A DNA stretch of 64,000 bases from Verrucomicrobiota bacterium (lineage in GTDB: Bacteria > Verrucomicrobiota > Kiritimatiellia > JAHIZV01): the NCBI GenBank assembly GCA_018814445.1, contig JAHIZV010000218.1, forward strand, positions 2,285 to 66,284, read 5' to 3'. Made by a program: the position numbers and the translations under genes. Shown here one piece after another: positions 1 to 64,000 of the stretch (positions within the stretch are counted from its first letter, which is position 1; each line of letters begins with the position of its first letter). The notes under the pieces were generated by a model, which was given only the letters and a program-made list of their open reading frames with translations, was not told the origin of the DNA and did not search any database.

Positions 1-126
1 GTTCGCCTGCTTATTACAGAGTACTTCGTCGATCATGCCCCCCAGTCCGTCTCCCAACTCGCGGATATCGTCGATGTTGGACAGCTCGCAAGAGCGTTTG
101 CGGCCTCTTCCCAGCGGCAGATCACA

Positions 127-1629
127 ATGCAGGCGGATCTTGACCGCCTCAAACGAGGCTTCATCCAGGAACTGGGACTTACCGATCAACAGGTCGAAGC
201 GGCCATGATCGGGGAATTGGATCGAACATTAAGCAATCCCGAACGCCTTCGATTGCCGGCGGGAACGGTTCTTCTTCGCGAAGGACAGATTGTCGATGGC
301 GTCTGGATCGTTCTATCAGGAAATGTGCAGTTGCTCCGCGAAGCCGCGGGCCGCGCACTCATCTCCCACGAACAGACCGTCGGCCCCATCGTCGGCCTCA
401 TGGCGCTCTTCAGCGGGCATAGCGCTTTCTTCACCTGCAAAGCAGTCAGCGAAATCGAAGTGATGCGCCTCTCCATCCAGGAACTGGACGAAGCCCTGCA
501 GAAAAGCCCGAACCTCTCACAGCTTTTCGTCACGGTCCTGCTGCGTTCACTTGTGCGCCGAAACAGGCGGGCCGTGGAACTCCAGACCGAAGTGGACAAG
601 CTGAACCGCACGATGGCGATCGAGCGCGATCAACTGGCGATGGCCGTGCGGGAACTGAAGCAGGCTCAAGCGCGCCTCGTGGAATCCGAGAAGATGGCCA
701 CCCTGGGCCAGCTCTCCGCGGGCGTCGCGCACGAACTGAACAATCCTGTCGCGGCAATCCGGCGGGCCGCCGACTTCCTTCTGCAGGACATTGACAAGCT
801 TGCAGACCAACACCCGGACCGCGAGATGCTCCGGTCAAGAATGCAGGGCGCACTCAATGCCAAACCGGTTTCGACCCGCAAACAACGGGCACAAAGTGCT
901 GCTCTCGCGGAGCACCTCAAGGACGACCGGCTCGCCAAACGCCTCGTAAAGATGGGCATCGCCGATCCCGGCGAATTCGAACTGCTCCTCGGATCGGCCC
1001 CGGAAAAGACACAGGCAGAGATCCTGGACAGCATCGAGTGTTACTATCAGCTGGGAAGTTCGCTCAAGAACATCCGCGCATGCGCGGAACGGATCGCAGC
1101 TCTCGTGAACAGCCTTCGGTCATATGCCCGGGGGGACCGGGAAATGGATTCCGAAGTGGATCTTCATCAGGGCATCGAGGACACTCTCCTGCTGTTCGGC
1201 AAATCTCTGCAGGAAGTCGAAATCCTCCGGGAGTATGGTGACATACCGATGATCGAGTGCAGGAGTGGTGAAATCAACCAGATCTGGACCAACCTGATAT
1301 CCAATGCCGTGCAGGCAATGGACGGCAAAGGCAGAATCGAGATATACACTGATCAGCCGGACGCGGAACATGTCCGGGTGAGAATCATCGACAGCGGGCC
1401 GGGAATTGCGAAGGACCATCTTGAGCGCGTCTTCGACATTAAGTTTACCACAAAAGAAGGCCGTATAGAATTCGGCCTGGGCCTCGGGCTGGCAATCTGC
1501 AGGCAGATCGCAAACAGGCACGGAGGATCTATTCTGGCTGACTCCGAACCTGGACGCACATGCTTTACTCTCGAATTACCTGTCTCACAAGAAAACCAAT
1601 CAGACCAAAAAGGTGGAGCTGAATCATGA
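127..1629 (+). CDS. Soluble sensor histidine kinase with an N-terminal cyclic-nucleotide-binding (CAP-like) domain. The reading frame is open back to nt 1, so the gene may start upstream of the window.
   Basis: cNMP-binding beta-roll signature 'GQIVDGVWIVLSGNVQLLRE'. HisKA H-box 'ATLGQLSAGVAHELNNPVAAI'. HATPase N/G boxes 'NLISNAVQAM ... GLGLGLAICRQIANRHGG'. No TM segments. No in-frame stop between nt 1 and 126. Confidence 0.85.
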   Translation: MQADLDRLKRGFIQELGLTDQQVEAAMIGELDRTLSNPERLRLPAGTVLLREGQIVDGVWIVLSGNVQLLREAAGRALISHEQTVGPIVGLMALFSGHSAFFTCKAVSEIEVMRLSIQELDEALQKSPNLSQLFVTVLLRSLVRRNRRAVELQTEVDKLNRTMAIERDQLAMAVRELKQAQARLVESEKMATLGQLSAGVAHELNNPVAAIRRAADFLLQDIDKLADQHPDREMLRSRMQGALNAKPVSTRKQRAQSAALAEHLKDDRLAKRLVKMGIADPGEFELLLGSAPEKTQAEILDSIECYYQLGSSLKNIRACAERIAALVNSLRSYARGDREMDSEVDLHQGIEDTLLLFGKSLQEVEILREYGDIPMIECRSGEINQIWTNLISNAVQAMDGKGRIEIYTDQPDAEHVRVRIIDSGPGIAKDHLERVFDIKFTTKEGRIEFGLGLGLAICRQIANRHGGSILADSEPGRTCFTLELPVSQENQSDQKGGAES

Positions 1630-2117
1630 ATCGTGTAGTTATTCTGTGCGTCGAAGACGAATCGGAGGTCAGGGAGGCCATAGTCCGCGATCTGGACACC
1701 TTTGCCGAGGTGTTCCGCATCGAAGAAGCGGAGGATGCGGCGGACGCGAAACAGGTCATGGCTGATTGCGTGAAAGACGGTGATGCCGTCGGACTCGTGC
1801 TATGCGATCACCTGCTGCCGGGCGAGAAAGGCGTCGACTTCCTCGTGGAGTTGAACGAACAGCCTGAAACGCATTCCATACGTAAAGTGCTTGTCACCGG
1901 ACAGGCCGGCCTGGAAGACACGATAAAGGCCGTTAATGACGCAGGCCTGGATCACTACATTGCAAAGCCATGGAAGATCGATGAACTGCACGAAGTGGTC
2001 AAAGAACAGCTCACCGATTTCGTTCTCAAAACATCCGCGAATCTCCTGCCGTACGTGCCCGTGCTCGACGGAACCCGCCTGATGGAGGCCATCGCGCACG
2101 GCGGACGAACGGAGTAG
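1626..2117 (+). CDS. Single-domain response regulator (CheY-like receiver with a short C-terminal extension)
   Basis: ATGA start/stop overlap with the upstream kinase. Receiver motifs: acidic pocket 'VEDESE', phospho-Asp context 'LCDHLLPGEKG', 'KVLVTGQA', 'KPW'. Confidence 0.85.
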   Translation: MNRVVILCVEDESEVREAIVRDLDTFAEVFRIEEAEDAADAKQVMADCVKDGDAVGLVLCDHLLPGEKGVDFLVELNEQPETHSIRKVLVTGQAGLEDTIKAVNDAGLDHYIAKPWKIDELHEVVKEQLTDFVLKTSANLLPYVPVLDGTRLMEAIAHGGRTE

Positions 2118-2141
2118 CGAATGTCTATGGGGGTGCGGGAG

Positions 2142-2858
2142 CTACAGATACGCCAGGCACTCACCTGTCAGGTCTGCAAGAGTGGCGGGAAGTTCTCCTC
2201 GAGTTGCGAAGATCTGTGGTTCCCTCTGGCATATCTCCGAAAAGTGTCGCGACATCGCGTCTCTGACTTCTTCAAGTGACGGGCCATCGTCACCCAGTAT
2301 GCTTTCGAGTGATGCAACCGGTTCCCCGACCAACCCACAGGGAACGATGTTGGCGAAACCGGCAAGGTCGATATTCACGTTGAAACTCATTCCGTGCATG
2401 GTTATCCACCGCTTCAGATGAAACCCTATCGCGGCGATCTTCCCGTGCTCAGCCCAGGCGCCATTCATGCCCTCTCGCCTGACCGCAGAAACCCCAAAGT
2501 CTCCAGCCGTCCTTATGGCAATTTCTTCGAGGTTCCAGAGGTACCCGTGCGCGTCGGCTTCCTGAGTTCCCAGTTTCATGATCGGGTACATCACAATCTG
2601 CCCGGGCGCGTGATAGGTAACGTCACCACCTCGTGAAGACTGGTGAAGCTCGATACCCTCCTCCTTCAGATACTCAGGTGTCACGTTCAGGAAGTTGTCT
2701 CTGCCCCGACGCCCCAGTGTGACCACGGGCTCATGCTCGAGAAACAGAACCGTGTCGGGTATCGCCCCTGATGTGCGCGCGGAGACAAGGCGCTCCTGCA
2801 GCGAAACGCCTTGTGCGTAGGACAGGGGTTTACTGAAATGAATGCACCATGTGCTCAT
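2142..2858 (-). CDS. lipB: Lipoyl(octanoyl) transferase LipB
   Basis: Conserved 'RGGDVTYHAPGQIVMYP' (RGG..TYHGPGQ motif) and 'HGKIAAIGFHL' typical of octanoyltransferase. Lies immediately downstream of gcvH on the same strand. Confidence 0.85.
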   Translation of the reverse strand: MSTWCIHFSKPLSYAQGVSLQERLVSARTSGAIPDTVLFLEHEPVVTLGRRGRDNFLNVTPEYLKEEGIELHQSSRGGDVTYHAPGQIVMYPIMKLGTQEADAHGYLWNLEEIAIRTAGDFGVSAVRREGMNGAWAEHGKIAAIGFHLKRWITMHGMSFNVNIDLAGFANIVPCGLVGEPVASLESILGDDGPSLEEVRDAMSRHFSEICQREPQIFATRGELPATLADLTGECLAYL

Positions 2859-2905
2859 TGCATCACCGCTTCGCGTTGAGCGAAGCTCCCGGAGAAGTGA
2901 ATCGC

Positions 2906-3289
2906 CTATTCAGATGGAAGCTGCGATTCGTATTGCGAGGCATCGAGAAGGTCTTCCACGTCCGACTCATCGATCGGCTTCATGCGGAAAAGCCACCCCT
3001 CCTCATAAGGATCCGAGTTGATGATCTCCGGCTCATCGGCCAGACGATCATTGATTTCCGTCACGGTTCCTCCGATCGGGGCATAGATATCAGAAGCGGC
3101 TTTCACCGACTCAACCACGGCGACTTCATCCTGGGCTGACAGGGTATCGCCAACGCTGGGCAGTTCAACATACGTGATGTCCGAAAGTTGATTCTGGGCG
3201 AAATCTGATATGCCAACGACCACTTCGTCCCCCTCGACGCGAACCCATTCGTGTGTGCTTGTGTAACGGCAGCTCTTATCTATCTGCAT
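2906..3289 (-). CDS. gcvH: Glycine cleavage system H protein
   Basis: 127 aa. Lipoyl-lysine region 'VESVKAASDIYAPIGGTV'. N-terminus 'YTSTHEWVRVEGDEVVVGISDFAQ' is classic GcvH. Confidence 0.9.
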   Translation of the reverse strand: MQIDKSCRYTSTHEWVRVEGDEVVVGISDFAQNQLSDITYVELPSVGDTLSAQDEVAVVESVKAASDIYAPIGGTVTEINDRLADEPEIINSDPYEEGWLFRMKPIDESDVEDLLDASQYESQLPSE

Positions 3290-3660
3290 TGTCGCCTCGC
3301 TTTCAGTGAGTAGAAGTCAGCCCTGTGAAACATACCCGCGTGCTCGTTATGATGGGAGGTTTTTATATCAACCGATTCATGACCGACAAGTTCCTTTTTT
3401 TGCTAAATGTGGAGGCCTCTTCCGGGGCTCTTCCCGGGCTGTGAAACAGGTGGGAGGAAACAGGGACCTAAAGGACGTAAGGGATCTGAGTATGCCTGCC
3501 GGAAGCGACCTGACTCACAAGTATGTAGACGTAGTGGAATGCCGGCATGCCAAGCCGTAGTCTCGCAGCGTTGTCCTGTCCGTCCGCCTTCGCGATTTCG
3601 CTTCGCGTAACCGACTCCGGCGGGACAGCCTCCGCTCTCCGCTACGCTGCGAGCGAAGGC

Positions 3661-3735
<75 letters not shown>

Positions 3736-3913
3736 CGCAAGCAGGCTCAGAATGAGACGAAGAACATAACAGACCGTTTTCTCTATTCCACAAAAAAAGC
3801 CCGAAAAAAGCACAGCGCTCGTCGTTCTGATTGTCGGTGACATCCCGTGTTTTCATTGCGCAATTCGACATTTGAGCCTACAATAGAATCAGCAAGAGGA
3901 GGGTCAACAGGCG

Positions 3914-4570
3914 ATGATGCAGCGGACCATAGCTTGGGCCGCGGGGTGTGTCCTGGTATTGTCGGCGTTCGTACCAATCGGCTGCGGCACGGACAAGACA
4001 TTCTCCGACCGTCAGCCCTACCGTCAGCGAAGCGCTCACCCGCTTTTCCTCCTGAGTACGCCCAACGATCTGGCGGAAGAATTCCTCTATCCGGATCCGC
4101 CCTGCGTTCAGTCGTTCATATGGGGACCGATGGGCGCGGAATGGAGGGTCCGCTTGAATCACCTCGGTTACGCCCATTCCGGCTTCGGGCTGAGACGCCC
4201 AAAGGAGTCGCCCGGTCGGCGGGAAGAATATGCTTTGGCTTTCAGACTGACGCCTTCCAGCGCAGCGGACAGCCTGTCTCTGGGCCTGGCCTACGGTGAA
4301 AGAACGAATTCGTATATCGTGACGAGCAGAGCTATTTCCGATTACAAGTGGCGCGACTCACAGCCTCCCTGGACTGCCTACGCCATTCCGATCAAAGCGT
4401 TCACAAATGCTCCCGACATGGACGTATTTCCCGACGGCAGATTCCCTGAGAAATCGTCCCACTGGGACATCATTGAAGTGTACCTCTTCAAACTCGGTGA
4501 TGAACCCGTCCACGAGAGACTCGGCATTCAGAACCTGCGCGTCCTCTCCACTCTCGGCATCGAGCCGTAG
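3914..4570 (+). CDS. Hypothetical lipoprotein, paralog 1 of a tandem pair
   Basis: Strong RBS AGGAGGG upstream. Signal peptide with a Cys 'AFVPIGCGTD'. Conserved 'FIWGPMGAEWRVRLNHLGYAHSGFGL' shared with the next gene. Confidence 0.6.
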   Translation: MMQRTIAWAAGCVLVLSAFVPIGCGTDKTFSDRQPYRQRSAHPLFLLSTPNDLAEEFLYPDPPCVQSFIWGPMGAEWRVRLNHLGYAHSGFGLRRPKESPGRREEYALAFRLTPSSAADSLSLGLAYGERTNSYIVTSRAISDYKWRDSQPPWTAYAIPIKAFTNAPDMDVFPDGRFPEKSSHWDIIEVYLFKLGDEPVHERLGIQNLRVLSTLGIEP

Positions 4571-4746
4571 CGGTTCGCCAGTTCTCATTCATATTCTCAC
4601 CAATGAGAGAAACCGCGCCCATCTTGCTCAAGAAGATTCCCCATTCCACCGCCGGCAAGAACGTAAACTATTTATAAACAATATGTTACGACCTCACTCC
4701 ATATCGGGTCGGATATGTGGCCCAGTACTTGCTTCTACAAAAGGCG

Positions 4747-5487
4747 ATGAAAAGTCACCTCACAGGGAAGAAAGTCACGATGGCGGCAGCGACCTGTCTG
4801 TGTTTCGCCCTGGTGATTTCGACAAGTTCGTGCGTTTCGCAGACGGCAGCTTCTCACGACAAAGCCACGACTTTTCAGAACCGCTGTCCCGTTCGCATGG
4901 CGGCCGAAGATCTGACAGCCCCGGAAAGGAGACCAACCCGAGTAGGCGCCCGCCCCGTTCGGGTTCTGCAGAAGCCAAGGGATCTCGGCGACGAATTCTC
5001 TCATCCTTCGTCGGCTATCCGCCAGACCTTCGCCTGGGGTTACTTCGGCACGGAATGGCGAGTGCAGATGGACAGCTTCGGTTACGCACACGCCGGATTC
5101 TCTTTCAGCCGCCCCCAGGATTTTTCCGGCAGTCACGCTCACTGCGCTCTGACCTTCAAAATGAAACCGGGTGACATCGCAGATCATCTGGCCCTGGCAG
5201 TAGCCAGCGTGGACAATAAAGAGGTCCTGGTCCTCACGAAGAAACCTCTGTCGGCTTACGTCACGAAGAAGGAACAGCCGTGGACTTACTTCTCCGTGAA
5301 TCTCGATGAGTTCCTAAGTAACTCAGTAACCCTCAATACTGATGGTTCCCCCGCGCCGGCGTCGGCAGCGGACTTCACACAAATCTCTGAACTCAGACTC
5401 ATTAAACTGACAGGAGACGCGCCACAGGAAAGAATCATAATCAGAAATCTGGAAATAAGGCAGGACCTTTGGGCTATGCAACAGTAG
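4747..5487 (+). CDS. Hypothetical secreted/lipoprotein, paralog 2 of the tandem pair. The start is uncertain; alternatives are 4717 and 4780.
   Basis: Signal-like 'MKSHLTGKKVTMAAATCLCFALVISTSSC'. Shares 'FAWGYFGTEWRVQMDSFGYAHAGFSF' and the C-terminal 'ELRLIKLTGDAPQERIIIRNLEI' with 3914..4570 ('IIEVYLFKLGDEPVHERLGIQNLRV'). Confidence 0.55.
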   Translation: MKSHLTGKKVTMAAATCLCFALVISTSSCVSQTAASHDKATTFQNRCPVRMAAEDLTAPERRPTRVGARPVRVLQKPRDLGDEFSHPSSAIRQTFAWGYFGTEWRVQMDSFGYAHAGFSFSRPQDFSGSHAHCALTFKMKPGDIADHLALAVASVDNKEVLVLTKKPLSAYVTKKEQPWTYFSVNLDEFLSNSVTLNTDGSPAPASAADFTQISELRLIKLTGDAPQERIIIRNLEIRQDLWAMQQ

Positions 5488-5639
5488 TGCCCCACACTTC
5501 ATCACAGCCCCCACAGCGACAGCCAAAGCCGCTGCAAGATGCAAGCCCGGAGGTTCTGCCTTTTCCTTCTCTTCCGGCACCTGCAATCCCTTGACAACTC
5601 TCCCTTTCCACTTCAAGCCCGACACTGTATATTCATCCT

Positions 5640-7997
5640 ATGCGACTCCTGAAATCGGGGGGCGTTCGTCACAGTATCAAGCCGAACGAAGACGTGCAGG
5701 AACCGAAAAACGAAACTCGAGCGGATTCAGCGGATGCGTCAGAAGCACGTCATCCGCTTGAGTTGCTGGAAAGAGCTCTCAGAGATACTCAGGACGCCGT
5801 GCTCATCACGGAGTATCACCCGATCGACCCTCCCGGCCCCCGCATCGTCTACGCGAATGACGGCTTCCGGCGGATGACCGGATATGAGCCCGAATCCGTT
5901 CTCGGCCGTAATCCCCATTTCCTCCAGGGCGAGAAGACCGATCGCACAGCACTCAAACGCATTAAGGGAAGACTGCGCGCGGGTGAATCGGTGACGCAGG
6001 AACTTCTCAACTATCGGAAGGACGGGTCTGAATTCTGGGTCGAACTGAACATTGTTCCCTTGAAAGCCGGACGACGCGGCGAACCGACACATTGGATGTC
6101 TATCCAGAGAGACGTCACTGAGCGCCGAAACGCGGAAGAACGCATCCAGATTCAGGCCGCCGCTCTGCGCGCCGCCCATAACGCGATCGTGATCACCGAC
6201 ACCAATGGCATCATTCAATGGGTAAACCCCGCCTTCACTACCATGACCGGTTACACGCTGGAGGAATCCGTGGGCAAATCGACGGGCCTGCTCAGTTCCG
6301 GCAAACACGACCGCTCCTTCTACAAGGATTTGTGGGACACCATTTCCGCAGGAAACGTCTGGCAAGGCGAAGTGATCAACCGGCGTAAGAACGGAGAGCT
6401 CTACTACGAAGAGCAGGCCGTCACTCCCGTTCTGAACGAACATGGCGGAATCGAGCGCTATGTCGCTATCAAGCAGGACGTGACCGAACGGAAGAAGGCG
6501 GAGTTGGAGCGTGAACGCTTGGCAAGCGCTGTGGCACATACCGTCGAGCCGATCGTGATCACGGACACTAAGGGCATTATTGTCTATGTGAATCCCGCAT
6601 TCGAGCGCACGACCGGATTCTCATACGAAGAGGCCCGCGGACAGAAGCCCAGTATTCTCCGCAGCGGACACCACTCGGAGGCGTTCTATCGGGAACTGTG
6701 GGAAACGATCACGCGCGGTCACATCTGGCGGGGTCGTTTCACGAATATGGCTAAAGACGGTACCATGTTCGAAGTCGAGTCTACCATCTCCCCTATTCTC
6801 AATCCTGAAAGCAAAGAGATCATCTACTTCGTCGCTGTCTCCCGGGACGTCTCGCGAGAGAAGCAGTTGCGGGAGGAAATCCGCCAGGTACAGAAGCTCG
6901 AAGCTGTCGGGAGGCTCGCGGGCGGTATCGCGCACGATTTTAATAATGTCCTGACCTCCATTCTCGGCTACGCGCAGATCGTGCTCGCTGAGATGGAACA
7001 CAATGACCCACGGCGAAAAGACGTGATGGAGATTATGCATGCTGGCGAACGGGCCAGTGAATTGACCAAACAGCTTCTGACGTTCGGACGCAAACAATCC
7101 GTCCAGCTGCGACCTCTCGACCTGAACCGGAATCTTGCGGATATGGATCAACTGCTTCGTCGCACGCTTGGCGAGCACATTGAAGTCATTTCCCTCAGGG
7201 GCGATAACCTGGGAACAGTCAACGCCGACGCCGGGGCGGTCGAACAGGTGCTGCTGAATCTTGCCGTTAACGCGCGGGACGCCATGCCCAGGGGAGGCTC
7301 TCTTGCCATCGAGACGAAGGCCGTGACCCTGCCCGACCCGATAAATGATGGAGAAGAGTCCGACTTCGTGATGCTGCGCGTGAAAGATACGGGCATCGGC
7401 ATGACCAAAGAAGTACGCAACAAGGTCTTCGAGCCGTTCTTTACCACCAAGCCGAAAGGAGAAGGGTCCGGCCTGGGACTTTCAACCGTTTTCGGAATTG
7501 TTGAGCAATGCGGCGGATTCATCGAATTGGACAGCCGCCCCGGAGCAGGCTCCGAGTTCAGAATATTCTTTCCGAGGCAGACGGATGAAGGTGAAGTCAT
7601 TCTCGAAGCAGCCGATATCAACATGCCCCGGGGAGAGGAAACCATTCTCATCGTAGAGGACGAAGACGGCGTCAGGAAGTTGACCGGCCGCATGCTCAGA
7701 AACCTCGGCTACACAATCCTCGAGGCACGGGATGGGATGGATGCTCTTGAGATTCTCCGCAGCAGCAAGGTCCCGATTCAACTGATCCTGACAGACGTTG
7801 TGATGCCGCGAATGAGTGGCACGGCGCTGATCGAAAAAGCGAACATGCTCCGGGGCGACTTCAAAGTCCTCTACGTTTCCGGCTTCACGGGAGACCACGA
7901 GCCGAAGGGCGTCGATGGAATCAGGACAAAATACCTCCAGAAGCCCTACTCAAGAACGACTCTCGCCGTAACGGTAAGAGAACTTCTGGACACCTGA
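5640..7997 (+). CDS. Hybrid sensor histidine kinase: three PAS/PAC domains, HisKA, HATPase and a C-terminal receiver
   Basis: Three PAS repeats ('ITEYHPIDPPGPRIVYANDGFRRMTGYEPESVLGRN', 'ITDTNGIIQWVNPAFTTMTGYTLEE', 'ITDTKGIIVYVNPAFERTTGFSYEE'). H-box 'LAGGIAHDFNNVL'. N/G boxes 'LLNLAVNARDAM ... GSGLGLSTVFGIV'. Receiver 'ILIVEDEDGVR ... LILTDVVMP'. Confidence 0.9.
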   Translation: MRLLKSGGVRHSIKPNEDVQEPKNETRADSADASEARHPLELLERALRDTQDAVLITEYHPIDPPGPRIVYANDGFRRMTGYEPESVLGRNPHFLQGEKTDRTALKRIKGRLRAGESVTQELLNYRKDGSEFWVELNIVPLKAGRRGEPTHWMSIQRDVTERRNAEERIQIQAAALRAAHNAIVITDTNGIIQWVNPAFTTMTGYTLEESVGKSTGLLSSGKHDRSFYKDLWDTISAGNVWQGEVINRRKNGELYYEEQAVTPVLNEHGGIERYVAIKQDVTERKKAELERERLASAVAHTVEPIVITDTKGIIVYVNPAFERTTGFSYEEARGQKPSILRSGHHSEAFYRELWETITRGHIWRGRFTNMAKDGTMFEVESTISPILNPESKEIIYFVAVSRDVSREKQLREEIRQVQKLEAVGRLAGGIAHDFNNVLTSILGYAQIVLAEMEHNDPRRKDVMEIMHAGERASELTKQLLTFGRKQSVQLRPLDLNRNLADMDQLLRRTLGEHIEVISLRGDNLGTVNADAGAVEQVLLNLAVNARDAMPRGGSLAIETKAVTLPDPINDGEESDFVMLRVKDTGIGMTKEVRNKVFEPFFTTKPKGEGSGLGLSTVFGIVEQCGGFIELDSRPGAGSEFRIFFPRQTDEGEVILEAADINMPRGEETILIVEDEDGVRKLTGRMLRNLGYTILEARDGMDALEILRSSKVPIQLILTDVVMPRMSGTALIEKANMLRGDFKVLYVSGFTGDHEPKGVDGIRTKYLQKPYSRTTLAVTVRELLDT

Positions 7998-8004
7998 TAC
8001 CCCG

Positions 8005-8850
8005 TCAATCACCGAGGACTATGTTGTCAATCAGGCGCGTCTTCCCGATCCTGATTGCCGCGGCCACAATGTCGCCGCAGCTCGCATTCTCGCAGGGCGA
8101 CCAGTCTGATGGATCGATGACGGCCGCGTAGTCGGTTCGTGCGCCGGGGACTTGCTCGATGACCGCTTTCATGGCCTCGTTGATGACCGTCGCGTCACGT
8201 TCGCCGCCGGCGAACAGGCGCTCCGCTTCAAGCAGGGATCTCCTGAGACACAGCGCTTCCTCTCGCTCGTCTTCAGACAGGTACCGGTTACGCGAACTCA
8301 TTGCAAGACCGTCAGGCTCTCTGACGGTGTCTCCCGCCACGATTTCGACCGGAATATTCAGGTCAGCAACCATTTTCGCAATCAACGCCAACTGCTGGAC
8401 ATCTTTCTTCCCGAAAACGGCCGAGTCCGGCTGGATGATGTTCAGCAGTTTAGCAACGACAGTGAGAACGCCCATGAAATGACCCGGCCGGCATTCGCCC
8501 TCAAGTCTTCTTGAAATCACCTCTTCCTCCACGAAAACCGTCCGGCCCGGCGGAAACATCTCTTTGACGGATGGATAGAAAACAGCATCGACACCTTCGC
8601 TCCCGCAAAGTTCCCGGTCCCGTTCAAGATCACGGGGATATGCGTCCAGATCCTCAGTCGGCCCGAACTGAAGGGGATTGACGAAGATGCTCACGACAAC
8701 AAAATCGGCATACTGCTTCGCAAGCCGAATAAGGGAAAGATGTCCTTCATGGAGATATCCCATGGTCGGCACAAGAGAGATGGTCCTTCCCCTCCTCTTC
8801 AGGTCGACCACGACTTCCCTCATGCCGGATATAGAAGTGATTAGATTCAA
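8005..8850 (-). CDS. panC: Pantoate--beta-alanine ligase (pantothenate synthetase)
   Basis: 'LVPTMGYLHEGHLSLI' HIGH-type motif of PanC; ~280 aa. Confidence 0.9.
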   Translation of the reverse strand: MNLITSISGMREVVVDLKRRGRTISLVPTMGYLHEGHLSLIRLAKQYADFVVVSIFVNPLQFGPTEDLDAYPRDLERDRELCGSEGVDAVFYPSVKEMFPPGRTVFVEEEVISRRLEGECRPGHFMGVLTVVAKLLNIIQPDSAVFGKKDVQQLALIAKMVADLNIPVEIVAGDTVREPDGLAMSSRNRYLSEDEREEALCLRRSLLEAERLFAGGERDATVINEAMKAVIEQVPGARTDYAAVIDPSDWSPCENASCGDIVAAAIRIGKTRLIDNIVLGD

Positions 8851-8913
8851 TGGAAACCGCCCTTCATCTACGAAGTACAGGCGTATCAGAGCATTTGCGT
8901 CCGTCAGCCCATT

Positions 8914-9717
8914 CTAGTAGCAGTTTTCAGGACCGGGGAAATCACCTTTCTCAACTTCGCCCCTGTAGGCTTCAAGCGCCTTTGTGATCTCCGTGCCCAA
9001 CTCCGCGTATCTCTTCACGAACTTCGGCCTCATGTCGTCGTAGAGCCCCAGCAGATCGTGAATCACCAGAATCTGTCCGTCACAGCCGGGACCCGCGCCT
9101 ATTCCGATGGTGGGCACCTGCACCGCTTCTGTGATGGCGGCGCCGACATCAGACGGCATGCCCTCCAGGACAATTGTAAACACGCCGGCTTCGTCCAGCG
9201 CAACGGCGGACGCCTTCAACTCCTCCGCCGCTTTCTCACCTCTTCCCTGGACTTTGTATCCACCCATCGCGCGCACACTTTGCGGAGTCAGACCGATGTG
9301 ACCCATCACCGGAATGCCGTTCTCAACAAGAGCGCGAATCACCGGCACGCGGAATGAACCACCTTCAATCTTCACCGCATCGGCGCCGGCCTCCTTGAGA
9401 AGCCGCCCCGCATTGTCCACGGCCTGTTCGACCGAAACCTGAAAACTTAGGAAGGGCATGTCGGCGACTACTAATGCGTGTTCAACACCCCGGACAACTG
9501 CCGCCGTGTGATGAATTACCTGTTCGAGCGTCACGGGAAGAGTTGAATCGTAGCCCAGCATGGTCATCCCGAGAGAATCGCCTACGAGAATGATCTGGAG
9601 TCCGGCCCTGTCGACAAGTCGCGCCATCGTATAATCATAGGCAGTAAGCGAGGTAATCCTGCCTTTACCCTTCAGAGCGCGAATCTTCGTCGTCGTCCAT
9701 TTTCCGGATGAGCTCAT
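8914..9717 (-). CDS. panB: 3-methyl-2-oxobutanoate hydroxymethyltransferase
   Basis: 'LTAYDYTMARLVDRAGLQIILVGDSLGMTMLGYDSTLPVTLEQVIHHT' is diagnostic of PanB. Lies immediately downstream of panC. Confidence 0.9.
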   Translation of the reverse strand: MSSSGKWTTTKIRALKGKGRITSLTAYDYTMARLVDRAGLQIILVGDSLGMTMLGYDSTLPVTLEQVIHHTAAVVRGVEHALVVADMPFLSFQVSVEQAVDNAGRLLKEAGADAVKIEGGSFRVPVIRALVENGIPVMGHIGLTPQSVRAMGGYKVQGRGEKAAEELKASAVALDEAGVFTIVLEGMPSDVGAAITEAVQVPTIGIGAGPGCDGQILVIHDLLGLYDDMRPKFVKRYAELGTEITKALEAYRGEVEKGDFPGPENCY

Positions 9718-9758
9718 GACATAAGGATGCTACTCCACCCCATGCGGGATGACAACTT

Positions 9759-10262
9759 CTACCAATTGACGGCGAGCGCCTGAACGCCGCTTCGATCGTT
9801 CAGTGAGGCCAGAATCTCCCGGGCAGACCTGCTGGACCCCGGAATGATGAGGTCGGGGCGTATTTCGGCCAGGGGCTCAACAACAAACCTTCTCTCCGCC
9901 CACCTGGGATGAGGAACCGTGAGTCCACCGCTGTCGATGCACTCATTCCCCGCGTAGAGAATATCAATGTCGATCGGTCGCGGCGCGTATCTGTCTTCAC
10001 CGCGTTCACGACCCAGATCCGCTTCGATTCCGGAAAGCAAATAAAGCAGCGGACCCGCCGCTGTCTCACTTTCAATAATGACCACGGCGTTCAGGAAAGA
10101 CATGTGCATGTACTCTTCCTTCACACCGACTGGAGCCGTTTCGTAAAGTGACGACTGCGCGACGAGGCGGACACCTTCGAGCGACGCAATCGCATCCCTG
10201 GCGGTCGACATATTCGCCGCCCGGTCGCCGATGTTTGAACCGAGGCTGAGACCGATCTCCAT
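9759..10262 (-). CDS. folK: 2-amino-4-hydroxy-6-hydroxymethyldihydropteridine pyrophosphokinase (HPPK). The ORF-track N-terminal extension was rejected.
   Basis: HPPK motifs 'LGSNIGDRAANM', 'APRPIDIDILY', 'TVPHPRWAERRFVVEPL'. The start codon overlaps the dapB stop as TAATG at 10260-10264. The 43 residues upstream in the track ORF are an Arg-rich, non-conserved extension. Confidence 0.85.
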   Translation of the reverse strand: MEIGLSLGSNIGDRAANMSTARDAIASLEGVRLVAQSSLYETAPVGVKEEYMHMSFLNAVVIIESETAAGPLLYLLSGIEADLGRERGEDRYAPRPIDIDILYAGNECIDSGGLTVPHPRWAERRFVVEPLAEIRPDLIIPGSSRSAREILASLNDRSGVQALAVNW

Positions 10263-11080
10263 TAGTCCAGCCCGAGGACGTCGAGCATGGAATACAGCCC
10301 GGCTTCGCGGCCCGCGATCCATGCCGCGGCCTGTAGTGCGCCGACGGCAAATGCGTCTCTGCTCGTTGCCCTGTGCGAGAGTTCCACACACTCGCCGTCC
10401 GCCGCGAATATAACAGTGTGATCGCCGACGATGTCTCCGCCGCGAACCGCGTGGAACCCGATCTGCTCAAGCGGCCGATCATCCGGGCTGAGACCCGCGC
10501 GTCCGTGCTGAGCCACCTGCTTCAAATCCCAGTTCAGGCCTTCAGCTACTGCTTCCCCCAAACCAAGGGCCGTCCCGCTCGGCGCGTCTTTCTTGCGACG
10601 GTGGTGACGCTCGACGATCTCCACGTCATACCCCTTCCCCTTCAAGGCCGAGGCCGCGCGCTTAGCTAACGAAAGAAGCAGGTTCACTCCCAGGCTCATA
10701 TTCGGAGCCATCACTACGGGAATTCGCTTCGAGGCCTCCTGAATCATCGCCTTCTCATCGTCGGAGAATCCTGTCGTCCCGACAACCACCGCCTTTCCCC
10801 ACTCGGCGGCCCGGCGCGCGTTTTCCGCACATCCCGTGTGAAAACTGAAATCAATCAAGACATCAGCGTCTTCAGCAACCGCGGCAAGATCGCTTGTTAT
10901 GGCAACTCCCATTTCGCCGACCCCACTCGCGACGCCAACGTCCTTGCTCAGACCGGGCGCGTCCCACACGTCGATCGCGCCCGCGAGTTCAATCCCTTCG
11001 ACCGCACCATTGTGAATGCACCGCGCCAGCGCGCCGCCCATGCGGCCGGAGGCGCCAACTATTACGACTTTCGTACTCAT
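10262..11080 (-). CDS. dapB: 4-hydroxy-tetrahydrodipicolinate reductase
   Basis: N-terminal Rossmann 'KVVIVGASGRMGGAL'. 'EIVERHHRRKKDAPSGTAL' (E-H-H-x-x-K-x-D-A-P-S-G-T-A) DapB signature. Confidence 0.9.
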   Translation of the reverse strand: MSTKVVIVGASGRMGGALARCIHNGAVEGIELAGAIDVWDAPGLSKDVGVASGVGEMGVAITSDLAAVAEDADVLIDFSFHTGCAENARRAAEWGKAVVVGTTGFSDDEKAMIQEASKRIPVVMAPNMSLGVNLLLSLAKRAASALKGKGYDVEIVERHHRRKKDAPSGTALGLGEAVAEGLNWDLKQVAQHGRAGLSPDDRPLEQIGFHAVRGGDIVGDHTVIFAADGECVELSHRATSRDAFAVGALQAAAWIAGREAGLYSMLDVLGLD

Positions 11081-11183
11081 AGGATCGGTCCTCGCTTGTA
11101 ATGCTCCTAAAGTGGTTTAACGGAATGGGCGATTGGGTGAATGGGAGATCTCCCACTCGCCCTTTCTCTCTTTCCCTCACTCC

Positions 11184-12050
11184 TCAGAGAATGCCGAGTT
11201 CGACGAGGCATTCTCTGAGTCTCTGCTTCTTCCCTTCCGTCATTTCGCAAAGCGGAAGACGATAATTCTCCTCAATCCGCCCCATCATCGCCAGCGCAGC
11301 CTTTACGGGGATCGGGTTCGTATCGAGAAAGAGAACGCTGAACAACCGATGCAGGCGGGCATGTGATGCGCGCGCATCATCCCATCTGCCGCCCAGAGCG
11401 GCATGAACCATGTCCGACACGGCCCGCGGCGCGACGTTTGTCGCCACGCTGATCACGCCGACACCGCCGACACACATCATCGGCAGCGTGAGCGAGTCAT
11501 CGCCGGAAAGCACTTCGATATCACAGCATCTCCTGTGGTGACTCACACGATCCACATCGCCGGCAGCTTCTTTCACCGCGACAATGCTTGGGTGCTTTGC
11601 CAGTTCAACGATCGTCTCAAGCGCGATCTCCCGTCCCGTGCGCCCCGGAATATTGTAGAGCACTACCGGCAGACCGATGTCCGCTACCGCTGTGAAATGG
11701 CGAATCAGCCCTTCCTGACTCGGCTTGTTGTAATACGGCGTAACCTGGAGCGAGCCGTCCGCGCCGACTTCCTTGGCATGCTCAGTCAACTGAATAGCCT
11801 CCCCGGTGGAGTTGCCGCCCGTGCCCGCTATGACCTTCACGCGGCCCGCAACAGCCTCGACAGTCACCTCAATCACCTTGTTGTGCTCCTCGTAATCGAG
11901 TGTCGGTGATTCGCCCGTCGTACCGACGGGAACGATGCCGTCCACCCCGTTCGCGATCTGAAACTCGATCAGATCGCGAAAACGGTCGTAGTCTACCCCC
12001 CCGCCCGAGTTGAACGGCGTGACTATCGCTGTATGTGCACCTTCAAACAT
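11184..12050 (-). CDS. dapA: 4-hydroxy-tetrahydrodipicolinate synthase
   Basis: 'TAIVTPFNSGGGVDYDRFRDLIEFQIANGVDGIVPVGTTGESPTL' DapA family. Start chosen at the second ATG (MFEGAHTAIVTPF), which is preceded by GGGAG 7 nt upstream. Confidence 0.9.
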   Translation of the reverse strand: MFEGAHTAIVTPFNSGGGVDYDRFRDLIEFQIANGVDGIVPVGTTGESPTLDYEEHNKVIEVTVEAVAGRVKVIAGTGGNSTGEAIQLTEHAKEVGADGSLQVTPYYNKPSQEGLIRHFTAVADIGLPVVLYNIPGRTGREIALETIVELAKHPSIVAVKEAAGDVDRVSHHRRCCDIEVLSGDDSLTLPMMCVGGVGVISVATNVAPRAVSDMVHAALGGRWDDARASHARLHRLFSVLFLDTNPIPVKAALAMMGRIEENYRLPLCEMTEGKKQRLRECLVELGIL

Positions 12051-12149
12051 CTGTCTACTCCCAAACATCTAGGCTGAGGCTTCGGGCCAAACACGTTAAA
12101 GAGTGAATGCAAACCCGCCGCGTTGTCCACGATAGCCTCCAGCCATTTA

Positions 12150-12830
12150 TTAGCGAATCCGTCTTCTTCGCAGTGCCAGCATCCCGCAACCGACAATCAA
12201 CAAACCCAACACCGACGGTTCCGGGATGATTGTCAGCCTCAGGTCCACACCGTCCGCAGGATTGTCCGGGTTTGTCGGACCAAAGATCTGTTCCTCACGA
12301 GGCGTGATCAGATCGAGGGTGGATACGGTGCCACCGATGGCAAACTGGCCACCTAGTCCTGCATTGATATTCTGAATCGCCTGGGCGTTTAGGGTAATGC
12401 TCAGCATGGTCCCGTTATCGGCGGAGGACACACTGATATCGCCGTATGCGTTTCCCGACTGCATGTCCGTAAAACCCGCGACCCCGGCGCTTCCGTCCCG
12501 GATGGCAGGGATGCTTCCCGTGATGTCATATACCGTGAACGTCTCTGAGGGATCGGCGCTAAGGTACCAATTGCTTTCAATCCAAAACTCCGCGCTTATG
12601 ACCTGCGCACTCAGACCAGAGAGATCAAAGACGAAGAAGTTGTTGGAAATGAAATCGTGGCCAGACGATGAGCCTCCAATAATGTAATTATGATAGTTTG
12701 GATCATGGTTTCCGGTTGCCGAATAAGTACCCCGGTCAATCGGGTTGAGGATGATATCTGCGTGACAGACCCCCACGAGCATCAACAGGCCGACAATGAA
12801 CCGACTAGTTCTTTGAGATAATGAGTACAC
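12150..12830 (-). CDS. PEP-CTERM sorting-domain secreted protein
   Basis: N-terminal signal peptide. C-terminus 'IIPEPSVLGLLIVGCGMLALRRRRIR', i.e. PEP motif, TM helix and Arg-rich tail (exosortase substrate signature). Confidence 0.7.
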   Translation of the reverse strand: MYSLSQRTSRFIVGLLMLVGVCHADIILNPIDRGTYSATGNHDPNYHNYIIGGSSSGHDFISNNFFVFDLSGLSAQVISAEFWIESNWYLSADPSETFTVYDITGSIPAIRDGSAGVAGFTDMQSGNAYGDISVSSADNGTMLSITLNAQAIQNINAGLGGQFAIGGTVSTLDLITPREEQIFGPTNPDNPADGVDLRLTIIPEPSVLGLLIVGCGMLALRRRRIR

Positions 12831-15474
12831 TGTATTCTCCCAGTTTGAAGGTTCCGGTGTAAGGAAGGCCGTCTTTGGTTTGCAGGACGGGCGTAACGGT
12901 GTCGTTCAAGTCGCCGGGATTGGTCCCTGACGGCGGGTCGCTCACAAAACGGATCGTCCAGGTTCCGCCCGAGGGCATGCCGATGTCGTACGCTGTCCAG
13001 CTATTCCCGCTGAAGTTCGCCAGCACAATCACATCATCGTCGGCCCCTCCCGCATCATAACGATGGAACGCAATCACATTTCCAGACGCAGCATCGTTGA
13101 CATGATGCACGTCGATATGCTCGCCCATCAGGCCCTGTGTGGTCCCGTACTCATTCCGGCGCAGCATCACCATCGCGCTGGTGTCGTCCACCACCTTGGA
13201 TAGCGTATTGGTCTTGCTCCACTCCAGCGCCCGGCTTTCTGTCCAGCCGCCGGAACCGCTGCCTGGTACGCCATCGTCCGCGAATTCATCGCCCATATAC
13301 AACAGAGGAATGCCCGGTGCGGTCAGCACCATTGCGTTGCCCAAAATGCAACGCAGTTGTGTTTCCGTGGACGTGGTGCTGATGTTGTTATTACTGGCAA
13401 TCTGCGTGGCGATGCGCAGCTTACTGTTCAGTTCATTGATCTCGTCATGGGACGTGATGTAGTTCACTCTATTGAAGGCATCATCGCCGATCACCCGTTC
13501 CAGATCCTCCTGCACTTTGGCTATCCACGGGTCGGTATCAATCACCACCGCGTTCTTGATTTCCTCCAGATTGTCCCACTGCGAATCGAAGCCAGCCCCG
13601 CCTAGAGCATTATGGCTGGTGTTATTGATGTCCTCCGTTATTGCGGTCATATCATTGGTATGAGCGCTGTTATTGGGGTCGGCCAAATCCTCCGCCATGC
13701 TCAGAGAGTTGGGATGCAGGGCATGCAGGCTTTCGTTAATGTCCTGCATCATCATCCACCCCTCCGGAATGTCATATTGTGAACGTAGCAGGCCTAAGTC
13801 CCAGTCCTTGTTTCTAATCACCTTGGTGGCATCCCAGCGCAGCCCATCGCCGTGGTAGTCCCGTACCCACATCTGAGCGTTTTGCACGATGAAGTTCCGC
13901 ACACCGTTGGTGGAATAGTCAGGTCGCGGCCCCCATAGGGTCCAGTACCGTCGCTGGTCTGCATTCTCATAGTAGTACAATCCTCCGGGGTCTCCGGTAA
14001 CGCCGGTGCTGTCCCAGCCCCACACGCCGCCGGGAGTCTGATTGAAAGTGCCGGGCGTGCTTGATCCGTCGTGCCAATGATTGATTACGAAGTCAAAGTA
14101 GACCGCCAGCCCCAGTGAGTGGGCGATGTCCACAAAGGACTTGAGGGCATCCACATCCCCGTACTGCTCCTCAATCCGGTAAGGATGTTCCAGATTATAG
14201 CCCCACGACCATGTGCCCTGATAATCATTGACCGGCAACAACTCTACCGCCGTGAAACCCAGGTCCGCGATGTAGGACAGCTTGGCTTCTGCCTGCGCAA
14301 AGGTGCCCGGCGTGCTGTTGCTGACACTCAGCCCGCCGATATGCAGTTGATAGATGATCGTCTCGTTCTTTGCCGGAGGGACGAAGTCATCATCCGTCCA
14401 CTCATAGGCATATGGATTCACATAGACCGAATCGCTGCCTCCTGAATCCAGCTTGCGGGAGGTGGGATCGGCAATCCACGTTGATCCATCGATGTAGAAC
14501 TTGTACTCCGCGCCGTTTGTCACGGTCTGCGACACCTGCACCGACCAGTAGCCGTTGGTGCCTTCGGAAGTCATGGCTGTCTCAGCCCAGCTGTTGAAGG
14601 TTCCGCGAACGGACACGCTGCTCGCATGCGGCGCCCACAGGCGGAAGTTGCCATTGTGCCCGTTGACGTGTACCGCGTAGTTTGCGGGCGTTTCGTTCAG
14701 CAGTTCCTGGTCGTCCGTAGTACCGTCACCATCAGTGTCGGCTTTGAGCGGGTCCGTACCGACGCATCGTTCCAGCCAATCGGGCACACCTTCGTCGTCA
14801 CTGTCGAGTGCTCCCGCGATATTGGCCCGGCAATGCCGGAAACTCTCCAGCGTTATGCTGTTCGTGACAATCTCGCCGGTCCCGGTGGTCGCGCCAGCCA
14901 CCGTCCAGCTGGGAAGCCCCAGACCCATCGCCGTTTGCAACTCGTAATCTCGCAGGGCTTCGGTGGAGTAGGAAACAAGAGCATTCGTGACTTGAAGCTT
15001 GAAATCGACAATGGAGAAGAAGTCGTTTTCATCGTCCGGGTCTGTACCCGCGAGCACTTCATCCTGATTGCTTACTCCGTCCCCGTCGTCATCTGTTGTC
15101 GCGGCGTTGGTGCTGTTGCCGCAATGGGTCGCCCAGATTTGATAAAGCTGCAAAGCGGTCAGGCCACTACTCAAGGGCGCAGAGGGCGGGGAACCGCCTT
15201 GACCCGAAGGCGAAGGCGCGACGGAAGCCGCGGCAGCGGTCGATGTCGCGGCGACCGGTCCGGTGGACTGTTCGGCGGTGAGCCATTCCTCATAGGAGGG
15301 AATCTCTATCTCGGGCATATCCGCTTCGCGCTGAATTTCGTTGAAGTGCTCGATGGATGCTATGTGCGCTTTGTACTCCGCAGTCCGGTCTTGTGCATGC
15401 ACAACAGTCACGCTCGTGAATACCGTAACGGCCAGAACCAACCTTGCGACACTGGCAATCATCTTTGTCTGCAT
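12805..15474 (-). CDS. Secreted GH13-family alpha-glucan-active enzyme (branching/debranching-like) with N-terminal TSP3-like Ca-binding repeats and a CBM48/E-set-like domain
   Basis: Signal peptide 'MQTKMIASVARLVLAVTVFTSVTVVHAQ' after an RBS GGGAG. 'DDDGDGVSNQDEVLAGTDPDDEND' and 'DTDGDGTTDDQEL' repeats. 'FRLWAPHASSVSVRGTFNSW' (E-set). Catalytic-region motifs 'GFTAVELLPV', 'GLRWDATKVI', 'YITSHDE'. Confidence 0.8.
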   Translation of the reverse strand: MQTKMIASVARLVLAVTVFTSVTVVHAQDRTAEYKAHIASIEHFNEIQREADMPEIEIPSYEEWLTAEQSTGPVAATSTAAAASVAPSPSGQGGSPPSAPLSSGLTALQLYQIWATHCGNSTNAATTDDDGDGVSNQDEVLAGTDPDDENDFFSIVDFKLQVTNALVSYSTEALRDYELQTAMGLGLPSWTVAGATTGTGEIVTNSITLESFRHCRANIAGALDSDDEGVPDWLERCVGTDPLKADTDGDGTTDDQELLNETPANYAVHVNGHNGNFRLWAPHASSVSVRGTFNSWAETAMTSEGTNGYWSVQVSQTVTNGAEYKFYIDGSTWIADPTSRKLDSGGSDSVYVNPYAYEWTDDDFVPPAKNETIIYQLHIGGLSVSNSTPGTFAQAEAKLSYIADLGFTAVELLPVNDYQGTWSWGYNLEHPYRIEEQYGDVDALKSFVDIAHSLGLAVYFDFVINHWHDGSSTPGTFNQTPGGVWGWDSTGVTGDPGGLYYYENADQRRYWTLWGPRPDYSTNGVRNFIVQNAQMWVRDYHGDGLRWDATKVIRNKDWDLGLLRSQYDIPEGWMMMQDINESLHALHPNSLSMAEDLADPNNSAHTNDMTAITEDINNTSHNALGGAGFDSQWDNLEEIKNAVVIDTDPWIAKVQEDLERVIGDDAFNRVNYITSHDEINELNSKLRIATQIASNNNISTTSTETQLRCILGNAMVLTAPGIPLLYMGDEFADDGVPGSGSGGWTESRALEWSKTNTLSKVVDDTSAMVMLRRNEYGTTQGLMGEHIDVHHVNDAASGNVIAFHRYDAGGADDDVIVLANFSGNSWTAYDIGMPSGGTWTIRFVSDPPSGTNPGDLNDTVTPVLQTKDGLPYTGTFKLGEYSVLIISKN

Positions 15475-15653
15475 TGCCATCTCCCTTTGCGCTAACGATA
15501 CACCCATGACCGCTACAAGTGCATTCACTTCTTCTCTTCCTCTAATATTTATTTCCAAGCATTGGAAGTCTGTTGAACACGCAACGCTCAACGAGCAATC
15601 TTCAATTGTGCGTTGATTGTTGACGATTGCATGTTCTGAGTTTTCTCCCCGAT

Positions 15654-16904
15654 CTACCACTCGGGAATGTTCTCGCCTCTCACGAGGTCGTCACGTGATT
15701 CGCGCTCCCGGACTGCCTGATGCCGATCGCCCGACACCATCACTTCCGCCGCGCGCGGACGGCTGTTGTAGTTTGACGACATTGCAAATGCATACGCGCC
15801 GGCACTGCATACGGCCAGAAGGTCGCCCTCCGACGCAGTCGGCAGGTCTCGATCACGCGCCATGAAATCGCCCGACTCGCAAATCGGCCCGACCACGTCT
15901 CCAAAAAAGGTCTCCGACGTCTCCGTCACCGGAAGGATCTCATGATAGGCCTCGTACAATGGCGGACGAAGCAGATCGTTCATAGCGGCGTCCACAATCA
16001 GGAAGCGCTTGAACGCGTTGTCCTTCACATACTGTACGCGCGTCACCAGGATGCCCGAGTTCCCGGCAATGAAGCGTCCGGGTTCCATCACCACTTGAAG
16101 CCCCATCTCCTTCAGGTGCGGAAGAACCGCATCGGCAAACTGAGCCGGGGTGAAGGGCTCGTCGCTCTCGCGGTACTTGATGCCCAATCCGCCGCCGATA
16201 TCGATGTATCGGAACGTGGCATGCTTCGCCTTCATCTCAAGGCAGAAGTCCTTCACCTTTTCCAGGGCCTCGACATAAGGCGACACGTCCATGAGCGGCG
16301 AACCGAGATGCATATGAATACCGACCATGTCGACAGCAGGCAATGCGGCCGCCCTCTCACATGCGGCTCGCGCCCGCGACAGATCGACACCGAACTTGTT
16401 CTCCTTTTTTCCGGTGCTCGTATACTTGTGCGTCTTCGGATCCACATCTGGATTCACTCGAACCGCAATCCGCCCTTTCAGACCAAGCTCCACCGCGCAC
16501 TCGTTGATGCGCTCCACTTCCGGCTCGGACTCCACCGTGAAGAACAGAATATCCTCTTCAAGCGCGTACCTGATTTCATCCCTCGTCTTCCCGACTCCCG
16601 CGAATGCGATTTTCGACGCCGGAATCCCCGCTCGCAAAGCCCGGAACAGTTCACCGCCCGACACCACATCCGCTCCAGAACCGAGCCCGGCGAGTGTGTT
16701 GATTACCGCTGCGCATGTATTGGACTTCACGGAGAAGCATACGACCGGCTCGACGTCCGCCATGGCCGCGACCAGCGTGTTATACTGCTCTATCAGATGA
16801 GTCCGGCTGTAAACGTACAGAGGCGTTCCGTATTCCTCCGCCAGATCAGCGACAGAAACATCTTCGGCGAACAACTGCCCGTTACGATATTGAAAAGAAT
16901 CCAT
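15654..16904 (-). CDS. lysA: Diaminopimelate decarboxylase
   Basis: PLP fold-III decarboxylase motifs 'CFSVKSN', 'YIDIGGGLGIKY', 'EPGRFIAG', 'CESGD'; ~416 aa. Confidence 0.9.
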   Translation of the reverse strand: MDSFQYRNGQLFAEDVSVADLAEEYGTPLYVYSRTHLIEQYNTLVAAMADVEPVVCFSVKSNTCAAVINTLAGLGSGADVVSGGELFRALRAGIPASKIAFAGVGKTRDEIRYALEEDILFFTVESEPEVERINECAVELGLKGRIAVRVNPDVDPKTHKYTSTGKKENKFGVDLSRARAACERAAALPAVDMVGIHMHLGSPLMDVSPYVEALEKVKDFCLEMKAKHATFRYIDIGGGLGIKYRESDEPFTPAQFADAVLPHLKEMGLQVVMEPGRFIAGNSGILVTRVQYVKDNAFKRFLIVDAAMNDLLRPPLYEAYHEILPVTETSETFFGDVVGPICESGDFMARDRDLPTASEGDLLAVCSAGAYAFAMSSNYNSRPRAAEVMVSGDRHQAVRERESRDDLVRGENIPEW

Positions 16905-16994
16905 ATTGACCCGCTAATGAACGCTAATGTCAGAGCTTGAACACGTCAACGCGCCTCGTCCAGAACTAACCTTTCCCATTCCAGTTTCGGCGGT

Positions 16995-18185
16995 TCATTT
17001 CTTCTGCGCTCGCGCCCGGACGCGCAAACGCAACGCGTTCAGCTTGATGAACCCCGTCGCGTCCGCCTGGTTGTAAACTTGCTCCGTTTCGAAAGTCGCC
17101 AACTCCGGATCATAGAGCGACTGAGGCGACTTTCTGCCCACGAGAATGCAGTTGCCCTTATACAGTTTGACGCGCGCCGTGCCCGTGACGCAGGACGCGG
17201 CCTCGTCCATGGCGGCCTGCAGCATCTCCCGCTCCGGCGCATACCAGTAGCCGTTGTAGACGAGGTCGGCGTACTTCGACACGAGACTGTCCCGCAGATG
17301 AAGCGTTTCCCGGTCCATCGCAATCTGTTCAACACCTTCCCGCGCCCGATGCAGAATCGTTCCGCCCGGCGTCTCGTAGACACCACGGCTCTTCATGCCG
17401 ACATAACGGTTCTCCAACACATCGATCCTGCCTACGCCGTGCTTTCCGCCCAGCTTGTTAAGCACCTGCATCACGCCCAGCGGCGATAACTTCTTGCCAT
17501 TGACGGCTACAGCATCGCCCGCTTTGAAATCAATCTCCACATACTCCGGTTCGTCAGGAGCGTTGCCCGGACTGACCGACAGCCGGAAGATATCCTCGGG
17601 CGGCTCAGCCCACGGATCCTCCAGTATCCCGCCCTCGTAGCTGATATGCAGGAGGTTCCGGTCCATGCTGTACGGCTTCTCAACCGTCACCGGCACCGGA
17701 ATGTCATACTTCTTCGCGTAGTTGATGCAATCCGTCCGGGACTTGAGATCCCACTCCCGCCAGGGCGCGATAATCTTGATATCGGGCTCAAGCGCGTACG
17801 CGGTCACTTCAAAGCGGACTTGGTCATTCCCCTTGCCGGTTGCTCCGTGACTTATGGCGTCCGCGCCGTTTTCACGCGCGATCTCAATCATACGCTTCGC
17901 GATCAGCGGGCGCGCGATCGACGTACCCAGCAGGTAACCCGACTCGTACACCGCCCCGGCCCGAATCATCGGAAAGACAAAGTCCGTCGCAAACTCTTCC
18001 CGCAAATCGTCGATGTAAACCTTGGAAGCGCCCGTGCTCTTAGCCTTCGCCTCAAGCCCGTCGAGCTCCTCTTCCTGCCCTATGTCCGCAGCAAACGCTA
18101 TGACTTCAGCATCATACTTCTCAATGAGCCACCGCATGATCACCGAGGTGTCCAAACCGCCCGAATATGCCAGTACTACCTTCAT
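16995..18185 (-). CDS. argG: Argininosuccinate synthase
   Basis: '[15 protein letters not shown]' PP-loop and ~400 aa ArgG family. ATG start preceded by AGGAGG. The GTG two codons upstream is an alternative start. Confidence 0.9.
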
Positions 18186-18197
18186 CCGCACCTATCC

Positions 18198-18300
18198 TCC
18201 TAATCGTAATCCTAATCGTGATCCTAATCGTGATCCTAATCGTAATCCTGATCCTGCATCTGGAATCCAGCATCCGCTATCCCGAATCAGGCATCCGGTA
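18198..18300. repeat. Intergenic tandem repeat: 12-mer 'ATCCTAATCGT(A/G)' x4 followed by a run of degenerate 7-nt units built on ATCC/ATC (ATCCTG, ATCCTG, CATCTGGA, ATCCAGC, ATCCGCT, ATCCCGA, ATCAGGC, ATCCGGT, ATC)
   Basis: Read directly from the sequence between argD and argG. Related to the repeats at ~20395-20470 and ~21680-21746. Coordinates +/-2 nt. Confidence 0.8.
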
Positions 18301-19492
18301 TCTTTCGATATTCCTCACATGCCTCTTCAATAATCTTCAAGGCCTTCTTAACTTCAGATTTTTTCACATTCAAAGGGGGCAGCATTCGTATGACATTGCC
18401 CGCCGTCGCAAGTGTAATGAGCCGCTTACTCATCAGCAACTTCTCAAAGTCTTTCGCCGGTTGATTAAGAACAAGCCCGATCATCAGGCCGATGCCCCGT
18501 ACCCGCTCCAGAAACTCATACTTCTCAACCAGCTTTCCGAGCTTTTTCATCATCAGCCGGCTCATCGCACATGCGTGTTCGAGGAGGTCTTCCTCATCGA
18601 TGGTATTCAGAACGGCAAGCGCCGCTGAACAGGCCAGCGGTGTTCCACCGAATGTCGTTGCATGATGACCCGGCTGAAACACTTCTGCCAGCTTCGGCGC
18701 GGTAACCACCGCGCCTATCGGGAACCCGCCGCCAAGCCCCTTCGCCAATGAAATCGCGTCCGGCGTGATCTCAAAGTTCTGATATCCAAACCATTTTCCC
18801 GTCCGTCCGACTCCGCACTGGACTTCGTCGCAGAGCAGCAGAATGCCTTTTTCATCACACAATGCCCTCAGGCCCCGGATGTATTCCGGATCTGCGGGAA
18901 CCACGCCGCCTTCGCCTTGAACAACCTCGACAAGCACGGCCGCGGTCTTCTCATCAATCGCGTTCCTGCACGCTTCAAGGTCGTTGTAGGGTACGCATTT
19001 GAATCCCTCCGGCAGAGGCTCAAAGCCTTTCTGCACTTTGTCCTGCCCCGTCGCCGTCAACGTCGCGAGCGTCCTGCCGTGAAAAGAATTCTTCATCGTG
19101 ATGACTTCGTACCGGCCCTGCGATTTACCCCAGAGCCTGGCCAGTTTGATCAGCGCCTCATTGGCTTCCGCCCCCGAGTTGCAGAAGAAACACTTTCCGC
19201 CGAGTGATATCTGCGACAGCTTCTCGGCAAGAGCCGGTTGTTTCTCGTTGAAGTAGAGATTCGACACATGCATGAGTTTCTTCGCCTGCCTGGCGATGGC
19301 CTTGGACAGATTCGGATGGCAATGCCCGATATTCACCACGGCGAGACCGGCGAGAAAATCGAGGTACTCGTTGTCTTCGGCATCCCAAACCCGCGTTCCC
19401 CTGCCCTTAACCAGCGCCAGTCCCGGCGCGTAAGTCGGCATTACGTATTTCTGGTGCTTCTCTTTTATTTCTTCCGTGTTCATTTCTCTCAC
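18287..19492 (-). CDS. argD: Acetylornithine aminotransferase (class III PLP aminotransferase)
   Basis: 'YLDFLAGLAVVNIGHCHPNL', 'ALCDEKGILLLCDEVQCGVGRTGKWF' and a PLP-Lys region. Sits inside the arg cluster. Confidence 0.9.
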   Translation of the reverse strand: MREMNTEEIKEKHQKYVMPTYAPGLALVKGRGTRVWDAEDNEYLDFLAGLAVVNIGHCHPNLSKAIARQAKKLMHVSNLYFNEKQPALAEKLSQISLGGKCFFCNSGAEANEALIKLARLWGKSQGRYEVITMKNSFHGRTLATLTATGQDKVQKGFEPLPEGFKCVPYNDLEACRNAIDEKTAAVLVEVVQGEGGVVPADPEYIRGLRALCDEKGILLLCDEVQCGVGRTGKWFGYQNFEITPDAISLAKGLGGGFPIGAVVTAPKLAEVFQPGHHATTFGGTPLACSAALAVLNTIDEEDLLEHACAMSRLMMKKLGKLVEKYEFLERVRGIGLMIGLVLNQPAKDFEKLLMSKRLITLATAGNVIRMLPPLNVKKSEVKKALKIIEEACEEYRKIPDA

Positions 19493-19509
19493 CGCTCTCT
19501 GTTCCGCAT

Positions 19510-20382
19510 TCAGTTTATAATCTGCGTCCCGACCCCCTCATCCGTGAACAACTCCAACAACAGCGAGTGCGGCATGCCGGCGTCAATGATGTGAGTCTTC
19601 TTCACCCCGGCCTTCAGCGCGGTCACGCCGCCGCCAATTTTGGGAAGCATTCCGCCTGAAATGACGCCCTTCTTTATGTAGTCGTCCACCTCGCTCACTT
19701 TGACCGTCGAAATCCGCGATGACGGATCATTCATATCTTCAAGCAGCCCCGGCACGTCGGAGAGGAACACCAGCTTCCTGGCCCGAAGCTTTTCCGCGAT
19801 GGCCGCGGCAGCTTCGTCGGCGTTCACATTGTAGACTTTCTTGTCCTCTCCCCGGCCCAGCGGCGTGACAACGGGAGTCATGCTGTTCCCGAGAAAAGCC
19901 GTCAAGGGCGCCACATCGACATCCACCACGTCACCCACGTACCCCCAGTCCAGGACTTCGCCTGTCTCCGGGTCCGTTCCAGTCTTCTTTCTCACTTTGA
20001 TCAGATCGTCACCATGCACCCCCCATGCCGTGCAGTCGTGCGATTCAAGTACTGCAACCAGCTCGGCATTGATTTCCTGGTTCAGAACCTGTTCCACGAC
20101 CTGAACCGATGCCTCGTCAGTCACCCGCAGACCGTTGACGAACTTCGCTTCGATGCCTTTCGCCGCCATCATTCTCGAGATGGCCTTCCCCCCGCCGTGG
20201 ACGATCACCGGACGCATTCCGACCGCGGCCATAAAGGCGACATCTTTCAGGATGTCGCTGATAGCCTGCTTGTCCTCCATGATGCTGCCGCCGAATTTGA
20301 CTACGACAGTCTCGCCCCGAAACCGCTGGATGTACGGCATCGCATCAATCAGAACCCGCGCTTTTTCGATAATTCTTTCCAT
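19510..20382 (-). CDS. argB: Acetylglutamate kinase. The ORF-track N-terminal extension through the repeat region was rejected.
   Basis: 'VVVKFGGSIMEDK', 'RPVIVHGGGKAISRMM' amino-acid kinase family. Start at 'MERIIEK', preceded by GGAG 8 nt upstream. The upstream 25 residues of the track ORF are a translation of heptamer repeats. Confidence 0.9.
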   Translation of the reverse strand: MERIIEKARVLIDAMPYIQRFRGETVVVKFGGSIMEDKQAISDILKDVAFMAAVGMRPVIVHGGGKAISRMMAAKGIEAKFVNGLRVTDEASVQVVEQVLNQEINAELVAVLESHDCTAWGVHGDDLIKVRKKTGTDPETGEVLDWGYVGDVVDVDVAPLTAFLGNSMTPVVTPLGRGEDKKVYNVNADEAAAAIAEKLRARKLVFLSDVPGLLEDMNDPSSRISTVKVSEVDDYIKKGVISGGMLPKIGGGVTALKAGVKKTHIIDAGMPHSLLLELFTDEGVGTQIIN

Positions 20383-20394
20383 CCTGATTCTCCA

Positions 20395-20470
20395 ACCGAA
20401 ACCTGAAACCTGAGACCTGAAACCTGAGCAAGGAATCGGGAATCCGGCATCTGGCATCCGGAATCAGATA
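20395..20470. repeat. Heptamer-periodic intergenic repeat: GA(A/G)ACCT x4, then GGAATCG, GGAATCC, GGCATCT, GGCATCC, GGAATCA, GATATCA
   Basis: Seen directly between the argJ stop and the argB start. The strict 7-nt period and the 'GGNATCN' core are shared with the 18.2 kb and 21.7 kb repeats. Confidence 0.8.
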
Positions 20471-21649
20471 TCACATATTAATCCTCACATACTCCTCGGT
20501 GCACTCGCACGTATAGACAACGGCATGGCCATCGCCCAGGTTCAGATTGATGTTAATAGAAAACTCACTCTTAGCGACGATTTTCGAGAGTACATTGTCA
20601 GGCGTGCCCGCCGCGACGCCGCACCTGACCGCAGGCACATCGTCATAGCTGATATCTACCTTGTCCTCTTTGACCTTCGCTCTGGAATATCCGATCGCGT
20701 CCATGACCCGGCCCCAATTGGCCTCCTTTCCAACCCACGAAGTCTTCACGAGGAAGGAATTCGCGACAGCTCTCGCCGCGGCGTCCGCGTCGTCATCTCC
20801 TGCCGCACCACTCACGTTAATGGTTACGAACTTCTCCGCGCCCTCGCCATCCTTAACGATTTGAAAGGCCAATTCCCTTGTGACTTCCTTCACGGCCTCA
20901 ACAAACGAGCCCCACTGCGGGTGGTCTACAGAGAGAGGCGTATGATCCGCCTGCCCGTTTGCCAGAAGAAAAACCGTGTCATTCGTGCTCCGGTCACCGT
21001 CCACCGATATCCTGTTGAAACTGTCGTTCACGGCCGAAGTCAGAACGCCCTGCAGTGCAACACTGTCGATTACGGCATCCGTAAGGAGGAACGAAAGCAT
21101 CGTGGCCATATTCGGCTCGATCATCCCCGCCCCCTTGGCCATTCCGAATACAGTGACGCTCTGTTCGTCGATCATCATCTGCACCGACCAGTACTTGGGA
21201 ACGGTGTCCGTCGTCATGATCGCGTGTACGGCATCTTCGCCGCCGTCATACGAGAGAGCCGCGGCCAGAAGTTCGATGCCTTTCTCAATCTTGTCCATCG
21301 GCAGTGAGTCACCAATATGCCCCGTCGAACACACGAGAACATCTTCCGAAGGGCATCCGATCTGTTCCGCTGTCAGCTCTGTCATGCTTTTCGCATCGCG
21401 CATGCCGGCGTCGCCTGTGCATGCGTTCGCATTTCCGCTGTTCATGACGATCGCCTGCGCGACCCCCGAGTTGATATGCTGCCGGGAGACTTTCACAGGA
21501 GCCGCCGCCACCTGGTTCGTCGTAAAGACTGCCGCGGCGGCGCAGGGCACATCCGACACGATCATCGCCATATCCCTGGAGCCGCCCTTCTTTATCCCTG
21601 CATGCACTCCTGCCGCCTGAAAACCTGCAGGCATAACAATAGTCTTCAT
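20471..21649 (-). CDS. argJ: Bifunctional glutamate N-acetyltransferase / amino-acid acetyltransferase
   Basis: 'MKTIVMPAGFQAAGVHAGIKKGG' N-terminus. Autoproteolytic Thr region 'ATMLSFLLTDA' (ATML-T motif). ATG start preceded by AAAGGAA. The track ORF begins at an upstream GTG. Confidence 0.9.
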   Translation of the reverse strand: MKTIVMPAGFQAAGVHAGIKKGGSRDMAMIVSDVPCAAAAVFTTNQVAAAPVKVSRQHINSGVAQAIVMNSGNANACTGDAGMRDAKSMTELTAEQIGCPSEDVLVCSTGHIGDSLPMDKIEKGIELLAAALSYDGGEDAVHAIMTTDTVPKYWSVQMMIDEQSVTVFGMAKGAGMIEPNMATMLSFLLTDAVIDSVALQGVLTSAVNDSFNRISVDGDRSTNDTVFLLANGQADHTPLSVDHPQWGSFVEAVKEVTRELAFQIVKDGEGAEKFVTINVSGAAGDDDADAAARAVANSFLVKTSWVGKEANWGRVMDAIGYSRAKVKEDKVDISYDDVPAVRCGVAAGTPDNVLSKIVAKSEFSININLNLGDGHAVVYTCECTEEYVRINM

Positions 21650-21679
21650 AGTCCAAGTTCCTTTCTTACTCCCCACCCG

Positions 21680-21746
21680 ATATCAGATTCCCGATGCCGG
21701 ATGCCAGATAATGAGCGCGCCGATCCGACATCTGGTATCCGGCGAC
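21680..21746. repeat. Heptamer-periodic repeat (reverse-complement orientation of the 'GGNATCN' family) upstream of argJ
   Basis: 'GATATCA GATTCCC GATGCCG GATGCCA GATAATG ... GATCCGA CATCTGG TATCCGG CGACCGG CATCTGA'. Lies between the rpsI terminator and the argJ start. Confidence 0.75.
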
Positions 21747-21754
21747 CGGCATCT

Positions 21755-21791
21755 GAATAAAAAACAACCCCGAATGCCGGTGACATTCGGG
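21755..21791 (-). terminator. Rho-independent terminator of the rplM-rpsI operon
   Basis: Perfect 9-bp stem CCCCGAATG / CATTCGGGG with a 7-nt loop, followed on the minus strand by a U-run (plus strand 'AATAAAAAACAA'). Lies about 28 nt downstream of the rpsI stop. Confidence 0.65.
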
Positions 21792-21818
21792 GCTGCTGAA
21801 ACTGCATCTTTGCTCTGT

Positions 21819-22217
21819 TTAACGTTTCGAGAACTGGAAGCGTTTGCGGGCCCCGGGCTGTCCGGGTTTCTTACGCTCTTTCATACGCGGATCACGGGTC
21901 AGACAACCCGTCTTCTTCAACGCGTCTTTAACGCCTTCATCAGCCGTGACCAGTGCCCTGGCAATACCGTGCCTGAGCGCACCGGCTTGTCCGACTTTTC
22001 CGCCGCCTTTAACGGAGGCGATCACATCGTACCGCTTCAGCGTGTCGGTGAATGAAAAGGGCTGCTCCACATAGGCCTGAATGGCCGCGGACGGAAAGTA
22101 CTGATCAAACTCCTGTCCGTTGACTGTCATCTTGCCGACGCCGAGCGCGAGCCGCACTCTTGCTACGGAAGTTTTTCTCCGACCTGTCGCCGCGAACTCT
22201 ACCACCTTCTGTGCCAC
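21819..22217 (-). CDS. rpsI: 30S ribosomal protein S9
   Basis: C-terminal 'GGGKVGQAGALRHGIARAL ... KKPGQPGARKRFQFSKR' universal S9 signature. Confidence 0.95.
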   Translation of the reverse strand: MAQKVVEFAATGRRKTSVARVRLALGVGKMTVNGQEFDQYFPSAAIQAYVEQPFSFTDTLKRYDVIASVKGGGKVGQAGALRHGIARALVTADEGVKDALKKTGCLTRDPRMKERKKPGQPGARKRFQFSKR

Positions 22218-22249
22218 TTTCTTCTCCCTCGTTCCGCTTCAGCGAATTG

Positions 22250-22684
22250 TTAAAACGTCAGTTCCAGGACCTCTGGCTGTTGTGCAGCATGCGGATGCTC
22301 CGGCCCTGCGTAAACTTTGAGCCTCGTGATAATCTGCCTGCTCAACCGGTTCTTCGGAAGCATACCTTTCACAGCCTGCGTAATGATCCGTTCCGGATGT
22401 TTCTCCCGGATGGCAGCCGCCTTTGTTTCTTTTAATCCACTTGGATAGCCTGTGAAGTCCTGATAGATCTTCTGCTCGTTTTTTGCGCCGCTCAGCTTGA
22501 TCTTCTCAGCGTTGACGACGATGACAAAGTCGCCGGTGTCTATGTGAGGAGCGAACGTCGGCTTGTTCTTGCCCCGCAGGACATTAGCAATCTCGACGGC
22601 AAGCCGGCCGGTAGGCTTGTCGGCTGCATCGACAACATGCCATTTCCGGTTTACGTCTTCCTGTTTGACCAAAGTTGTTTTCAT
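22250..22684 (-). CDS. rplM: 50S ribosomal protein L13. The ORF-track upstream extension was rejected.
   Basis: '[29 protein letters not shown] ... [19 protein letters not shown]' L13 family. The 64 upstream residues in the track are not L13-like. Confidence 0.95.
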
Positions 22685-22882
22685 TCCACTTATTACCCTT
22701 TTACTCGCAAAAACAGGGGGCAGAACATAGCCAAGGGCGTAAACAGTGTCAACAACCATTCCGGCGAAAAAGACGCAGGAGTGGGAGAAAGGGAGAATGG
22801 AAGAGCGGGGGCATGGGAGTTTCCTGCTTTGCTCGCACGTGTCGGTACGCCATGATTCGCAGTCGAAAGGGTTCAAAAGGGC

Positions 22883-23800
22883 ATGAATACGCAGAAAACA
22901 CTCCGAACCTCGGCTTTGGTCCTTTCGGTCCTTCTGGTCCTTTTCCTCACCACCGACTTCATCTACTCCCGATTAATTACTTCCCGTCTGGCCATACAGG
23001 AAGCCCGTATCGAACGCGACTCGAACGGCGTGCGGGCAGGCTGCGAGGCGTTTTCAACGGGCGAGAGTTCCGTCGGCCTCCTCATGATCCACGGATTCGC
23101 TGACTCCCCCTTCCTTTTCAGAGAAATGGCCCCGCTTCTCGCCGAGTCCGGCTTCCGGGTGCGGGCTCTCAGGCTTCCGGGTTTCGCGGAATCACCGGAA
23201 AGGTACGGGGAGTCGGATCTGAATCTCTGGCGCAATCGCATTCGTGAAGAATTCGACTCCCTTAGTAAAGAATGCAAAGAAGTCTGGCTGGTCGGCCACT
23301 CGCTGGGCGGAGCGCTCGCTATCGACTTCAGCCTGAGGGAACAGGAAAGAGCCGACGGACTTGTCCTTATTGCGCCCCTGCTTGAGGTATCATCGCGAAG
23401 AATCCCCATACTCTCGCCCCGGACATGGTTTCGCATCAGCCGCGCGCTGACTTTTTTCACGGACACGGTTCAGAGCGTGTTCCCTGTTGACGCACATGAC
23501 CCGGAAGTCAGGGCAACGTATCCGCGCGATACCTTCATACCGCTGAGAATCTACAGCGAGATGTTTCAACTGCTCGATGAACTGGAGAGGACCGGAAGAC
23601 AGGTCAAGCAACCTATGCTGATGATACTGGCCAAAGACGATCAGGTCATAGACCCGAAGGCGGCCGAGATATGGTTCCAGCAGAATCCTTCAGAGCGTAA
23701 GAAACTCGTTTTTCAACCGGACGCGGGCCATGTCATTCCCCGGGACTACGGCTGGACGAATGTGGTGAAGGAAATCCGGAGTTTCATCACTCCGCGCTAA
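22883..23800 (+). CDS. Membrane-anchored alpha/beta-fold hydrolase (lysophospholipase/monoacylglycerol-lipase-like)
   Basis: N-terminal TM segment. 'HGFADSP' oxyanion region. Nucleophile elbow 'GHSLGGALA'. ~305 aa. Confidence 0.75.
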
Positions 23801-23994
23801 CGTTTCATCAGAAACGCGAAATACACGACATAACTGAGCGCGAATGTGACGAACATAAGGACAAGCAGGCCGGCGCCGATCGACGCAAGGTTCTCAGAGG
23901 ATCCTGAAATATTCCTGCCCACGACGAGCAGGAGCAATCCCAACAGTCCGGAGACGTATCCAGTAATGCGCAGGATGAAGTGAGCCTTTTTCAT
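23797..23994 (-). CDS. Small two-TM membrane protein (hypothetical)
   Basis: 65 aa with two hydrophobic helices. 4-nt overlap with the upstream gene. Confidence 0.4.
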   Translation of the reverse strand: MKKAHFILRITGYVSGLLGLLLLVVGRNISGSSENLASIGAGLLVLMFVTFALSYVVYFAFLMKR

Positions 23995-24446
23995 TGTTCC
24001 AGGATGAACAGGTAACCGATCACGCTTCCCACGTATCCGCTGAAGCCGATCATCAGAAGGAGCCCGGCGATATAGTACTTCATCGTCCGCGAATTTCGTC
24101 GACGGATCAGGGCGACAAGCGAATCATCAATACTGCCCGTCCGGTAGCGCGTTCCCCAGCGAAGCTGCAGCGGCCCCATCAACAGAATGAGCGCGGAGAA
24201 AAGCACGAAAATGAGACCATAGCCAAGCGTAAGGCGTGAAAACGAACTGGACTGAGCTATTTTCGGGCCTGAGAATCCTGTAATCGTCAGGCAGATGATG
24301 ATGAGACTTAAAAGCATCTGCGCACGGTTCTGCAACACGCTGAAACACTCGAACATAAGCGAGAAGAGTTTTGAGTTGTCGTCTCCGTGGATCCTCTTCA
24401 GGTACTCCAGTTCCTCTTCCGGCGTCAGCTTTTCCAACTTTCTCAT
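23991..24446 (-). CDS. Hypothetical polytopic membrane protein. The track start at 24527 is a GTG inside a 44-bp palindrome and was not used.
   Basis: Multiple hydrophobic segments. An ATG at ~24446 gives 'MRKLEKLTPEEELEYLK...'. Confidence 0.45.
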   Translation of the reverse strand: MRKLEKLTPEEELEYLKRIHGDDNSKLFSLMFECFSVLQNRAQMLLSLIIICLTITGFSGPKIAQSSSFSRLTLGYGLIFVLFSALILLMGPLQLRWGTRYRTGSIDDSLVALIRRRNSRTMKYYIAGLLLMIGFSGYVGSVIGYLFILEQ

Positions 24447-24519
24447 ACTTGTACTTAAACCCGTAAGGCCCGCCGGGTCAATCCGCGCGACGCCCCGGAA
24501 GCTAATCACCGCCCACCAT

Positions 24520-24563
24520 TCTGTCACATTCAGGTGTGCGATCGCACACCTGAATGTGACAGA
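24520..24563. repeat. 44-bp perfect palindrome centred on GCGATCGC
   Basis: TTCTGTCACATTCAGGTGTGCGATCGCACACCTGAATGTGACAGAA: the left half equals the reverse complement of the right half. Intergenic, with no flanking T-run. Confidence 0.85.
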
Positions 24564-24741
24564 TTGAACGGGTTAAATCGTGTCGATGGAGCGGGCTTTC
24601 CCGGGACTGGCGGCAGAATGAACAGGCGTGGACTATTCCGGAACCCACGCCTTGACAGTACTCTGCACTCGTTTTTTCCGCATCACGGGCTATATTATGT
24701 CACTCTTGACTAAGCATGTAGCTATTTGAGGGAGACCAAGT

Positions 24742-25869
24742 ATGAAACAGACATGCCGTTTGACACTTCCGCTCATGGTGCTCTGTCTTGCAGCATCAGC
24801 GTCCTTCGCCTCCGACGGCCGGACAGAAATATCCCAGGACATGATCCCCTACCAGATCGATAATGCCGGCAGTTATGTGGTGACAGAGAATCTGTCTGCG
24901 GGTGCCTCGCAGAACGGAATCACAGTCAACGCGGATAACGTTACTATCGACCTCAATGGGTTCTCGATCTATGGCATCACTAACTCATTCAACGGAATTG
25001 TATCCACCTCGTCGCGCATTAACGTAACTGTCATCAATGGTTCTGTCAGGGATTGCGGCGATGACGGCATCGACCTGAGCACCGCGGTCAACTGCTTAGT
25101 CAAGAATGTCCGGGCCTCCAACAACGGGGCGGCAGGCATCCAGCTAGGCGACGCGAGCACGGTTATCGAATGCACTGCCATCGGCAACGGATCTTCAACA
25201 AACCACAATGGAATCACAACGGCCGGAGGCTCAGTGGTGTCGGCTTGCGTCACGCGCGACAATACCGGCGATGGAATAGAAGTCGGCAACGCAAGCACAA
25301 TCAGTTCTTGTGTCGCGCGTGAGAATCATGGACACGGCATCGAAGCCGGTGACGCGGCAATGGTTACCGGATGCAACGCGCGAGACAATGACAGCCACGG
25401 CATCGTCGTCGGTTCCGGATGTCATGTTACCGACTCCGTCGGCTACAGCAATGACGACGGGTTTCACGTCAGGGGCGTCGGCAGTAATATCAGCCGCTGC
25501 ACGGCATTCGGCAACCTGCTGTATGGCATTCGGGCAGGGAGCGGGAATTCGGTCATCCATTCGACAGCCTATGACAATCAGGTTGGTAATATTCACGTCG
25601 GCAGCGAATGTTATGTCTTCTACAACAACTGTGTGTCGACCAATAGCTCATCGGGCGGAATCGTTGTGGACGGAACAGACAGCCGCCTTGAGAACAACCA
25701 CCTTCTGCGAGGCGCGTTTGGATTCGATGTCAACGGTACCGACAACTTCATCGTTAAGAATACAGCCGCCGAATGCACGACAGAATATGACATTGTCGGG
25801 GGCAACCAAACCGGCCTTGTCGTCAACACGCCGGCGGGGGCCGGAGCATGGGATAACTTCAACTTCTAA
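24742..25869 (+). CDS. Secreted right-handed parallel beta-helix repeat protein (paralog A)
   Basis: RBS GAGGGAGA. Signal peptide. ~22-aa PbH1-type repeats ('DCGDDGIDLS', 'NNGAAGIQLG', 'NTGDGIEVGNAS', 'NHGHGIEAGDAA', 'NDSHGIVVGSG'). C-terminal 'GAWDNFNF'. Confidence 0.7.
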   Translation: MKQTCRLTLPLMVLCLAASASFASDGRTEISQDMIPYQIDNAGSYVVTENLSAGASQNGITVNADNVTIDLNGFSIYGITNSFNGIVSTSSRINVTVINGSVRDCGDDGIDLSTAVNCLVKNVRASNNGAAGIQLGDASTVIECTAIGNGSSTNHNGITTAGGSVVSACVTRDNTGDGIEVGNASTISSCVARENHGHGIEAGDAAMVTGCNARDNDSHGIVVGSGCHVTDSVGYSNDDGFHVRGVGSNISRCTAFGNLLYGIRAGSGNSVIHSTAYDNQVGNIHVGSECYVFYNNCVSTNSSSGGIVVDGTDSRLENNHLLRGAFGFDVNGTDNFIVKNTAAECTTEYDIVGGNQTGLVVNTPAGAGAWDNFNF

Positions 25870-27092
25870 TGAACTTCCGTTTTCATAGGATAGCTTTTGT
25901 GGGAGTCCTTGCCGCTGCGTTTCTGACGGCGGGATTCAAGGCCCGCGCGGAAAACGGCCGGTTCGAGATCATCCGCGAGATGTTTCCTCTCACGATCACC
26001 AATTCCGGCAGCTACCTGCTGACGGAAGACATAGATTTCTCCAATTCTCCCTTCGCGTATGATGGAATCACGATTTCTGCTTCAGATGTTCACTTGGATC
26101 TAAACGGTCACTATCTGATGGGCTCAATAGGAAACACTGACGACGGCATCGCGATCGATCCGGTCAGGAATGTTACGGTTGAAAATGGTTTCATTCATGG
26201 GTGGGGCGGCGACGGCATCGACGCGGGTTATGATACAGCGACTGCGACCGGATGCGTCTTCCGCAAAATTCAGACATCGTACAACTACCGGGACGGTCTC
26301 CGCGCGGGACGTTCCGCTTATGTCGAAAACTGCTTTGCCCTGCGCAACGGTCTGGAGCTGGAAGATCTCGGTCACGAAACGGGCACGGGTATTCTTATCG
26401 GACAGTCCTCACTTGCCCGACGGTGCGTCAGCGTGGAGAACTGGGGCCACGGCATCGCCTCCCGCTCCAGCGGTGAGATCTCGGATTGTATCGTCTACCG
26501 AAATCAGCATGACGGATATCACACTGGACAAGGTATGCTGATCAGAGGATCTGTGGCCTACGGACAGCGTCTGAATGGTGATGGTCTGGAAGTCGACGGA
26601 GGAAGCGTCGTGGTCGATTGTGTGGCTGTCTCAAATAACGATGACGGCATGAAGACTCGGACTTACGGTCGCTCTGTGTTTGTAAATTGTTCCTCGATTT
26701 CAAACTCATCGGACGGCATCAACGCGAGAGTGAACGGAGTACTAGTGGCCGAATGCACTGCGACCCGAAACAAAGACGATGGGCTTGCCATAGATTCCCG
26801 CTCGCTGATCGTGAACAATCTCTGTGTCGGCAACGGCTTCATTTCGGGCGATGGAGGCGGCATCAATATCAAGGAGAATGCGGGAGACCGCTGCCGCATC
26901 GATAGCAATCATCTTGCAGGAAATCGCGAAGGCCTCAGGATTGTCGGCGCAGGCGCAAGTCAGAATATTGTGATGCGAAACTCTGCCGTCGGCAATTCTG
27001 TCAACGACTACAACTACTCCGTTAACAACGACGTCGCCCCCATCAGGAGCAGCGTTTCCACGGCGGACCCCTGGGACAACTTCTCTTTCTGA
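25869..27092 (+). CDS. Secreted right-handed parallel beta-helix repeat protein (paralog B)
   Basis: Start overlaps the paralog A stop. The same N-terminal 'IxNSGSYLLTED' block and PbH1 repeats. C-terminal 'DPWDNFSF'. Confidence 0.7.
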   Translation: MNFRFHRIAFVGVLAAAFLTAGFKARAENGRFEIIREMFPLTITNSGSYLLTEDIDFSNSPFAYDGITISASDVHLDLNGHYLMGSIGNTDDGIAIDPVRNVTVENGFIHGWGGDGIDAGYDTATATGCVFRKIQTSYNYRDGLRAGRSAYVENCFALRNGLELEDLGHETGTGILIGQSSLARRCVSVENWGHGIASRSSGEISDCIVYRNQHDGYHTGQGMLIRGSVAYGQRLNGDGLEVDGGSVVVDCVAVSNNDDGMKTRTYGRSVFVNCSSISNSSDGINARVNGVLVAECTATRNKDDGLAIDSRSLIVNNLCVGNGFISGDGGGINIKENAGDRCRIDSNHLAGNREGLRIVGAGASQNIVMRNSAVGNSVNDYNYSVNNDVAPIRSSVSTADPWDNFSF

Positions 27093-27228
27093 TCACGCCT
27101 CACTCCCTGTTTCACTTAGCGTCACGATCGTGAGCCTAAATGAAACACTTCAATGGAACAGGAAAAGATGATTTGGCAGCTTCTTCTGGCCTGATTTCTG
27201 CTTATAATGCTCTAAGAAACCGTGGTTT

Positions 27229-30200
27229 ATGATGAGTTGGCTCGCCAAAATCAGCCTGGTGACGGTCGTTGTGGTGTGTCTGGGCGGAGTTGTGTCGCAT
27301 GCCGTTGATCTGCGGATCAACGAGTTCATGGCTGTGAATGACACGATTCTGCAGGACGCGGACGGCGACTACTCGGACTGGATCGAGATTTACAACGCGG
27401 AAACGACGTCCGTAGATCTCGCCGGCTGGCATCTCACAGACAGTGCCGGCAATCTCAGTCAGTGGACCTTCCCCTCCACCAACATCGCGGCAGGAGCCTA
27501 TCTCGTCGTGTTCGCCTCCGGCAAGAACCGGGCAGTCTCCGGCGAAGAGCTTCATACCGACTTCGCTCTGAAAGCCCTTGGCGAGTACCTGGCTCTCGTC
27601 GAGCCCGACGGTTCCACAGTCGTCTTCGAATACTCCCCCGCTTATCCACAGCAGTACCCGGACATTTCATTCGGCGTCGGAGCGGAAGGAACGGAAGTCA
27701 CTCTTGTCGAAACCGCGGCGGCGTGCCGGGTGCAGGTTCCTGTCGACGGCTCTCAGGATTCGAACTGGTTTGAGCGCGTCGGCTTCGACGACAGCGGCTG
27801 GAGCAACGGCTTCACCGGCGTCGGATACGAGCGCGGACTCGGTTACGAGCAACTGATCAATACGGACGTGCATGATCAGATGTGGAGCAACAACGGCACC
27901 TGCTATATGCGCATACCTTTTGTGCTGTCCGCGCCATCACTCTACGATTCGCTCAATCTACTCGTGAAATACGACGACGGGTTTGTCGCCTACTTGAACG
28001 GACGGGAAATAGCCAGCGCCAACGCGCCTGCCGATGCGCTCTGGAACTTTGTCTCCACAGCCGGACACGCCGATTCACTCGCCCTGATCTACGAGACCAA
28101 CCGGATCCCCAATGCCGCCGACGTGCTGCAGATCGGGACCAACATTCTCGCGGTTCATCTGCTCAACGAAACACTCACAAGTTCGGACGCGCTGCTGATG
28201 CCGAAACTCGTGGGCTTCACCACTCCGGCTTCGGACCCGGGCCTCCGCCGCTTCTTTGTCACGCCGACGCCCGGTGCACGGAACGGAACCGGGCTCGATG
28301 ACCTCGGCCCCGCAATTCTCAACGTCGCACAATCGCCCGAGCTTCCGACGACTGACGATGACATCTTCGTCTCGGCCCGGATCTTCGCCACGGGATCCGG
28401 CCTTTCCACGGCAACGCTCCACTATCTCGTCATGTTTGAAACGAACGAGACAGCTGTAACCATGGTCGACGACGGTGCGCACGGCGACGGACCGGCAGGC
28501 GATGAAGTATTCGGGGCGCCTATTCCAGCAGGGATCACAAACGCCGGCATGATGATCCGCTACTACATCACAGCAACCGACACAAACGGGGATCTGTCCC
28601 GCTGGCCGCTCGAGGGCGACCCCGGCCCCCACCTCGGAACGGTGCTGGCGGATCCCGCCGTCACAAGCGCTCTGCGAACACTTCACTGGTTTGTGGAGGA
28701 TCCCGACTGGCACAAGAACGACGGCGGCGGCAACAATTACAACTGGTCCCCGGCTTACGTCTGGTTCGACGGACGTTTCTATGACGGCGCGCAGGTGCGG
28801 GTTCGCGGCCAGAGTTCTAAGAACTGGCGCAAACCGAACTTCAAATTTGAGTTCGGGCAGGGACACTACTTCACATACCTGACGAACGAAACCGCCGTTG
28901 AAGAATTCAATCTGCAGAGCACCTACAGCGACAAGTCCTACATGCGCCGCTTTCTGACCTGGGAGACATACAAAGATGCCGGGGCGGCCTATGGAATTTC
29001 GGAAGTATGGCGGGTTCAGCAGAATGGCGAGTTCTACAGTGTGGCCGTATTCCTTGAGCAACCGGACGAGACGCTGCTTGAACGCAATGACTGGGATCCC
29101 GACGGCGCGCTTTACAAGATGTTCAATCAGTGCACGAGTTCGTCGAGTGGAGTTGAGAAGAAGACGCGAATAGATGAGAACAACGCAGATCTCGCGGAAC
29201 TCGTTGCCGGAGTTAATCCTTCACACAGCCAGACCGCGCGTGCGGCGTATATCTTCGACAACGTGGATATACCGAAGACGATCAACTACATCGCGGCCAC
29301 GGCCATCATTCACGACAACGATCACGTGGCCAAGAACTACTATGTCTACCGCGACACCGAAGGCGACGGGGAATGGACCTTCTATCCATGGGACAAGGAC
29401 CTGACGGTCGGCCGCAACTATGGCCCCGGCGGGGGCGTGCTTAGCGACGGCATATGGGCTGATGTGGACGAGATACCGGGACGCACCAATGTTGCGCCGA
29501 GTCACCCCCTCTTCGGCGACTCTGAACATCAGAAGTACGACTACCTCTGGAACCGGTTCATTGACGCCGCACTCGACACGCCGGCTATACGCGAGATGTA
29601 TCTGCGCAGACTGCGCACACTGATGGACGAGTTGCTCATGCCGTCGAATACGGCGCCCGCGGCCCAGTACTTCGAGAGCCGCATCATGACGCTGTATACC
29701 AATATCCTCCCCGATGTACTCGAAGACCGCATCGAGTGGGGCAATCCTTACGGCAGTAATCAGACTCTTGAAGTGGCGTTGAGCCTCCTCACGAATGAGT
29801 ACCTGGCCGTCCGCCGCAGGCATCTCTTCGACACACATACTTCCACAAACGGTGTCGGCATTCCCCCCGCTCAAACGAACAGTCCCACGATCACTTTCGG
29901 AAACATCGAATTCAAACCGGCAACAGGAAACCAGGAAGAGGAATTCATTGAACTGATCAACACCAACGACATCGCGGTGGAGATTTCCGGCTGGTCCGTC
30001 TCCAACTCCGTCGATTTCACATTTGAACCCGCGACGGTTATTCCCGCCCGTTCAAACCTTTTTGTTTCTCCGGACCTGCCCTCCTTCCGCGCCAGGTCAA
30101 CCAGTCCGAAGGGCGGCGAAAATCGGTTTGTTGTCGGCCCATACAACGGCCATCTCTCCGCGCGCGGAGAAACGATCTCGCTGTACGACGCTGAAGGCAC

Positions 30201-32103
30201 TCCCGTCAGTTCCCTCTCCTACACCGGCGATCCCAGCGCGCTGCAGGAGAACCTGCGGATTACGGAGATCATGTACCACCCGAATGATCCGCCGGAGGGG
30301 AGTCTCTTCACGGACGACGATTTTGAATTCGTCGAAGTGAAGAACATCAGTACGAACATGCTGGAGCTGACCGACGCATATTTTATTGAGGGCATCCGGC
30401 ACACCTTCACGAATGTCGTGCTGCAGCCCGGAGGCATTGCCGTGCTCGTGAAGAACTTCACCGCCTTCACGAACCGCTATGACACCAACGGGATGACCAT
30501 TGCGGGCGTGTATGACGGCGCCTTTGACAATGACGGGGATCATGTGAAACTCGAGGATCCCCTGAGCGAAACGATCCTCGAATTCTCGTTTGATGACGAC
30601 TGGGTGCGGACGACGGACGGCGGCGGCTACTCGCTCACGATCAAGGAAGAGACCAATAGCTTCGATACATGGGGGCTTTCAAACAGTTGGAAGGCCAGCA
30701 GCGTTTTCGGCGGAACCCCCGGATTCGATGAGCCCGCTCTCCCTGTCGGATCCGTGGTAATCAACGAGGCCCTGACGCACACCGACTCTACACAGGACTG
30801 GATAGAGGTTCGCAATACGACGACGGGAGCCGTCGACATCAGCGGGTGGCTTCTCAGCGACGAAGCCACACAGCTTGCCAAGTACGTCATCCCGAACGGC
30901 ACGCTGATTTCCGCGACTTCGACGCTCGTTTTCAGCGAGAGCGATTTCAACAATACGAGCAATCCCGCCTCGCTCCTGCCGTTTGCCCTCAGCGAACTCG
31001 GTGACAGCATTTTCCTGTCCTCGGCCTCAAACGGCATCCCGACCGAATACCGTGAAGCCGTCGAGTTCGGCCCGTCAGACAGAGAGGTTACGTTCGGCCG
31101 CTACGTCCGCAGCGACGGAGGGGCCGACTTCCCCACGATGCTCGCGCCGACGCGGGACAACACCAACACGCCGCCGAAAGTCGGTCCGCTGGTCATCAGT
31201 GAAGTCATGTACAACCCCGCAGGCGCAGGACTGGAATTCATCGAAATCCGCAACATCGCGTCGAGCAACATTGTTCTGTACGACCCGGCGCATCCGACCA
31301 ACACATGGAAACTGACGGGCGGCGTTGATTTCACGTTCCCCGCCGGACAGATCATGACCAAGGGCCGGCACACGCTGGTCGTGGGCACCGACCCCGTTCA
31401 ATTCCGCAACATATACGAGGTGCCCTTCGACATCGCCATCTTCGGTCCATATACCGGAGTGCTCGACAACGCGGGCGAGAGCATCAAACTTCGTCGGCCC
31501 GGAGACTCGGAAACGAATCTCGTGCCCTATGTGGTTGTTGATCAGGTGGACTACGACGACGTGATGCCGTGGCCCGTGGAACCGGACGGGACGGGTCCGT
31601 CTCTCGAGCGTATCGATGACTGGTCGTACGGAAATGATCCGATCAACTGGCGCGCGTCCGAAACAACCCCCTCCCCCGGCACCTCGCCACAGCGCGACGG
31701 GGATGGCGACGGCATGCCCGACAACTGGGAGGAGCGAACCTTCTTCTCCACCAACGCGATAGCTGGAGGAAGCTACGACGATTTCGACAAAGACGGACTT
31801 CTCAATATATGGGAGTACATCTACGGCAGCGGCGCGACCGACTCCAACGACGAATTCATGCTGGTGATTGCGGCCACCAACGGACAGCGGATTACTACTT
31901 TCCAATCACGTGAAGCAACAGGTCCCGGATACTGGGGCATGAATCGCTACTACACGCTCCAGGAATCGAGCAACATGATGACCGGCCCCTGGTTCGCGAT
32001 CCCGGGCCTGACCAATCTGACGGGCGACGGATCGATTATTGTCTACACGAATCCACCCTCGGAGCTACTCTGGTTCAATCGGCTCACGGTCTGGCTCGAG
32101 TAG
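27229..32103 (+). CDS. Giant secreted CotH kinase-family protein with about five lamin-tail (LTD) domains and a dockerin/TSP3-like C-terminal module
   Basis: Signal peptide. LTD signatures such as 'DWIEIYNAETTSVDLAGWHLTD', 'EEFIELINTNDIAVEISGWSVSNS', 'FEFVEVKNISTNMLELTDAYF', 'DWIEVRNTTTGAVDISGWLLSDEA', 'EFIEIRNIASSNIVLYD'. CotH core 'VRVRGQSSKNWRKPNFKFEF ... NLQSTYSDKSYMRRFLTWETYKDAG'. C-terminal 'DGDGDGMPDNWEE ... DFDKDGLLNIWEYIYGSG'. Confidence 0.8.
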   Translation: MMSWLAKISLVTVVVVCLGGVVSHAVDLRINEFMAVNDTILQDADGDYSDWIEIYNAETTSVDLAGWHLTDSAGNLSQWTFPSTNIAAGAYLVVFASGKNRAVSGEELHTDFALKALGEYLALVEPDGSTVVFEYSPAYPQQYPDISFGVGAEGTEVTLVETAAACRVQVPVDGSQDSNWFERVGFDDSGWSNGFTGVGYERGLGYEQLINTDVHDQMWSNNGTCYMRIPFVLSAPSLYDSLNLLVKYDDGFVAYLNGREIASANAPADALWNFVSTAGHADSLALIYETNRIPNAADVLQIGTNILAVHLLNETLTSSDALLMPKLVGFTTPASDPGLRRFFVTPTPGARNGTGLDDLGPAILNVAQSPELPTTDDDIFVSARIFATGSGLSTATLHYLVMFETNETAVTMVDDGAHGDGPAGDEVFGAPIPAGITNAGMMIRYYITATDTNGDLSRWPLEGDPGPHLGTVLADPAVTSALRTLHWFVEDPDWHKNDGGGNNYNWSPAYVWFDGRFYDGAQVRVRGQSSKNWRKPNFKFEFGQGHYFTYLTNETAVEEFNLQSTYSDKSYMRRFLTWETYKDAGAAYGISEVWRVQQNGEFYSVAVFLEQPDETLLERNDWDPDGALYKMFNQCTSSSSGVEKKTRIDENNADLAELVAGVNPSHSQTARAAYIFDNVDIPKTINYIAATAIIHDNDHVAKNYYVYRDTEGDGEWTFYPWDKDLTVGRNYGPGGGVLSDGIWADVDEIPGRTNVAPSHPLFGDSEHQKYDYLWNRFIDAALDTPAIREMYLRRLRTLMDELLMPSNTAPAAQYFESRIMTLYTNILPDVLEDRIEWGNPYGSNQTLEVALSLLTNEYLAVRRRHLFDTHTSTNGVGIPPAQTNSPTITFGNIEFKPATGNQEEEFIELINTNDIAVEISGWSVSNSVDFTFEPATVIPARSNLFVSPDLPSFRARSTSPKGGENRFVVGPYNGHLSARGETISLYDAEGTPVSSLSYTGDPSALQENLRITEIMYHPNDPPEGSLFTDDDFEFVEVKNISTNMLELTDAYFIEGIRHTFTNVVLQPGGIAVLVKNFTAFTNRYDTNGMTIAGVYDGAFDNDGDHVKLEDPLSETILEFSFDDDWVRTTDGGGYSLTIKEETNSFDTWGLSNSWKASSVFGGTPGFDEPALPVGSVVINEALTHTDSTQDWIEVRNTTTGAVDISGWLLSDEATQLAKYVIPNGTLISATSTLVFSESDFNNTSNPASLLPFALSELGDSIFLSSASNGIPTEYREAVEFGPSDREVTFGRYVRSDGGADFPTMLAPTRDNTNTPPKVGPLVISEVMYNPAGAGLEFIEIRNIASSNIVLYDPAHPTNTWKLTGGVDFTFPAGQIMTKGRHTLVVGTDPVQFRNIYEVPFDIAIFGPYTGVLDNAGESIKLRRPGDSETNLVPYVVVDQVDYDDVMPWPVEPDGTGPSLERIDDWSYGNDPINWRASETTPSPGTSPQRDGDGDGMPDNWEERTFFSTNAIAGGSYDDFDKDGLLNIWEYIYGSGATDSNDEFMLVIAATNGQRITTFQSREATGPGYWGMNRYYTLQESSNMMTGPWFAIPGLTNLTGDGSIIVYTNPPSELLWFNRLTVWLE

Positions 32104-32143
32104 ACAGAAAATCCCCACGGAAAAGAACACGCGCGCGAAGTGA

Positions 32144-33499
32144 TCAATTCTGTTCCAGTCTTTCGATTCCTTGTCTGGCTCGGACGCAGGACCCTCGATT
32201 CAACAGACTGGAGATGTCGTCTAACCTCGCCGGTTCTATGTCGCCGCGTTTCCGCAGGGCATAGAGGCGTGCAGGCAAACGCAGATCATCGGATGTAAAG
32301 GGGAAATCACCACCCCGTTCTTTGCGCCTGGCCTCCTGTATGATCTCCAGGAAGGTATAGCCGAACTCATGCGTCGGCTCGATCATCGTCCCTTCACCAT
32401 AGTCATTCCAGGTGACCAACTGGATCATTTTCCAGTCGCGCTCCATGCCTACCTGAAGCGACTCGCGCATCGTTTCGCCCTGTCGGTGAGCCAGGACCTT
32501 GCCGCCTCGGCCGTATACATCTTTGAATCCCGGATAAGCGGACACGATGGCCTCCTCGGGATTCTTCGTGAAATAGCTGAACGCTTCACCGATACGGACA
32601 AGAATCGTCTTCTTGTCGTCCGGGTCCTCCCACGGGGCATGGTGTATCCATGTGAAGCCGCCATCCGCGGCGACTTTCCTCCATAGATGGTGTAGCGCGT
32701 AGAAAGTCGGGCGATCCCGCACGGACTCAAAGGCGGCCTTCCAGACCCCGGGGTCACGAATATACATGGGACCGAAATTCATGAGGAGCGGGCCGCCCTG
32801 ATACCGCAGGTACTGAGGCTTCGAAAACCACTCTTCCTGCATCCACTGGAGTGTCTCCGTCAGATGTGTGGTGAGGTCTTGCGACTGGAGTTTGTTCCTC
32901 TTGACGAGAAGCTCGGCAGCCCGGTCTTCGTAGCAGACCGCAAACTTCATTCCGTAGCCGCTCGCGGCATCGAACAAAGCCAGCGTGGCATCGTGGATGA
33001 GAGGATAATCATCGGTCTTGCCGATTCCGTACCAATCAGCAATGACACCATTGATGCCGGCCAGCTTCATTTGAAGAAGCTGACATTCCAATGCGTCGGG
33101 ATCAGCCGAATCGTACGGGCCGATCAACGGATGATAGTGCGACCAGATATCCGGAAGCCCATCTGCGCCTATGTGCTCCGGATTATGCTCCCGCTTGTGT
33201 CCCGTCCAATGCCTGCCCCACTTTCCCCGAAACGCCTTCGTTTCGTACCAGGGCATATAGTGAACCATCAGCATTTTCCCGCCCCAGTCGAATACCGGGC
33301 CCGGCTTGTAGACCCGTCTTGCCTCAACGGGCGCGTCAGCCTTTTCAACGGGAGCTTCGACCTTCTCCGTTACGTCAGGAACAGCTTCGGGCACTTCTTC
33401 ACGTGCCGGTTCGGACAGCTCCGGGACTGTGCAGGCCGGGAGGCACAGACAGGCAAGCGCTGTGAGCAACAGACAGGGCAGCCTGGAAACGATCGCCAT
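32144..33499 (-). CDS. Lipoprotein, GH99/GH71-clan glycoside hydrolase-like (endo-alpha-mannosidase-like)
   Basis: Lipobox 'LCLPACT'. 'MVHYMPWYETKAFRGKWGRHWTGH ... HYHPLIGPYDSADPDALECQLLQMKLAGINGVIADWYG' resembles the GH99 N-terminal signature (YY.WYG ... W.HWnH ... YP.lG.YsS.D ... SWWG). Confidence 0.55.
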   Translation of the reverse strand: MAIVSRLPCLLLTALACLCLPACTVPELSEPAREEVPEAVPDVTEKVEAPVEKADAPVEARRVYKPGPVFDWGGKMLMVHYMPWYETKAFRGKWGRHWTGHKREHNPEHIGADGLPDIWSHYHPLIGPYDSADPDALECQLLQMKLAGINGVIADWYGIGKTDDYPLIHDATLALFDAASGYGMKFAVCYEDRAAELLVKRNKLQSQDLTTHLTETLQWMQEEWFSKPQYLRYQGGPLLMNFGPMYIRDPGVWKAAFESVRDRPTFYALHHLWRKVAADGGFTWIHHAPWEDPDDKKTILVRIGEAFSYFTKNPEEAIVSAYPGFKDVYGRGGKVLAHRQGETMRESLQVGMERDWKMIQLVTWNDYGEGTMIEPTHEFGYTFLEIIQEARRKERGGDFPFTSDDLRLPARLYALRKRGDIEPARLDDISSLLNRGSCVRARQGIERLEQN

Positions 33500-33555
33500 C
33501 CTTGGTATCGGCGTTAGGTGCTCCAGCGTTCAGATACCCCGAAACCGGAGTGTCA

Positions 33556-34224
33556 TTACTGCATTCTGGCAAGATGCCCGTCGACGAGGCCCTGGAGATC
33601 GGGCTTCAGCGCGACTGCTTCTGCGTAGGCATTTCTCGCCGCTGCATTCTGCTTCAGGCTGTACTGATGAGTCGTGCCTTTGTTGAGATAGGCCGTTGCC
33701 TTCATTCCGACGCTGACGTTAGGCATCTCGATCAGTTCCCCGTAGACGCGTACGGCTTCGTCAAACTGCGCTGAGAACCTGCACGCTTCACCCAGAGCCA
33801 TGTGAATCTCCGGCTGCGCCCAGTCGACACCTTCCAGAGCGGCGGCTTTCTTCAATGTTGTTGCCGCTGAAGCGTAGTCTTCACCTACCTTCATTTGACA
33901 CTCGGCCAATGCCTGGAGGGCTGACACATGCCCGATCGGCTGCACATCCGTGATCGCCAGTGCTTTCTCGGCCTGCTCTTTAGCAGCGGCGTAGTTCTTC
34001 TCTTTGAAGGCAAGAACGTAGGCCTTCTTGCTGTACGCGAGCGCGGTTTCCGTATCGGTCGCGGCCTGTCCGACCGCCGCCGTATACTCGGCCAAAGCGC
34101 CTGCGTAGTTCTGCTGACCCATCATCTCGTCGCCGGCCTTCAGTGAAGCCTGATATGTGTCTGCCGCAAGTGCTGAGCCAACGCTTATAGAAATTACCAG
34201 TGTTATCGCAAGTATGCTTCTCAT
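33556..34224 (-). CDS. Secreted tetratricopeptide-repeat protein
   Basis: Signal peptide 'MRSILAITLVISISVGSALA'. Repeated 'A...AL..Y..A...' TPR heptads throughout. Confidence 0.7.
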   Translation of the reverse strand: MRSILAITLVISISVGSALAADTYQASLKAGDEMMGQQNYAGALAEYTAAVGQAATDTETALAYSKKAYVLAFKEKNYAAAKEQAEKALAITDVQPIGHVSALQALAECQMKVGEDYASAATTLKKAAALEGVDWAQPEIHMALGEACRFSAQFDEAVRVYGELIEMPNVSVGMKATAYLNKGTTHQYSLKQNAAARNAYAEAVALKPDLQGLVDGHLARMQ

Positions 34225-34296
34225 TGGATACTCCTTCCTTTTGTATCTGATACAAAATCTGCATCTTGATCGCGCGATTGTGCATTCTATTCGAGA

Positions 34297-34306
34297 TTTA
34301 CGTAAA
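34297..34306. promoter_or_regulatory. Palindromic box TTTACGTAAA(G), site 1, about 70 bp upstream of the TPR/GH99-like operon. A half-site TTTACG follows about 11 nt downstream.
   Basis: Perfect 10-bp palindrome, identical to the sites at ~35418, ~42328 and ~55787. Confidence 0.45.
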
Positions 34307-34317
34307 GTCGGGCGTAT

Positions 34318-35373
34318 TTACGCGCTCTGCGGGAGCGTGCTCTTCCCTTCCCGCCAGGTCCCTTCAATCTCCATTCTCACAGGCTGGGCAGGAATCCCCT
34401 TCTGGCCGCGCTGAATCGAGGCGACGAGCATATCGACCGCTGCCGCGCCGACGAGATGCGAGTTCTGGTCAATGCCGCTGACGTCCGGAAACAGCTTGCT
34501 GTCTCCATCAATATCCAGTGAAGCGTAGCCGACCTCTCCGGGGATATCGGAACCTCTGTTCTGAAGCAATTCCAAGCCGAAATGTGCAACGCCAATGACA
34601 ACGTCCGGTGCGTAGCGGTCAAACCAAGTGTTAAACTTGATCTGGTCTGCATTGCTCATCAGCAGAGGCGGGGGCATCTTCTTACCGCGCCTGTGACGAT
34701 ACTGAAGAAAGGCGGCCGTCCATTTTCCATTCACGCGCAGGTCAAGCGCATCTTCCATTACAAGACCGATCGCCCGGTAGTTGAGTCCGGAAAGCTCATC
34801 GAGCAGCTTGAGCATGGAAGTATACTGGTCATGGATCGAACGATCCAAATCCGGCGACTCGACAGTTTCGCTGATCTCAACAACAGAGAAAGGACTGAAA
34901 TCGAGGTGGATTGAACGGGGTTCTTTCTTAGAGAGTTTCCCCTGCAGAGGGGCGACGATCACGCCTTCGATGCCCCGATTCCAGATGATGTTGCCCAGGC
35001 GCGACGGGCTCATGCCGGGTTCGTTCAGCCAGAATACTTCGATGCGGTAGCCGTATTCCTTCGCGCGCTGCATGGCGCCTTCCACATACTTCCGCTCCGT
35101 GGCGAACCTCTTCCAGTCTTCTGCCGTTTTGCCCGAGGTAAGAAGGGCAAGACAGGCTCTTGTATCGTCCGGCAACTTGCTCCGAATGTGTGACATAAGT
35201 TTTGCAACTTCCGGATCGGGTTCGTATCCCAGTTGCTCGGCCGCCCTCATCACTTTTCGCCGCGTCTCTTTGGAAACCCCGGGCTTGCCCCGGAGCGCCA
35301 GTGACACAGCCATGCGCGTAACGCCCGTTTTCGCAGCTATCTCGCGCAGCGTGATTTTGTTTCCAGAACCCAT
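34318..35373 (-). CDS. LacI-family transcriptional regulator
   Basis: N-terminal HTH 'ITLREIAAKTGVTRMAVSLALRGKPGVSKETRRKVMRAAEQLGYEPD'. C-terminal periplasmic-binding-fold sugar-binding domain. Confidence 0.9.
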   Translation of the reverse strand: MGSGNKITLREIAAKTGVTRMAVSLALRGKPGVSKETRRKVMRAAEQLGYEPDPEVAKLMSHIRSKLPDDTRACLALLTSGKTAEDWKRFATERKYVEGAMQRAKEYGYRIEVFWLNEPGMSPSRLGNIIWNRGIEGVIVAPLQGKLSKKEPRSIHLDFSPFSVVEISETVESPDLDRSIHDQYTSMLKLLDELSGLNYRAIGLVMEDALDLRVNGKWTAAFLQYRHRRGKKMPPPLLMSNADQIKFNTWFDRYAPDVVIGVAHFGLELLQNRGSDIPGEVGYASLDIDGDSKLFPDVSGIDQNSHLVGAAAVDMLVASIQRGQKGIPAQPVRMEIEGTWREGKSTLPQSA

Positions 35374-35417
35374 GGCAAGCCCTTCCTAGGATGGAATCAT
35401 TCTAGAATCCTCATGCG

Positions 35418-35427
35418 TTTACGTAAA
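35418..35427. promoter_or_regulatory. Palindromic box TTTACGTAAA(G), site 2, in the divergent promoter between the LacI-family gene and the PL1-like gene
   Basis: 'GCGTTTACGTAAAGCTC'. About 45 bp upstream of the regulator start and about 95 bp upstream of the 35522 gene. Confidence 0.5.
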
Positions 35428-35521
35428 GCTCAGACCCGCTATATGTTGTGTCCGAATGCCGCTACTGTTCTATTACCAAAATTTTCAGAATCGCTTCCTC
35501 CAGTAGCCAGTATGGATCGCT

Positions 35522-38155
35522 ATGCGCATATCGTTCAATAAAGAGATACTGCAGCGCATTACTCTGATTACATGTGTTTCTGTCGCCGCGACTGTCTCCA
35601 CTGCAAGTCAGACACTCCTCGTAGACTTCGGTAACAACTTATCGTTTCGAGGAACGAATGTGGTGAGTCCAGACTCAAACGGACATTACTGGAACAGCGT
35701 CCATTCCGCTGTGTACCACGCGGACATGGTCGATATCTCGAATAACACGACCACGGTGGATCTGGGATTCGATGCCGCGCCGGGAACGGACTTCTTCAAC
35801 GGTCCCTCCGGCACGAACGAGAATCCGGCGCTCTCCGAGTATGATGCGACTGCGCTCGGCGACCTTGGTGTGGATGAGGCGGTTTACGACTACTACGTCT
35901 CGTCGCGTTTTCAGGTCCAGGGCCTCGACACGGGGCGGACCTACAGCCTTACGTTCTTCGGTTCACACAAGTTCAGCGCGGATGATGCGACCGTCTACTC
36001 GGTCTACAGCAACACGAACTACACACAGGTCGTCGCTTCCGTCAGCCTGAACGTTCAGACGCCGGGATCGGCGTGGCTGCACAACAGCAACACGGTCGCC
36101 GTCATCAGCAACCTGGTGCCGCAGACCGGCAACATCCTGTATGTCGGCTTTGAAGGAAGCACCGGCGACAGCGGATACCTCAATGCGATGAAGATTGAAA
36201 GCGCTCCGCAGTCCGGCCCGCCCAGTCTCGAAGCTTATGTGAATCCCATGAACGGCAACGTTCCGGTTCCGAGGGAAACAAGGGTGGACGCCGACGAGAC
36301 GCGGAAGCTCGCGTTTCCCAGCGCGCGGGGATTCGGAAGGTTTGCCGACCCGGATATCGGGCCCGGACAGGACTTTGACGCGATCAAGGTGACTAACCTG
36401 CTTGATAGCGGGCCCGGTTCGTACCGCGACGCCATCATGTCCACGAACGGCCCGCGTGTAGTGATTTTCACTGTCAGCGGCACCATTGATCTCACCGAAA
36501 CCGTCCTGATGAGGGAGCCGCAGGACAACGTCTACGTTGCGGGCCAGACCAGTCCGGGAGGCATCCAGCTCAAATGCAGCGGCAACAATGAAAAAGCGCC
36601 GCTGCGCGCCGTCCGCACGCGGGACATCATTGCCCGTTTTCTGAAACTGCGGCCCGGGCTGGATCATGCGTTGAGTTCGGACGTCGACTCGCTCGCCATG
36701 AATGATGTTGAGAACAGCATCTTCGATCATCTCAGCCTGCAGTGGTCCACCGACGAGGCGGCACACATTACGTCGAAGGGCGACGGCGTCACGCTGCAAT
36801 GGTCGCTTCAATCCGAGCCGCTGCGCTGCGGCCCCTGCCGGAGCGATAATCATTCCCAGCACGATTACGGGGTCTTCTCCGACGTGAACAAGAACCTCAC
36901 GCTGTACAAGAACTTCTTCATGGGCGGGCGCTGGCGCAACCCGAATGTTCAGGCCACGAACGCGCTCGAGATGATCAACAACGTCGGCTACAACTACGGC
37001 GAGTACGCGGCGCAATTCTATGTGAATGCCACGCGCGGAAACCTTATCGCCAACATCATCGGCAACTGGTACTCAAAGGGCCCGCGTACCGCGGGCGACC
37101 CGCATATGCTCTTCGCGTCCTACGAGGGTTCGTCCAGCCACGGCTTCGAATTCTATGTGGATGGAAACATCGGCATGAGGGACACCTCGGGCGTGTGCAA
37201 CATCAACTTCCTCGCGCCTCATTTGACGAGTCCCGTCATGGAACAGAACGGAACACTGCTGACCCCGGACGGTCAGACCGGCATAGTTTTTGCGGTGGCC
37301 AGGGCGGACGGGTTGTCCATTCCCGCTGAAGATATCGTGTCCGCCGATCAGGCCATGAAAGATGTCATCGTTGGCGCGGGCGCCATGCAGGACATGTTCA
37401 GTACGCCGAGACGGGATCTCGTGGACGCGCGTTCCATGGGTCAGTTCCAGAACTGCGATGATACGGGCTACACGCCTCAGCCCGATCCGCTCGATGCGAT
37501 TCCGGCGCCCGGCTATCCGGATCTGACAACGAATACCACCTGGTCGTGGACGACCAATGACGTCGACGATGACGGCATGCTCGACGCCTGGGAGACGCTT
37601 TATGCTGATCTGAGCCTTGTCCCGAACGGTGATCCTGACGGGGACGGCTGGTCTAACATGGAAGAGTTCCTCAACTATATGGCGGGCGAGCACATTCAGT
37701 GGACCGGGACGGGTGATCCCGTCCTGGTCCCGCCCGTGTACTGCGGCTACCCGGTGGGGGTGCAGCCGACCGCCGACATGGACAGCGACGGCCTGCCGGA
37801 TGGATGGGAGTGGTTCCATTTCGGTCAAACGGACCATCCGAACGGGGAGCCCCACATCGATTGGGACGGCGACGGACACTCGAACCTTCAGGAGCTGTAC
37901 GCGGGAACGAACCCGACGAACGCATCATCGATCTTCATGATCAAAGAGGTGTCCCCGTCCGGAGACACGTACGAGGTCACCTGGCTGAGCGCGTCCGGCA
38001 AAACCTATGCCATCTACCGCACCGATGATCTCGTTTCCGGCTGGACCAATGCGGCATCGACCAACCACATTTCCGCCAGCCCCTCGGGCACAAACACCTG
38101 GTTCGATACACAGGCGCCAACCCACGGGGCGAGCTACCGCGTCAGGGTGGAGTAG
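35522..38155 (+). CDS. Secreted multidomain polysaccharide lyase (PL1 pectate-lyase-like) with an N-terminal 'DFG-YWNS' domain and the shared dockerin/TSP3-like plus beta-tail C-terminal module
   Basis: Signal peptide. N-terminal 'LLVDFGNNLSFRGTNVVSPDSNGHYWNSV ... QGLDTGRTYSLTFFGSHKF ... YLNAMKIE'. PL1-like 'IKVTNLLDSGPGSYRDAI ... VVIFTVSGTIDL', 'IFDHLSLQWSTDEAAHI', 'FMGGRWRNPNVQATNALEMINNVGYNYGEY'. C-terminal 'DPDGDGWSNMEEF', 'WDGDGHSNLQELYAGTNP', tail '...YAIYRTDDLVSGWTN...ASYRVRVE'. Confidence 0.7.
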   Translation: MRISFNKEILQRITLITCVSVAATVSTASQTLLVDFGNNLSFRGTNVVSPDSNGHYWNSVHSAVYHADMVDISNNTTTVDLGFDAAPGTDFFNGPSGTNENPALSEYDATALGDLGVDEAVYDYYVSSRFQVQGLDTGRTYSLTFFGSHKFSADDATVYSVYSNTNYTQVVASVSLNVQTPGSAWLHNSNTVAVISNLVPQTGNILYVGFEGSTGDSGYLNAMKIESAPQSGPPSLEAYVNPMNGNVPVPRETRVDADETRKLAFPSARGFGRFADPDIGPGQDFDAIKVTNLLDSGPGSYRDAIMSTNGPRVVIFTVSGTIDLTETVLMREPQDNVYVAGQTSPGGIQLKCSGNNEKAPLRAVRTRDIIARFLKLRPGLDHALSSDVDSLAMNDVENSIFDHLSLQWSTDEAAHITSKGDGVTLQWSLQSEPLRCGPCRSDNHSQHDYGVFSDVNKNLTLYKNFFMGGRWRNPNVQATNALEMINNVGYNYGEYAAQFYVNATRGNLIANIIGNWYSKGPRTAGDPHMLFASYEGSSSHGFEFYVDGNIGMRDTSGVCNINFLAPHLTSPVMEQNGTLLTPDGQTGIVFAVARADGLSIPAEDIVSADQAMKDVIVGAGAMQDMFSTPRRDLVDARSMGQFQNCDDTGYTPQPDPLDAIPAPGYPDLTTNTTWSWTTNDVDDDGMLDAWETLYADLSLVPNGDPDGDGWSNMEEFLNYMAGEHIQWTGTGDPVLVPPVYCGYPVGVQPTADMDSDGLPDGWEWFHFGQTDHPNGEPHIDWDGDGHSNLQELYAGTNPTNASSIFMIKEVSPSGDTYEVTWLSASGKTYAIYRTDDLVSGWTNAASTNHISASPSGTNTWFDTQAPTHGASYRVRVE

Positions 38156-38248
38156 CCACGGTCCCTATAGCATGCTCGCTGACGTTTACCCCGCCAGAGG
38201 CGGGGGTCGCATCGACTTCATCGTCGGCCGGATTGAATGCATCGTGGA

Positions 38249-41200
38249 CTACTGAGCCTGAACGCCAAGGCGGATATAGATCTTCCGCTCGGTCAGCGGA
38301 ACCAGATTGCTGACCGCATCGAAGTTGGGATCGGCTGCGCTCGTGGCTGAGAGTTCTGTGTAGCCGGCGTTGGTCCAGCTTCCTGCCAGCAGGTTCGTGC
38401 GCGACTGAAGGAAGTATGTGATGCCGCTGTCGATGCGGCGCGCGTATGTGTAGTGCACGACACTGGATCCGCCGGAGTCGGCGATCTCGATAGCGGGCAG
38501 GTAGCCGGTATCGAGTCCATTGGTCGGAACGCCTCCGAATCCAAATTCTCCAAGATTGAGAAGACCGTCACCGTCGTCGTCCGCATATCGCCCGCCGAGG
38601 CCGGGATAATCCAGCGCCCATTTCTCATAGGCAAAGGGAATGTCTCGGGCTTCGATCAGCATGGCATTCAGATAGCCTTCATTGCCGGCGGATCCTTTGA
38701 ATCCGACGTAGATCTTGTTGTCGTCATGCACGAGCAGGTTCGTGATAACGGCCACCGTGTTGCTGTTGTGCAGTTCAGATGAACCGGGCGTCTGAACGTT
38801 GAGCGTCGCGGAAGTGATCACGGTCGAGTAATTCGTGCCGGAGTAGATCGTGTAAACCGTCGCGTCGTCGGTGCTGAACTTGTGTGAGCCGAATAGGGTC
38901 AGATCATAGGTCCGGCCCGGATCCAGTCCCTGGATTTGAAACTTCGATGACACGTAGTAGTCGTTCACAGCGGCGTAAGAGCCGCCGATCAGTCCGAGCG
39001 CATTGGTATCGACGGCGTTCGTCGGCCCATTGAAACTGTCGCTGCCCGGCGCGTCGTCAAATCCAAGATTTATGCCGGTCGCAGTATTTGTTCTGTCGAT
39101 CAGGTTGGCATTGAACGCGCCGGACCAGACGCTGTTCCAGTAACTGCCTTTGCCATCGGGGTTGGAAACGGAAGTCCCGCGAAACGAGCTGTCCGCTCCA
39201 AAGTCGATCAGAATAGGACCGTGCTTTGGGGTTGTGGTTCTGACGGCGGCGCGTCCGTGCCAGAGGTGGCTGTTGGTGCCGCTTGAGCCCAGTGACACGG
39301 TCAGCACATTACTCTGCACGTTGGTCCAGGCCGCTGGCTGCCCTTCCAGCTGCACCGCGACAGGTCCGTCAAAGCCTGCCGGGAGTACCATCGTTGCGTT
39401 CGTGTCACCGACGGAATAGATCCAGAATTCGACACCCGCGCTGTTCGTCTGAACGACATAGGCGAGGCTATCAGACTTGCCGGGCGGAATGATGCAGGCG
39501 GCCAGCATGTCCGGCGACTCGGCGATGTAGCCGTACGGGGCGAGCGTCCAACCGTTCGTGCTCATCGGATTCGGACCCAGGTTGGCGGTTACTTCAACCG
39601 TACCGTATTTCGCCGCGATGAAGCCGTTGTCGGTATCGACCGCATTCGTTCCCCAATGATGCTCGAAGGAATAGACGGGTTCTCCGATGTAGCGCGCACA
39701 GACTGTTTTCTGCAGCCGGTCGATCCAGTACAACCATTGGCGGATCGGCGTACTCTCAACTTCTTCATCCCTGACGACATACGTCATGCCGTAACCGAGT
39801 CCCAAGGTCCATGCTGCGACTTCATGGTTGTGGACCGCGCCGCTGAGGTTGTTGTAGACCATCGACAGCTTGTCGTGGGCTATATGCTGTGCCAGGGGGA
39901 ATATAGTCCACGCCTTTGTCGAGTAGCGTTCACGCAGATACCTGCGCCAGAAGGGAGCGTTGGTGGTGGGCGCAAGTCCCCAGGCCAGTCCGCAGAACTG
40001 GGCTTCGTGGTTCACCAGCCGGTCGAAACCGTTTTCGGTCGATACCGGCATATACTCGCTGTCTTCGGCCGCGATGGCTGCGAGACCGGAGATGTAGGCA
40101 TGTGGCGCCGGGGAGTTGGTGTTCATGTCGTACTGTCCGGTACGCGCACCGATCTGATCATGGAAGATTATGTCCACGGGGTAATTCGTGATGAACAGTC
40201 CGCGCGTGTGTCGATTTGCAACCTGCACATCAGGATGCCACGGTGTGACGGTGTACCCGCCCTCTCCGAAGTACTCTTCAAATGAGAGTGATCCGTCCGG
40301 ATCGCGCAGAAGAGGATCTTCGCCCTTCGCAGTAAATGTTGGTCCGCGAGGATCCTCTCCCCAGAAAGTAGGATTGGTATACGGCATGACCATCTGGTCA
40401 TTGTCTTTCGCCTGTGCGAGCAGATTCGTGAACTCGGCCGATGTCCCGAACGTCGCGTTTGGAGGCAAGTGATCCGGGTATTGCTTGTCGAATCCTCCGT
40501 AGAGGTACTGTGCCAGATGAATGATTGAGGGTGAGGGCAGCTGGGAAAGCCGCTCAGTGAGACCGGTGGCTGTACCCAGACTGTTGATCAGCACCGAGTG
40601 TTTGAATGTGTTCAGTGTCGATGCCGACATCTTGTTCGTCAGCGTGCGGACAAAACCGTTCGCGCTGCTGTATGCAGCTAGTGAGTTCTCAACGGTCTCA
40701 CCAAGCACAAGCCTCACGACAGGCGACTGCCACGTTGTGTTTGTCTCCACATACGGGGTGAAAGCACGCTGGAAATATCCTCCTGTTGCATCGGCTCCCC
40801 ATTCAAGTCTTCCCGGAATGAACAGCGTCGCGGGATTCGTTGAGCCTGACCACGGATCGGCAGGAACGGGCTGAACGCCGTACAGCGAAGAGTTGCCGTT
40901 AGTCGTTTCGAGCTGGAAAAAGTCGGCGAATGCCGGCGGATAAAGTATGTTGTTCGTGTAATAGAGATTCGGCTGCAGAGCCTGATAGAAAGCATAACCG
41001 GCGACTTCGAACCAGTGACCGCCCGACTGAATATAGTTCCCAACCTCCGCAACCGTGGCAGACACGCCGCCTCCGAGGGACGCGGGCACGAGCTCGCCAT
41101 ATGGATTAAGGATCGCCAGGACATTCGTATTGGCCAACGCGTTGGTCATTTCGTCGACGTTGGTCAGTTCGAGAATATCTATTCCATTCGCGACAAGACT

Positions 41201-42280
41201 GGTCGAGGCATGTAGACGACCGAGCCACTGGTCGATTCGGACCTCTGACGGCCACGATTCACCGATCACCGGTCCGCGTTCCATGCTGAGTACGGCCAAA
41301 TTGGTTCGCCCGCCGGATGTCTGTGCGAGGTGCTCGATTGCGGCCACTACGACGTCCAGTGAGAATTCGACGCGCGTGGCGTCCACGAGGCCGCCGATAC
41401 GCATCAGCCAGCCGGCGCCGGCTCCGCCGCCGAGGTGACTGCCCGAGAAGAAGGCTCCGTGGGGCGAATCGAGTAGAATCACATCCGCCTGCCCACTTGC
41501 CGGAGGACGGTGAACAGTCGCGCTAGCAGAGGCCCATTTGTTGGACAAGTCGCTCCCCAACCACGCGACGCCGTCGGTCGTGAAGTTGAGCGCGACCACA
41601 TCGTAATTCGTGATAACAGCGGAACTGCCGTACAAGCTGACGTATCCTGCAGGACCAACCGATGTCTGCTTCCAGCTAGCCGGATCGTCTTCGGTCTGAA
41701 TTAGAAAGTAGTTCGTGTTGTACGCCATCCCAACGCCGTCGCTGGAATGGTTCGGCGCGATGAAACGCTTCATGACGGAAGGTTCAAAGCGGAGGAGTGC
41801 CGGCAGAACCAATTGGGTCACCGCGTTCGAGGCTGTATCGACCGCTGCTGACATGTCTATGCCGTCATCACGATTTGAGATCGTAATGCTGATAGCGTAC
41901 TCAACGTTACTGTACGTCAGGTAAAGGCTGTTGCTCGGAGCAGGGAGAGACCAGGAGAACGTGTCGGTGGGTGATGTCGAAGAGAAGATCGCGGCGTTGA
42001 CAGTTCCGCGGATGCCGAGCGCAGTGTTCGTATATGACAGGGACCAGAGCCCCTCTGCACCGCTTCGGGCAATGTCGCCATTGCCGGCCGTGATGGATTT
42101 GATCGATCCGTTCGTGTCATTGATAAGAACGCTATGACTGGTGCCCGTGAAAAGGAAACCTTCGGCAGTATGTTGAATGCCCGCAACGACCGTGTTCGCC
42201 GCAAGCCCGAGGCACACGGCCACCATCGCTGCAGTGGCACCTGTTCGCGGCACGCTGCGACGCATGAATACAAATTGCAT
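38249..42280 (-). CDS. Giant secreted protein with an unassigned glycoside-hydrolase-like central region, a C-terminal 'DFG-YWNS' domain and the shared dockerin-like/beta-tail module. The track start at 42319 is an alternative.
   Basis: Signal 'MQFVFMRRSVPRTGATAAMVAVCLGLAANTVVAG'. Central 'MVMPYTNPTFW ... VDIIFHDQIGAR ... YISGLAAIAAEDSEYMPVSTENGFD'. Then 'ILIDFGADSSFRGTSVSNPDGKGSYWNSVW ... QGLDPGRTYDLTLFGSHKF ... YLNAMLIE'. Ends 'DDDGDGLLNLGEFGFGGVP ... YFLQSRTNLLAGSWTN ... KIYIRLGVQAQ'. Confidence 0.7.
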   Translation of the reverse strand: MQFVFMRRSVPRTGATAAMVAVCLGLAANTVVAGIQHTAEGFLFTGTSHSVLINDTNGSIKSITAGNGDIARSGAEGLWSLSYTNTALGIRGTVNAAIFSSTSPTDTFSWSLPAPSNSLYLTYSNVEYAISITISNRDDGIDMSAAVDTASNAVTQLVLPALLRFEPSVMKRFIAPNHSSDGVGMAYNTNYFLIQTEDDPASWKQTSVGPAGYVSLYGSSAVITNYDVVALNFTTDGVAWLGSDLSNKWASASATVHRPPASGQADVILLDSPHGAFFSGSHLGGGAGAGWLMRIGGLVDATRVEFSLDVVVAAIEHLAQTSGGRTNLAVLSMERGPVIGESWPSEVRIDQWLGRLHASTSLVANGIDILELTNVDEMTNALANTNVLAILNPYGELVPASLGGGVSATVAEVGNYIQSGGHWFEVAGYAFYQALQPNLYYTNNILYPPAFADFFQLETTNGNSSLYGVQPVPADPWSGSTNPATLFIPGRLEWGADATGGYFQRAFTPYVETNTTWQSPVVRLVLGETVENSLAAYSSANGFVRTLTNKMSASTLNTFKHSVLINSLGTATGLTERLSQLPSPSIIHLAQYLYGGFDKQYPDHLPPNATFGTSAEFTNLLAQAKDNDQMVMPYTNPTFWGEDPRGPTFTAKGEDPLLRDPDGSLSFEEYFGEGGYTVTPWHPDVQVANRHTRGLFITNYPVDIIFHDQIGARTGQYDMNTNSPAPHAYISGLAAIAAEDSEYMPVSTENGFDRLVNHEAQFCGLAWGLAPTTNAPFWRRYLRERYSTKAWTIFPLAQHIAHDKLSMVYNNLSGAVHNHEVAAWTLGLGYGMTYVVRDEEVESTPIRQWLYWIDRLQKTVCARYIGEPVYSFEHHWGTNAVDTDNGFIAAKYGTVEVTANLGPNPMSTNGWTLAPYGYIAESPDMLAACIIPPGKSDSLAYVVQTNSAGVEFWIYSVGDTNATMVLPAGFDGPVAVQLEGQPAAWTNVQSNVLTVSLGSSGTNSHLWHGRAAVRTTTPKHGPILIDFGADSSFRGTSVSNPDGKGSYWNSVWSGAFNANLIDRTNTATGINLGFDDAPGSDSFNGPTNAVDTNALGLIGGSYAAVNDYYVSSKFQIQGLDPGRTYDLTLFGSHKFSTDDATVYTIYSGTNYSTVITSATLNVQTPGSSELHNSNTVAVITNLLVHDDNKIYVGFKGSAGNEGYLNAMLIEARDIPFAYEKWALDYPGLGGRYADDDGDGLLNLGEFGFGGVPTNGLDTGYLPAIEIADSGGSSVVHYTYARRIDSGITYFLQSRTNLLAGSWTNAGYTELSATSAADPNFDAVSNLVPLTERKIYIRLGVQAQ

Positions 42281-42327
42281 CGTCACATCATTCACTATCG
42301 TCTCCCGGGCGTTAAACATGGGGATGC

Positions 42328-42337
42328 TTTACGTAAA
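42328..42337. promoter_or_regulatory. Palindromic box TTTACGTAAA, site 3, in the divergent promoter between the two giant genes
   Basis: 'TGCTTTACGTAAACTTA' between the minus-strand gene ending at ~42280/42319 and the plus-strand SGNH gene. Confidence 0.5.
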
Positions 42338-42397
42338 CTTATGCAGTTTGCCGAACTGTTGAAGAGCCGGGACCATGCGAGTTATATTTGTCTCTAT

Positions 42398-45300
42398 ATG
42401 AACAACGCTCTCAGGATGCTTAGTCAACAAGGGGGACCCCGACCCAGAAATGTCGCCGCCGTTCTCTGGGGCGTACTCCTCACTTTGACGCTGACTGCAG
42501 CACCTTGCGGACAAGCAGCGCCTTCCAACGGTGTAATTGGTGTTCTGGGTTCCTCAGTGGCCAAGGGATACAACGGCGGCGGGGGATACACCAACGGATC
42601 GTACGTCGGTGGCTATATAGGCCAGCTGACGCCAGTCCTCGAACAACGGGGATGGGGCGTTACCAATGTATCCACACCGGGAGACAATACCTCGAAGGCG
42701 TACACCAACATCTTCAACAAACTGATTCCCGCAAATCCGGACTACGCCGTTGTGGCCCTCTCCCTCGCGAACCAGGGCCTGGTCTTTTCCTCGGATCGCG
42801 AAGCCACTCTGGAATCGTTCCGCTCCGGTCTGACCAACATCCTGCACACGATCACAACAAACGGAATCCAGCCCGTTGCCGTCACCCTCGTTTATCCGTC
42901 TCAGGCGTATACGCTGGACATGTACGACTACGTGAAACGAATGAACCTCATCATTAATTCATGGGACATTCCCAGTATCAACCTGATGGGCTCACAGAAC
43001 GACGAGCAGGGCCGGTGGGTTTACGAATATATTAACGACCCGTACCACCCTACGGCCGATGGACACGCCGAGTTTTTCTACACCGTCGTCCCCACCCTCT
43101 TCGATGCCATCCGAGTGGGAAAGACCAACCGGCCGTCGCTGCCGCCCACCGGCCGGTTCATGCGTGTTACACAGGAGAGCGACCAGCCTGCACCGTTGGT
43201 TTACGAGCCGGAATACACGATGCACTCCTTTACAGCGAACTTCCAGGTCCGGACCACCGGAACCGGAACCGTTGCCGCCATCCGTTCGAGCTATACCGAG
43301 CCCCTCGTGCTGATTGACTTCGGGCCAACCAACGATGCCCTCGGGCGCGCCACTGCCAGTCCGGATGCCTATGGGAATCATTGGAACAGCTGGCGTCCGG
43401 ATTCCCTGTCTGCGGGAACTGCGTCGAACAACTTAATCGATGTCGCCGGCGCACCTACCGCTATCGACATCGCAATTACCTCTGCCTTCAGCAGTGCAAG
43501 CGGACGCTCCAGCGGGTTCGGCCTTTTTCAGCCCGAGGGTCCCGACCCCGAACTGCTGGGTTCCCTGGCCGTCGAAACTGCTACCGAGGACTACTTCCGT
43601 CTGACCAGCAGCGCTGGACTGACGCTCAGTGGACTCGACACCGGCACGGTATATACACTGCGCATTTTCGCCTGCCGCGAATCCTCTGTCATGAAGCGTA
43701 CGACGGATTTCCAGGTGACCGACCGTAATGGGTCCACCACCTATTCGATGCTGACCTCGGGTGCCAACACGGGGCGGGACGGAGCCTATGACGGCAATAA
43801 CCATCGCGCGATCGGATTCCAGGATCTATATCCGAAGACCAACGGAACACTGCTTGTCTCGCTCAGCACCACGAACGAAGGGTTCATCAGCCTCATGGAG
43901 ATCGGGCGCTCCACGCCCGTGCCGACCAACATCTATGGTACTGTGGAAGTCCGTGACAGCTCTCTGGCGTATGTATCTCCCGGCGGCGTCGAGATCACCG
44001 CGCCCGTCGACGTCAATGACGGCGCCTTCCAAGACATAAGCCTCAGCCACAACTTCGCACTGCAGCGCACGTATCTGTTTGTGAACGGCCTGCTGTACGG
44101 AACGGTTGGAGAGCGCCTTGTTCCCGATCGTTTTGTCCTCGGCGGATCGGACCAGGCCGACGCTTCCGCTGCGCCGACACAGGCAGACTACCAGGCCTGG
44201 TGTCTCTATCGTTCGTCCTGGACTCCCGGCGAAGCAATGGCGCAGCACCTGGGCGCGCTTCAACAGGCCAGCCTTGAGGTGGCGGCCCCACTGGACGACG
44301 GCGCCTTCGCGCTCGACGATCCTGTAACCAACGTTGCGCAGAGTATGGCGAGTGCATATGTTCGCGGCACCAACGTGGAGGTCGGCATCGGCCCGACACC
44401 GCCCAGTTCGTTGACCGCGCGCTCGTACGATACCGACTCGATCGAGCTTTCGTGGAACAACAACGCCGGCGGCGGCCTGGGCACGGAACTGCATCGGCGA
44501 ACAGCCGGGACGCAGTGGAACCTTGCGGCGGATCTGGGCGCCGGGGTGGCTGCTTTCACCGACACCGGTCTGGACGCCGGTGAAGAATACATCTATCGGG
44601 TCGCAGCAAAGGACGGGGCCTTGTTGAGCGGATTCTCCACCTCGATAACCGCTTCTGTCGGAGCGGACGGATCAAGCTACGAGGAATGGATGTCGGACTA
44701 TATCCCGGGCGACTTGCGAACCTGGCTGATAGACTTCAACTCAACGGTGAGTACGAACTACGGGGGCGCGGTGTGGAACACCCTCTCGAGCTGGACCGAT
44801 GCCACACCTCGCGCGTTGGTCGATACCGGCGGCGTGACAGCCGCGCGCGCATCCATAGCTCTAATAGACCCTTTCGATACGTCCCGCTCCGGCAATGGAA
44901 GCCCTCTCAGCACCAACGACTACGCGGCCGATGCGCAGAGCACGCTGTTTGTATCCACCGAGTATCTCGACGACCAACTCGATGCGGGAAAGGCCAGTAT
45001 TCGATTGAGCGGCCTGAGGCGAAGCCTCAAGTACAACGTCACCATCTTCGCCCGCCGCGGCACGGTAGTATCGGGTTTCGACTATCGGAGCCGTTATGAG
45101 GTGGAGAGTCTCAACGGTAACTCGGCCGCCGAAGTCGACACAGCCACCAACGAAAATACCGTGATGTTCGCGGATCTCTCACCGGACGCAGACGGCAATA
45201 TCACCCTCAGCATCGGTCCCGCCGACAAACCGAACGGCGCGATCTTCGCCGGGATCAGCCTGATGAAGGTCAGCGAAGTTCCGCGGGTGACCAACGACTT

Positions 45301-46222
45301 TTATCTTGTTGATTTCGCCGCTGCCGACGGCACGACTTATGATGATCCCGGCTATGTCTGGAATTCCATTCCTACCAATATGCCTGAGAGCATGGCAACA
45401 AACCTGACCAATGAGCTCGGTGACGACTCCGACGGGTACACCCTTATATTCGATAAGAAGTTCAACCAGTATCGCAGCGGCAGCGGCTCTGTGGCGGGGG
45501 GGTATGACGATGTTGCCGAGGACACCTGTTTCGCGCTGGGAAGCGTTACCACGTATGCGGCCAAGATGACCTTTGGTGGACTCAACACAAATAGTCTGTA
45601 CGACTTTCTCTTTCTCGCGCGACGGCCCAATTTCTCCTCCTTCAGCAACCTCGGATCCTACAGCTTCGAAGGCAGCGGGGAACCCGTCACCGTAGTCGTG
45701 GACGGCCGCGAGAATGAGGGTTACACCTTTGTGGGTCCTATTACCCCTGACGCAGGCGGCGAAATCTCGCTATCCGTTTCAAACATGCCCACGGCGCTGA
45801 TTCCCTTTGCCGTACTCAACGTCCTGCGCATGAGTGAGCGCACCGGTGCCGCAGGCGGAGAAGCTACACGCGGAGTTTCCGGCGATGCGGACGCAGACGG
45901 GAACTCCAATCTGAAAGAGTATATCTACAACATGAACCCCCTCGTCACGGATGCGGTGCTGTCCGGATTCGAGCCAATCCTGACCCAGTCCGGTCCGTCC
46001 CAGGTTTCGCTTTGGTATGATCGCTATCTCCCGGCGTCCGACGTTGCGTATGAGGTACAAAGTCGAACCAATCTACTGGCAGGCGTCTGGGAAACCGCAA
46101 CGGGCTTAACCGAAACAGTGGTCAACGACAACCGAACCGTCCGTTCGCTGCGGCTTGACCACGCCATCGCTGACGAAAAAGACGAGCTGTACCTCCGCTT
46201 GAGAATGGACTACGCCCCGTAG
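42398..46222 (+). CDS. Giant secreted SGNH/GDSL-hydrolase multidomain protein (paralog 1). Architecture: SGNH, 'DFG-YWNS' domain, LamG-like, FN3, 'DFG' domain x2, dockerin-like plus beta-tail. The start is uncertain (alternatives 42341 and 42416). The track ORF from 42134 overlaps the divergent gene and was rejected.
   Basis: Signal '...MLSQQGGPRPRNVAAVLWGVLLTLTLTAAPCGQA'. SGNH blocks 'GVLGSSVAKGY' (Ser), 'VTNVSTPGDNTSKA' (Gly), 'VALSLANQGL' (Asn), 'DPYHPTADGHAEF' (Asp-x-x-His). 'LVLIDFGPTNDALGRATASPDAYGNHWNSWRP ... LSGLDTGTVYTLRIFACRES ... FISLMEI'. LamG-like 'YGTVEVRDSSLAYVSPGG ... LFVNGLLYGTV'. FN3 'PSSLTARSYDTDSIELSWNN ... YIYRVAAKDG'. C-terminal 'DADADGNSNLKEYIYNMNP ... YEVQSRTNLLAGVWET ... 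ELYLRLRMDYAP'. Confidence 0.75.
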   Translation: MNNALRMLSQQGGPRPRNVAAVLWGVLLTLTLTAAPCGQAAPSNGVIGVLGSSVAKGYNGGGGYTNGSYVGGYIGQLTPVLEQRGWGVTNVSTPGDNTSKAYTNIFNKLIPANPDYAVVALSLANQGLVFSSDREATLESFRSGLTNILHTITTNGIQPVAVTLVYPSQAYTLDMYDYVKRMNLIINSWDIPSINLMGSQNDEQGRWVYEYINDPYHPTADGHAEFFYTVVPTLFDAIRVGKTNRPSLPPTGRFMRVTQESDQPAPLVYEPEYTMHSFTANFQVRTTGTGTVAAIRSSYTEPLVLIDFGPTNDALGRATASPDAYGNHWNSWRPDSLSAGTASNNLIDVAGAPTAIDIAITSAFSSASGRSSGFGLFQPEGPDPELLGSLAVETATEDYFRLTSSAGLTLSGLDTGTVYTLRIFACRESSVMKRTTDFQVTDRNGSTTYSMLTSGANTGRDGAYDGNNHRAIGFQDLYPKTNGTLLVSLSTTNEGFISLMEIGRSTPVPTNIYGTVEVRDSSLAYVSPGGVEITAPVDVNDGAFQDISLSHNFALQRTYLFVNGLLYGTVGERLVPDRFVLGGSDQADASAAPTQADYQAWCLYRSSWTPGEAMAQHLGALQQASLEVAAPLDDGAFALDDPVTNVAQSMASAYVRGTNVEVGIGPTPPSSLTARSYDTDSIELSWNNNAGGGLGTELHRRTAGTQWNLAADLGAGVAAFTDTGLDAGEEYIYRVAAKDGALLSGFSTSITASVGADGSSYEEWMSDYIPGDLRTWLIDFNSTVSTNYGGAVWNTLSSWTDATPRALVDTGGVTAARASIALIDPFDTSRSGNGSPLSTNDYAADAQSTLFVSTEYLDDQLDAGKASIRLSGLRRSLKYNVTIFARRGTVVSGFDYRSRYEVESLNGNSAAEVDTATNENTVMFADLSPDADGNITLSIGPADKPNGAIFAGISLMKVSEVPRVTNDFYLVDFAAADGTTYDDPGYVWNSIPTNMPESMATNLTNELGDDSDGYTLIFDKKFNQYRSGSGSVAGGYDDVAEDTCFALGSVTTYAAKMTFGGLNTNSLYDFLFLARRPNFSSFSNLGSYSFEGSGEPVTVVVDGRENEGYTFVGPITPDAGGEISLSVSNMPTALIPFAVLNVLRMSERTGAAGGEATRGVSGDADADGNSNLKEYIYNMNPLVTDAVLSGFEPILTQSGPSQVSLWYDRYLPASDVAYEVQSRTNLLAGVWETATGLTETVVNDNRTVRSLRLDHAIADEKDELYLRLRMDYAP

Positions 46223-46854
46223 TCCATGAGACGTCGAAGCAGGCCCAGAACCAGCCCCCCTGCGAGCAGGAGAAGGAACGATGTCGGCTCTGGAATCAGC
46301 TGCAGGTTATTGAAGAAGATGTCGTAGGGAACGCCGCTCCCGTGCGGGTCCACCTGCAGGTGCAACCAGCTCAGATCCGACAGATCAAGGCCGGGCGTTG
46401 TTCCTGGATTTCCAATGAAGCTGTCGTCAATCCCTACGGTCTGAGGTACGGGACTAATCGGGAAGGTCAGGAGATGGTGCCCGGCGGCCAGCACTTCCCA
46501 GCGGTAGTTATATTGCGTGCCGTCACCGTCCTCGAGCAGCGCAATAACGTTGGGGAAATCACCGGCATTCACATCTATGTCGAGTTCTACATCCGTCTGG
46601 CCGGACGCATCGATATTCGGATTGATGTTGTACGCGCCACCTCCGAAATTCACGGCCTGCACATTGTAGTCGTTCGGATTCGAGACAAGCGTTGCATTCG
46701 TCCAGGATGAATAAGTGAAGTCGAGATTGAAGCTGTTGAAGTCCTCAATGAGAACCGGTGCAGCCTTTGCCGGCAGAACGGAAGCCCAAACGAGGCTTGC
46801 TGCTGCAACAAGGCAAACGGTGAGTCTAAGGGACAACGTCCGATCTCGCTTCAT
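46210..46854 (-). CDS. PEP-CTERM sorting-domain secreted protein
   Basis: Strong RBS GGAAGGAGAAAG before 'MKRDRTLSLRLTVCLVAAASLVWA'. C-terminus 'LIPEPTSFLLLLAGGLVLGLLRRL'. Confidence 0.75.
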   Translation of the reverse strand: MKRDRTLSLRLTVCLVAAASLVWASVLPAKAAPVLIEDFNSFNLDFTYSSWTNATLVSNPNDYNVQAVNFGGGAYNINPNIDASGQTDVELDIDVNAGDFPNVIALLEDGDGTQYNYRWEVLAAGHHLLTFPISPVPQTVGIDDSFIGNPGTTPGLDLSDLSWLHLQVDPHGSGVPYDIFFNNLQLIPEPTSFLLLLAGGLVLGLLRRLMDYGA

Positions 46855-46909
46855 CACACTTTCTCCTTCCTCATCATCTTGACGCACGGGTACATCCTTG
46901 CGCACGCTA

Positions 46910-47527
46910 TTAGAAGATGTGTCCACTCTTGTAGAACCGGTTGGTTTCGGCACCTTCCAGCCCAAGGTCTTCGGTGGCGACCCACTCCGCATGCCCATCC
47001 AGAAATGCTATGTTGATGCCTGTTTTGTGAGGGGTGTCGTCTCCCTGGTAAGGAAAATCGTAGGCATATGCAGCTTCGGCCGGATAGAGGATGCCGCCTG
47101 ATTTCCGAATGATAGCGTCGTGGGAGCAGAGGAATCCATTCATCTCATATTGAGTGTAGAAGGCACCGTAGTTGCCTTCAGGGTCCGCTGGCACCGCACA
47201 GTTCCAATGGTCCTCAGTCCCATCGTTCGAAGGACAATTGAAGACATTCACATTGTCGTCGAGATACGGCAGAAGCTGGGCCGTCGCAGCCCCCCAGTCT
47301 ATTCCCGAATTTCCGGTGTTCCCTCGATAAGGCAATTCGGGATCTGAATCATCAAAAAGCTTAGCCGCCGCCGTCGCGATCATACGCACGTTGTTCAAAC
47401 AGTAGGTCCGCCGCCCCCTCTCCAGAATACTCGTGACGACCGGCGTGAGAAGGGCTGCGAGCAGAAGGATAATGCCCATCACGACAAGCAATTCCATCAA
47501 CGTGAATCCATGGCTGCGTTTCTTCAT
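46910..47527 (-). CDS. Prepilin-type N-terminal cleavage/methylation protein with a DUF1559 (H-X9-DG) domain (type II secretion/type IV pilus pseudopilin-like)
   Basis: 'KRSHGFTLMELLVVMGIILLLAALL' class-III signal (G|FTLxE). C-terminal 'NIAFLDGHAEWV'. The track start at 47554 adds 9 residues. Confidence 0.8.
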   Translation of the reverse strand: MKKRSHGFTLMELLVVMGIILLLAALLTPVVTSILERGRRTYCLNNVRMIATAAAKLFDDSDPELPYRGNTGNSGIDWGAATAQLLPYLDDNVNVFNCPSNDGTEDHWNCAVPADPEGNYGAFYTQYEMNGFLCSHDAIIRKSGGILYPAEAAYAYDFPYQGDDTPHKTGINIAFLDGHAEWVATEDLGLEGAETNRFYKSGHIF

Positions 47528-47579
47528 GATCTGCTGGCATGAAATCATTGCCATGTCGCTTCATCTATATCTGCGCAAC

Positions 47580-47589
47580 TTTACGTATA
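47580..47589. promoter_or_regulatory. Imperfect copy of the palindromic box (TTTACGTATA) in the divergent promoter between the pseudopilin gene and the 47646 gene
   Basis: 'CAACTTTACGTATAGCCG': 9/10 match to TTTACGTAAA. Confidence 0.3.
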
Positions 47590-47645
47590 GCCGCGGCGCC
47601 TTATGCGGGACGCCGCTCGTCTGGTTGAATCATCAGGAATCAGCT

Positions 47646-48215
47646 ATGCGACACCGAATCATCATTACGGGTTTTGCTCTTGTCTTGAGTCTTCAGACTG
47701 CGCTTCCCGCCCATGGCAAATCCGGATCCGGCACAAAGTATCCGATATTCGGCCGGGTGTGGACGGAGGAAGAACTGCGCGAGGCCTACGAAAAGGTCTG
47801 GCGACTTTACGTCGTTGATCAGAGCAGCCGCATGATCCTTTACCATTGGGAGCGGGGAGCCTTTCTCCTTTCCGGGTCGATCAAGGACCGCGCTCCAGAC
47901 AGGAGGCTGATTATTGAGAGCGGCGGAAAGCTGGCGGCGGTCCAGTGTGAGGAGCTTATTACCTGGCGGTCCGGTGACACGATTGAACTGATGGTGCGCG
48001 AGGCGGGCACTCCGCAGTTCTCCTACAAGACGGAGGCCGGGACGCGTGAAAGCCTGCCCCAGTACGCTGACCTGACGCTTTCCTTCCGCGACTTCGTACG
48101 CTCCCTGCGTCGGGGACAGCACTATCCGGAACTCCCTGAATTGGGAACGAAGGCGAATAGAAAAGGGCTCTTCCGCACGGAGCGCGTAAAGACTAACTCC
48201 ATTGTCGACCGCTAA
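47646..48215 (+). CDS. Hypothetical secreted protein
   Basis: RBS AGGAA. Signal 'MRHRIIITGFALVLSLQTALPAHG'. No recognisable family. The track ORF from 47433 has a non-signal N-terminal extension. Confidence 0.45.
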   Translation: MRHRIIITGFALVLSLQTALPAHGKSGSGTKYPIFGRVWTEEELREAYEKVWRLYVVDQSSRMILYHWERGAFLLSGSIKDRAPDRRLIIESGGKLAAVQCEELITWRSGDTIELMVREAGTPQFSYKTEAGTRESLPQYADLTLSFRDFVRSLRRGQHYPELPELGTKANRKGLFRTERVKTNSIVDR

Positions 48216-50125
48216 CCTGCTTCCGGCGGACAGAGCAGCAGCGAGAAGGTGCAGGTTACGGGACCGTTCTCTATCCTGAGGAGAATCGTATTGAATCCCT
48301 GATCGAAATGGACCCGGCGGAAGCCTTCATCAATGCGCCACGGGCTGAAGCCGCGGTCCTGCCAGATGACGGTGTCGTTGATCCACACTTTTGCCGCGTC
48401 GTCTGAGGCGACGGCAACAATCATCTCGGTGGGTTCCTCGAAATACACCTCCGTATACCCGTAGTACGTCGAGCCCTCCATTTCCCGGGGCGGCTTGATG
48501 CGGATATTGTCGCTCTGATGAAATTGCCAGCGGATAACCTGATCGTTCTTGCCGACATATTCGGCGTCCAGGTCGACCAGCGTTTCCGGTGGAAGCGGAT
48601 CGTCGAAACCTGTCCGCCAGCCGTTCTCCCAAGGTCCTATCACATACCACGTGTCGATGTATAACCAGCCCGTTCGCGGGCTGTTGCGGTTGAACTTGCG
48701 TCCGGGGAGCGCCTGCTTCAGAACTTCCTCCTCGGAAAGCCGCGATGGACCGCGCGCCTGCCGCACCTCATCGCTCTGACCGGCGAAACCGGTCCGGATG
48801 CTTTTATGCGTGATATCCTGTCCGCCGCCGACCGCTCCGAAAGAAGCGTTGTCGCCGGTGTGGTTCTGCATGAACGGGCTCACGTCCACGTAGCGTCCCA
48901 GGTTTCCGCGAGCGGCATTCGCCAGCACAGCGGCCCGGCCTGCCGCGCCCTGCGTGCCCTCACCCTTTCCCTGCGCGCCCTCTCCGCCTTTCATACCGGC
49001 GATCTTCCTGCCGGTCTGTCCCATATTCTGTGCCTGCTGCCACATGTCGTGTACGTCACGCTCGGCCCGGTCCAGACCGGCTCGATACGCGTTCAGTTCC
49101 GCGATGGTCCGGGGCGGATCAGGCAGTGTGCCGGGCGAGAACTGCCGGGTTGGAGGCGGCACGCTGACGGCCTGCCAGGCGTCAGCCAGCGGCTTGTTCT
49201 CGTTCATCGCAATGTCCGCGGCCTTGACGGCTGTGAACAGCGCCTCGATATCCTCCTGCAATCCCGCGGCGGCCTCGTGCAGTTCGGGAACAGACATTCC
49301 CTCCAGCGATTGCTCCCAGTCCGGTTCGAGCGGACCCGGCGGTTCGTAACGTTCCGGGAGGTCATTCATTTCTTCCAACTCAAACGCTTCCACCTCGCGC
49401 AGAAGCCCGCTGATCTGATCGCGCGTGTAATTGACAAGGTACGCGACATGGTTGTCGTGGCGGACACGCTCTTCGTCCTGCACATACGCTTTCTGCGCTT
49501 CATCCAATTGCCGTATATACTCGTCCTGTCGGGAGCAGGTGATGCCGTGCGAGTCGCGAACGCGCTGCAGTACGCTGGGCAGGATGAGTCTTTCCGGCGC
49601 CGCCGTTACTCGCGTTTCGAAATCGGTCGATGCTGTGTGTACGAGCGGCGCAGCGGAAAGATCGGATTCACGATCCTGATTCTCCGCCCGCTCCACAAGC
49701 TGCGTGGTCAGCGGGTAGAGTTGATAGTAGAAGAACATACTTACGTCCTCAAATGAACGTACCTTGACTTCATCGAGTTGCAGCCGCTCCGCTTCCTGGA
49801 GTTCATCGCGGACTCGCTTCATGTCCTTGAGACGCTCTATCATCTTCTTCGCGCGTTTCTCTTCCTCGCCCCGCTTCAACTTCGTTGCGTCGTCCTCGCG
49901 CAGTTCCGTCCGATCGCGCTCCCGCCGCTTCCTTTCCTCCAGCCTCTTCAGGCGCTGCTGCGCCTGTTCATCGAGCTCCCGCACGTCAGCGGCCGTTTGT
50001 TCGAGCCGGCTCACCCGCAACGCGTCGATCGACACAAAGAGCAGGACAAGCGCAGCCTGAAGCGCAGCCGAGACGGCGAGAATGACCGGAAGGCGAACCC
50101 GTTTATCTGGTGTTGTAGAATTCAT
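48212..50125 (-). CDS. TolA/TonB-like membrane-anchored coiled-coil protein with a C-terminal jelly-roll (galactose-binding-domain-like) domain. It is the last gene of the exbB-exbD-exbD operon.
   Basis: N-terminal TM 'RLPVILAVSAALQAALVLLFV'. A long K/R/E-rich coiled coil follows ('EQAQQRLKRLEERKRRERDRTELRE ... EEEKRAKKMIERLKD'). C-terminal 'AKVWINDTVIWQDRGFSPWRIDEGFRRVHFDQGFNTILLRIENG' resembles the GH2-N/GBD sugar-binding beta-sandwich. Overlaps exbD by ~23 nt. Confidence 0.55.
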   Translation of the reverse strand: MNSTTPDKRVRLPVILAVSAALQAALVLLFVSIDALRVSRLEQTAADVRELDEQAQQRLKRLEERKRRERDRTELREDDATKLKRGEEEKRAKKMIERLKDMKRVRDELQEAERLQLDEVKVRSFEDVSMFFYYQLYPLTTQLVERAENQDRESDLSAAPLVHTASTDFETRVTAAPERLILPSVLQRVRDSHGITCSRQDEYIRQLDEAQKAYVQDEERVRHDNHVAYLVNYTRDQISGLLREVEAFELEEMNDLPERYEPPGPLEPDWEQSLEGMSVPELHEAAAGLQEDIEALFTAVKAADIAMNENKPLADAWQAVSVPPPTRQFSPGTLPDPPRTIAELNAYRAGLDRAERDVHDMWQQAQNMGQTGRKIAGMKGGEGAQGKGEGTQGAAGRAAVLANAARGNLGRYVDVSPFMQNHTGDNASFGAVGGGQDITHKSIRTGFAGQSDEVRQARGPSRLSEEEVLKQALPGRKFNRNSPRTGWLYIDTWYVIGPWENGWRTGFDDPLPPETLVDLDAEYVGKNDQVIRWQFHQSDNIRIKPPREMEGSTYYGYTEVYFEEPTEMIVAVASDDAAKVWINDTVIWQDRGFSPWRIDEGFRRVHFDQGFNTILLRIENGPVTCTFSLLLCPPEAG

Positions 50126-50528
50126 CGTAGGTGCGAATGCCCACATTGACCAGGCCGTTGAACCTGCAGAGATCGAGTACTTCGATCACGCGGTGAGTCG
50201 GCGTATCCCGGTCGACATCGAGCCGGATCTGCACGTCAGGCTCCTTGACCCCGACCTCTCTGATTTCTGTGTGAAGCGATTGAATCGTCGTCTCTTCTCC
50301 TTCGAAAAAGACGTCCCCGTCCTCATTGATACCGATGACGTAGTTGTCATCGGACGGCATCATCCTTTCCGCGGAGGTGGATTCGGGCAGTTCAATGTCG
50401 ATGTCGCGGTTGATCTTCCTGATCATCGTTGAGACGAGAAAGAAGATCAGCAGGAGAAAGACTGCATCGATCAAAGGCGAAAGCGGAATGCCTTCGTCTT
50501 CGTCATTGTCCTGTCGGCCTGTCAGCAT
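50103..50528 (-). CDS. exbD: Biopolymer transport protein ExbD/TolR (copy 2)
   Basis: 'IPLSPLIDAVFLLLIFFLVSTMI' single-TM ExbD/TolR signature. 141 aa. Confidence 0.85.
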   Translation of the reverse strand: MLTGRQDNDEDEGIPLSPLIDAVFLLLIFFLVSTMIRKINRDIDIELPESTSAERMMPSDDNYVIGINEDGDVFFEGEETTIQSLHTEIREVGVKEPDVQIRLDVDRDTPTHRVIEVLDLCRFNGLVNVGIRTYDEFYNTR

Positions 50529-50532
50529 GTGG

Positions 50533-51000
50533 TTACTCTTCGAACGGCTGGCGGATCTTGACGCTCACGTTCATGAAGCCGCGTAGTTTGCAGATGTCGA
50601 GAGCGTCGATCGTCCTTTGAAACGGCGTCTCGCGGGCGATGTCGAAACGTATGGGGCGAAGGAGCACTTCCGGACCTATGTCCCGCGCAAGCCGGTCGAG
50701 GTACTGGTCGAGTGTAGTGCCTCCCTGATATGAAAGGGCTCCGAAGCGGTCGCGTCCTGCGGGTTCGAGAAACGCACCGTCCCCGGACAGGCCGATGATC
50801 AGGGTGTCGTCGCGGGCTTCCGCGGACAGCGCCGAAGACGAGTCGGGCATGGTAATCGGAATCATCGTCTCCTTGCGCTTCAGCATCGTTGTCACTAGGA
50901 AGAAGATCAGCAGAAGGAACACGCAGTCGATCAGCGGGGACAGCGGAACATCCGCTTCATCTTCCACGCCGGGAACCCTTCTGTTGCGGCGGTAGAGCAT
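50533..51000 (-). CDS. exbD: Biopolymer transport protein ExbD/TolR (copy 1)
   Basis: 'VPLSPLIDCVFLLLIFFLVTTML'. 155 aa. 4-nt spacers on both sides. Confidence 0.85.
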   Translation of the reverse strand: MLYRRNRRVPGVEDEADVPLSPLIDCVFLLLIFFLVTTMLKRKETMIPITMPDSSSALSAEARDDTLIIGLSGDGAFLEPAGRDRFGALSYQGGTTLDQYLDRLARDIGPEVLLRPIRFDIARETPFQRTIDALDICKLRGFMNVSVKIRQPFEE

Positions 51001-51004
51001 GGGT

Positions 51005-51718
51005 TCAGGCGCCGGGCTTCTTCAGCAGCCAGGCGTTGATGAGGCGGTCCATCTCCTCGTCCAGCAGACGACCGAGGGACTGGATTTTGAATTTAAACAG
51101 GTGGTACAGGCCCAGAGAGGGAATGGCTATGATCAGTCCGAGCGCAGTGGTAATCAAAGCCTTGGAGATGCTGCCCGCGAGAATCGTCGCCCCACCCTCG
51201 TCGCCATAGATCTCTACGAGTTTGAAAGATTCGATCATACCGATAATGGTGCCGAGGAGTCCGAGCAGCGGAGCAAGTCCGGCAATCACCGCCAGCCCGT
51301 ACGCCTTCTTCTGTTCGTTAAGCAGTTCTCGATTGCCGATATCCGACGCGCCCTGAATGAGCAGTTCAGGGGGAGCTTCACGATGCTCGGCCAGGAAGGC
51401 TGCCATCCGGCTGATGGTCGAGGGGTGTTTCTCGCAGTACTCGTGCAGCTGCTGAAAACGCCCTGCGTGCCAGAGCGGAAGAACACTTTGCGTGAACTCT
51501 GCGGACACGATCCTTGCCGCCCGTAGATTGATCACCCTTTCGACTGCGATCGTTACCATCACAAACGTGAGAATGAACAGCGCGATGCCTGTGTTTCCCC
51601 CTTTTGTCAGTTCGTGAAGCCAGTCAATTTCGGCCGAAATCGTCTCCCCTCCCGAAACCTGCGCGAATGTGGTGAGAGGAGTTGTCAGGAAGATAAGAGT
51701 AGCCCATCGATACAACAT
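51005..51718 (-). CDS. exbB: MotA/TolQ/ExbB proton-channel protein
   Basis: Three TM helices. C-terminal 'LGLLGTIIGMIESF ... ALITTALGLIIAIP' MotA/TolQ/ExbB signature. The start codon abuts the stop of the upstream beta-helix gene. Confidence 0.85.
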   Translation of the reverse strand: MLYRWATLIFLTTPLTTFAQVSGGETISAEIDWLHELTKGGNTGIALFILTFVMVTIAVERVINLRAARIVSAEFTQSVLPLWHAGRFQQLHEYCEKHPSTISRMAAFLAEHREAPPELLIQGASDIGNRELLNEQKKAYGLAVIAGLAPLLGLLGTIIGMIESFKLVEIYGDEGGATILAGSISKALITTALGLIIAIPSLGLYHLFKFKIQSLGRLLDEEMDRLINAWLLKKPGA

Positions 51719-53470
51719 CTACATGTCCCTCCGCGTCGTGATATCCTGCTTGACCGTGAAGCCGGAGCCGCTCTCGTTGTTGATTAAACCGGAGGCCTCG
51801 CCTTCTGTGTCGAGGCCGATGATAACGAGCGAGCCCTGTGCGTTCGGCAGAATGTGAATACCTTCTGCTTTAAGCTTCTTGAGGCGGACATTACGAATCT
51901 CAGCATCGGCGACACGTTTCGGGCCCTGAACGCTGATTGCCGCGCCGTAGGGATCTTCGATATCCACGCCGGCGATCCGCACAGGTATCTCGATGTCCCG
52001 CTCCGGGGCGTGAAGCCATAGTCCACCGACGGACGAGCCGAAATAGCTCTCGCTTCCGGTTTGAATGAGCCGGTTGGACTGGATAACAATCGTGCCCCCA
52101 AAGGGCTCGGCCCCGTGTCCGGTGCTGAGGGTGATACCGGCTCCCGCATACACGTTCCCTATGACGGTATTGCCGATCACCCGATGATTACTTCCCCCGT
52201 AAATCGCGATGCCGTTTGCGAGCCAGGGGATCTCAACACGGTTATGCAGGAAGACGTTGCTGCTGCAGGGAACGCCCGAGGCCCATGAGGCTGTCGGCGA
52301 CCATGTAGCCAGACCGTCATCGCCGGTATTGCGGATATGCGAGCGCTCAACCCTGCACCTGCTTGATCCATCGCAGAAGTTGATACCATCCGCCATGGTA
52401 TTGCGAATACGGCAGTCGATAATCCGCAGATCACGAGTGCCGGGCGTGGACCATACACCGCATTTCACATGTTCGATCCACAAACGTTCCAGCAGGCTCC
52501 CCTCGCCCAGGTTGCCGTTGAAAGCATTATCAGCGGTCGCGTCGAACCTCTGATCGATATTTCCGAAAATCGCCAGATCACTCATCCGGAAGGTCTCCCC
52601 GTTGCCGCGGAATAGAACCGCGGAACCGGTCAGTCTGCTATGCCACATTCCGGAGCCCTGAATGGCAACTCCGCCCAGTGTGATGGGTGAGCCGTCGAGT
52701 CGGTAAGTTCCCGGCGGAATCCAAACGGTACGCCCCTCGTCTTTGGCCTGCTGGATTGCAGCAAGAAACGCGGGAGCGTCGTTGATGCCATCGTCCGCCT
52801 TCGCGCCATGATTGGTGATGGAAAGACTGTCTGCGGGTGCGGCGATTGGCGGCGGGACCTGTTCCAGTTCGATGAGATCGACGAGGTAGTAGGCGGCGGA
52901 ATCACCTTCGTCTATTTGCAGCCGCAATGTATCCCCGGGCTTTACCGCGTCAATCTGCGCATGGCTTTCGTCGAAGAACCGGTGCGGTTTCCCGTGGTCA
53001 GGGTGATTGAACCAGGGGAATCGACCGTAGACCCAGGCATAGCGGGACGACAGTTCCATTTTCTGCAGAAACTCGTCGTTCCGATACAGGCTCAGGGTTG
53101 CGTCGGTGCCGCGGCCCTCCGGCGCATCGGGAATCGAGGCCCGGACAACGATCGTGTTGGCGGGCTCGGTTACCTCGACTTCCACGAAGTCACCCATGTT
53201 CTCGAGGCGGACATAGCTTTTGCCCGAGGCTTCCGCTTCGGGGGTCAGATACTTACGGGAAGGGCCGTGCAAAGCGCCCTGGAACTGCCCGCTTTCGGCT
53301 TCATACGAAACCCAGGGAAACGGATCGGCGAGGCCCATCCCTTCCGGCGGCGCGGATGGCGGAGTAACGCATCCTCCCGCAGCCAGGAGAAAGCCGCCGC
53401 AAAGGCAAAGCCGCAAAGCAGCGAGGGCTGGTTGAATGCTTCTATGGTTCTTCTGGTGTCGATCCATCAT
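51719..53470 (-). CDS. Lipoprotein with an N-terminal CBM6/CBM35-like domain and a right-handed beta-helix (pectin-lyase-fold) catalytic-like domain. It is co-transcribed with exbB-exbD-exbD.
   Basis: Lipobox 'LAAGGCV'. 'VSYEAESGQFQGALHG ... ASGKSYVRLENMGDFVEVEV' (CBM6/35-type 'YEAE ... ASG'). Beta-helix repeats 'NTMADGINFCDGSSRCRV', 'NTGDDGLATWS', 'NGIAIYGGSNHRVIGNTV'. Confidence 0.7.
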   Translation of the reverse strand: MMDRHQKNHRSIQPALAALRLCLCGGFLLAAGGCVTPPSAPPEGMGLADPFPWVSYEAESGQFQGALHGPSRKYLTPEAEASGKSYVRLENMGDFVEVEVTEPANTIVVRASIPDAPEGRGTDATLSLYRNDEFLQKMELSSRYAWVYGRFPWFNHPDHGKPHRFFDESHAQIDAVKPGDTLRLQIDEGDSAAYYLVDLIELEQVPPPIAAPADSLSITNHGAKADDGINDAPAFLAAIQQAKDEGRTVWIPPGTYRLDGSPITLGGVAIQGSGMWHSRLTGSAVLFRGNGETFRMSDLAIFGNIDQRFDATADNAFNGNLGEGSLLERLWIEHVKCGVWSTPGTRDLRIIDCRIRNTMADGINFCDGSSRCRVERSHIRNTGDDGLATWSPTASWASGVPCSSNVFLHNRVEIPWLANGIAIYGGSNHRVIGNTVIGNVYAGAGITLSTGHGAEPFGGTIVIQSNRLIQTGSESYFGSSVGGLWLHAPERDIEIPVRIAGVDIEDPYGAAISVQGPKRVADAEIRNVRLKKLKAEGIHILPNAQGSLVIIGLDTEGEASGLINNESGSGFTVKQDITTRRDM

Positions 53471-53981
53471 CTTCCTCCACCGGTATGAGGATAAACTTCA
53501 TGCTCAGCCAGGCCTGGCTGAGCGGATCATACTGCACCTTGTCGGTTCCGGAATTCTCAAGGCTGATATAGGCTGTCTTCTGCCACAGGTTGTGAATCCG
53601 GCAGAAGGAGCCCTCAAGCACCAGGTTCCAACGGAAGCTGAGGAAAGTGGGCTCCATCGAAGAGACCTCAACAAAGCCTTCACGCCCTTCGATATTCAGC
53701 GCGTCTCCGGTCACCCGGTTACGAATCCAGTATCCCGGCGCGTCGGGGATGACCTCGAGATACCAATGGCCTCGCTGATCGTCCGCCTTCAATCCGGCGT
53801 CGTACAGAAGAAAGCGGCTGCCCTCCTGCTGGTACAGGCAGGCATCTCCGTAAAGGCCCTTCACCCGCACGAAGAGCGGCGAGTCCTCGCCTACGAATTC
53901 CTCAACGGTTAGGGCTAGTGATAACGGCGCAGCGATGGCGAGGATCGCCAAGGCAAAGAGGAAGTAGCGAAATCTAAGCAT
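53442..53981 (-). CDS. Hypothetical secreted protein, first gene of the operon
   Basis: Signal 'MLRFRYFLFALAILAIAAPLSLA'. Its 3' end overlaps the next gene by ~29 nt. Confidence 0.45.
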   Translation of the reverse strand: MLRFRYFLFALAILAIAAPLSLALTVEEFVGEDSPLFVRVKGLYGDACLYQQEGSRFLLYDAGLKADDQRGHWYLEVIPDAPGYWIRNRVTGDALNIEGREGFVEVSSMEPTFLSFRWNLVLEGSFCRIHNLWQKTAYISLENSGTDKVQYDPLSQAWLSMKFILIPVEEDDGSTPEEP

Positions 53982-54071
53982 ACGTGTCTCTCCTTAACTG
54001 TTGCAGATACTAGTTTCCAAAAAGGTCGCGTGCAACGTGATAGTGGCCGGTGTAGAAGCATGGGTTCGTTA

Positions 54072-54287
54072 TCAATCAAAATGCCGCATAACCGGTTTCG
54101 GCGAACGGTCCTCATAGCACAATCCCCAGTGCTTCCTGAGTATCGCCAGATCCTCTTTGATCTGTTCGCAAGAAGGGTAGATGTTCTCTCGAGGATTCTG
54201 TCCCGCACGATACCCGGAACAGCAGATGGCGTTGCAGAAATAGGCTCCCGTCAATTCGGTCAATTTGTCTGCCGGAGTCTTGTTCAT
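54072..54287 (-). CDS. Possible small Cys-containing protein (71 aa) immediately downstream of the GH1 gene
   Basis: RBS GAGGTG 7 nt before the ATG. 5 Cys, including 'CNAICC'. No homology recognised. An overlapping alternative ORF exists on the same strand. Confidence 0.3.
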   Translation of the reverse strand: MNKTPADKLTELTGAYFCNAICCSGYRAGQNPRENIYPSCEQIKEDLAILRKHWGLCYEDRSPKPVMRHFD

Positions 54288-54293
54288 CTTTGA

Positions 54294-55676
54294 TCACCTC
54301 GCGCAAGAAGCGTCATTACTGAGCAGTGCGCCATTGCTCTCTATCAGGTCGCGATACCAGTAGCCGGAATCTTTGATGACCCGCTTCTGAGTGTTGTAGT
54401 TCACATGTATGAGTCCAAAGCGCTGATAGAAGCCTTCCGCCCATTCGAAGTTGTCCATGATGGACCAGTGGAAGTAGCCACGGACATCGACGCCTTCGTC
54501 GATGCTCTCCTTCAGCCCGCGGAGATAGCGCGTTGTGAAGTCGATGCGTTTGGGATCATGCACCTTTCCGTCCACGCAGACCCAGTCATTCAGCGAGAGC
54601 CCGTTCTCGGTGATAATGATCGGTTTATGGTATTCGTCGTAAAGGAACTTCGTAGCCCATCGCAGCGACTGCTCGGTAATCGGCCAGTTGAACTGGGTAT
54701 GCGGATGGTGATTAGGATAGGGCACGACTTCGGGTTTTCCGTCTTCACCGGCTTTGACGGTGCCCGAGGCATAGATGTTCAGCCCCAGGAAATCCAGTTC
54801 CTGTCCGATCAACTCCATGTCGCCGTCCCTGATGGGCGGTCCATCGTCACCCCATGCCGCAAGGCCGTCTTGGGGATAACCGCCGCGGAAGCAGGGATGG
54901 AGGTTCCAGGTCGTGCAGAACACGTCACGTTTCTTGATGTCGAAAAACATGTGACGGGCGGCTTCAATATCCTCGGACGAAGTATTGGCCGGTATATATG
55001 TGTGAAAGCACGGGGCGAAGCCGACCTGCGGGTCCGGCAGCCTGGAATGCGCCCGGATGACTCGAACCGCGCGGCCGTGCGCGAGCATGGTGTTGTGCCA
55101 GACTCTTGTAAGTTCAATGTCGTTCAGTTTGAGGCCGGGGGCATGATGTCCATGCTGATGACCGTTGCCGATGAAGCATGCCGGTTCGTTGAGTGTGAAC
55201 CAGTGGCTGACACGGTCGGAGAGCCGGTCGACAATGAGACGGGTGTATTCTTCGAACCAGAGCGGCGAATCATCGTGCAGCCATCCACCCTTTTCAAACA
55301 GCGCAACGGGGTAGTCCCAATGGAAAAGAGTGACCCATGGCGTGACGCCTGCGCCGAGCAGTTCGTCCACGAGTTGATCGTAGAAGGCGACGCCTGTCTC
55401 ATTTACTTTGCCCGTGCCTTCGGGAAGAACGCGCGGCCACATGATCGAGAGGCGGTAGGCCTGCAGACCTATCTCTTTCATGAGGGCCACGTCTTCCCTG
55501 TAGCGGTTGTAATGATCGCAGGCGACAAAGCCGGTATCGCCCCCGCGGACGAATCCCTCCTTCTTGCAGCACATGTCCCAGACGGACTCGCCGCAACCAT
55601 CAACGCCCTGTGTCGAGCCCTCTATCTGGTAGCTGGCGGCGGCGGCACCCCAGACGAAATCTTTTGGAAAACACAT
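54294..55676 (-). CDS. GH1 beta-glucosidase
   Basis: 'FPKDFVWGAAAASYQIEGS' N-terminal signature. Acid/base 'TLNEP'. Nucleophile 'ITENG'. 460 aa. Confidence 0.9.
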   Translation of the reverse strand: MCFPKDFVWGAAAASYQIEGSTQGVDGCGESVWDMCCKKEGFVRGGDTGFVACDHYNRYREDVALMKEIGLQAYRLSIMWPRVLPEGTGKVNETGVAFYDQLVDELLGAGVTPWVTLFHWDYPVALFEKGGWLHDDSPLWFEEYTRLIVDRLSDRVSHWFTLNEPACFIGNGHQHGHHAPGLKLNDIELTRVWHNTMLAHGRAVRVIRAHSRLPDPQVGFAPCFHTYIPANTSSEDIEAARHMFFDIKKRDVFCTTWNLHPCFRGGYPQDGLAAWGDDGPPIRDGDMELIGQELDFLGLNIYASGTVKAGEDGKPEVVPYPNHHPHTQFNWPITEQSLRWATKFLYDEYHKPIIITENGLSLNDWVCVDGKVHDPKRIDFTTRYLRGLKESIDEGVDVRGYFHWSIMDNFEWAEGFYQRFGLIHVNYNTQKRVIKDSGYWYRDLIESNGALLSNDASCAR

Positions 55677-55786
55677 ATTCTCTTCCTCGCCTCGCTACCG
55701 GTCGAAACGCCGGCGTTCTCCCGATCAGACATGTTGCAGGATGACATATTAACTTGCTGACGGATCGTCGAGAGCTGCGGGTTATA

Positions 55787-55796
55787 TTTACGTAAA
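55787..55796. promoter_or_regulatory. Palindromic box TTTACGTAAA(G), site 5, in the divergent promoter between GH1 and the esterase-GH65-SGNH operon
   Basis: 'TATATTTACGTAAAGTCT'. About 110 bp upstream of the GH1 start and about 80 bp upstream of the esterase start. Confidence 0.5.
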
Positions 55797-55875
55797 GTCT
55801 AGGCCCGTTTGTTGCTTTGCAGGCCTTCTGCTTGAATCAAGCCCATGGAATTCACGGAAAGAGAGACTCTACACC

Positions 55876-56745
55876 ATGACATGCACACCTCGTTACATAT
55901 CCGCCGGTGTCCTTGGCCTGCTGGCGGGCCTCATGATTCCCGCCATTTCGGAATCCATCATGACTGACGTGCAGAGCTACAGGAAGGTTGAGAACATCGC
56001 GTACCGCGAGGGACCGGAGCTGGAGGACTATGCGCGGGAACGGTGTCGTCTGGACATCTACTTCCCCGAAGGCGCCGCAGACTTTGCCACCGTCGTGTGG
56101 TTCCACGGGGGCGGTATGACGGCAGGAGAGAAGTATGTGCCGGGTGAGCTAATGAACCAGGGAATCGCGGTCGTCGCGGCTGAATACCGATTAAGTCCGC
56201 ATGTGAACGCGCCTGCGTACATCGAGGATGCTGCGGCCGCTGTCGCCTGGGTCTTCAAGAACATCGAGCAGTATGGCGGTTCAACTCAACGGGTATTTGT
56301 CGCCGGCGCTTCTGCAGGGGGTTACCTCGCGACCATGGTCGGCCTCGACAACCAATATCTCGCGGCCCACGGCATGGACGCGAACCGGATCGCCGGACTG
56401 ATTTCGCTGAGCGGCCAGGCCATCACACATTTCACGGTTCGCGCAGAGCGCGGCATCAGCGGCACACAACCGATGGTCGACGAACTGGCTCCGCTGTTTC
56501 ACGTCCGTGGTGACGCGCCTCCTTTGCTGCTGGTCACCGGCGACCGCGATCTCGAACTCTTCGGCCGCTACGAAGAGAACGCGTATTTCCAGCGCATGAT
56601 GAAAGTAGTTGGCCATGCGGATAACGAACTGCACGAGCTTAAAGGCAGGGACCACGGCGGTGTGGAGGCGCCCGCGCACAGCCTTCTTCTCGAGTTTCTG
56701 AAAAGGATCAACAAAACCATATCAACTGCCGGAGAAACGAAATGA
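55876..56745 (+). CDS. Secreted alpha/beta-hydrolase esterase (Abhydrolase_3-type; candidate carbohydrate esterase)
   Basis: Signal peptide. 'VVWFHGGGMTAGEK' HGGG oxyanion motif. 'FVAGASAGGYLA' nucleophile elbow. ATGA overlap with the downstream GH65 gene. Confidence 0.8.
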   Translation: MTCTPRYISAGVLGLLAGLMIPAISESIMTDVQSYRKVENIAYREGPELEDYARERCRLDIYFPEGAADFATVVWFHGGGMTAGEKYVPGELMNQGIAVVAAEYRLSPHVNAPAYIEDAAAAVAWVFKNIEQYGGSTQRVFVAGASAGGYLATMVGLDNQYLAAHGMDANRIAGLISLSGQAITHFTVRAERGISGTQPMVDELAPLFHVRGDAPPLLLVTGDRDLELFGRYEENAYFQRMMKVVGHADNELHELKGRDHGGVEAPAHSLLLEFLKRINKTISTAGETK

Positions 56746-59063
56746 CTTCCAATAACCCGTGGTATGCAGAAGGTGATCCGTGGGTGCTGACCCAGACTGA
56801 GTGGACCCCGGACAAGAACATTTACTTTGAAACTGTTTTTACGCAATCCAATGGCTACATGGGCATTCGGGGCTACACGGAGGAAGTGAACGAGGGGCCG
56901 GACTCCTACCGCGAGGGATATCTCGCGGGTGTTTTCGGGCACACAGACGAAGCGGCGCTGGAGCAGACCCGGGTTACGTATGACTGGCCTATGCTGGCCA
57001 TGATTACACTGCCCGAGCTTTTCGCCTGTGAAATCGAATTGGACGGGGAGGCCTTCAAGCTTTCTGAAGGAACCGTTTCCTCATTCACCCGCTCTCTCAA
57101 CATGCGCAACGGCGTTCTCAGCCGGCACGTCGCGTGGGTCAGCCCAAAAGGCCACTGGACACACCTCGTCTTCGAGCGGTTCCTCTCGTCTGCCGTCCCG
57201 CATCTCGGCATGCAGCAGATTACCGTGACTCCCGAAAACTGGTCCGGTCCGGTCACTCTGACTTTTGGACTTGATGGCGCCATTCCGACCTACTTCCGTT
57301 GCGGCGACCGCGCGATGGCTCACGTGCCTCAGGATCTTCTACAGGATCCGCGAATCGCCGTGAGCGATGAAGGTTCAGCGACATTGACATTCAAGACAAG
57401 GGGAACCGAACACACCGTCAGCATAGCGTCCAGTGTTGCGGGCGGACCGTGCAAAACGGTCGAGTCGAGCCCGGCCGTCCTGCAGCAGAAAGCCCGCCTT
57501 TCTATCAAGGAGGGCGAATCAGCAACAGTGCTCCATTCAGTGGCCGTCGTCAGTTCGAGGGATGATGTGGATCCGTCGGATGTCCCGGAACTGGCCGCGG
57601 ACATAGCCGGTGATGCGGCGAAAGCGGGGTATGGAGAATCGTTGGCCGAGTCGGAAGCCGTCTGGGAACATCGCTGGGCGATGTCTGATGTCGTGGTCGA
57701 CGGTCCGGCAAAAGACCAGGCCTATGCCCGGTTCAGCTCTTTCAGCATGCTGCAAATGGCTCCGTTCCATACGGACAACATGAGCGTGCCTGCGCGCGCC
57801 TACGCTTTCAACCGGTATCACGGCCTCTATTACTGGGACAGCGAAACGTTCCTGATGCCTCTGTATCTCCATACGCATCCCGAGGTGGCGGAGAATCTGC
57901 TGAGCTTCCGCTACCGCACGCTCGAGGGAGCGCGGAAAACCGCGCGCCAGTTGAAAGCCCCGGGTATCTGCTTTCCGTGGATGACCGATTCTGAAGACGG
58001 CACTGAACAGGGTCCATGGAATATCGGCGACTACCTCTGGCATCAGAACGCGGACATCGCTTACGCCATCGATCAGTACGTGAAGGCCACGGGAAACACG
58101 GTGTTCATGCGCGACAAAGGCCTGGAGATGATCGTCGAGAGTGCGCGCTTCTGGATGTCCCGGCTTGAGAAAGACGAAGATGGCGTTATGCACCTGCACG
58201 ACACCGTAGGACCGGACGAACTGGACAACCACGGCAAAGACAATGGCTTCACCAGTCTGATGGCCCGCCGACATCTTCGCCTTGCCGCGCACTGGGCAAG
58301 TGAAATCCGCTCCTCCTACCCCGCCGAGGCGCAGAGACTGAGCGAAAGACTGGAGATCAGCGCGGCAGAAATCACGGGTTGGAGCCATGCCGCGGACGCG
58401 ATAGCCGCGCCCATGATTCCGGATCTGAACATCCCGCTGCAGGACGAGTTTCTGTTGGCGAAGAAGCCGCTCAGTTTCGAGGGTTTGACCGCGGACGAGG
58501 CTTTCGCGATGAGGCACACACACCGCGTCGTCAAGCAGTCAGACATCGTACTCGTCATGTACCTCCTGCAGGATGAGTTCACGGTGGAGCAGATGAGAAC
58601 TGCTTACGACTTTTACGAGCCGATGACACTTCACTACTCCTCGCTTAGCTACAACACTCATTCCATACTGGCGACCAAGATCGGCCGGGATCAACAGGCT
58701 TATGACTACTTCCTGAAGGCGGCCGGCCTGGACCTGGACAACCTGCGCGACGCAACGAGCGACGGCCTTCATGCGGCCGCTCTGGGAGGAACCTGGCAGA
58801 CGATCATGTACGGCTTTCTCGGCATGCGCTACGGGAAGGATGCCATCGTGTTTGAGCCGCGTCTTCCTGAAACCTGGAAATCCGTGTCTCTGCGGATCGT
58901 ATTCCGCGGATACGTATTGAGCCTGAACCTGACGCACGACGTTCAGCGAATTGATGTGGAGGGCTCCGAAGGACGGGGCCGACCGCGAGTGATCCTTAAC
59001 GGCGAACCCCATGTTCTAAGCGATGGTCTGAGCATCACTTCGTCAGCGAAAGTGTTGAGTTGA
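56742..59063 (+). CDS. GH65-family glycoside hydrolase/phosphorylase (kojibiose/maltose/trehalose-phosphorylase-like)
   Basis: N-terminal 'WVLTQTEW ... ETVFTQSNGYMGIRGYTEEV ... GYLAGVFG' (GH65 N-domain). A central (alpha/alpha)6-type region follows. 773 aa, no signal peptide. Confidence 0.7.
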   Translation: MTSNNPWYAEGDPWVLTQTEWTPDKNIYFETVFTQSNGYMGIRGYTEEVNEGPDSYREGYLAGVFGHTDEAALEQTRVTYDWPMLAMITLPELFACEIELDGEAFKLSEGTVSSFTRSLNMRNGVLSRHVAWVSPKGHWTHLVFERFLSSAVPHLGMQQITVTPENWSGPVTLTFGLDGAIPTYFRCGDRAMAHVPQDLLQDPRIAVSDEGSATLTFKTRGTEHTVSIASSVAGGPCKTVESSPAVLQQKARLSIKEGESATVLHSVAVVSSRDDVDPSDVPELAADIAGDAAKAGYGESLAESEAVWEHRWAMSDVVVDGPAKDQAYARFSSFSMLQMAPFHTDNMSVPARAYAFNRYHGLYYWDSETFLMPLYLHTHPEVAENLLSFRYRTLEGARKTARQLKAPGICFPWMTDSEDGTEQGPWNIGDYLWHQNADIAYAIDQYVKATGNTVFMRDKGLEMIVESARFWMSRLEKDEDGVMHLHDTVGPDELDNHGKDNGFTSLMARRHLRLAAHWASEIRSSYPAEAQRLSERLEISAAEITGWSHAADAIAAPMIPDLNIPLQDEFLLAKKPLSFEGLTADEAFAMRHTHRVVKQSDIVLVMYLLQDEFTVEQMRTAYDFYEPMTLHYSSLSYNTHSILATKIGRDQQAYDYFLKAAGLDLDNLRDATSDGLHAAALGGTWQTIMYGFLGMRYGKDAIVFEPRLPETWKSVSLRIVFRGYVLSLNLTHDVQRIDVEGSEGRGRPRVILNGEPHVLSDGLSITSSAKVLS

Positions 59064-59151
59064 TTTGAGTCAGTACCGGTCGATTTGGATCTGATCAGTT
59101 CTGACGGCGACGTCACGGTGTGGACGGAAAGCAAAAAACAAAAGGCAGACC

Positions 59152-62100
59152 ATGAAAGAAACCAAAACGCACGCACTTCTGCACCTCTTCTTTGTGGCCG
59201 TATTTTCTCTCACGGCTGTTTCGCACGCGGCCCCCACCAATCTCATGGTCTATGGCTCGTCGGTGGCCCGGGGCTACTCGGCCAGGGATGACTTCGGGGC
59301 ATATACCACCAACAACGGCTCCCTCGGGCTGGCTTATGCCGGCCGGCTGACCACATTGCTGGGCCGGGACGGGTGGTACGTTACCAATTCTTCTACACCG
59401 GGCGACAACACGGCCCTGGCTATCGCCGACTTCAACAGCAAAGTGGTTTCGCAGTCGCCGGATTTCGTGCTGATCGGGTTGTCTTTGGGCAATGAAGGCC
59501 TGCACTCCACGCCAAGACCGGATTCGGCCGTCAACATCTTCAGCAACGGCATGCAGGAGCTGATCGGGTTATGCAGGACGAATGATTTCTATCCAATCGT
59601 CACGCTCGTATATCCCAACAACAACTTCTACGAGCGGCACTACGACCGGGTCAAGGCGATGAATCTTGTGATGAATACGTGGGACGTCCCCAGTTTCAAT
59701 TTACTGGGCGCTCTTGATGACGGCACGGGAAAGTGGGTCGACGGATACTGGAAAGATCCATTACATCCCAATGCTGACGGACACCTTGAGTTCTTCTGCA
59801 CGTTTGTTCCCAGCCTCTTCGACGCAATCAATGCAGGAAAGACCAACAGCCCCGACATCAGCAGCGCGGTCAACTTCGCGCGCGCAACGCGGGATTTGAC
59901 CGAACCCGCTCAGATCGAGTTCGTTCCCTCCAACACCATGCACTCCTTCACGACCCGGTTCCGAGTTCGTACGACGGATACGGGCAGCGTCGCTGCCGTG
60001 CGGCTCGCACCTCCAAAGATACTTGTCGATTTCGGGCCGAACAACGATGACGACGGGCGGCGTGCTTCGGATCCTGATGAAAACGGAAACTACTGGAACA
60101 GTTGGCGGCCGATCGACGGCTATACCAATCTGAATTACATCGTCTCGGGAACCTCAACATCCGGATTGATAACTTCGGACAATCAGTCCACAGAAGTCGG
60201 CCTCGAGATCACGGAGAACTTCACGGGCGCCAACGGAATCCAGAATGGCGGGCTTGATGACCCGGATGGTCCTCAGTTCTCTCTCCTCGGCGACTTCGCC
60301 GTGGAGACAGCCACGGAAGACTATTTCTACGACGGCAATACCGCAGCCTTCAAGATCACGGGCCTCAATACCGGCAGCCTCTACACGCTGCGGTTCTTCG
60401 GGACGCGAGCCTGGTCGTCGGAGACGCGTGAGACCCGCTATGTTGCCGCGGGCGGCAATGGGCCTTTGACCAATGATCTCGTTACGTCCGGCAACAACGT
60501 CGGCAGCGACGGCGTATATGATGGCAACGATGACACGATCGTGAGCATCACGGGACTGGCCGCGACCGCGAGCGGTGTAATCACGGTCAGACTGTCCACG
60601 GTGCAGGGATCGTACAGCTACCTCGGCATTATGGAAATCGCACAGGAAACACCCGTTGTCACCAACGGTTACGGGACCATTGAAGTCCGAGACACGGAGA
60701 TCGCGTACGCATCTCCGAGCGGGTCGGAGATTACTGCTTCGGTCGATGCGAACGACGGAAGTTGGTACGACATCGCCCTTTCCCACCGATACGCGAAGCA
60801 GGAGACGCTCCTGTATGTGGACGGAGCAGAAGCCGGAACACTCTCCGAAAGCATCGTCCCTCAAGCTTTCGTGCTGGGCGGACCGGATGCGGCGGACGGC
60901 GCACCGCCATCACCTTCGACCGCCGATTACCAGGACTGGTGCGTCTACCGCGCGGCCTGGACAGAGGCAGAAGCATTGGCCCAGCATGAGGGTCATCTGC
61001 AGCAGGCCAGCCTCGAAATCTGCGCGCCGCTGAGCGACAGCACTTTTCCGCAAGGAGGCAGGGCAACGAACGAAGCACAGAGCCTCTCCGTCGTGACCAT
61101 CAACATCGACGACCTCAGCGCGACGGCTGCCGTCACGGCGCCAGGCAATCTCCAGGCCGCGTCCTACGCCCTGGACGAAGTGGAGTTGTCGTGGACGGAC
61201 AACAGCACCACCGAAAGCGGCTACGTCGTCGAACGCAGAATCAGTGAGTCAGGCGCAATGTGGACCAACATCGCAGCACTCTCTGCCGGCTCGACCTCCT
61301 ACAAGGACAGCGATGTGTCCGCAGGCATCACTTATGATTACCGGGTGTCGACCGACGAGGGAACCGTGCAAAGTGAATACTCGAATGTGGTCACCATCGA
61401 ACCGGGTGAAGACGGACAAACCTACCAGACCTGGCGCAACCGGTTCTTTCTGGCGAATGCCGGCCGCTACCTTGTAGATTTCAACACGCTCGCAAGCCCC
61501 GACTACGGCGGCGTAATCTGGAACACTGCGACCAGCCTCACCGCAATGATCTCCTACGACCTGACGGCGACCAATGGCGATGCTTCGGCCGGGTACGTAC
61601 TGACGATTACGGATGCTTTCGACCAGTTCAGGTCCGGCAACGGAAGCCCTCTGAGCGGGTTCGACAATGACGCTCAGAGCACGATCTTCGTCACAACCAA
61701 TGACACGCCGAAGATGGGTCAGGTCACGCTTTCAGGTTTGAACGACCGCTTTATCTATGACGTCACGGTTTTCGGCAGGCGCGGCTCACTCTTCGCCGGA
61801 TACGACTACCGCGCCCGGTACAACGTCAGCGGAAGAGACGGGGACATCAGTTTTGAAGTGAATACAGCCACGAACGAAATCGCCTCCCATGTATTCGGTT
61901 TGAGGCCACGGGACGGACGCATCGCCATAGACGTGGCAGCACCGGACGCGCCGACAGGCAAAGTCTTTGCCGGCGTCAGCCTGCTGGCCTTCGAGGACAT
62001 GAGTCCGGGCAACACCTTCCTTATTGATTTCAATGACCGTGCCGGCGTTACGTATCCGGACGGGCAGTCCTGGAACGTGGTCACGGGCCCTACCGCCGCC

Positions 62101-62928
62101 GCAACCTACAATCTGGTCGACGTATCCGGCAGCGCCGCAGAAGGCTTCTCGTTGACGATGAATGATGCGTTCAGTGACTCGCGTGACAAGAACGGCGGGG
62201 CAATTGGAGGATTCACGGAAGAGGCGGAGAGCGTCCTGTTCAACCTGAACGGCTTCGGAGATACCGCTCAAATGACGTTCTCCGGACTTGACGTGAGCCT
62301 GACCTACGACTTCACGTTCCTCGCGAGCAGGAGAAATCCATTCGCGTCGTCGTATGATTACAATGCGAGGTTCGTGTTCACCGGCGGCGGAGACCCGGTC
62401 ACCAGCGTCGTTGACTCCGCCGATAACGATTACTACACGCTTATCGAAGGTATTCAGCCGGACGGCGGAGGTGACATCGTTCTCACGGTCGATTCACCGC
62501 AGGATGTCGGCGGCAAAACGGAGTTCCCGGTCCTCAACCTGATTCGCATGACCGAGGAAAGCATGAGCAATACCGTGCAGTCGGCATCTTCCGATGATCC
62601 TGACGGCGACGGCATTGCCAACTTTGTTGAGTACGCACACAACTTCGACCCGACGAATACTGGTGTGAACACGTTCTCAGTGGATCAGGTCGGTGTGGAA
62701 GGCGGTGGAACAACCTTCGTCGGCTATTATGACAGGTACAAGCCGGCCCGGGAAATCACCTACGGCGTCGAAAGCACCACCAACCTTCTCGCGCCCGACT
62801 GGCAGCCCGATGCGGGTATCAGCTTGAGCGTGGTCAGCGATGCCGGCACAGCACAGACCATCAAACTGCAAAGGGCCGTGACGGAGACGACCCTCTTCAT
62901 CCGGGTCGCTACTGAATACACGCCCTGA
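59152..62928 (+). CDS. Giant secreted SGNH/GDSL-hydrolase multidomain protein (paralog 2), with the same architecture as 42398..46222
   Basis: Signal 'MKETKTHALLHLFFVAVFSLTAVSHA'. SGNH blocks 'LMVYGSSVARGY', 'VTNSSTPGDNTA', 'IGLSLGNEGL', 'DPLHPNADGHLEF'. 'KILVDFGPNNDDDGRRASDPDENGNYWNSWRP ... ITGLNTGSLYTLRFFGTRA ... YLGIMEI'. LamG-like 'YGTIEVRDTEIAYASPSG ... LYVDGAEAGTL'. FN3 'NLQAASYALDEVELSWTDN ... YDYRVSTDEG'. Two further 'LVDFN.../FLIDFN...' domains. C-terminal 'DPDGDGIANFVEYAHNFDP ... YGVESTTNLLAPDWQP ... LFIRVATEYTP'. Confidence 0.8.
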   Translation: MKETKTHALLHLFFVAVFSLTAVSHAAPTNLMVYGSSVARGYSARDDFGAYTTNNGSLGLAYAGRLTTLLGRDGWYVTNSSTPGDNTALAIADFNSKVVSQSPDFVLIGLSLGNEGLHSTPRPDSAVNIFSNGMQELIGLCRTNDFYPIVTLVYPNNNFYERHYDRVKAMNLVMNTWDVPSFNLLGALDDGTGKWVDGYWKDPLHPNADGHLEFFCTFVPSLFDAINAGKTNSPDISSAVNFARATRDLTEPAQIEFVPSNTMHSFTTRFRVRTTDTGSVAAVRLAPPKILVDFGPNNDDDGRRASDPDENGNYWNSWRPIDGYTNLNYIVSGTSTSGLITSDNQSTEVGLEITENFTGANGIQNGGLDDPDGPQFSLLGDFAVETATEDYFYDGNTAAFKITGLNTGSLYTLRFFGTRAWSSETRETRYVAAGGNGPLTNDLVTSGNNVGSDGVYDGNDDTIVSITGLAATASGVITVRLSTVQGSYSYLGIMEIAQETPVVTNGYGTIEVRDTEIAYASPSGSEITASVDANDGSWYDIALSHRYAKQETLLYVDGAEAGTLSESIVPQAFVLGGPDAADGAPPSPSTADYQDWCVYRAAWTEAEALAQHEGHLQQASLEICAPLSDSTFPQGGRATNEAQSLSVVTINIDDLSATAAVTAPGNLQAASYALDEVELSWTDNSTTESGYVVERRISESGAMWTNIAALSAGSTSYKDSDVSAGITYDYRVSTDEGTVQSEYSNVVTIEPGEDGQTYQTWRNRFFLANAGRYLVDFNTLASPDYGGVIWNTATSLTAMISYDLTATNGDASAGYVLTITDAFDQFRSGNGSPLSGFDNDAQSTIFVTTNDTPKMGQVTLSGLNDRFIYDVTVFGRRGSLFAGYDYRARYNVSGRDGDISFEVNTATNEIASHVFGLRPRDGRIAIDVAAPDAPTGKVFAGVSLLAFEDMSPGNTFLIDFNDRAGVTYPDGQSWNVVTGPTAAATYNLVDVSGSAAEGFSLTMNDAFSDSRDKNGGAIGGFTEEAESVLFNLNGFGDTAQMTFSGLDVSLTYDFTFLASRRNPFASSYDYNARFVFTGGGDPVTSVVDSADNDYYTLIEGIQPDGGGDIVLTVDSPQDVGGKTEFPVLNLIRMTEESMSNTVQSASSDDPDGDGIANFVEYAHNFDPTNTGVNTFSVDQVGVEGGGTTFVGYYDRYKPAREITYGVESTTNLLAPDWQPDAGISLSVVSDAGTAQTIKLQRAVTETTLFIRVATEYTP

Positions 62929-63012
62929 TGCCGGCGGACTTGCCCAAAAACACTTTTTTCCGATCTTTTCCGGTGTATACTTCATTCTCTGAAGTATCGA
63001 CCGGAGGCTTGC

Positions 63013-64000
63013 ATGTCCAAAGAGCGTGTCCTGTATGGCAGGAAGATTGTTCCGCACCATATGATGAATTACGCGGAGCAGGTTTACGACATCCTGATTG
63101 GCGAAATCGAGGCTGGTCGCTGGAAGGTCGACGACCGCTTGCCCGGGGTCATCAACCTCGCGAAGGAACTCGGTTTCGGGACCAAGACAATCCAGACAGC
63201 CTATGACCGGCTTAAGGAGGATGGATATCTACGAACCCTCGGTTATCGAGGCACCTATCTACAGTCCCGACATCCACGCGCCGAAGCAGCAGCGGGCAAG
63301 ATCGGGGTGTTGGTTTCGGAAGAGCAAACGGGACAGCCTCTCATTCTCTGGTATGAGCATGTTATCCTGCAGACGGCGCGCCGCAAGAACCTCGTCACCG
63401 AAGTGAAGGTCCTGCCGGATTTAATGGATTTCGGCAAAGCTAATCAGAAGGGCGCGTTGTTTGGAGAAGGCGTCGGCGGAATCATTTCTCTTGCGCCTTT
63501 CGGAATGCCCGTCCGCTTTGGCGACTTAGACGGAAGCTTGCCCGTGGTATTTCTCTGCCCTCCTTTTGAAACATGTGCGCCTAAAGTGTGTGCCGACGTT
63601 CGGGACGCCTACTACGAACTGACTTCAAGAGTGATTCGCCATGGTCACACTCAGGTGGTGTTCTCGGAAGACAGCTTCGAGCCTGATCCGCGGCAAACGG
63701 TGATGCATCGCGAGGGTTACCTGGAAGCTATGAAGGAATACGGGCTTTCGGTTGATCAGTTCGTCATGGATGCGTCCCGACGGGTAACAAACGCTGATTC
63801 ATCAAGCGTGCTGGGTCATCTGACCGCCATGCTCGAAATGGATGCGGCAGAGCGGCCCACGGCCATTATAGCCGGTTCCCTGGGCCGGAGCATGGCATTG
63901 AGCCGTGTTGCCCCAATGCGCCAGATCGACATCCCGCAGGATGTCAGTGTGGTCTCGATCGGCTCCGACTACATTGATGGGGACAACGGACCTCAGATCA
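63013..64000 (+). CDS. AraR-like regulator: GntR-family winged-HTH N-terminus fused to a LacI/PBP-type sugar-binding domain. 5'-complete; it runs off the 3' end of the window. Not in the ORF track.
   Basis: ATG at ~63013. Translation is open to the window end (~329 codons). 'YAEQVYDILIGEIEAGRWKVDDRLPGVINLAKELGFGTKTIQTAYDRLKEDGYL' is a GntR HTH. The following 'KIGVLVSEEQTGQP ... VVFLCPPFE ... AIIAGSLGRSMAL' is PBP-like. Confidence 0.8.
   Translation, partial: MSKERVLYGRKIVPHHMMNYAEQVYDILIGEIEAGRWKVDDRLPGVINLAKELGFGTKTIQTAYDRLKEDGYLRTLGYRGTYLQSRHPRAEAAAGKIGVLVSEEQTGQPLILWYEHVILQTARRKNLVTEVKVLPDLMDFGKANQKGALFGEGVGGIISLAPFGMPVRFGDLDGSLPVVFLCPPFETCAPKVCADVRDAYYELTSRVIRHGHTQVVFSEDSFEPDPRQTVMHREGYLEAMKEYGLSVDQFVMDASRRVTNADSSSVLGHLTAMLEMDAAERPTAIIAGSLGRSMALSRVAPMRQIDIPQDVSVVSIGSDYIDGDNGPQI

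Follow-up and report, generated by a model that had tools for sequence, protein, structure and literature searches.

A conserved palindrome predicted to be the operator of a LacI-family regulator in a carbohydrate-utilisation locus of Verrucomicrobiota

The window, i.e. the whole stretch of 64 000 nucleotides analysed here, contains in its second half a gene for a LacI-family regulator surrounded by operons for glycosidases, esterases and secreted proteins. The host is a soil or freshwater Verrucomicrobium, and the gene switch proposed below is of a conventional kind. The genes concerned are:

32144..34224, minus strand: operon of a TPR protein (33556-34224) and a GH99/GH71-like glycosidase (32144-33499), from Pfam
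34318..35373, minus strand: LacI-family transcription factor of 351 aa, from Pfam and predicted fold; the proposed binder
35522..38155, plus strand: 877-aa beta-helix protein with distant resemblance to pectate lyase
38249..42319, minus strand: giant secreted protein with DUF6259; start probably at 42280 or 42265
42341..46222, plus strand: giant SGNH/GDSL esterase with fn3; start probably at 42398 or 42416
46210..47554, minus strand: DUF1559/N-methyl pseudopilin-like operon, from profile matches
48212..55676, minus strand: GH1, a 179-aa protein, GH87 (51719-53470), ExbB, ExbD, ExbD and a 644-aa protein, from Pfam
55876..64000, plus strand: BD-FAE esterase, predicted GH65 phosphorylase, a 1258-aa SGNH plus fn3 giant and an AraR-like regulator, from Pfam

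The helix-turn-helix of the LacI-family protein is recognized by PF00356 (residues 8-53, 49.1 bits; cut-off 27) and aligns with the LacI-family chains 4o5a and 3kjx of the PDB, while the effector domain, of the type-I periplasmic-binding-protein-like kind, matches PF13377 only marginally (28.4 bits; cut-off 26.5). The AlphaFold model (pLDDT 80, pTM 0.72) superimposes over approximately 360 columns on full-length CelR, LacI, PurR and CcpA with E values of 1e-17 to 1e-15, the best-matching structures including CelR 5ysz (1.4e-17) and LacI 1efa. Residues 54-65, corresponding to the hinge, are predicted as a helix with low confidence; the hinge leucine, L59, is invariant among 25 orthologues and aligned with the hinge-region leucine of 3kjx. 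The recognition helix reads G-V-T/S-R-M-A/T-V-S-L-A-L-R, with Arg-Met and Leu in place of the Tyr-Gln and Arg22 of LacI.

The neighbouring genes are assigned with varying precision. The GH99/GH71-like glycosidase gives weak PDB matches to chains named as endo-alpha-mannosidase or GH71, and the TPR/GH99-like pair is kept downstream of the LacI gene in 23 loci. The 877-aa beta-helix protein, which the initial annotation labelled PL1, has no Pfam match above cut-off and a modest match to one structure, PDB 9buj ('pectate lyase', 1.3e-14), so that the label is not retained; its gene is present in only two loci. The giants encoded at 42341-46222 and 59152-62928 are paralogues. In the pseudopilin-like operon, the gene at 46910-47554 probably starts at 47527, and a further product of 262 aa matches the PEP-CTERM motif weakly, below the threshold. 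The genes of 48212..55676 probably form one long target operon, as judged solely from the shared strand and short gaps. GH87 is firmly placed by PF22815 and PF22816 and by the alpha-1,3-glucanases 7c7d (1e-66) and 5zru (3e-64). The GH65 protein clearly belongs to its family, and its closest solved relatives are kojibiose and maltose phosphorylases (approximately 2e-86 and 3e-86). As a beta-phosphoglucomutase (TIGR01990, 242 bits; cut-off 189) adjoins GH65 in orthologous loci, the latter is predicted to be a phosphorylase. The AraR-like gene, the last of the esterase-GH65 operon, starts at 63013 and is cut by the end of the window; an orthologue combines a GntR winged helix-turn-helix with Peripla_BP_3.

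The perfect, even palindrome TTTAC|GTAAA (TTTACGTAAA), with a central CG, was reported in the initial annotation as four exact copies and one 9/10 copy, all of which were recovered at the same positions (34297-34306, 35418-35427, 42328-42337 and 55787-55796, plus 47580) by string search:

34297..34306, no strand: predicted operator 1, aTTTACGTAAAg, exact, 23.0 bits
35418..35427, no strand: predicted operator 2, gTTTACGTAAAg, exact, 19.7 bits
42328..42337, no strand: predicted operator 3, cTTTACGTAAAc, exact, 21.7 bits
47580..47589, no strand: predicted operator 4, cTTTACGTATAg, 9/10 match, 19.1 bits
55787..55796, no strand: predicted operator 5, aTTTACGTAAAg, exact, 22.5 bits

The five copies have the general form (C/A/G)TTTACGTAAA(G/T/C), and the G said usually to follow the 10-mer does so at four of them, C being found at 42328. 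All are intergenic, none lying within any gene of the window. Operator 1 lies 11 bp past the LacI stop codon and precedes the TPR/GH99-like operon, on the same strand, by 72 bp. The other four, as had been claimed, separate divergent genes: operator 2, the predicted autoregulatory site of the LacI gene, is 44 bp ahead of the ATG of that gene and 94 bp ahead of the beta-helix gene; operator 3 lies between the DUF6259 (minus) and SGNH plus fn3 (plus) giants; operator 4 has the DUF1559 pseudopilin-like gene (minus) on one side and, at 47646 (plus), the gene of a small secreted protein on the other; operator 5 is 110 bp from GH1 (minus) and 79 bp from the esterase-GH65 operon (plus), and is the sole site preceding 48212..55676, an interval in which no other position reaches 10 bits. 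The distance of 25-110 bp to start codons that had been given for every copy is correct at four sites, taking the first start of each reading frame, but not at 42328, where the nearest in-frame ATGs are merely 8 and 3 bp away. Signal-peptide-like N-termini begin at 42280 or 42265 (minus) and at 42398 or 42416 (plus), which would place operator 3 47-78 bp upstream of its genes; the other distances in the window are 44-110 bp. Conversely, the half-site proposed at 34317 is only the hexamer TTTACG, of which the window has 15 copies, and 16 of its complement, approximately 11 being expected for each; given this near-background frequency and the lack of a weight-matrix score, it is not taken as evidence.

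That these five copies recur by chance, or are the functionless remnant of a repeat element, is hardly credible: beyond the shortness of the motif nothing speaks for it. The exact palindrome is expected 0.02 times on average in the window, and none of 100 dinucleotide shuffles contained four or more copies. Allowing one mismatch adds a single site (TTTACGTATA, 47580-47589), for a total of five against 0.57 expected. When a 14-column weight matrix trained solely on sites of other genomes is applied, the five sites score 19.1-23.0 bits, and no other position of the 64 kb exceeds 9.8. Furthermore, the 63 exact copies found at orthologous intergenic positions of 33 genomes are embedded in unrelated flanks, with information at background level past ±6.

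These copies come from a phylogenetic footprinting set of 33 loci with LacI orthologues (55-70% protein identity) in GTDB genomes of Chthoniobacterales, Akkermansiaceae, Methylacidiphilales, Terrimicrobiaceae and other lineages of Verrucomicrobiota. Up to one mismatch being allowed, a site is found in the 250 bp preceding the LacI gene in 28 of the 33 orthologues, in agreement with the autoregulation implied by the initial annotation, and in the 250 bp past its stop codon, the position of operator 1, in 21 of 30 orthologous loci; at one end of the gene or the other it occurs in all 33, while approximately 0.004 sites are expected per 500 bp. The 63 exact palindromes are spread over 509 kb, for which base composition predicts roughly 0.14, and every TTACGTAA octamer in these loci is part of the full 10-mer. 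By crude gene calls, 79% of the sites are intergenic or near a 5′ end as opposed to 26% of background positions, the remainder being mostly ORF-calling artefacts on inspection. Over 105 sites the central C and G are conserved at 92% each, and the information is confined to 12 positions (at most 0.13 bit past ±6).

The genes that follow the sites in other genomes are also consistently those of the window: LacI (20), GH87 (14), TPR (10), and esterase, GH65, GH99-like and the secreted protein c4 (7 each). The conserved motif-headed operons of orthologous loci are TPR with GH99/GH71-like; GH87; esterase with GH65 and beta-phosphoglucomutase; and DUF1559 pseudopilin. The motif precedes DUF6259 giants in L007 and L022, an exact site lies upstream of pseudopilin-plus-secreted-protein operons in L002, L005, L006 and L015, and the motif stands 31-79 bp ahead of the esterase/GH65 operon in seven orthologous loci and recurs there in the metagenomic loci L092-L099. 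It is this footprint, with the motif beside every one of the 33 LacI genes and ahead of the same operons, that supports the LacI-family protein as the predicted binder, one of the two candidates originally put forward. On these grounds we consider it highly probable that the five palindromes are operators of the regulator encoded at 34318-35373, which would control its own gene and a regulon of approximately 28-32 kb.

An alternative reading of the palindrome as a promoter element (e.g. a bidirectional, -35-like TTTACG), or as the site of an unlinked global factor, appears very unlikely. TTTACG does coincide with TTGACA at four of six positions, four of the five palindromes lie within divergent promoter regions, and at the lacI promoter operator 2 supplies the first hexamer of TTTACG-17-TAGAAT (minus strand), the sole sigma-70-like match there. 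However, the sigma-70-like match is restricted to the lacI promoter, neither 34297 nor 55787 having yielded such a pair, and across orthologues the palindrome keeps no constant distance to a -10 element: TANNNT stands at the offset of a 17-nt spacer in only 7 of 278 oriented flanks, so that there is no systematic -10 element. Moreover, the weight matrix finds no sixth site in the 64 kb and none in positions 1-32 kb, and the motif is likewise absent from most paralogue loci. A strict palindrome of 10-12 bp, limited to one regulon and always beside one family of regulators, has the pattern of a dimeric factor, unlike that of a core promoter box.

The second candidate of the initial annotation was the AraR-like regulator, in which case the LacI gene would be a mere target. 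Several observations make this reading understandable: in the window, as in L020, L031, L032 and L092-L099, the esterase-GH65 operon headed by the motif ends with the AraR-like gene, which belongs to the same regulon in many genomes; loci collected by means of the AraR-like protein often carry the palindrome, in some cases with the LacI gene absent from the 10-kb flanks examined. Bacillus subtilis AraR has, as the AraR-like regulator of the window, a GntR winged helix-turn-helix joined to a LacI-type sugar domain, and its 16-bp box ATTTGTACGTACAAAT shares a central TACGTA and A/T arms with the palindrome (PMC1950556, PMC3592433). The essential positions of that box are, however, G5/T6 and A11/C12, i.e. 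Pu5/T6 and A11/Py12 (PMC1950556, PMC3592433), where the palindrome has T-T and A-A; it thus carries T where a purine is needed at position 5, and lacks the GT-Nx-AC order (PMC1950556). Of the two operator types with which the central ACGT had been equated, the CG-centred LacI type is favoured, though the shape of the motif would not by itself decide against the AraR type. The distribution of sites points the same way, the palindrome being found within 250 bp upstream of one of 33 AraR-like genes as opposed to 28 of 33 LacI genes, and an AraR-like gene being near the LacI gene in only 6 of 34 loci (the window, L004, L020, L031, L032 and L033). What precedes the AraR-like genes is a different element:

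62973..62979, plus strand: GTGTATA element, part of ccGGTGTATACt, 34 bp before the ATG of the AraR-like gene

GTGTAYA is found upstream in 25 of 33 AraR-like loci, 15 of which have two copies approximately 20-21 bp apart, and it is otherwise scarce (69 matches in 1.5 Mb, 35 of them upstream of AraR-like genes). Often doubled at fixed spacing, it fits the GT...AC signature of the GntR family, written GT-N(0-15)-AC, and GGTGTATAC, upstream of the AraR-like gene, fits GT..TA..AC. The copy at 62973, which is distinct from the palindrome, may serve the AraR-like regulator as operator or promoter element. We regard the AraR-like protein as an unlikely binder of the palindrome.

A further argument for the LacI-family protein comes from its paralogues. 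The palindrome flanks members of the same LacI subfamily (34-39% identity) in L036, L040, L049, L066 (three sites), L075, L035 and L065; in L075 two paralogues, 46% identical to each other, lie side by side, each with one exact upstream site. AraR-like (searched by tblastn), GH65 and GH87 genes were not found in these loci, which ties the palindrome to the type of LacI protein rather than to the locus, and speaks against recognition by the AraR-like regulator. On the other hand, most paralogues lack a palindrome within 10 kb even where their recognition helix is the same, so that the sequence of the helix alone is insufficient to explain specificity.

In the model that follows, three steps are inferred: that the protein binds the DNA, that it represses rather than activates, and which sugar is the inducer. 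A LacI dimer would sit on each 12-bp even palindrome, with each helix-turn-helix head reading one TTTAC half-site and the hinge helices placed above the central CpG, at which the hinge leucine of the family inserts. If it behaves as most of the family do, the regulator would repress in its unliganded state, and a sugar effector would release it from the DNA; repression would extend to nine transcription units from five intergenic regions, its own gene included.

The content of the regulon (GH87 endo-alpha-1,3-glucanase, GH65 alpha-glucoside phosphorylase, GH99/GH71-like enzyme, esterases and pseudopilin-like secreted proteins), which is kept across Verrucomicrobiota with the addition of beta-phosphoglucomutase in orthologous loci, bears on the nature of the effector. 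Pectin or acetylated oligosaccharides had been suggested as inducers; the conserved GH87, GH65 and beta-phosphoglucomutase favour instead alpha-1,3-glucan or nigerose (PMC9061262), so that substrate and inducer are likely alpha-1,3-glucan or nigero-oligosaccharides rather than pectin, with fungal cell walls, for example, as a possible source of the glucan.

It is possible, though we advance it tentatively, that the proteins with the non-canonical recognition helix GV[ST]RM[AT]VSLALR form a LacI subfamily specific to the PVC superphylum, whose paralogues share the compact 12-bp TTTACGTAAA core even inside a single genome (L075), and that the LacI and AraR-like regulators form a two-tier circuit. 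Paralogues may then be discriminated only through the ±6 flank, which is C/G in the orthologue group and T/A or G/C in the paralogue loci. If so, a LacI protein acting above an AraR-like regulator with its own GTGTAYA sites would constitute a two-tier circuit for fungal-wall glucan across Verrucomicrobiota.

With respect to known systems, the regulator shares with the LacI/GalR repressors (LacI, PurR, CcpA, CelR) the domain architecture, the predicted full-length fold and, by alignment, the hinge leucine, whereas its effector domain is very divergent, with a marginal Pfam match and PDB sequence matches almost wholly limited to the helix-turn-helix. The half-site TTTAC also differs from the commoner AANC type of the family. 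In the survey of Ravcheev et al. (2014; PMC4052901), which does not include the Verrucomicrobiota/PVC lineage and in the text of which the name 'Verrucomicrobia' does not occur, a central CG and an even palindrome characterize the operators of 1173 of 1303 LacI-family factors, and sites fall mostly between -140 and -30 from the start codon; the palindrome has the same even, CG-centred symmetry, its sites mostly lie in that same zone ahead of the start codons, and autoregulation and local control of carbohydrate utilisation, as described for those systems, are likewise proposed here. Its 12 informative bp, however, fall short of the usual 16-22 nt (PMC4052901). The closest parallel in gene content is the Cphy_1874 region of Lachnoclostridium phytofermentans, in which GH87, a GH65 nigerose phosphorylase and a LacI protein are clustered (PMC9061262). 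The linkage of endo-alpha-1,3-glucanase, GH65 and LacI is common to both, with beta-phosphoglucomutase in the orthologous Verrucomicrobial loci, although the nearest solved relatives of the GH65 of the window are kojibiose and maltose phosphorylases. The two clusters belong to different phyla, and no ABC transporter or GH31 was seen here; additional components are the giant SGNH esterases, the DUF1559 pseudopilin, ExbBD, the GH99/GH71-like enzyme and the AraR-like regulator.

The 10-bp palindrome TTTACGTAAA occurs in four exact copies in the 64-kb window (57% G+C), at 34297, 35418, 42328 and 55787, against a mean of 0.02 copies in dinucleotide-preserving shuffles, none of which (0/100) reaches four. 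When one mismatch is allowed, a single further copy is found (TTTACGTATA at 47580), giving five sites versus 0.57 expected. A weight matrix of 14 columns, trained solely on the sites of other genomes, assigns 19.1-23.0 bits to these five sites and 9.8 to the best remaining position and, given such a clean gap, the window holds exactly five sites. All are located between genes and within the 32-64 kb half, the matrix scan finding none in the first 32 kb, and four lie in intergenic regions of divergent genes. The recurrence of the palindrome is, thus, a real finding, and the four exact copies and the 9/10 copy listed in the initial annotation are borne out by shuffles and matrix; the half-site that it placed at 34317, instead, is merely the hexamer TTTACG, which is not above chance in the window (15 forward and 16 complement copies versus approximately 11 expected each).

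Genes were assigned through Pfam, NCBIfam and PDB sequence searches, which mostly agree with the earlier gene map. Those surrounding the sites are:

32144-33499 and 33556-34224, minus strand: GH99/GH71-like protein and, preceding it in the direction of transcription, TPR protein (domain searches)
34318-35373, minus strand: LacI-family regulator, hereafter LacI (domain searches)
35522-38155, plus strand: beta-helix protein (single pectate-lyase structure match, no Pfam family)
38249-42319, minus strand: giant DUF6259 protein, divergent from the SGNH+fn3 giant (domain searches)
about 42398-46222 (ORF from 42341), plus strand: giant SGNH+fn3 protein (domain searches)
46910-47554, minus strand: DUF1559 pseudopilin-like gene (domain searches)
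55676 down to 48212, minus strand: gene run of GH1, 179-aa protein, GH87, ExbB, ExbD, ExbD and 644-aa protein
from 55876, plus strand: esterase, GH65, second SGNH+fn3 giant and a regulator of AraR architecture (GntR winged helix plus LacI-type sugar domain), hereafter AraR-like

The site at 34297 is found 11 bp past the LacI stop and 72 bp ahead of the TPR gene. That at 42328 has in-frame ATGs merely 3-8 bp off, and is 47-78 bp upstream of both giant genes if counted from the signal-peptide-like N-termini that start further in.

LacI has over 200 relatives, and a protein from a Verrucomicrobia MAG is 100% identical to it. An alignment of 25 LacI orthologues served as query to retrieve 80 loci from GTDB species representatives, and the orthologous set consists of the 33 loci with a LacI 55-70% identical. 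A site with at most one mismatch is present within 250 bp of LacI in all 33, upstream of the gene in 28/33 and directly past its stop in 21/30, the chance expectation being about 0.004 per 500 bp. These loci contain 63 exact copies in 509 kb, versus roughly 0.14 expected from our own base-composition estimate, and every TTACGTAA octamer in them is a full 10-mer. The surrounding sequence is unrelated between loci, with information content at background beyond ±6, so that the consensus reads (C>A,G; never T)TTTACGTAAA(G>T,C; never A). Of 105 sites, 79% fall between genes or close to a 5′ end by crude ORF-based gene calls, compared with 26% of background positions; on inspection, most of the others prove to be in over-extended or antisense ORFs, the single clear case of a coding site being an orthologous one-mismatch position within the GH99-like gene. 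In a Chthoniobacter-like subclade among the fetched loci (L011:9950, L013:9949, L014:1580, L017:9964, L027:9963) the central CG is changed to GG/CC, TTTAGGTAAA, and at L022:9957 to TG; these sites precede LacI and other operons, with further examples in the same loci, and represent a consistent lineage-wide departure from the CG centre of the LacI family.

Which protein recognizes the palindrome can be addressed by comparing the two regulators. The AraR-like regulator, proposed in brackets by the initial annotation, is a rival to be taken seriously: it is itself part of the regulon, and the central TACGTA of the palindrome recurs in the Bacillus AraR box ATTTGTACGTACAAAT (PMC1950556, PMC3592433). 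The purine-5/T6 positions required by AraR are, however, missing from the palindrome (PMC1950556). When 27 metagenomic loci were fetched with the AraR-like protein and 33 AraR-like loci were counted, the palindrome was found within 250 bp upstream of the gene in only 1/33, as opposed to 28/33 for LacI, the region being occupied by a GTGTAYA element in 25/33. Furthermore, loci of LacI-subfamily paralogues (34-39% identity) from Opitutaceae, Kiritimatiellales, Pontiella, Lentisphaeraceae and Chthoniobacter carry the palindrome but no AraR-like or GH87 homologue, a GH65-like match being found, among those searched, only in L054. Binding by the AraR-like protein is, therefore, very improbable, and conservation beside LacI, the paralogue loci and the type of motif support the palindrome as candidate operator of the LacI-family protein, which is with good confidence its predicted binder, in line with the main reading of the initial annotation. 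The small share of probability left by these two proteins goes to another factor or to a promoter element. In sigma-70 scans, which covered three regions of the window, the single match was the lacI promoter (TTTACG-17-TAGAAT), of which the 35418 site supplies the -35-like hexamer; this geometry could not be generalized, no shared spacing pattern being detected in the scans or in 278 flanks, and the palindrome as a -35 box was rejected, as the 278 oriented flanks have no systematic -10 hexamer at promoter spacing.

The GTGTAYA copy of the window (ccGGTGTATACt, 62973-62979) precedes the AraR-like start codon (ATG at 63013) by 34 bp, and the element likewise immediately precedes the AraR-like gene in L020, L031, L032, L092-L100, L103, L106 and L108. 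In 15 of the 25 loci the element occurs twice, its copies spaced regularly by about 20-21 bp and the proximal one lying about 17 nt from the ATG. The element is rare elsewhere (69 matches in 1.5 Mb, 35 being upstream of AraR-like genes) and agrees with the GT...AC signature of the GntR family (GT..TA..AC). It is a candidate operator for autoregulation by this GntR-type protein, or else a special promoter. Away from the AraR-like gene, tandem GTGT(G/T)TAGAGTGTATA elements, i.e. two GTGTATA-like units 10 bp apart, are found on the plus (L082:12184, L087:3356, L091:12107, L101:4887, L022:16785) or minus strand (L011:9864, L013:9865, L014:1495, L017:9879), apparently upstream of a conserved, functionally uncharacterized secreted protein of ~466 aa (cluster c4), and could represent additional targets of the AraR-like regulator. 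A second palindrome, TGGTATACCA (GTGGTATACCAC), was discarded as AraR-like operator, all copies occupying one and the same conserved position within the GH87 reading frame: the recurrence of the perfect 12-bp GTGGTATACCAC in 5-6 orthologous loci (L002:8332, L003:3782, L005:7834, L008:2698, L015:7837) is coincidental, a matter of coding sequence rather than of regulation.

Protein clustering across the orthologous loci, combined with site mapping, reveals the regulon pattern, which is cleanest in L020 and L031: on one strand, AraR-like, beta-phosphoglucomutase (beta-PGM), GH65 and esterase genes are followed by a site, an optional GH87 with another site, LacI, a site, TPR and the GH99-like gene. 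In several genomes an exact site accompanies the pseudopilin-plus-secreted-protein operon, which validates the 9/10 copy at 47580. In relatives, GH65 is followed by a 217-aa gene that encodes beta-PGM (TIGR01990, above cut-off), and this adjacency indicates that GH65 is a phosphorylase. The GH87 of the window matches solved alpha-1,3-glucanases (1e-66, PDB sequence search). GH87, GH65, beta-PGM and LacI reproduce the arrangement proposed for alpha-1,3-glucan/nigerose use in Lachnoclostridium phytofermentans (PMC9061262), so that the substrate would be alpha-1,3-glucan or nigero-oligosaccharides; pectin, earlier named as a candidate inducer, is not favoured by this gene set.

The beta-PGM gene is absent from the window, and its operon slot is filled by the second giant (59152-62928, plus strand), paralogous to that at 42341-46222 (plus strand); both are within the regulon, about 1300 aa long, with an N-terminal SGNH/GDSL esterase plus fn3 domains. 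The 451-aa GH99-like protein (32144-33499, minus strand) gives weak GH99, WbsX and GH71 Pfam hits, matches solved endo-alpha-mannosidases at just 1e-7 to 1e-3 and is the most conserved companion of LacI (23 loci); as part of an alpha-1,3-glucan regulon, this enzyme could represent an uncharacterized type of alpha-glucanase. ExbB-ExbD-ExbD (50103-51718, minus strand) are inside the probable GH1-GH87 operon, no TonB-dependent receptor being recognized near them, and the DUF1559 pseudopilin-like gene, in another part of the regulon, would be under the same control.

The sites, their conservation and their target set are observed, while it is inferred that the protein binds them, that it represses and which sugar induces. 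Most probably, a LacI-family dimer would occupy each 12-bp palindrome and, without sugar, repress nine transcription units from five intergenic regions, including its own gene through the 35418 site, until released by a product of alpha-glucan breakdown.

To our knowledge, transcriptional regulation in Verrucomicrobiota is almost uncharted, and we know of no genetic tools for the phylum. A full-text literature search returned neither a bacterial regulatory use of the palindrome sequence nor a LacI regulon described for Verrucomicrobia, which are not mentioned in the main LacI-family survey (PMC4052901). If correct, the present reading would provide a ready operator-repressor pair for Verrucomicrobiota, a simple tag (CTTTACGTAAAG) to find co-regulated polysaccharide loci in MAGs, and evidence of a conserved GH87/GH65 pathway in soil, peat and lake Verrucomicrobia, by which alpha-1,3-glucan of fungal walls may be consumed. 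The tag also unites unannotated giant proteins, the GH99/GH71-like enzyme and pseudopilin-like proteins as one functional unit, suggesting where their function should be sought.

As judged from domain matches and modelling, the 34318-35373 protein appears a genuine LacI-family member, with an HTH domain (Pfam), a marginal Pfam match for the sugar domain, a predicted full-length fold matching CelR, LacI, PurR and CcpA, and a hinge leucine invariant among orthologues. Its recognition helix is common to many paralogues with no palindrome nearby and was rejected as a predictor of the motif among the 80 LacI relatives, being near-identical with and without it; hence, it does not by itself account for specificity. 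The ±6 flank, which differs between orthologue and paralogue sites, may be relevant. For motif-less paralogues no alternative palindrome emerged from k-mers up- and downstream of 21 of them and palindromes across 19 of their loci, only GC-rich or coding-derived words being enriched. The Opitutaceae chromosome OZ245769.1 (locus L075) encodes a convergent pair of neighbouring LacI-subfamily paralogues that share 46% identity; an exact TTTACGTAAA precedes each of them by 75-100 bp (L075:9913 and L075:12208). The ±6 flank of these sites is T/A, never seen in the orthologue group, a hint that a single genome may contain shared or cross-talking operators.

Mechanistically, the system is textbook: a standard local sugar regulon. 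As in LacI-family operators, the palindrome is even and centred on CG, a feature of 1173 of 1303 family members, and the sites are in the usual -140 to -30 zone (PMC4052901). The departures from the typical family are the 12 informative bp in place of the usual 16-22, the half-site TTTAC, an unusual recognition helix (G-V-T/S-R-M-A/T-V-S-L-A-L-R) and a very divergent effector domain.

Follow-up and report, generated by a model that had tools for sequence, protein, structure and literature searches.

A repeated domain of predicted malectin-like jelly-roll fold in four large proteins of a Verrucomicrobiota bacterium: a candidate carbohydrate-binding module family

Introduction

In the CAZy definition, a carbohydrate-binding module (CBM) is a contiguous sequence with a discrete fold that lies inside a carbohydrate-active enzyme, and carbohydrate binding has been demonstrated for one or more members of its family. 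New beta-sandwich CBM families are described regularly. One mark of the malectin/CBM57 group is the binding of ligands of the Glc-alpha-1,3-Glc type via aromatic loop residues and an Asp. Members include animal malectin (2k46), the C-terminal domains of the beta-glucuronidases BuGUS-2 (5uj6/6d50) and BdGUS (6ed1), and the FERONIA ectodomain (6a5e). The C-terminal domains of both enzymes have been described as CBM57/malectin-like, and that of BdGUS reportedly gives form to the active site and the oligomer and does not bind substrate on its own (bioRxiv 10.64898/2026.06.20.733316). YxiM of Bacillus subtilis (PDB 2o14), a biochemically uncharacterised putative CE12 rhamnogalacturonan acetylesterase, carries an N-terminal module on its SGNH esterase that has been described as an appended jelly-roll CBM (PMC9487903). 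Classical beta-sandwich CBMs on esterases and lyases include the N-terminal module of CE2, CBM35 of Ape1 (8gld), 8wc1, 8x8h, 8xmz, CBM77, CBM22, CBM6 and CBM61. In the polysaccharide-utilisation loci (PULs) of Bacteroidota, surface glycan-binding proteins (SGBPs) of the SusE/F type are small, secreted, surface-anchored, non-catalytic beta-sandwich proteins. Here we compare with these systems a domain repeated in a 64,000-nt stretch of Verrucomicrobiota DNA (the window), to which an earlier note had drawn attention.

Results

The window encodes eight copies of a 176-217 aa domain in four ORFs, termed A to D. Protein A (877 aa; 35522..38155, + strand) is composed of a signal peptide, copy A1 (aa 29-230; 35606..36211, +), a PL1-like pectate-lyase region (aa 264-495), TSP3-like repeats and a C-terminal beta tail. 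Protein A matched a PelZ-like NCBIfam model (E 4e-16); its PDB matches were pectate lyase 9buj, at E 6e-15, and VexL, at E 1e-3. Protein B (1356 aa; 38249..42319, - strand) contains a signal peptide, a large region that matches DUF6259 over aa 585-726, copy B1 (aa 1032-1228; 38636..39226, -; HMM i-E 6e-80), a C-terminal TSP3-like motif and a beta tail. Protein B had no sequence relative in the PDB; a metagenomic protein of 2526 aa consists of a B-like half fused to a C/D-like SGNH half.

Proteins C and D are SGNH/GDSL esterase paralogs with three copies each. In protein C (1362-aa ORF; 42134..46222, + strand), the esterase (aa 137-312) is followed by C1 (aa 388-596; 43295..43921, +; HMM i-E 4e-98), an unassigned linker domain, an fn3 domain (aa 756-839), C2 (aa 863-1050; 44720..45283, +; subtype-II HMM i-E 1.5e-80), C3 (aa 1054-1236; 45293..45841, +; subtype-II HMM i-E 3e-82) and a C-terminal tail. 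The annotated start of this ORF is probably about 88-94 codons too early, the likely true start being M89 (42398) or M95 (42416). Protein D (1258 aa; 59152..62928, + strand) is identical to GenBank MBU0679295.1, a 'hypothetical protein' of a Verrucomicrobiota MAG, and has the same order: esterase (aa 34-211), D1 (aa 286-502; 60007..60657, +; HMM i-E 2e-99), linker domain, fn3 (aa 663-749), D2 (aa 770-950; 61459..62001, +), D3 (aa 954-1135; 62008..62556, +; HMM i-E 3e-84) and C-terminal tail. Alignment revealed that a separate C-terminal tail is common to all four proteins. Two small PEP-CTERM proteins are also encoded within the window.

When the whole window was scanned with HMMs in all six frames, there was no ninth copy beyond A1, B1, C1-C3 and D1-D3. 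The scan and the ORFs thus agree with the earlier note, which had described eight copies of a ~190-aa domain in four giant proteins, and the coordinates place them as it had done, with one copy in the PL1-like lyase, one in the 1356-aa protein and three in each SGNH paralog. The copies fall into two subtypes, I (A1, B1, C1 and D1) and II (C2, C3, D2 and D3), the latter made up of the second and third copies of the SGNH paralogs, which the earlier note had called a divergent subtype. Within subtype I, pairwise BLASTP aligned A1 with B1 (59% identity, E 8e-77), C1 with D1 (41% identity, E 2e-49) and A1 with D1 (E 2e-14). Within subtype II, it linked C2 to D2 (E 8e-38), C3 to D3 (E 1e-24) and D2 to D3 (E 1e-21). 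Pairwise BLAST detected no link between the subtypes (E >=0.2); their profiles were aligned by hhalign over 165 columns with a probability of 96.6% and an E of 4.8e-10, and the HMM of each subtype hit the other with independent E values of 1e-4 to 1e-3. On these sequence comparisons, all eight copies, both subtypes included, are homologous.

The motifs that had been picked out by eye were found in the translations and persisted in proper multiple alignments (MAFFT), except that 'YWNSW' is confined to C1 and D1, whereas A1 and B1 read 'YWNSV'. Across the family just three residues are invariant: Asp in 'DFG', Asn in 'WN' and Leu in 'GL'. In the 'ASR' motif, A1 and B1 have His where Arg is otherwise conserved. 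The family-wide Asp (DFG) and Trp-Asn (WN), together with a later Asn, may contribute to a sugar or Ca2+ site.

The domain was covered by no Pfam or NCBIfam model when hmmscan was run on the four window proteins (E up to 1), on 62 subtype-I relatives (E up to 10) and on 67 subtype-II-like relatives (E up to 0.001). When every PDB sequence was searched with profiles, no solved relative was retrieved, only an fn3-like match of 25-45 residues at 'GL.P..Y.v.v.A', and we found no description of the family in the literature. The domain can still be called unassigned, as it originally was, after these searches of the window proteins, their 129 relatives and the PDB. Malectin and Malectin_like (PF11721, PF12819) matched neither the window proteins (E up to 1) nor the 62 subtype-I relatives (E up to 10). 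The 67 subtype-II-like relatives had matches to 41 families (E up to 0.001), and neither of these two was in the 25 commonest. In hhalign, family alignments of 62 and 37 sequences were compared with human malectin and with an alignment of 10 malectins, a metazoan-only set of low diversity; the probabilities were 0.3% and 0.1%. Neither hmmscan nor the hhalign comparison with malectin yielded a sequence-level link to any characterised CBM. Fibronectin type III (PF00041) was rejected: the matches span only 25-45 residues, compared with a seven-strand domain of ~85 aa. CBM6/CBM35/CBM32 (discoidin), PA14 and LamG were rejected as well, being neither profile matches nor the closest structural neighbours.

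AlphaFold2 models of the two subtypes (pLDDT 96.6 and 93.1) predict a jelly-roll beta-sandwich of ~13-15 strands, that is, a malectin-type fold as in malectin and CBM57. Foldseek against solved structures returned moderate similarity (E ~3e-4, TM-score normalised to query length 0.51-0.54). The nearest were the CBM57/malectin-like domains of BuGUS-2 and BdGUS, both GH2 enzymes of Bacteroides, the FERONIA ectodomain, which is likewise malectin-like, and YxiM's jelly-roll module. The YxiM module is shorter than the present domain (129 residues aligned), occurs as a single copy and was not retrieved by any profile search with the family. After these four came dozens of bona fide CBMs, among them porphyran-binding 8xmz, the pectate-lyase binding domains 8wc1 and 8x8h, and CBM77, 22, 35, 6 and 61. 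Such classical CBMs scored below the malectin-like domains, are smaller (110-150 aa) and share no sequence similarity with the domain. The domain is contiguous, confidently predicted to fold autonomously, and lies inside PL1-like, SGNH and GH99-like proteins.

The family is large, with at least 577 clusters of subtype I at 90% identity and at least 875 subtype-II-like clusters at 50% identity, and has members in Verrucomicrobiota, Planctomycetota, Kiritimatiellota and Bacteroidota. The annotations encountered for members were 'hypothetical protein' or 'PEP-CTERM protein', or covered only the esterase part. Most subtype-I relatives (50 of 62) are standalone surface proteins made up of a signal peptide, the domain and a PEP-CTERM end; among subtype-II relatives, tandem arrays that carry a T9SS tail and no enzyme are common. 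Tandem proteins have 2-4 copies. The domain is joined to PL1, DUF6259 and SGNH modules in the window, and elsewhere to GH99-like and SGNH modules (locus L009), DUF4886 and alpha/beta-hydrolases. The expectation that it always accompanies CAZyme catalytic modules thus fails protein by protein, given the standalone forms and tandem arrays, and holds only at the level of the locus.

Eleven independent loci were examined, the window included. Nine of them have genes for CAZymes, regulators or transporters and usually two or more copies of the domain, in adjacent genes; at L007 and L008 there was no carbohydrate context. The gene type that most often adjoins the domain in other genomes is GH99-like (L005, L009, L011, L012 and L013). 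In the window this type is a 451-aa GH99-like/GH71-like glycosidase (32144..33499, - strand; Pfam GH99 E 4e-11, GH71 E 9e-6) that matched endo-alpha-1,2-mannosidases in the PDB (E 5e-7). A 583-aa homologue of GH87-type alpha-1,3-glucanases (51719..53470, - strand; Pfam CatAgl_D1 and D2) matched the solved enzymes 7c7d (E 1e-66) and 5zru (E 3e-64), and GH87-type genes adjoin domain genes in L002 and L004. Directly upstream of D lie a BD-FAE-type esterase (55876-56745) and a GH65 phosphorylase/hydrolase (56742-59063), together 55876..59063 on the + strand; kojibiose and maltose phosphorylases are equally close to the latter. In L010 the same pair comes ahead of a standalone protein with a D1-like domain, and in L002 it has domain genes next to it. 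The domain thus recurs at loci with GH99-like, GH87 alpha-1,3-glucanase, GH65, esterase, regulator and transporter genes.

Discussion

The jelly-roll models, the neighbours among CBM57/malectin domains, YxiM and other CBMs, and the variety of catalytic partners support the CBM-like role suggested by the earlier note, and we infer from them that the domain binds carbohydrate. It is reasonably likely that the repeat is a non-catalytic, malectin-like (CBM57-like) beta-jelly-roll module of a large uncatalogued family, with polysaccharide binding as its likeliest job. The domain probably represents a new CBM family.

The module might instead hold proteins on the cell by binding the producer's surface glycan or the exopolysaccharide of the PEP-CTERM/exosortase system, with no part in nutrient targeting. 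The PEP-CTERM sorting signal is reportedly linked to exopolysaccharide-producing organisms; this tie, the PEP-CTERM end of the 50 subtype-I relatives, the two small PEP-CTERM proteins of the window and the two loci outside any CAZyme context would fit such self-attachment. However, the shared C-terminal tail of the four window proteins is already a possible anchor, the standalone forms have an anchor signal of their own, which would make a second attachment module redundant, and the genes of most loci (for glycosidases, phosphorylases, sugar transporters and LacI/GntR repressors) suggest catabolism. We regard this explanation as unlikely. An accessory role in oligomerisation, or in lending loops to catalytic domains, without independent glycan binding, has precedents in the CBM57 domains of BdGUS and BuGUS-2, which reportedly give a loop to the active site and join oligomer assembly (bioRxiv 10.64898/2026.06.20.733316), and in the malectin-like domains of FERONIA, whose partners are RALF peptide/LLG complexes according to the title of PDB entry 6a5e. 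An active-site accessory should have a fixed partner and a fixed position, whereas the present domain is found on unrelated catalytic folds, on the N- or C-terminal side, with fn3 and linker domains in between and in 2-4 tandem copies, and it is abundant as a standalone protein. Such a role is quite improbable.

That the domain is itself an enzyme, such as a small jelly-roll lyase, hydrolase or esterase, would make the standalone members catalytic. We consider this very unlikely: none of the top structural neighbours is a catalytic module, the only invariant residues are Asp, Asn and Leu, with the Arg changed to His in A1 and B1, and 2-4 tandem copies beside a bona fide catalytic domain are typical of binding modules. 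Least credible, and close to negligible, is the idea that the domain belongs, as a divergent member overlooked by eye, to an existing family (fn3, GH36 C-terminal, PA14, LamG, discoidin/CBM32 or CBM6/35). Weak profile matches to fibronectin type III (best E 1.9e-5) and weak Pfam matches of some relatives to fn3 and Glyco_hydro_36C speak for it; the predicted jelly roll of ~13-15 strands speaks against fn3.

If the domain is a polysaccharide-binding module, it would tether four secreted enzymes of the window (a PL1-like lyase, a putative DUF6259-type glycosidase and the SGNH esterases C and D) to a single substrate that would be complex and probably esterified, and the three copies on each SGNH esterase might provide multivalent avidity. 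In other genomes, the standalone module would be displayed on the cell surface via a PEP-CTERM, IPTL-CTERM or T9SS signal, beside glycosidase, regulator and transporter genes, and may act as a glycan-capture protein. Because GH87, GH71/GH99-like, GH65, GH31 and GH97 genes are neighbours, the ligand could tentatively be a gluco- or manno-glycan with alpha linkages, possibly alpha-1,3. This lead is a doubtful one, since the neighbouring enzymes are heterogeneous: alpha-glucan enzymes are mixed with esterases and a PL1 lyase.

By functional analogy only, judged from gene order and general knowledge, the standalone forms resemble SusE/F-type SGBPs in being small, secreted, surface-anchored, non-catalytic beta-sandwich proteins whose genes lie between regulator, glycosidase and transporter genes or beside a TonB-dependent receptor (L004, L012 and L013). 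Unlike those proteins, they appear to be anchored via PEP-CTERM/exosortase or T9SS instead of lipidation, occur in other phyla and belong to another fold family. A bolder and rather unlikely proposal is that a new CBM family for alpha-1,3-linked gluco- or manno-glycan, for example alpha-1,3-glucan/nigeran-type or Glc/Man-alpha-1,3-Man-type structures, would serve Verrucomicrobiota, Planctomycetota and Kiritimatiellota both as enzyme-borne targeting modules and as PEP-CTERM-anchored surface capture proteins, the PVC-superphylum counterpart of SusE/F-type proteins in a conserved GH99-like/GH87/GH65/esterase utilisation locus.

The domain fills a useful annotation gap and is not a conceptual surprise. 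Its family spans four phyla of polysaccharide degraders. Little is known of substrate-capture proteins in Verrucomicrobiota, Planctomycetota and Kiritimatiellota, and their CAZymes and PULs would be better annotated if the domain were recognised as a binding module of malectin-like type. Such recognition would also offer a handle on the substrate of the recurrent GH99-like/GH87/GH65/esterase locus, and would supply candidates for a new CBM family as well as probes for its ligand.

Eight Copies of One Domain

The domain of about 190 aa that the earlier note had picked out by eye proved to be a real repeat: the quoted motifs are present in the window translations, and a comparison of the eight segments (176-217 aa) confirmed the observation. 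The copies lie on four large ORFs spanning 35522-62928, namely, the PL1-like lyase A (35522-38155, + strand, 877 aa), the DUF6259 protein B (38249-42319, - strand, 1356 aa), and the SGNH esterases C (42134-46222, + strand, 1362 aa) and D (59152-62928, + strand, 1258 aa). GenBank holds a protein identical to D under MBU0679295.1, where it is called a "hypothetical protein" from a Verrucomicrobiota metagenome-assembled genome. An HMM scan of all six frames of the whole window returned exactly eight copies and no further one.

Within subtype I, BLASTP linked A1 to B1 (59% identity, E 8e-77), C1 to D1 (E 2e-49), and A1 to D1 (E 2e-14); within subtype II, it linked C2 to D2 (E 8e-38), C3 to D3 (E 1e-24), and D2 to D3 (E 1e-21). 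The two subtypes were not joined by BLASTP. They were aligned by hhalign over 165 columns with a probability of 96.6% and an E value of 4.8e-10, and reciprocal HMM cross-hits likewise joined them. Conservation was judged on a 37-sequence alignment of both subtypes and distant relatives, and it survived proper alignment, with common positions retained: the Asp of "DFG", "WN", a Phe, an "A..D" helix, "GL....Y", "ASR" or "GSH", a late Asn, and a Gly. Only Asp, Asn, and Leu residues are invariant, and the Trp occurs in at least 90% of the sequences.

Sequence Family and Predicted Fold

The description of the domain as unassigned was borne out by searches of Pfam-A, NCBIfam, and PDB sequences. The eight segments were blank in hmmscan against Pfam-A and NCBIfam; in the Pfam/NCBIfam scan of relatives, the 62 of subtype I gave no family match on the domain even at E values up to 10, and the 67 subtype-II-like ones matched only in their partner domains. 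When all PDB sequences were searched with three profiles, the only matches were fibronectin type III (fn3) chains, over 25-45 residues around "GL.P..Y.v.v.A". Homology to fn3 was rejected, as the resemblance is local, covering a strand and tyrosine corner, and the domain is predicted by AlphaFold2 to form a jelly roll with some 13-15 strands. Comparison of the family profiles with malectin by hhalign gave nothing; this test had limited power because the search seeded with human malectin yielded only near-identical animal orthologues. No description of this domain family was found in literature searches.

The AlphaFold2 model of A1 (62-sequence alignment) had a pLDDT of 96.6 and a pTM of 0.93, and that of D2 (37-sequence alignment) had values of 93.1 and 0.89. 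The closest structural neighbours were the GH2 beta-glucuronidases of Bacteroides uniformis (6d50; scores 12.3 and 12.8) and Bacteroides dorei (6ed1; 12.0 and 12.1), the FERONIA malectin-like ectodomain (6a5e; 11.3 and 12.4), and B. subtilis YxiM (2o14; 11.8 and 12.0). A 2026 preprint (bioRxiv 10.64898/2026.06.20.733316) describes the additional domain at the C-terminus of BuGUS-2 and BdGUS as "CBM57 or malectin-like". Foldseek was less emphatic, with a best E value of 3e-4 and TM-scores normalised to query length of 0.51-0.54. On these models the domain would have a malectin-like fold, and on sequence it appears to stand outside the malectin family. It constitutes a new sequence family of considerable size, which belongs to a well-known kind: CBM-like beta-sandwich modules with a malectin-like fold.

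Distribution and Architectures

The subtype-I profile retrieved at least 577 clusters at 90% identity, a lower bound from a search limited by its word index. The subtype-II profile gave no match in the word-indexed homologue search; its exhaustive representative search yielded 875 clusters (50% identity), and for 198 of these the E value was 1e-10 or lower. Among the named sources are Puniceicoccales, Phycisphaerales, Pirellulales, Anaerohalosphaeraceae, Pontiellaceae, and Dysgonomonas. Carriers in culture include Puniceicoccales CK1056, which has a 253-aa standalone homologue (P0003), Pontiellaceae B12227, and Dysgonomonas sp. 520. The domain does not always accompany CAZyme catalytic modules, a possibility raised in the earlier note: 50 of the 62 subtype-I relatives consist of a signal peptide, the domain, and PEP-CTERM, mostly in about 250 aa, and one relative has IPTL-CTERM. 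Subtype-II-like relatives carry 2-4 tandem copies per protein. Among the 67, the partners were Lipase_GDSL_2 (19), the T9SS tail Por_Secre_tail (17), Lipase_GDSL (15), fn3 (14), DUF4886 (7), and PEP-CTERM (5), and occasionally alpha/beta-hydrolases and CBM9, CBM6, or CBM35. The architectures of both groups indicate that the domain is not confined to enzymes.

Two small secreted window proteins (12150-12830 and 46210-46998, both - strand) have clear C-terminal PEP-CTERM signals ("IIPEPSVLGLL...RRRRIR" and "LIPEPTSFLLL...LLRRL"), indicating that this genome uses exosortase-type sorting. The eight window copies are on proteins with a C-terminal tail unlike PEP-CTERM. This tail, shared by all four proteins, comprises a TSP3-like motif of calcium-binding type, "D.DGDG..N..E", and, after it, a beta-rich domain some 90 aa long ("..S.TNLLAG.W.."); it occupies aa ~770-877 of A, ~1245-1356 of B, ~1250-1362 of C, and ~1147-1258 of D, with pairwise E values of 7e-19 to 4e-3. 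It had no Pfam assignment except TSP3_bac in A. A protein from another genome (P0035) has domain and tail arranged as in B. The tail possibly serves in sorting or anchoring.

Partner Regions in the Window Proteins

In A, the PL1/PelZ-like lyase region matches a pectate lyase in the PDB, 9buj (E 6e-15). Proteins C and D each contain one GDSL/SGNH esterase and one fn3 domain; for the SGNH domain of D, the PDB sequence search found no relative. In B, the Pfam-A/NCBIfam scan recognised DUF6259 as the only known module. Its aa ~50-1030 (about 1000 residues) had no PDB sequence relative and, in Pfam, gave a partial DUF6259 match (E 1.2e-7), a weak DUF5696 match, and nothing else; judging from context, this is possibly an uncharacterised glycoside-hydrolase-like catalytic region. 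In a 2526-aa metagenomic protein, P0123, which JGI annotates as "lysophospholipase L1-like esterase", a B-like half (61% identical to B residues 32-1224) is joined to a C/D-like SGNH half (48% identity to D). This Rosetta stone fusion argues for a functional link between B and the esterases C and D.

Taken at its longest, the ORF of C overlaps the 5' end of the divergent gene B, beginning 186 nt within it (42134-42416 being the part concerned), and its extra N-terminal stretch of about 90 residues has no signal peptide. A start at Met89 (42398) or Met95 (42416) would give C an N-terminus and signal peptide like those of its paralogue D. In both SGNH paralogues, the first domain copy is followed, ahead of fn3, by a conserved stretch of some 120 aa (C aa ~597-720, 43922-44293; D aa ~505-625, 60664-61026). 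It follows the pattern [quoted passage not shown], matched no Pfam family, and may be a further beta-sandwich absent from the catalogues.

Gene Neighbourhoods

Ten further independent loci were compared with the window, which also encodes GH99-like, GH87 homologue, GH1, and GH65 genes; the GH87 homologue matches solved alpha-1,3-glucanases at E 1e-66. A related-locus search seeded with protein D gave only three loci. In Puniceicoccales CK1056 (L004), a GH87 alpha-1,3-glucanase, an MFS transporter, and LacI accompany a 762-aa three-copy protein, a standalone copy, a TonB-dependent receptor, GH31, and an SSF transporter. In Pontiellaceae (L002), GH65, GH87, and a BD-FAE esterase precede three genes with four copies and then an MFS transporter. 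L010 reads TPR, LacI, BD-FAE esterase, GH65, HAD, and a standalone D1-like protein, an order resembling the esterase-GH65 arrangement upstream of D. GH65, a BD-FAE-type esterase, a GH87 homologue, and LacI form a set met with repeatedly in Verrucomicrobiota, Kiritimatiellota, and metagenomic contigs (window 51719-59063; L002 37-5865; L010 4071-7979; L004 1-2642), which points to a conserved locus for the use of an uncharacterised polymer containing alpha-glucosides.

In the Planctomycete-type loci (L005/L006, L009, L011, L012, and L013), at least two domain genes lie next to a GH99-like/GH71-like glycosidase and to either a GntR regulator or an ECF sigma factor; in L009, a GH99-like protein carries one copy and an SGNH protein another. 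In Planctomycete loci, the standalone domain gene is followed immediately downstream by the gene for a conserved protein some 485 aa long (L005 8787-10244; L009 8833-10299; L011 9809-11263), with one N-terminal domain copy and, for its C-terminal half (about 240 aa), no Pfam match. In Dysgonomonas (L001), two copies occur with Big_2, SGNH, and a T9SS tail, and a hybrid two-component regulator adjoins. No carbohydrate context was seen among the neighbours in L007 and L008. The window also encodes, at 27229-32103 (+ strand), a protein of 1624 aa in which five lamin-tail domains (LTD, E 7.5e-64) are combined with a CotH kinase-like domain (E 9e-33).

Probable Function and Ligand

The domain is probably a non-catalytic carbohydrate-binding module. 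The models favour the CBM-like role first proposed, predicting an autonomous jelly roll whose nearest neighbours are CBM57 and other CBMs. These are two of six features that form the signature of a non-catalytic CBM, together with varied catalytic partners and positions, tandem copies, surface-anchored standalone forms in sugar-utilisation operons, and few invariant residues. That the domain attaches proteins to the producer's own envelope or exopolysaccharide seems unlikely. A role as a protein-interaction or active-site accessory, weighed with the varied partners, is quite unlikely. That the domain is a cryptic enzyme is improbable, given how few residues are invariant, and its being a divergent member of an existing family, considered next to the blank family scans, is very improbable.

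The recurrence of GH87, GH71/GH99-like, GH65, GH31, and GH97 neighbours points tentatively to a candidate ligand, a gluco- or manno-glycan with alpha linkages that are possibly alpha-1,3. The window GH65 does not fix the ligand, since kojibiose and maltose phosphorylases are equally close to it. The natural substrate would be more complex because a PL1 lyase and three kinds of esterase are present. Malectin binds Glc-alpha-1,3-Glc; its agreement with the alpha-1,3 proposal is a noteworthy coincidence, not evidence.

The family represents a real and useful annotation gap, not a conceptual surprise, and its standalone surface forms may be a PVC analogue of surface glycan-binding proteins.

What the first reader, a model, noticed from the sequence alone, without database searches (positions are those of the whole stretch)
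42398..62928. Two ~1300-aa SGNH-hydrolase paralogs with identical 8-module architecture 13 kb apart
42398..46222 and 59152..62928 align end to end: signal peptide; SGNH catalytic tetrad blocks (GSS / G / N / DxxH); 'DFG-YWNS' domain; LamG-like jelly roll; FN3; two further 'DFN' domains; dockerin-like loop; beta-tail. Identity is only moderate, so this is an ancient duplication rather than a recent repeat. One copy is promoter-proximal to a palindromic box and the other is the terminal gene of the esterase-GH65 operon. Giant SGNH proteins with three putative binding modules are unusual. They suggest a processive or substrate-anchored deacetylase.
Basis: seen in the sequence. Interest (0 to 1): 0.55.

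Follow-up and report, generated by a model that had tools for sequence, protein, structure and literature searches.

The report
Paired giant modular SGNH esterases
Two old gene copies in a Verrucomicrobia genome encode large secreted esterases with several sugar-binding-like modules, both apparently under one LacI-type switch in an alpha-glucan-degrading gene cluster; they belong to a widespread but unstudied enzyme family, so they are interesting but not exotic.

Summary
ORFs 42398..46222 and 59152..62928 encode 1274- and 1258-aa proteins that align end to end at 41% identity, with 32-52% identity in every module.

- **Active site:** both keep an intact SGNH site, so neither is a pseudo-enzyme. 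In B it is Ser37, Gly84, Asn114 and Asp202-x-x-His205; in A it is Ser53, Gly95, Asn125, Asp214 and His217.
- **Module order:** the order needs correcting. The first 'DFG' module is inserted into a hairpin of the LamG-like domain. Homologs carry 0 to about 4 tandem copies at that site.
- **DFG modules:** they form one family with no Pfam model, found in about 3,100 protein clusters. The predicted fold is a malectin-like / galactose-binding-like beta-sandwich.
- **C-terminus:** the 'dockerin-like loop' is a single thrombospondin-type-3 calcium loop. Together with the beta tail, it recurs on other secreted enzymes in this locus.
- **Palindromic box:** it is TTTACGTAAA, a putative LacI operator with 4 exact sites against 0.57 expected. 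It lies before copy A and before the esterase-GH65-B genes, and it recurs in related Opitutia loci.
- **Neighbourhood:** the family's conserved neighbours are GH87, GH65, GH31 and BD-FAE esterases, which points to an esterified alpha-1,3-glucan-type substrate.

The duplication is ancient. The architecture is common in Verrucomicrobiota, and nothing supports processivity. Interest is moderate.

The parts
42398..46222 (+). Copy A, 1274 aa (NCBI KJ626_14365). Predicted signal peptide is residues 1-40, with cleavage at GQA|AP. The active site is Ser53, Gly95, Asn125 and Asp214-x-x-His217.
   Evidence: ORF, translation, end-to-end alignment with B, Pfam GDSL_2 and fn3. The NCBI model P0022 starts at Val54 and so lacks the signal peptide and the catalytic Ser.
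42518..43129 (+). Copy A SGNH catalytic domain (residues 41-244)
   Evidence: Pfam PF13472 scores 33.5 bits against a cut-off of 32.9. The family SGNH HMM gives 8.6e-81. The sequence blocks are read.
43130..44398 (+). Copy A LamG-like beta-sandwich, split by the nested DFG1 module at 43292-43927
   Evidence: Domain HMMs and the insertion-site analysis
44399..44650 (+). Copy A FN3 domain
   Evidence: Pfam fn3 at 1.8e-09, residues 668-751
44717..45835 (+). Copy A tandem DFG2 (44717-45280) and DFG3 (45296-45835) modules
   Evidence: HMM hits of 1.7e-69 and 1.5e-57 and the alignment A4
45854..46219 (+). Copy A C-terminal TSP3-type Ca loop (DADADGNSNLKEY) plus beta tail
59152..62928 (+). Copy B, 1258 aa (NCBI KJ626_14435). 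Predicted signal peptide is residues 1-26, with cleavage at SHA|AP. The active site is Ser37, Gly84, Asn114 and Asp202-x-x-His205.
   Evidence: (P0001 is 100% identical),
59230..59847 (+). Copy B SGNH catalytic domain (residues 27-232)
   Evidence: Pfam PF13472 scores 41.4 bits. The AF2 model has pLDDT 91.7. Foldseek matches TesA, 4rsh and Axe2 with target-normalised TM 0.58-0.78.
59848..61131 (+). Copy B LamG-like beta-sandwich (residues 233-286 and 505-660), interrupted by the nested DFG1 module (60010-60663, residues 287-504)
   Evidence: Homologs have 0, about 210, about 422, about 632 or 859 residues at this exact site. Foldseek finds a pentraxin match. PF13385 is recorded on insert-free homologs.
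61132..61407 (+). Copy B FN3 domain
   Evidence: Pfam fn3 at 2.8e-06 and the family HMM at 6.6e-38
61459..62553 (+). Copy B tandem DFG2 (61459-61998) and DFG3 (62011-62553) modules, with a malectin-like / galactose-binding-like fold
   Evidence: HMMs. The AF2 model has pLDDT 86. The top Foldseek hits are the tandem malectin-like ectodomains ANX1/ANX2/FER at E 3e-9, followed by CBM32 and discoidin domains.
62569..62925 (+). Copy B C-terminal TSP3-type Ca loop (DDPDGDGIANFVEY) plus a roughly 90-aa beta domain
42328..42337 (.). Putative LacI operator TTTACGTAAA in the divergent promoter region between gene C (38249..42319, -) and copy A, 61 bp before the ATG of A
   Evidence: 4 exact sites plus 1 near-exact in the window against 0.57 expected, with 0 of 100 shuffles reaching 5. 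Sequence read.
55787..55796 (.). The same operator between GH1 (-) and the esterase-GH65-B gene string (+)
   Evidence: The same motif lies upstream of the SGNH or esterase genes in related loci.
35418..35427 (.). The same operator between the LacI gene and gene D. Further sites are at 34297-34306 and 47580-47589 (one mismatch).
34318..35373 (-). LacI-family regulator, the presumed repressor acting at the TTTACGTAAA boxes
   Evidence: Pfam LacI and Peripla_BP_3. Orthologs at about 41% identity sit next to the SGNH genes in L001, L002 and L004.
55876..59063 (+). BD-FAE/Abhydrolase_3 esterase (55876..56745) and GH65 phosphorylase-type enzyme (56742..59063), immediately upstream of B
   Evidence: GH65 matches kojibiose/maltose phosphorylases at about 1e-86. 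The order is syntenic with L082.
35522..42319 (.). Two neighbouring secreted enzymes that carry the same DFG module and the same C-terminal tail. D (35522..38155, +) is DFG + PelZ-like pectate-lyase fold + tail. C (38249..42319, -) is DUF6259 + DFG + tail.

Best explanation
Each gene most likely encodes a Sec-exported, modular carbohydrate esterase.

**Shown:**
- The N-terminal SGNH domain is catalytically complete. Ser37 is the nucleophile, His205/Asp202 the acid-base pair, and Gly84/Asn114 the oxyanion hole.
- The SGNH domain always comes with a LamG-like beta-sandwich. This SGNH-LamG pair is the conserved core of a cross-phylum family.
- Three copies of an unannotated beta-sandwich module ('DFG') are present: one nested in a LamG hairpin and two in tandem after an FN3 domain.
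- The module's predicted fold is malectin-like / galactose-binding-like.
- A TSP3 calcium loop plus a small beta domain ends the protein. The same ending is found on other secreted enzymes of the locus.
- The palindrome TTTACGTAAA lies before copy A and before the esterase-GH65-B genes, and next to a LacI gene.

**Inferred:**
- The DFG modules tether the esterase to its polysaccharide by a proximity effect. The FN3 domain acts as a spacer.
- The C-terminal tail serves surface retention or export.
- The adjacent LacI repressor co-regulates both copies with GH87 alpha-1,3-glucanase, GH65 phosphorylase, GH1, a GH71/99-like enzyme, a PL1-like enzyme, a DUF6259 enzyme and a BD-FAE esterase.
- The enzymes strip O-acyl (probably acetyl) groups from an alpha-1,3-glucan-type or glucose-rich polymer so that the glycosidases can act.
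- The two copies have diverged in SGNH loop residues and probably differ in which ester positions or sub-structures they accept.
For: **Catalytic competence:**
- GSS, NxSxxGDxT, GNEG and DxxH are invariant or nearly invariant in 23 family members.
- They align with TesA blocks II and III; block V aligns in the best-matching SGNH chain, 9hi6.
- Both copies pass the Pfam GDSL_2 cut-off.
- The AF2 model has pLDDT 91.7 and pTM 0.82. Its best Foldseek matches are RiCE17 (an acetyl-mannan esterase with SGNH + CBM35), TesA and Axe2.

**Export:** both N-termini have a charged n-region, a hydrophobic core and an AxA-type site followed by AP(S/T)N.

**Core and nesting:** homologs from Bacteroidota, Acidobacteriota and Gammaproteobacteria match residues about 28-651 with no DFG insert. 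Verrucomicrobial homologs have 0 to about 4 DFG copies at the same hairpin.

**DFG as a mobile binding-type module:**
- The 8 copies in the window are mutually homologous.
- There are 3,105 clusters at E<=1e-3, usually with 2-6 copies per protein.
- Of 49 other DFG proteins, 13 carry GDSL_2, 7 Lipase_GDSL, 4 DUF4886, 11 a T9SS sorting domain and 2 PEP-CTERM.
- Stand-alone DFG proteins exist, some with PEP-CTERM anchors.
- Stand-alone DFG genes also follow the SGNH gene behind their own operator boxes.
- The fold matches tandem malectin-like, CBM32 and discoidin domains.

**Regulon:** the palindrome is enriched. It sits in promoter regions and is conserved upstream of orthologous SGNH, esterase and LacI genes in L001-L006.

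**Substrate context:**
- GH87, GH65 (+HAD), GH31, DUF5010, GH71/99-like and BD-FAE esterase genes recur around family members.
- GH87 matches solved alpha-1,3-glucanases at 1e-66, and GH65 matches phosphorylases at about 1e-86.
- A GH87 + GH65 nigerose phosphorylase + GH31 + LacI cluster is a published precedent (PMC9061262).

**Divergence of A:** A deviates at 29 of 189 family-conserved columns against 11 for B, and 13 of these lie in SGNH loops.
Against: - No enzymatic, binding, localisation or expression data exist for any member of this family.
- The SGNH domain is only remotely similar to characterised esterases: 10-20% identity, with profile E-values of 1e-4 to 4e-6. Substrate class therefore cannot be read from homology.
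- The DFG fold assignment rests on a two-domain model with low overall TM (0.2-0.37) and about 10% identity. The tandem arrangement may bias the ranking towards tandem malectin-like proteins.
- There is no sequence-level link to any CBM or lectin family.
- Alpha-1,3-glucans are not known (to my knowledge) to be esterified. The locus also contains PL1-like, GH1 and GH16-type genes, so the polymer may be something else.
- Repressor-operator pairing is inferred from position and conservation only.
- The promoter and terminator scans were not above chance. Co-transcription of B with the esterase and GH65 genes is therefore assumed; an 88-bp gap separates GH65 from B.
Confidence: 0.6

Rival explanations
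1. The proteins are esterases, but the DFG modules do not bind glycan. They would be structural spacers or cell-surface display and protein-protein interaction modules, comparable to Ig-like or FN3 stalks. Their role would be to hold the catalytic head away from the outer membrane or to assemble a surface enzyme complex.
For: - The modules have no sequence similarity to any CBM or lectin family.
- The only sequence echo is an FN3-like GLxPxxxY motif.
- They co-occur with Ig, FN3 and cadherin-like domains and with sorting signals such as the T9SS domain and PEP-CTERM.
- Plant malectin-like ectodomains, the best structural match, bind peptides rather than glycans in the solved FER-RALF complex (6a5e, listed).
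Against: - The modules are attached to different catalytic domains of one glycan locus: SGNH, PL1-like and DUF6259.
- Copy number varies from 0 to about 4 at a site next to the catalytic core.
- Stand-alone operator-controlled copies occur in the same regulons.
- W-N, D-F and Y residues are conserved.

All four points are typical of CBMs rather than of inert spacers.
Confidence: 0.2
2. The SGNH domain acts on non-polysaccharide esters, such as lipids, lysophospholipids, acylated small sugars or glycolipids. Alternatively, it works as an acyltransferase rather than a hydrolase.
For: - JGI names family members 'lysophospholipase L1-like esterase'.
- The only NCBIfam hit is TesA/lysophospholipase L1, far below its cut-off.
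- TesA is among the best structural matches.
- Some SGNH proteins are transferases (review PMC9487903).
Against: - Those names reflect superfamily-level similarity only (18 bits against a cut-off of 270).
- The neighbourhood is consistently catabolic CAZymes under a sugar-type LacI regulator.
- The best Foldseek match is a polysaccharide acetylesterase with the same SGNH + beta-sandwich layout.
- No MBOAT or AT3 partner of the kind used by SGNH acyltransferases was seen in the genes scanned.
Confidence: 0.12
3. Copy A is a redundant, decaying duplicate on its way to becoming a pseudo-enzyme. Only copy B would be functional.
For: - A is the long branch in the tree.
- A deviates at 29 of 189 family-conserved columns. 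This includes block III, where GNEG has become ANQG, and the loop before block V.
- A's Pfam score barely passes the cut-off (33.5 against 32.9).
- NCBI's gene model for A lacks the catalytic Ser.
Against: - The full-length ORF is intact over 1274 codons.
- All five catalytic and oxyanion residues are retained.
- dN (0.58) is far below the saturated dS (2.35), which indicates long-term purifying selection in every module.
- A has its own operator box 61 bp upstream.
- The NCBI truncation is a start-codon call. An in-frame ATG with a proper signal peptide lies upstream.
Confidence: 0.05

Closest known systems
RiCE17 from Roseburia intestinalis (CAZy CE17; PDB 6HFZ/6HH9), a two-domain acetyl-mannan esterase
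   Same: It has an N-terminal SGNH catalytic domain followed directly by a beta-sandwich domain. It is the best Foldseek match of the B 27-660 model, at E 2e-9 with about 500 aligned columns. It acts on a decorated polysaccharide inside a glycan-utilisation locus.
   Different: Identity is only 10-12%, and the profile E-value is 1.8e-4. The partner domain there is CBM35, not LamG. The relative domain orientation differs (RMSD about 20 A). RiCE17 has no nested module, no FN3, no tandem DFG modules and no TSP3 tail. It is about 370 aa against about 1260 aa here.
CE20 carbohydrate esterases (Fl8CE20_II, PpCE20_II; PMC12313940)
   Same: They are SGNH esterases in which an ancillary beta-sandwich domain helps form the active-site cleft. 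They also show a domain-insertion theme.
   Different: In CE20 the beta-sandwich is inserted into the SGNH domain, and the triad is water-mediated. Here the SGNH domain is contiguous, it has a classical DxxH, and the insertion is in the neighbouring LamG domain. No sequence comparison with CE20 could be run.
E. coli TesA / classical GDSL-SGNH hydrolases (PDB 1IVN, 1JRL) and Geobacillus Axe2
   Same: The fold is the same, and blocks I, II, III and V carry the same residues.
   Different: Those enzymes are single-domain and periplasmic or intracellular. The similarity is at superfamily level only (15-20% identity).
Malectin / malectin-like domains (CAZy CBM57; plant CrRLK1L ectodomains ANX1, ANX2 and FER)
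   Same: The tandem DFG2-DFG3 model matches tandem malectin-like domains best, at E 3e-9 to 1e-7. From my own knowledge rather than a test here, animal malectin recognises Glc-alpha1,3-Glc, the linkage targeted by the GH87 and GH65 enzymes of this locus.
   Different: There is no detectable sequence similarity. TM scores are low (0.2-0.37). Generic galactose-binding-like folds such as CBM32, discoidin and reelin score almost as well. Ligand binding is untested.
GH87 / GH65 nigerose phosphorylase / GH31 / LacI gene cluster of Lachnoclostridium phytofermentans (PMC9061262)
   Same: The same combination of enzyme families and a LacI regulator recurs around the SGNH giants.
   Different: The section of PMC9061262 that describes that cluster names no esterase, and the word 'esterase' does not occur in the paper. 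The Opitutia loci add one or two BD-FAE esterases, the SGNH giant, DFG proteins and pseudopilin-like genes.

Membership tests
SGNH/GDSL hydrolase superfamily (Pfam PF13472 Lipase_GDSL_2) | Block I Gly-x-Ser nucleophile motif at the end of the first beta-strand | tested here: met
   B has VYGSSVARGY and A has VLGSSVAKGY. G35, S36, S37, V38 and G41 are invariant in 23 sequences. The motif has the same register as TesA GDSLSAGY, which I read from my own knowledge of the TesA sequence.
SGNH/GDSL hydrolase superfamily (Pfam PF13472 Lipase_GDSL_2) | [quoted passage not shown] | tested here: met
   N79-x-S81-x-x-G84-D-x-T87 and G-N114-E-G (ANQG in A) are present, with G84 and N114 invariant. Both blocks align to TesA SGDTS and GGNDGL.
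SGNH/GDSL hydrolase superfamily (Pfam PF13472 Lipase_GDSL_2) | Block V Asp-x-x-His | tested here: met
   B has D202-P-L-H205 and A has D214-P-Y-H217. H205 is invariant and D202 is at least 90% conserved. The block is aligned to DGVHPN of an SGNH structure.
SGNH/GDSL hydrolase superfamily (Pfam PF13472 Lipase_GDSL_2) | Score above Pfam's gathering cut-off and an alpha/beta/alpha SGNH fold | tested here: met
   The scores are 41.4 bits (B) and 33.5 bits (A) against a cut-off of 32.9. The AF2 model of B matches TesA, 4rsh and Axe2 with target-normalised TM 0.58-0.78. A was not modelled.
SGNH/GDSL hydrolase superfamily (Pfam PF13472 Lipase_GDSL_2) | Ester hydrolysis activity | not testable with these tools
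   This needs a recombinant enzyme assay.
CAZy carbohydrate esterase families with an SGNH fold (CE2, CE3, CE6, CE12, CE16, CE17, CE20) | Significant sequence similarity to a characterised member of the family | tested here: not met
   Only superfamily-level matches were found to the solved SGNH esterases that came up: RiCE17 at 1.8e-4 and Axe2 at 1e-4, and no phmmer hit at E<=1. The CAZy/dbCAN HMMs themselves were not available, so this is not an exhaustive test.
LamG / concanavalin-A-like lectin domain (Pfam PF13385 Laminin_G_3) | Sequence match to the Pfam model, or a jelly-roll fold | tested here: inconclusive
   A and B have no Pfam hit at E<=0.1. Insert-free homologs P0039, P0043 and P0091 carry a precomputed PF13385. 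The model shows an all-beta domain, and Foldseek lists a pentraxin (3flp) at E 5e-7.
Fibronectin type III | Pfam fn3 match above the cut-off | tested here: met
   The scores are 38.1 bits (A) and 27.9 bits (B) against a cut-off of 25.
Malectin / CBM57 | Sequence match to the Malectin or Malectin_like Pfam models | tested here: not met
   The full proteins gave no such hit at E<=0.1, and the 8 isolated DFG domains gave none at E<=10.
Malectin / CBM57 | Malectin-like beta-sandwich fold | tested here: inconclusive
   The best Foldseek hits are tandem malectin-like ectodomains, at E 3e-9 and probability 1.0. TM is only 0.2-0.37, and other galactose-binding-like folds score close behind.
Malectin / CBM57 | Binding of a glycan ligand | not testable with these tools
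   This needs glycan arrays, ITC or affinity gels.
Dockerin (type I) | Two tandem roughly 22-residue Ca-binding F-hand segments, and a Pfam Dockerin_1 match | tested here: not met
   Each protein has only one DxDxDGxxNxxEY loop. Dockerin_1 gave no hit at E<=0.1. Homologous tails carry PF18884 TSP3_bac instead.
LacI-family repressor regulon | A palindromic operator with a central CG in promoter regions, next to a LacI gene and conserved in orthologous loci | tested here: met
   TTTACGTAAA occurs 4 times exactly and once with one mismatch, against 0.57 expected. All sites are intergenic, and four of the five lie between a gene start and its upstream neighbour. The LacI gene is at 34318..35373. 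The same box sits upstream of SGNH, esterase or LacI genes in L001-L006. Protein-DNA binding itself was not tested.

The most novel reading that the evidence does not exclude
The DFG module may be an unrecognised, malectin-like carbohydrate-binding module family of about 3,100 clusters with no Pfam model. Its copy number would be tuned by insertion into a LamG hairpin beside the active site. On this reading the SGNH-LamG core founds a new carbohydrate-esterase family. That family would be a conserved component of LacI-controlled alpha-1,3-glucan (GH87/GH65/GH31) utilisation loci in Opitutia. The implication is that the natural alpha-glucan-type substrate of these bacteria is O-acylated, a decoration not currently considered for alpha-1,3-glucan turnover.
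Probability: 0.22. Interest if true: 0.6.

Novelty: new variant of a known kind. Interest (0 to 1): 0.38.

Why it matters
Multi-modular carbohydrate esterases are a familiar kind of enzyme, so nothing categorically new is involved. This family, however, has no characterised member, and it offers three concrete handles.

- **An esterase core.** The SGNH-LamG core is conserved across phyla and has no solved or assayed relative.
- **An unannotated module.** The DFG beta-sandwich family is large, has no Pfam model, and is preferentially attached to SGNH-type esterases. It could be defined as a new binding module.
- **A testable regulon.** A LacI repressor, a 10-bp operator, GH87, GH65, GH31 and several esterases are conserved together. 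This suggests that environmental Verrucomicrobiota degrade an esterified alpha-glucan-like polymer. If confirmed, it would add an esterase step to alpha-1,3-glucan turnover and supply new enzymes for work on fungal cell walls or biofilm glucans.

There is also a practical point. The public gene model of copy A is truncated and lacks the catalytic serine.

Tried and rejected
- **Single-sequence PDB search.** A phmmer search with the SGNH domain found nothing at E<=1. A family profile was needed.
- **Family libraries.**
  - NCBIfam gave no family for A.
  - For B it gave only a far sub-threshold TesA hit.
  - Pfam and PDB profile searches with the DFG domain gave only an FN3-like GLxPxxxY motif echo in titin and fibronectin, with zero significant stretches. 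I rejected that as a motif coincidence.
- **Word-index homolog searches.** Searches with the DFG and tail profiles returned mostly short or fragmentary proteins. They were useful for PEP-CTERM and TSP3_bac co-occurrence, but not for counting. The exhaustive HMM search supplied the family size.
- **Repeat finder.** The repeat finder missed the palindromic box because its arms are only 5 nt. I found it by eye and tested it with the DNA search.
- **Promoter and terminator scans.** Neither was above the shuffle expectation. I make no claim about transcription units beyond gene spacing.
- **dN/dS.** dS is saturated at about 2.3, so the ratio of about 0.25 indicates only long-term constraint.
- **Literature.** Searches for a characterised SGNH-LamG or malectin-linked bacterial esterase found nothing relevant.
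- **Dockerin reading.** Rejected, because there is a single Ca loop and no Dockerin_1 hit.
- **Pseudo-enzyme reading of copy A.** Rejected, because the tetrad is intact.
- **Lipoprotein signal in A.** I considered a lipobox in LTAAPC. It is non-canonical, and the cleavage context GQA|AP mirrors SHA|AP in B.

Full report

Yes. The window holds a 1362-codon open frame at 42134..46222 and an ORF at 59152..62928, both on the + strand.

This is a plausible signal peptide.
- Its predicted cleavage context mirrors that of copy B, MKETKTHALLHLFFVAVFSLTAVSHA|AP.
- BLASTP aligns the 1274-aa and 1258-aa products over 1275 columns with 41% identity, 58% positives and 48 gaps.
- Per-module identity is 32-52% everywhere, so the similarity is not low-complexity.
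- The genes are 12.9 kb apart.
- The window matches a 66.9-kb contig of a 'Verrucomicrobia bacterium' MAG. B is KJ626_14435 (100% identical) and A is KJ626_14365, both annotated 'hypothetical protein'.

**2. Anatomy**

*SGNH domain*
- Pfam detects only Lipase_GDSL_2 at the N-terminus and one fn3 domain in each protein.
- In a 23-sequence family alignment, the following are invariant or at least 90% conserved:
  - G35-S36-S37-V38-x-x-G41 (block I)
  - N79-x-S81-x-x-G84-D-x-T87 (block II)
  - G-N114-E-G (block III)
  - D202-x-x-H205-P (block V)
- A family profile aligns blocks II and III to E. coli TesA (SGDTS, GGNDGL). It aligns block V to DGVHPN of another SGNH structure.
- These are the residues that define the superfamily and its mechanism (review PMC9487903).
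- Copy A keeps all of them: S53, G95, N125, D214 and H217.
Both copies look catalytically competent.

*Structure of residues 27-660 of B*
- An AlphaFold2 model has pLDDT 91.7 and pTM 0.82.
- Its best PDB matches are RiCE17, TesA and Axe2, all at 10-20% identity.
- RiCE17 (6HFZ/6HH9) is a two-domain SGNH + CBM35 acetyl-mannan esterase.
- No single-sequence PDB hit exists. This is a divergent SGNH subfamily.

*Nested DFG1 module*
- The segment after SGNH is a LamG/concanavalin-like beta-sandwich, but it is discontinuous.
- The strands ...TMHSFTTRFRVRTTDTGSVAAVR and YGTIEVRDTEIAYASPSG... are adjacent in many homologs. This holds in all Bacteroidota members examined and also in P0002, P0020, P0034 and P0037-39.
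- In A and B they are separated by about 210 residues.
- In other homologs the separation is about 422, about 632 or 859 residues.
- The first 'DFG-YWNS' domain is thus an insertion into a LamG hairpin, at a site that holds 0 to about 4 tandem copies across the family.
- Insert-free homologs carry Pfam Laminin_G_3, and Foldseek lists a pentraxin.

*The DFG family*
- DFG1, DFG2 and DFG3 are mutually homologous. The DFG2 HMM hits DFG3 at 7e-42 and DFG1 at 1.6e-14.
- The same module occurs in two adjacent genes.
  - D (35522..38155) combines it with a PelZ-like pectate-lyase region.
  - C (38249..42319, - strand) combines it with DUF6259.
- The eight window copies share L-[VI]-D-F-[GN], G-x-x-W-N, A-x-x-D-Y-F and G-L-[DN]-x-x-x-x-Y motifs.
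- A profile of these copies finds 3,105 proteins at E<=1e-3 and 1,364 at E<=1e-10 among 1.84 billion cluster representatives. Most have 2-6 copies.
- Neither Pfam nor PDB sequences give a real match.
- Of 49 other DFG proteins scanned:
  - 13 carry GDSL_2, 7 Lipase_GDSL and 4 DUF4886
  - 11 end in a T9SS sorting domain and 2 in PEP-CTERM
- Short DFG proteins, some ending in PEP-CTERM, also exist.
- The AF2 model of B 765-1258 has pLDDT 86.
- Its best matches are the tandem malectin-like ectodomains of ANX1, ANX2 and FERONIA, at E 3e-9 to 1e-7. Reelin, CBM32, discoidin and allantoicase-type tandem jelly rolls follow.
- I read this as a galactose-binding-like / malectin-like beta-sandwich. It is the sort of fold used by carbohydrate-binding modules, but there is no proof of binding.

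*C-terminus*
- It contains one DxDxDGxxNxxEY loop plus about 90 residues of beta structure.
- The same ending occurs on C, on D and on the CotH/lamin-tail protein at 27229..32103.
- Homologous tails elsewhere carry Pfam TSP3_bac and sit on Verrucomicrobiota and Kiritimatiellae proteins, including S8 peptidases.
- It is not a dockerin: there is a single loop and no Dockerin_1 hit.
- In Bacteroidota relatives, a T9SS sorting domain sits at the C-terminus.
- I infer that the tail serves export or surface retention.

**3. Regulation and context**

*The palindromic box*
- It is TTTACGTAAA at 42328-42337, 61 bp before the ATG of A.
- It occurs four times exactly and once with one mismatch, against 0.57 expected. 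None of 100 shuffles reached 5.
- Each site is intergenic, and all but 34297 lie between a gene start and its upstream neighbour:
  - 34297, between the LacI gene and the upstream end of the TPR-GH71/99-like genes
  - 35418, between LacI and D
  - 42328, between C and A
  - 47580, before the pseudopilin and PEP-CTERM genes
  - 55787, between GH1 and the esterase-GH65-B string
- A LacI-family gene lies at 34318..35373.
- The identical box recurs directly upstream of the orthologous SGNH, esterase, LacI and small DFG genes in Opitutia/Ruficoccus-type loci L001-L006. It is absent from the other 75 fetched loci.
- The LacI orthologs in those loci are about 41% identical.
- Both paralogs therefore appear to belong to one conserved LacI regulon.
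- B is followed after 85 bp by a GntR-HTH/PBP regulator gene. The closest syntenic locus, L082, has the same arrangement: LacI, MFS, esterase, GH65, GH65, HAD, SGNH, GntR/PBP, esterase, GH87 giant.

*Gene neighbourhood*
- Across family members the neighbourhood repeatedly contains:
  - BD-FAE/Abhydrolase_3 esterases
  - GH65
  - GH31 and DUF5010
  - GH87 (CatAgl_D1/D2) proteins
  - a GH71/99-like protein
  - GH16
  - an MFS transporter
  - pseudopilin-like N_methyl proteins
- The window's GH87 matches solved alpha-1,3-glucanases at 1e-66. Its GH65 matches kojibiose and maltose phosphorylases at about 1e-86.
- A cluster of GH87 + GH65 nigerose phosphorylase + GH31 alpha-1,3-glucosidase + LacI is described for L. 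phytofermentans (PMC9061262).
- An alpha-1,3-glucan or nigero-oligosaccharide pathway is therefore the most consistent reading of the locus.
- What is added here is a set of esterases, including the SGNH giants.

**4. Evolution**

- B is closer to proteins of other organisms (P0002 51%, P0006 48.5%, P0020 47.6%) than to A (41%), and it clusters with them. A sits on a long sister branch.
- dS is saturated at 2.35 and dN is 0.58. The duplication is old and both copies have stayed under constraint.
- A departs from 29 of 189 columns that are at least 90% conserved in the rest of the family, against 11 for B. Thirteen of these lie in the SGNH domain.
- The SGNH departures include block III (GNEG to ANQG) and the loop before block V. 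This fits altered specificity rather than decay.
- A genome scan finds three tiers of relatives:
  - the full architecture, in Opitutia and other Verrucomicrobiota
  - shorter variants, in Luteolibacter, Haloferula, Akkermansiaceae, Kiritimatiellia and Lentisphaerae
  - the SGNH-LamG core alone, in Bacteroidales, Vicinamibacterales, Gammaproteobacteria, Phycisphaerales and Polaribacter
- The architecture is therefore common, not unusual.

**5. Most likely mechanism**

*Shown*
- A complete SGNH active site.
- Signal-peptide-like N-termini.
- A conserved SGNH-LamG core.
- Mobile, variable-copy DFG modules.
- A shared C-terminal tail.
- An enriched and conserved palindrome next to a LacI gene.
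- A conserved CAZyme neighbourhood.

*Inferred*
- The proteins are exported and probably retained at the surface.
- The DFG modules tether the esterase to its polymer.
- The SGNH domain removes O-acyl groups so that GH87 and the other depolymerases can act.
- LacI derepresses the whole set in response to a breakdown product.
- A and B cover different ester positions or sub-structures.

Nothing supports processivity. I put confidence in this overall picture at about 0.6. By part: roughly 0.9 that these are active secreted SGNH hydrolases, about 0.7 that the substrate is a glycan ester, about 0.55 that DFG is a true carbohydrate-binding module, and about 0.35 that the polymer is an alpha-1,3-glucan type.

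**6. Comparison with known systems, and novelty**

- The proteins work like modular carbohydrate esterases. RiCE17 (CE17) is the nearest structural analogue, and CE20 is another case where a beta-sandwich shapes the SGNH cleft.
- Membership in the SGNH superfamily is met on every sequence and fold criterion tested.
- Membership in a specific CAZy CE family is not supported by the comparisons I could run. dbCAN was not available.
- The malectin resemblance is at fold level only.
- I class the finding as a new variant of a known kind. It is an uncharacterised esterase family with an unannotated, nested, copy-number-variable module and a conserved regulon.
- It is of moderate interest (0.38). It would be more interesting if the DFG module proves to be a new alpha-glucan-binding CBM and the substrate an acylated alpha-glucan.

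Noticed in passing
window 34297-34306, 35418-35427, 42328-42337, 47580-47589, 55787-55796; also L001, L002, L004, L005, L006: A 10-bp perfect palindrome, TTTACGTAAA, marks at least five intergenic regions around a LacI gene (4 exact sites and 1 near-exact, against 0.57 expected). It is conserved upstream of orthologous genes in other Opitutia loci. It looks like the operator of a conserved LacI regulon covering about a dozen genes.
   Followed up: yes
window 42398-42559 (5' end of copy A): The public NCBI gene model for copy A (KJ626_14365, 1221 aa) starts at the GTG codon of Val54. It therefore omits the signal peptide and the catalytic Gly-Ser-Ser motif. The upstream in-frame ATG at 42398 (or 42416) restores both.
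   Followed up: yes
window 59848-61131 and homologs P0002-P0049: The hairpin of the LamG-like domain is a hot-spot for domain insertion. Homologs carry 0, about 210, about 422, about 632 or 859 residues there, which corresponds to 0 to about 4 tandem DFG modules at exactly the same position.
   Followed up: yes
window 35522-38155 (+) and 38249-42319 (-): Two neighbouring large secreted proteins carry the same DFG module and the same TSP3 + beta tail. One has a PelZ-like pectate-lyase region (NCBIfam 4.4e-16, far below its cut-off). The other has DUF6259. L006 holds a 52%-identical ortholog of the DUF6259 protein next to a GH65 gene.
   Followed up: partly
window 27229-32103 (+): A 1624-aa protein has five lamin-tail domains and a CotH kinase-like domain. 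It ends in the same C-terminal TSP3 + beta tail as the esterases. It is preceded by two right-handed beta-helix proteins (24742..25869 and 25869..27092).
   Followed up: no
window 46210-47554 (-): Directly downstream of copy A, on the opposite strand, lie two genes behind an operator box. One is a prepilin-type N-methylation (pseudopilin-like) protein. The other is a small secreted protein ending in a PEP-CTERM-like anchor motif (read by eye; Pfam gave no hit). The N-terminal domain of the PEP-CTERM protein is found fused to the BD-FAE esterase in L002 and L004.
   Followed up: partly
L001 13882-14583, L002 13893-14597: In related loci the gene right after the SGNH giant is a stand-alone DFG-domain protein of about 233 aa. 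It is preceded by its own TTTACGTAAA box.
   Followed up: partly
window 48212-53470 (-): The GH87 alpha-1,3-glucanase gene is followed on the same strand by an ORF that looks MotA/ExbB-like, two that look ExbD-like, and a 644-aa coiled-coil-rich protein with no Pfam match. The ExbB and ExbD labels come from reading the translations, not from a family search. The arrangement resembles a TonB-type energy-transduction set embedded in the glycan locus.
   Followed up: no
window 63013->64000 (+): A hybrid regulator gene (GntR-type HTH plus a LacI-type periplasmic-binding-protein domain) starts 85 bp after copy B and runs off the window. The same gene follows the SGNH gene in L082.
   Followed up: partly
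window 12805-15660 (-): A GH13 / CBM48 pullulanase- or isoamylase-like protein carries an N-terminal TSP3_bac repeat. It is embedded among housekeeping pantothenate, lysine and arginine biosynthesis genes.
   Followed up: no
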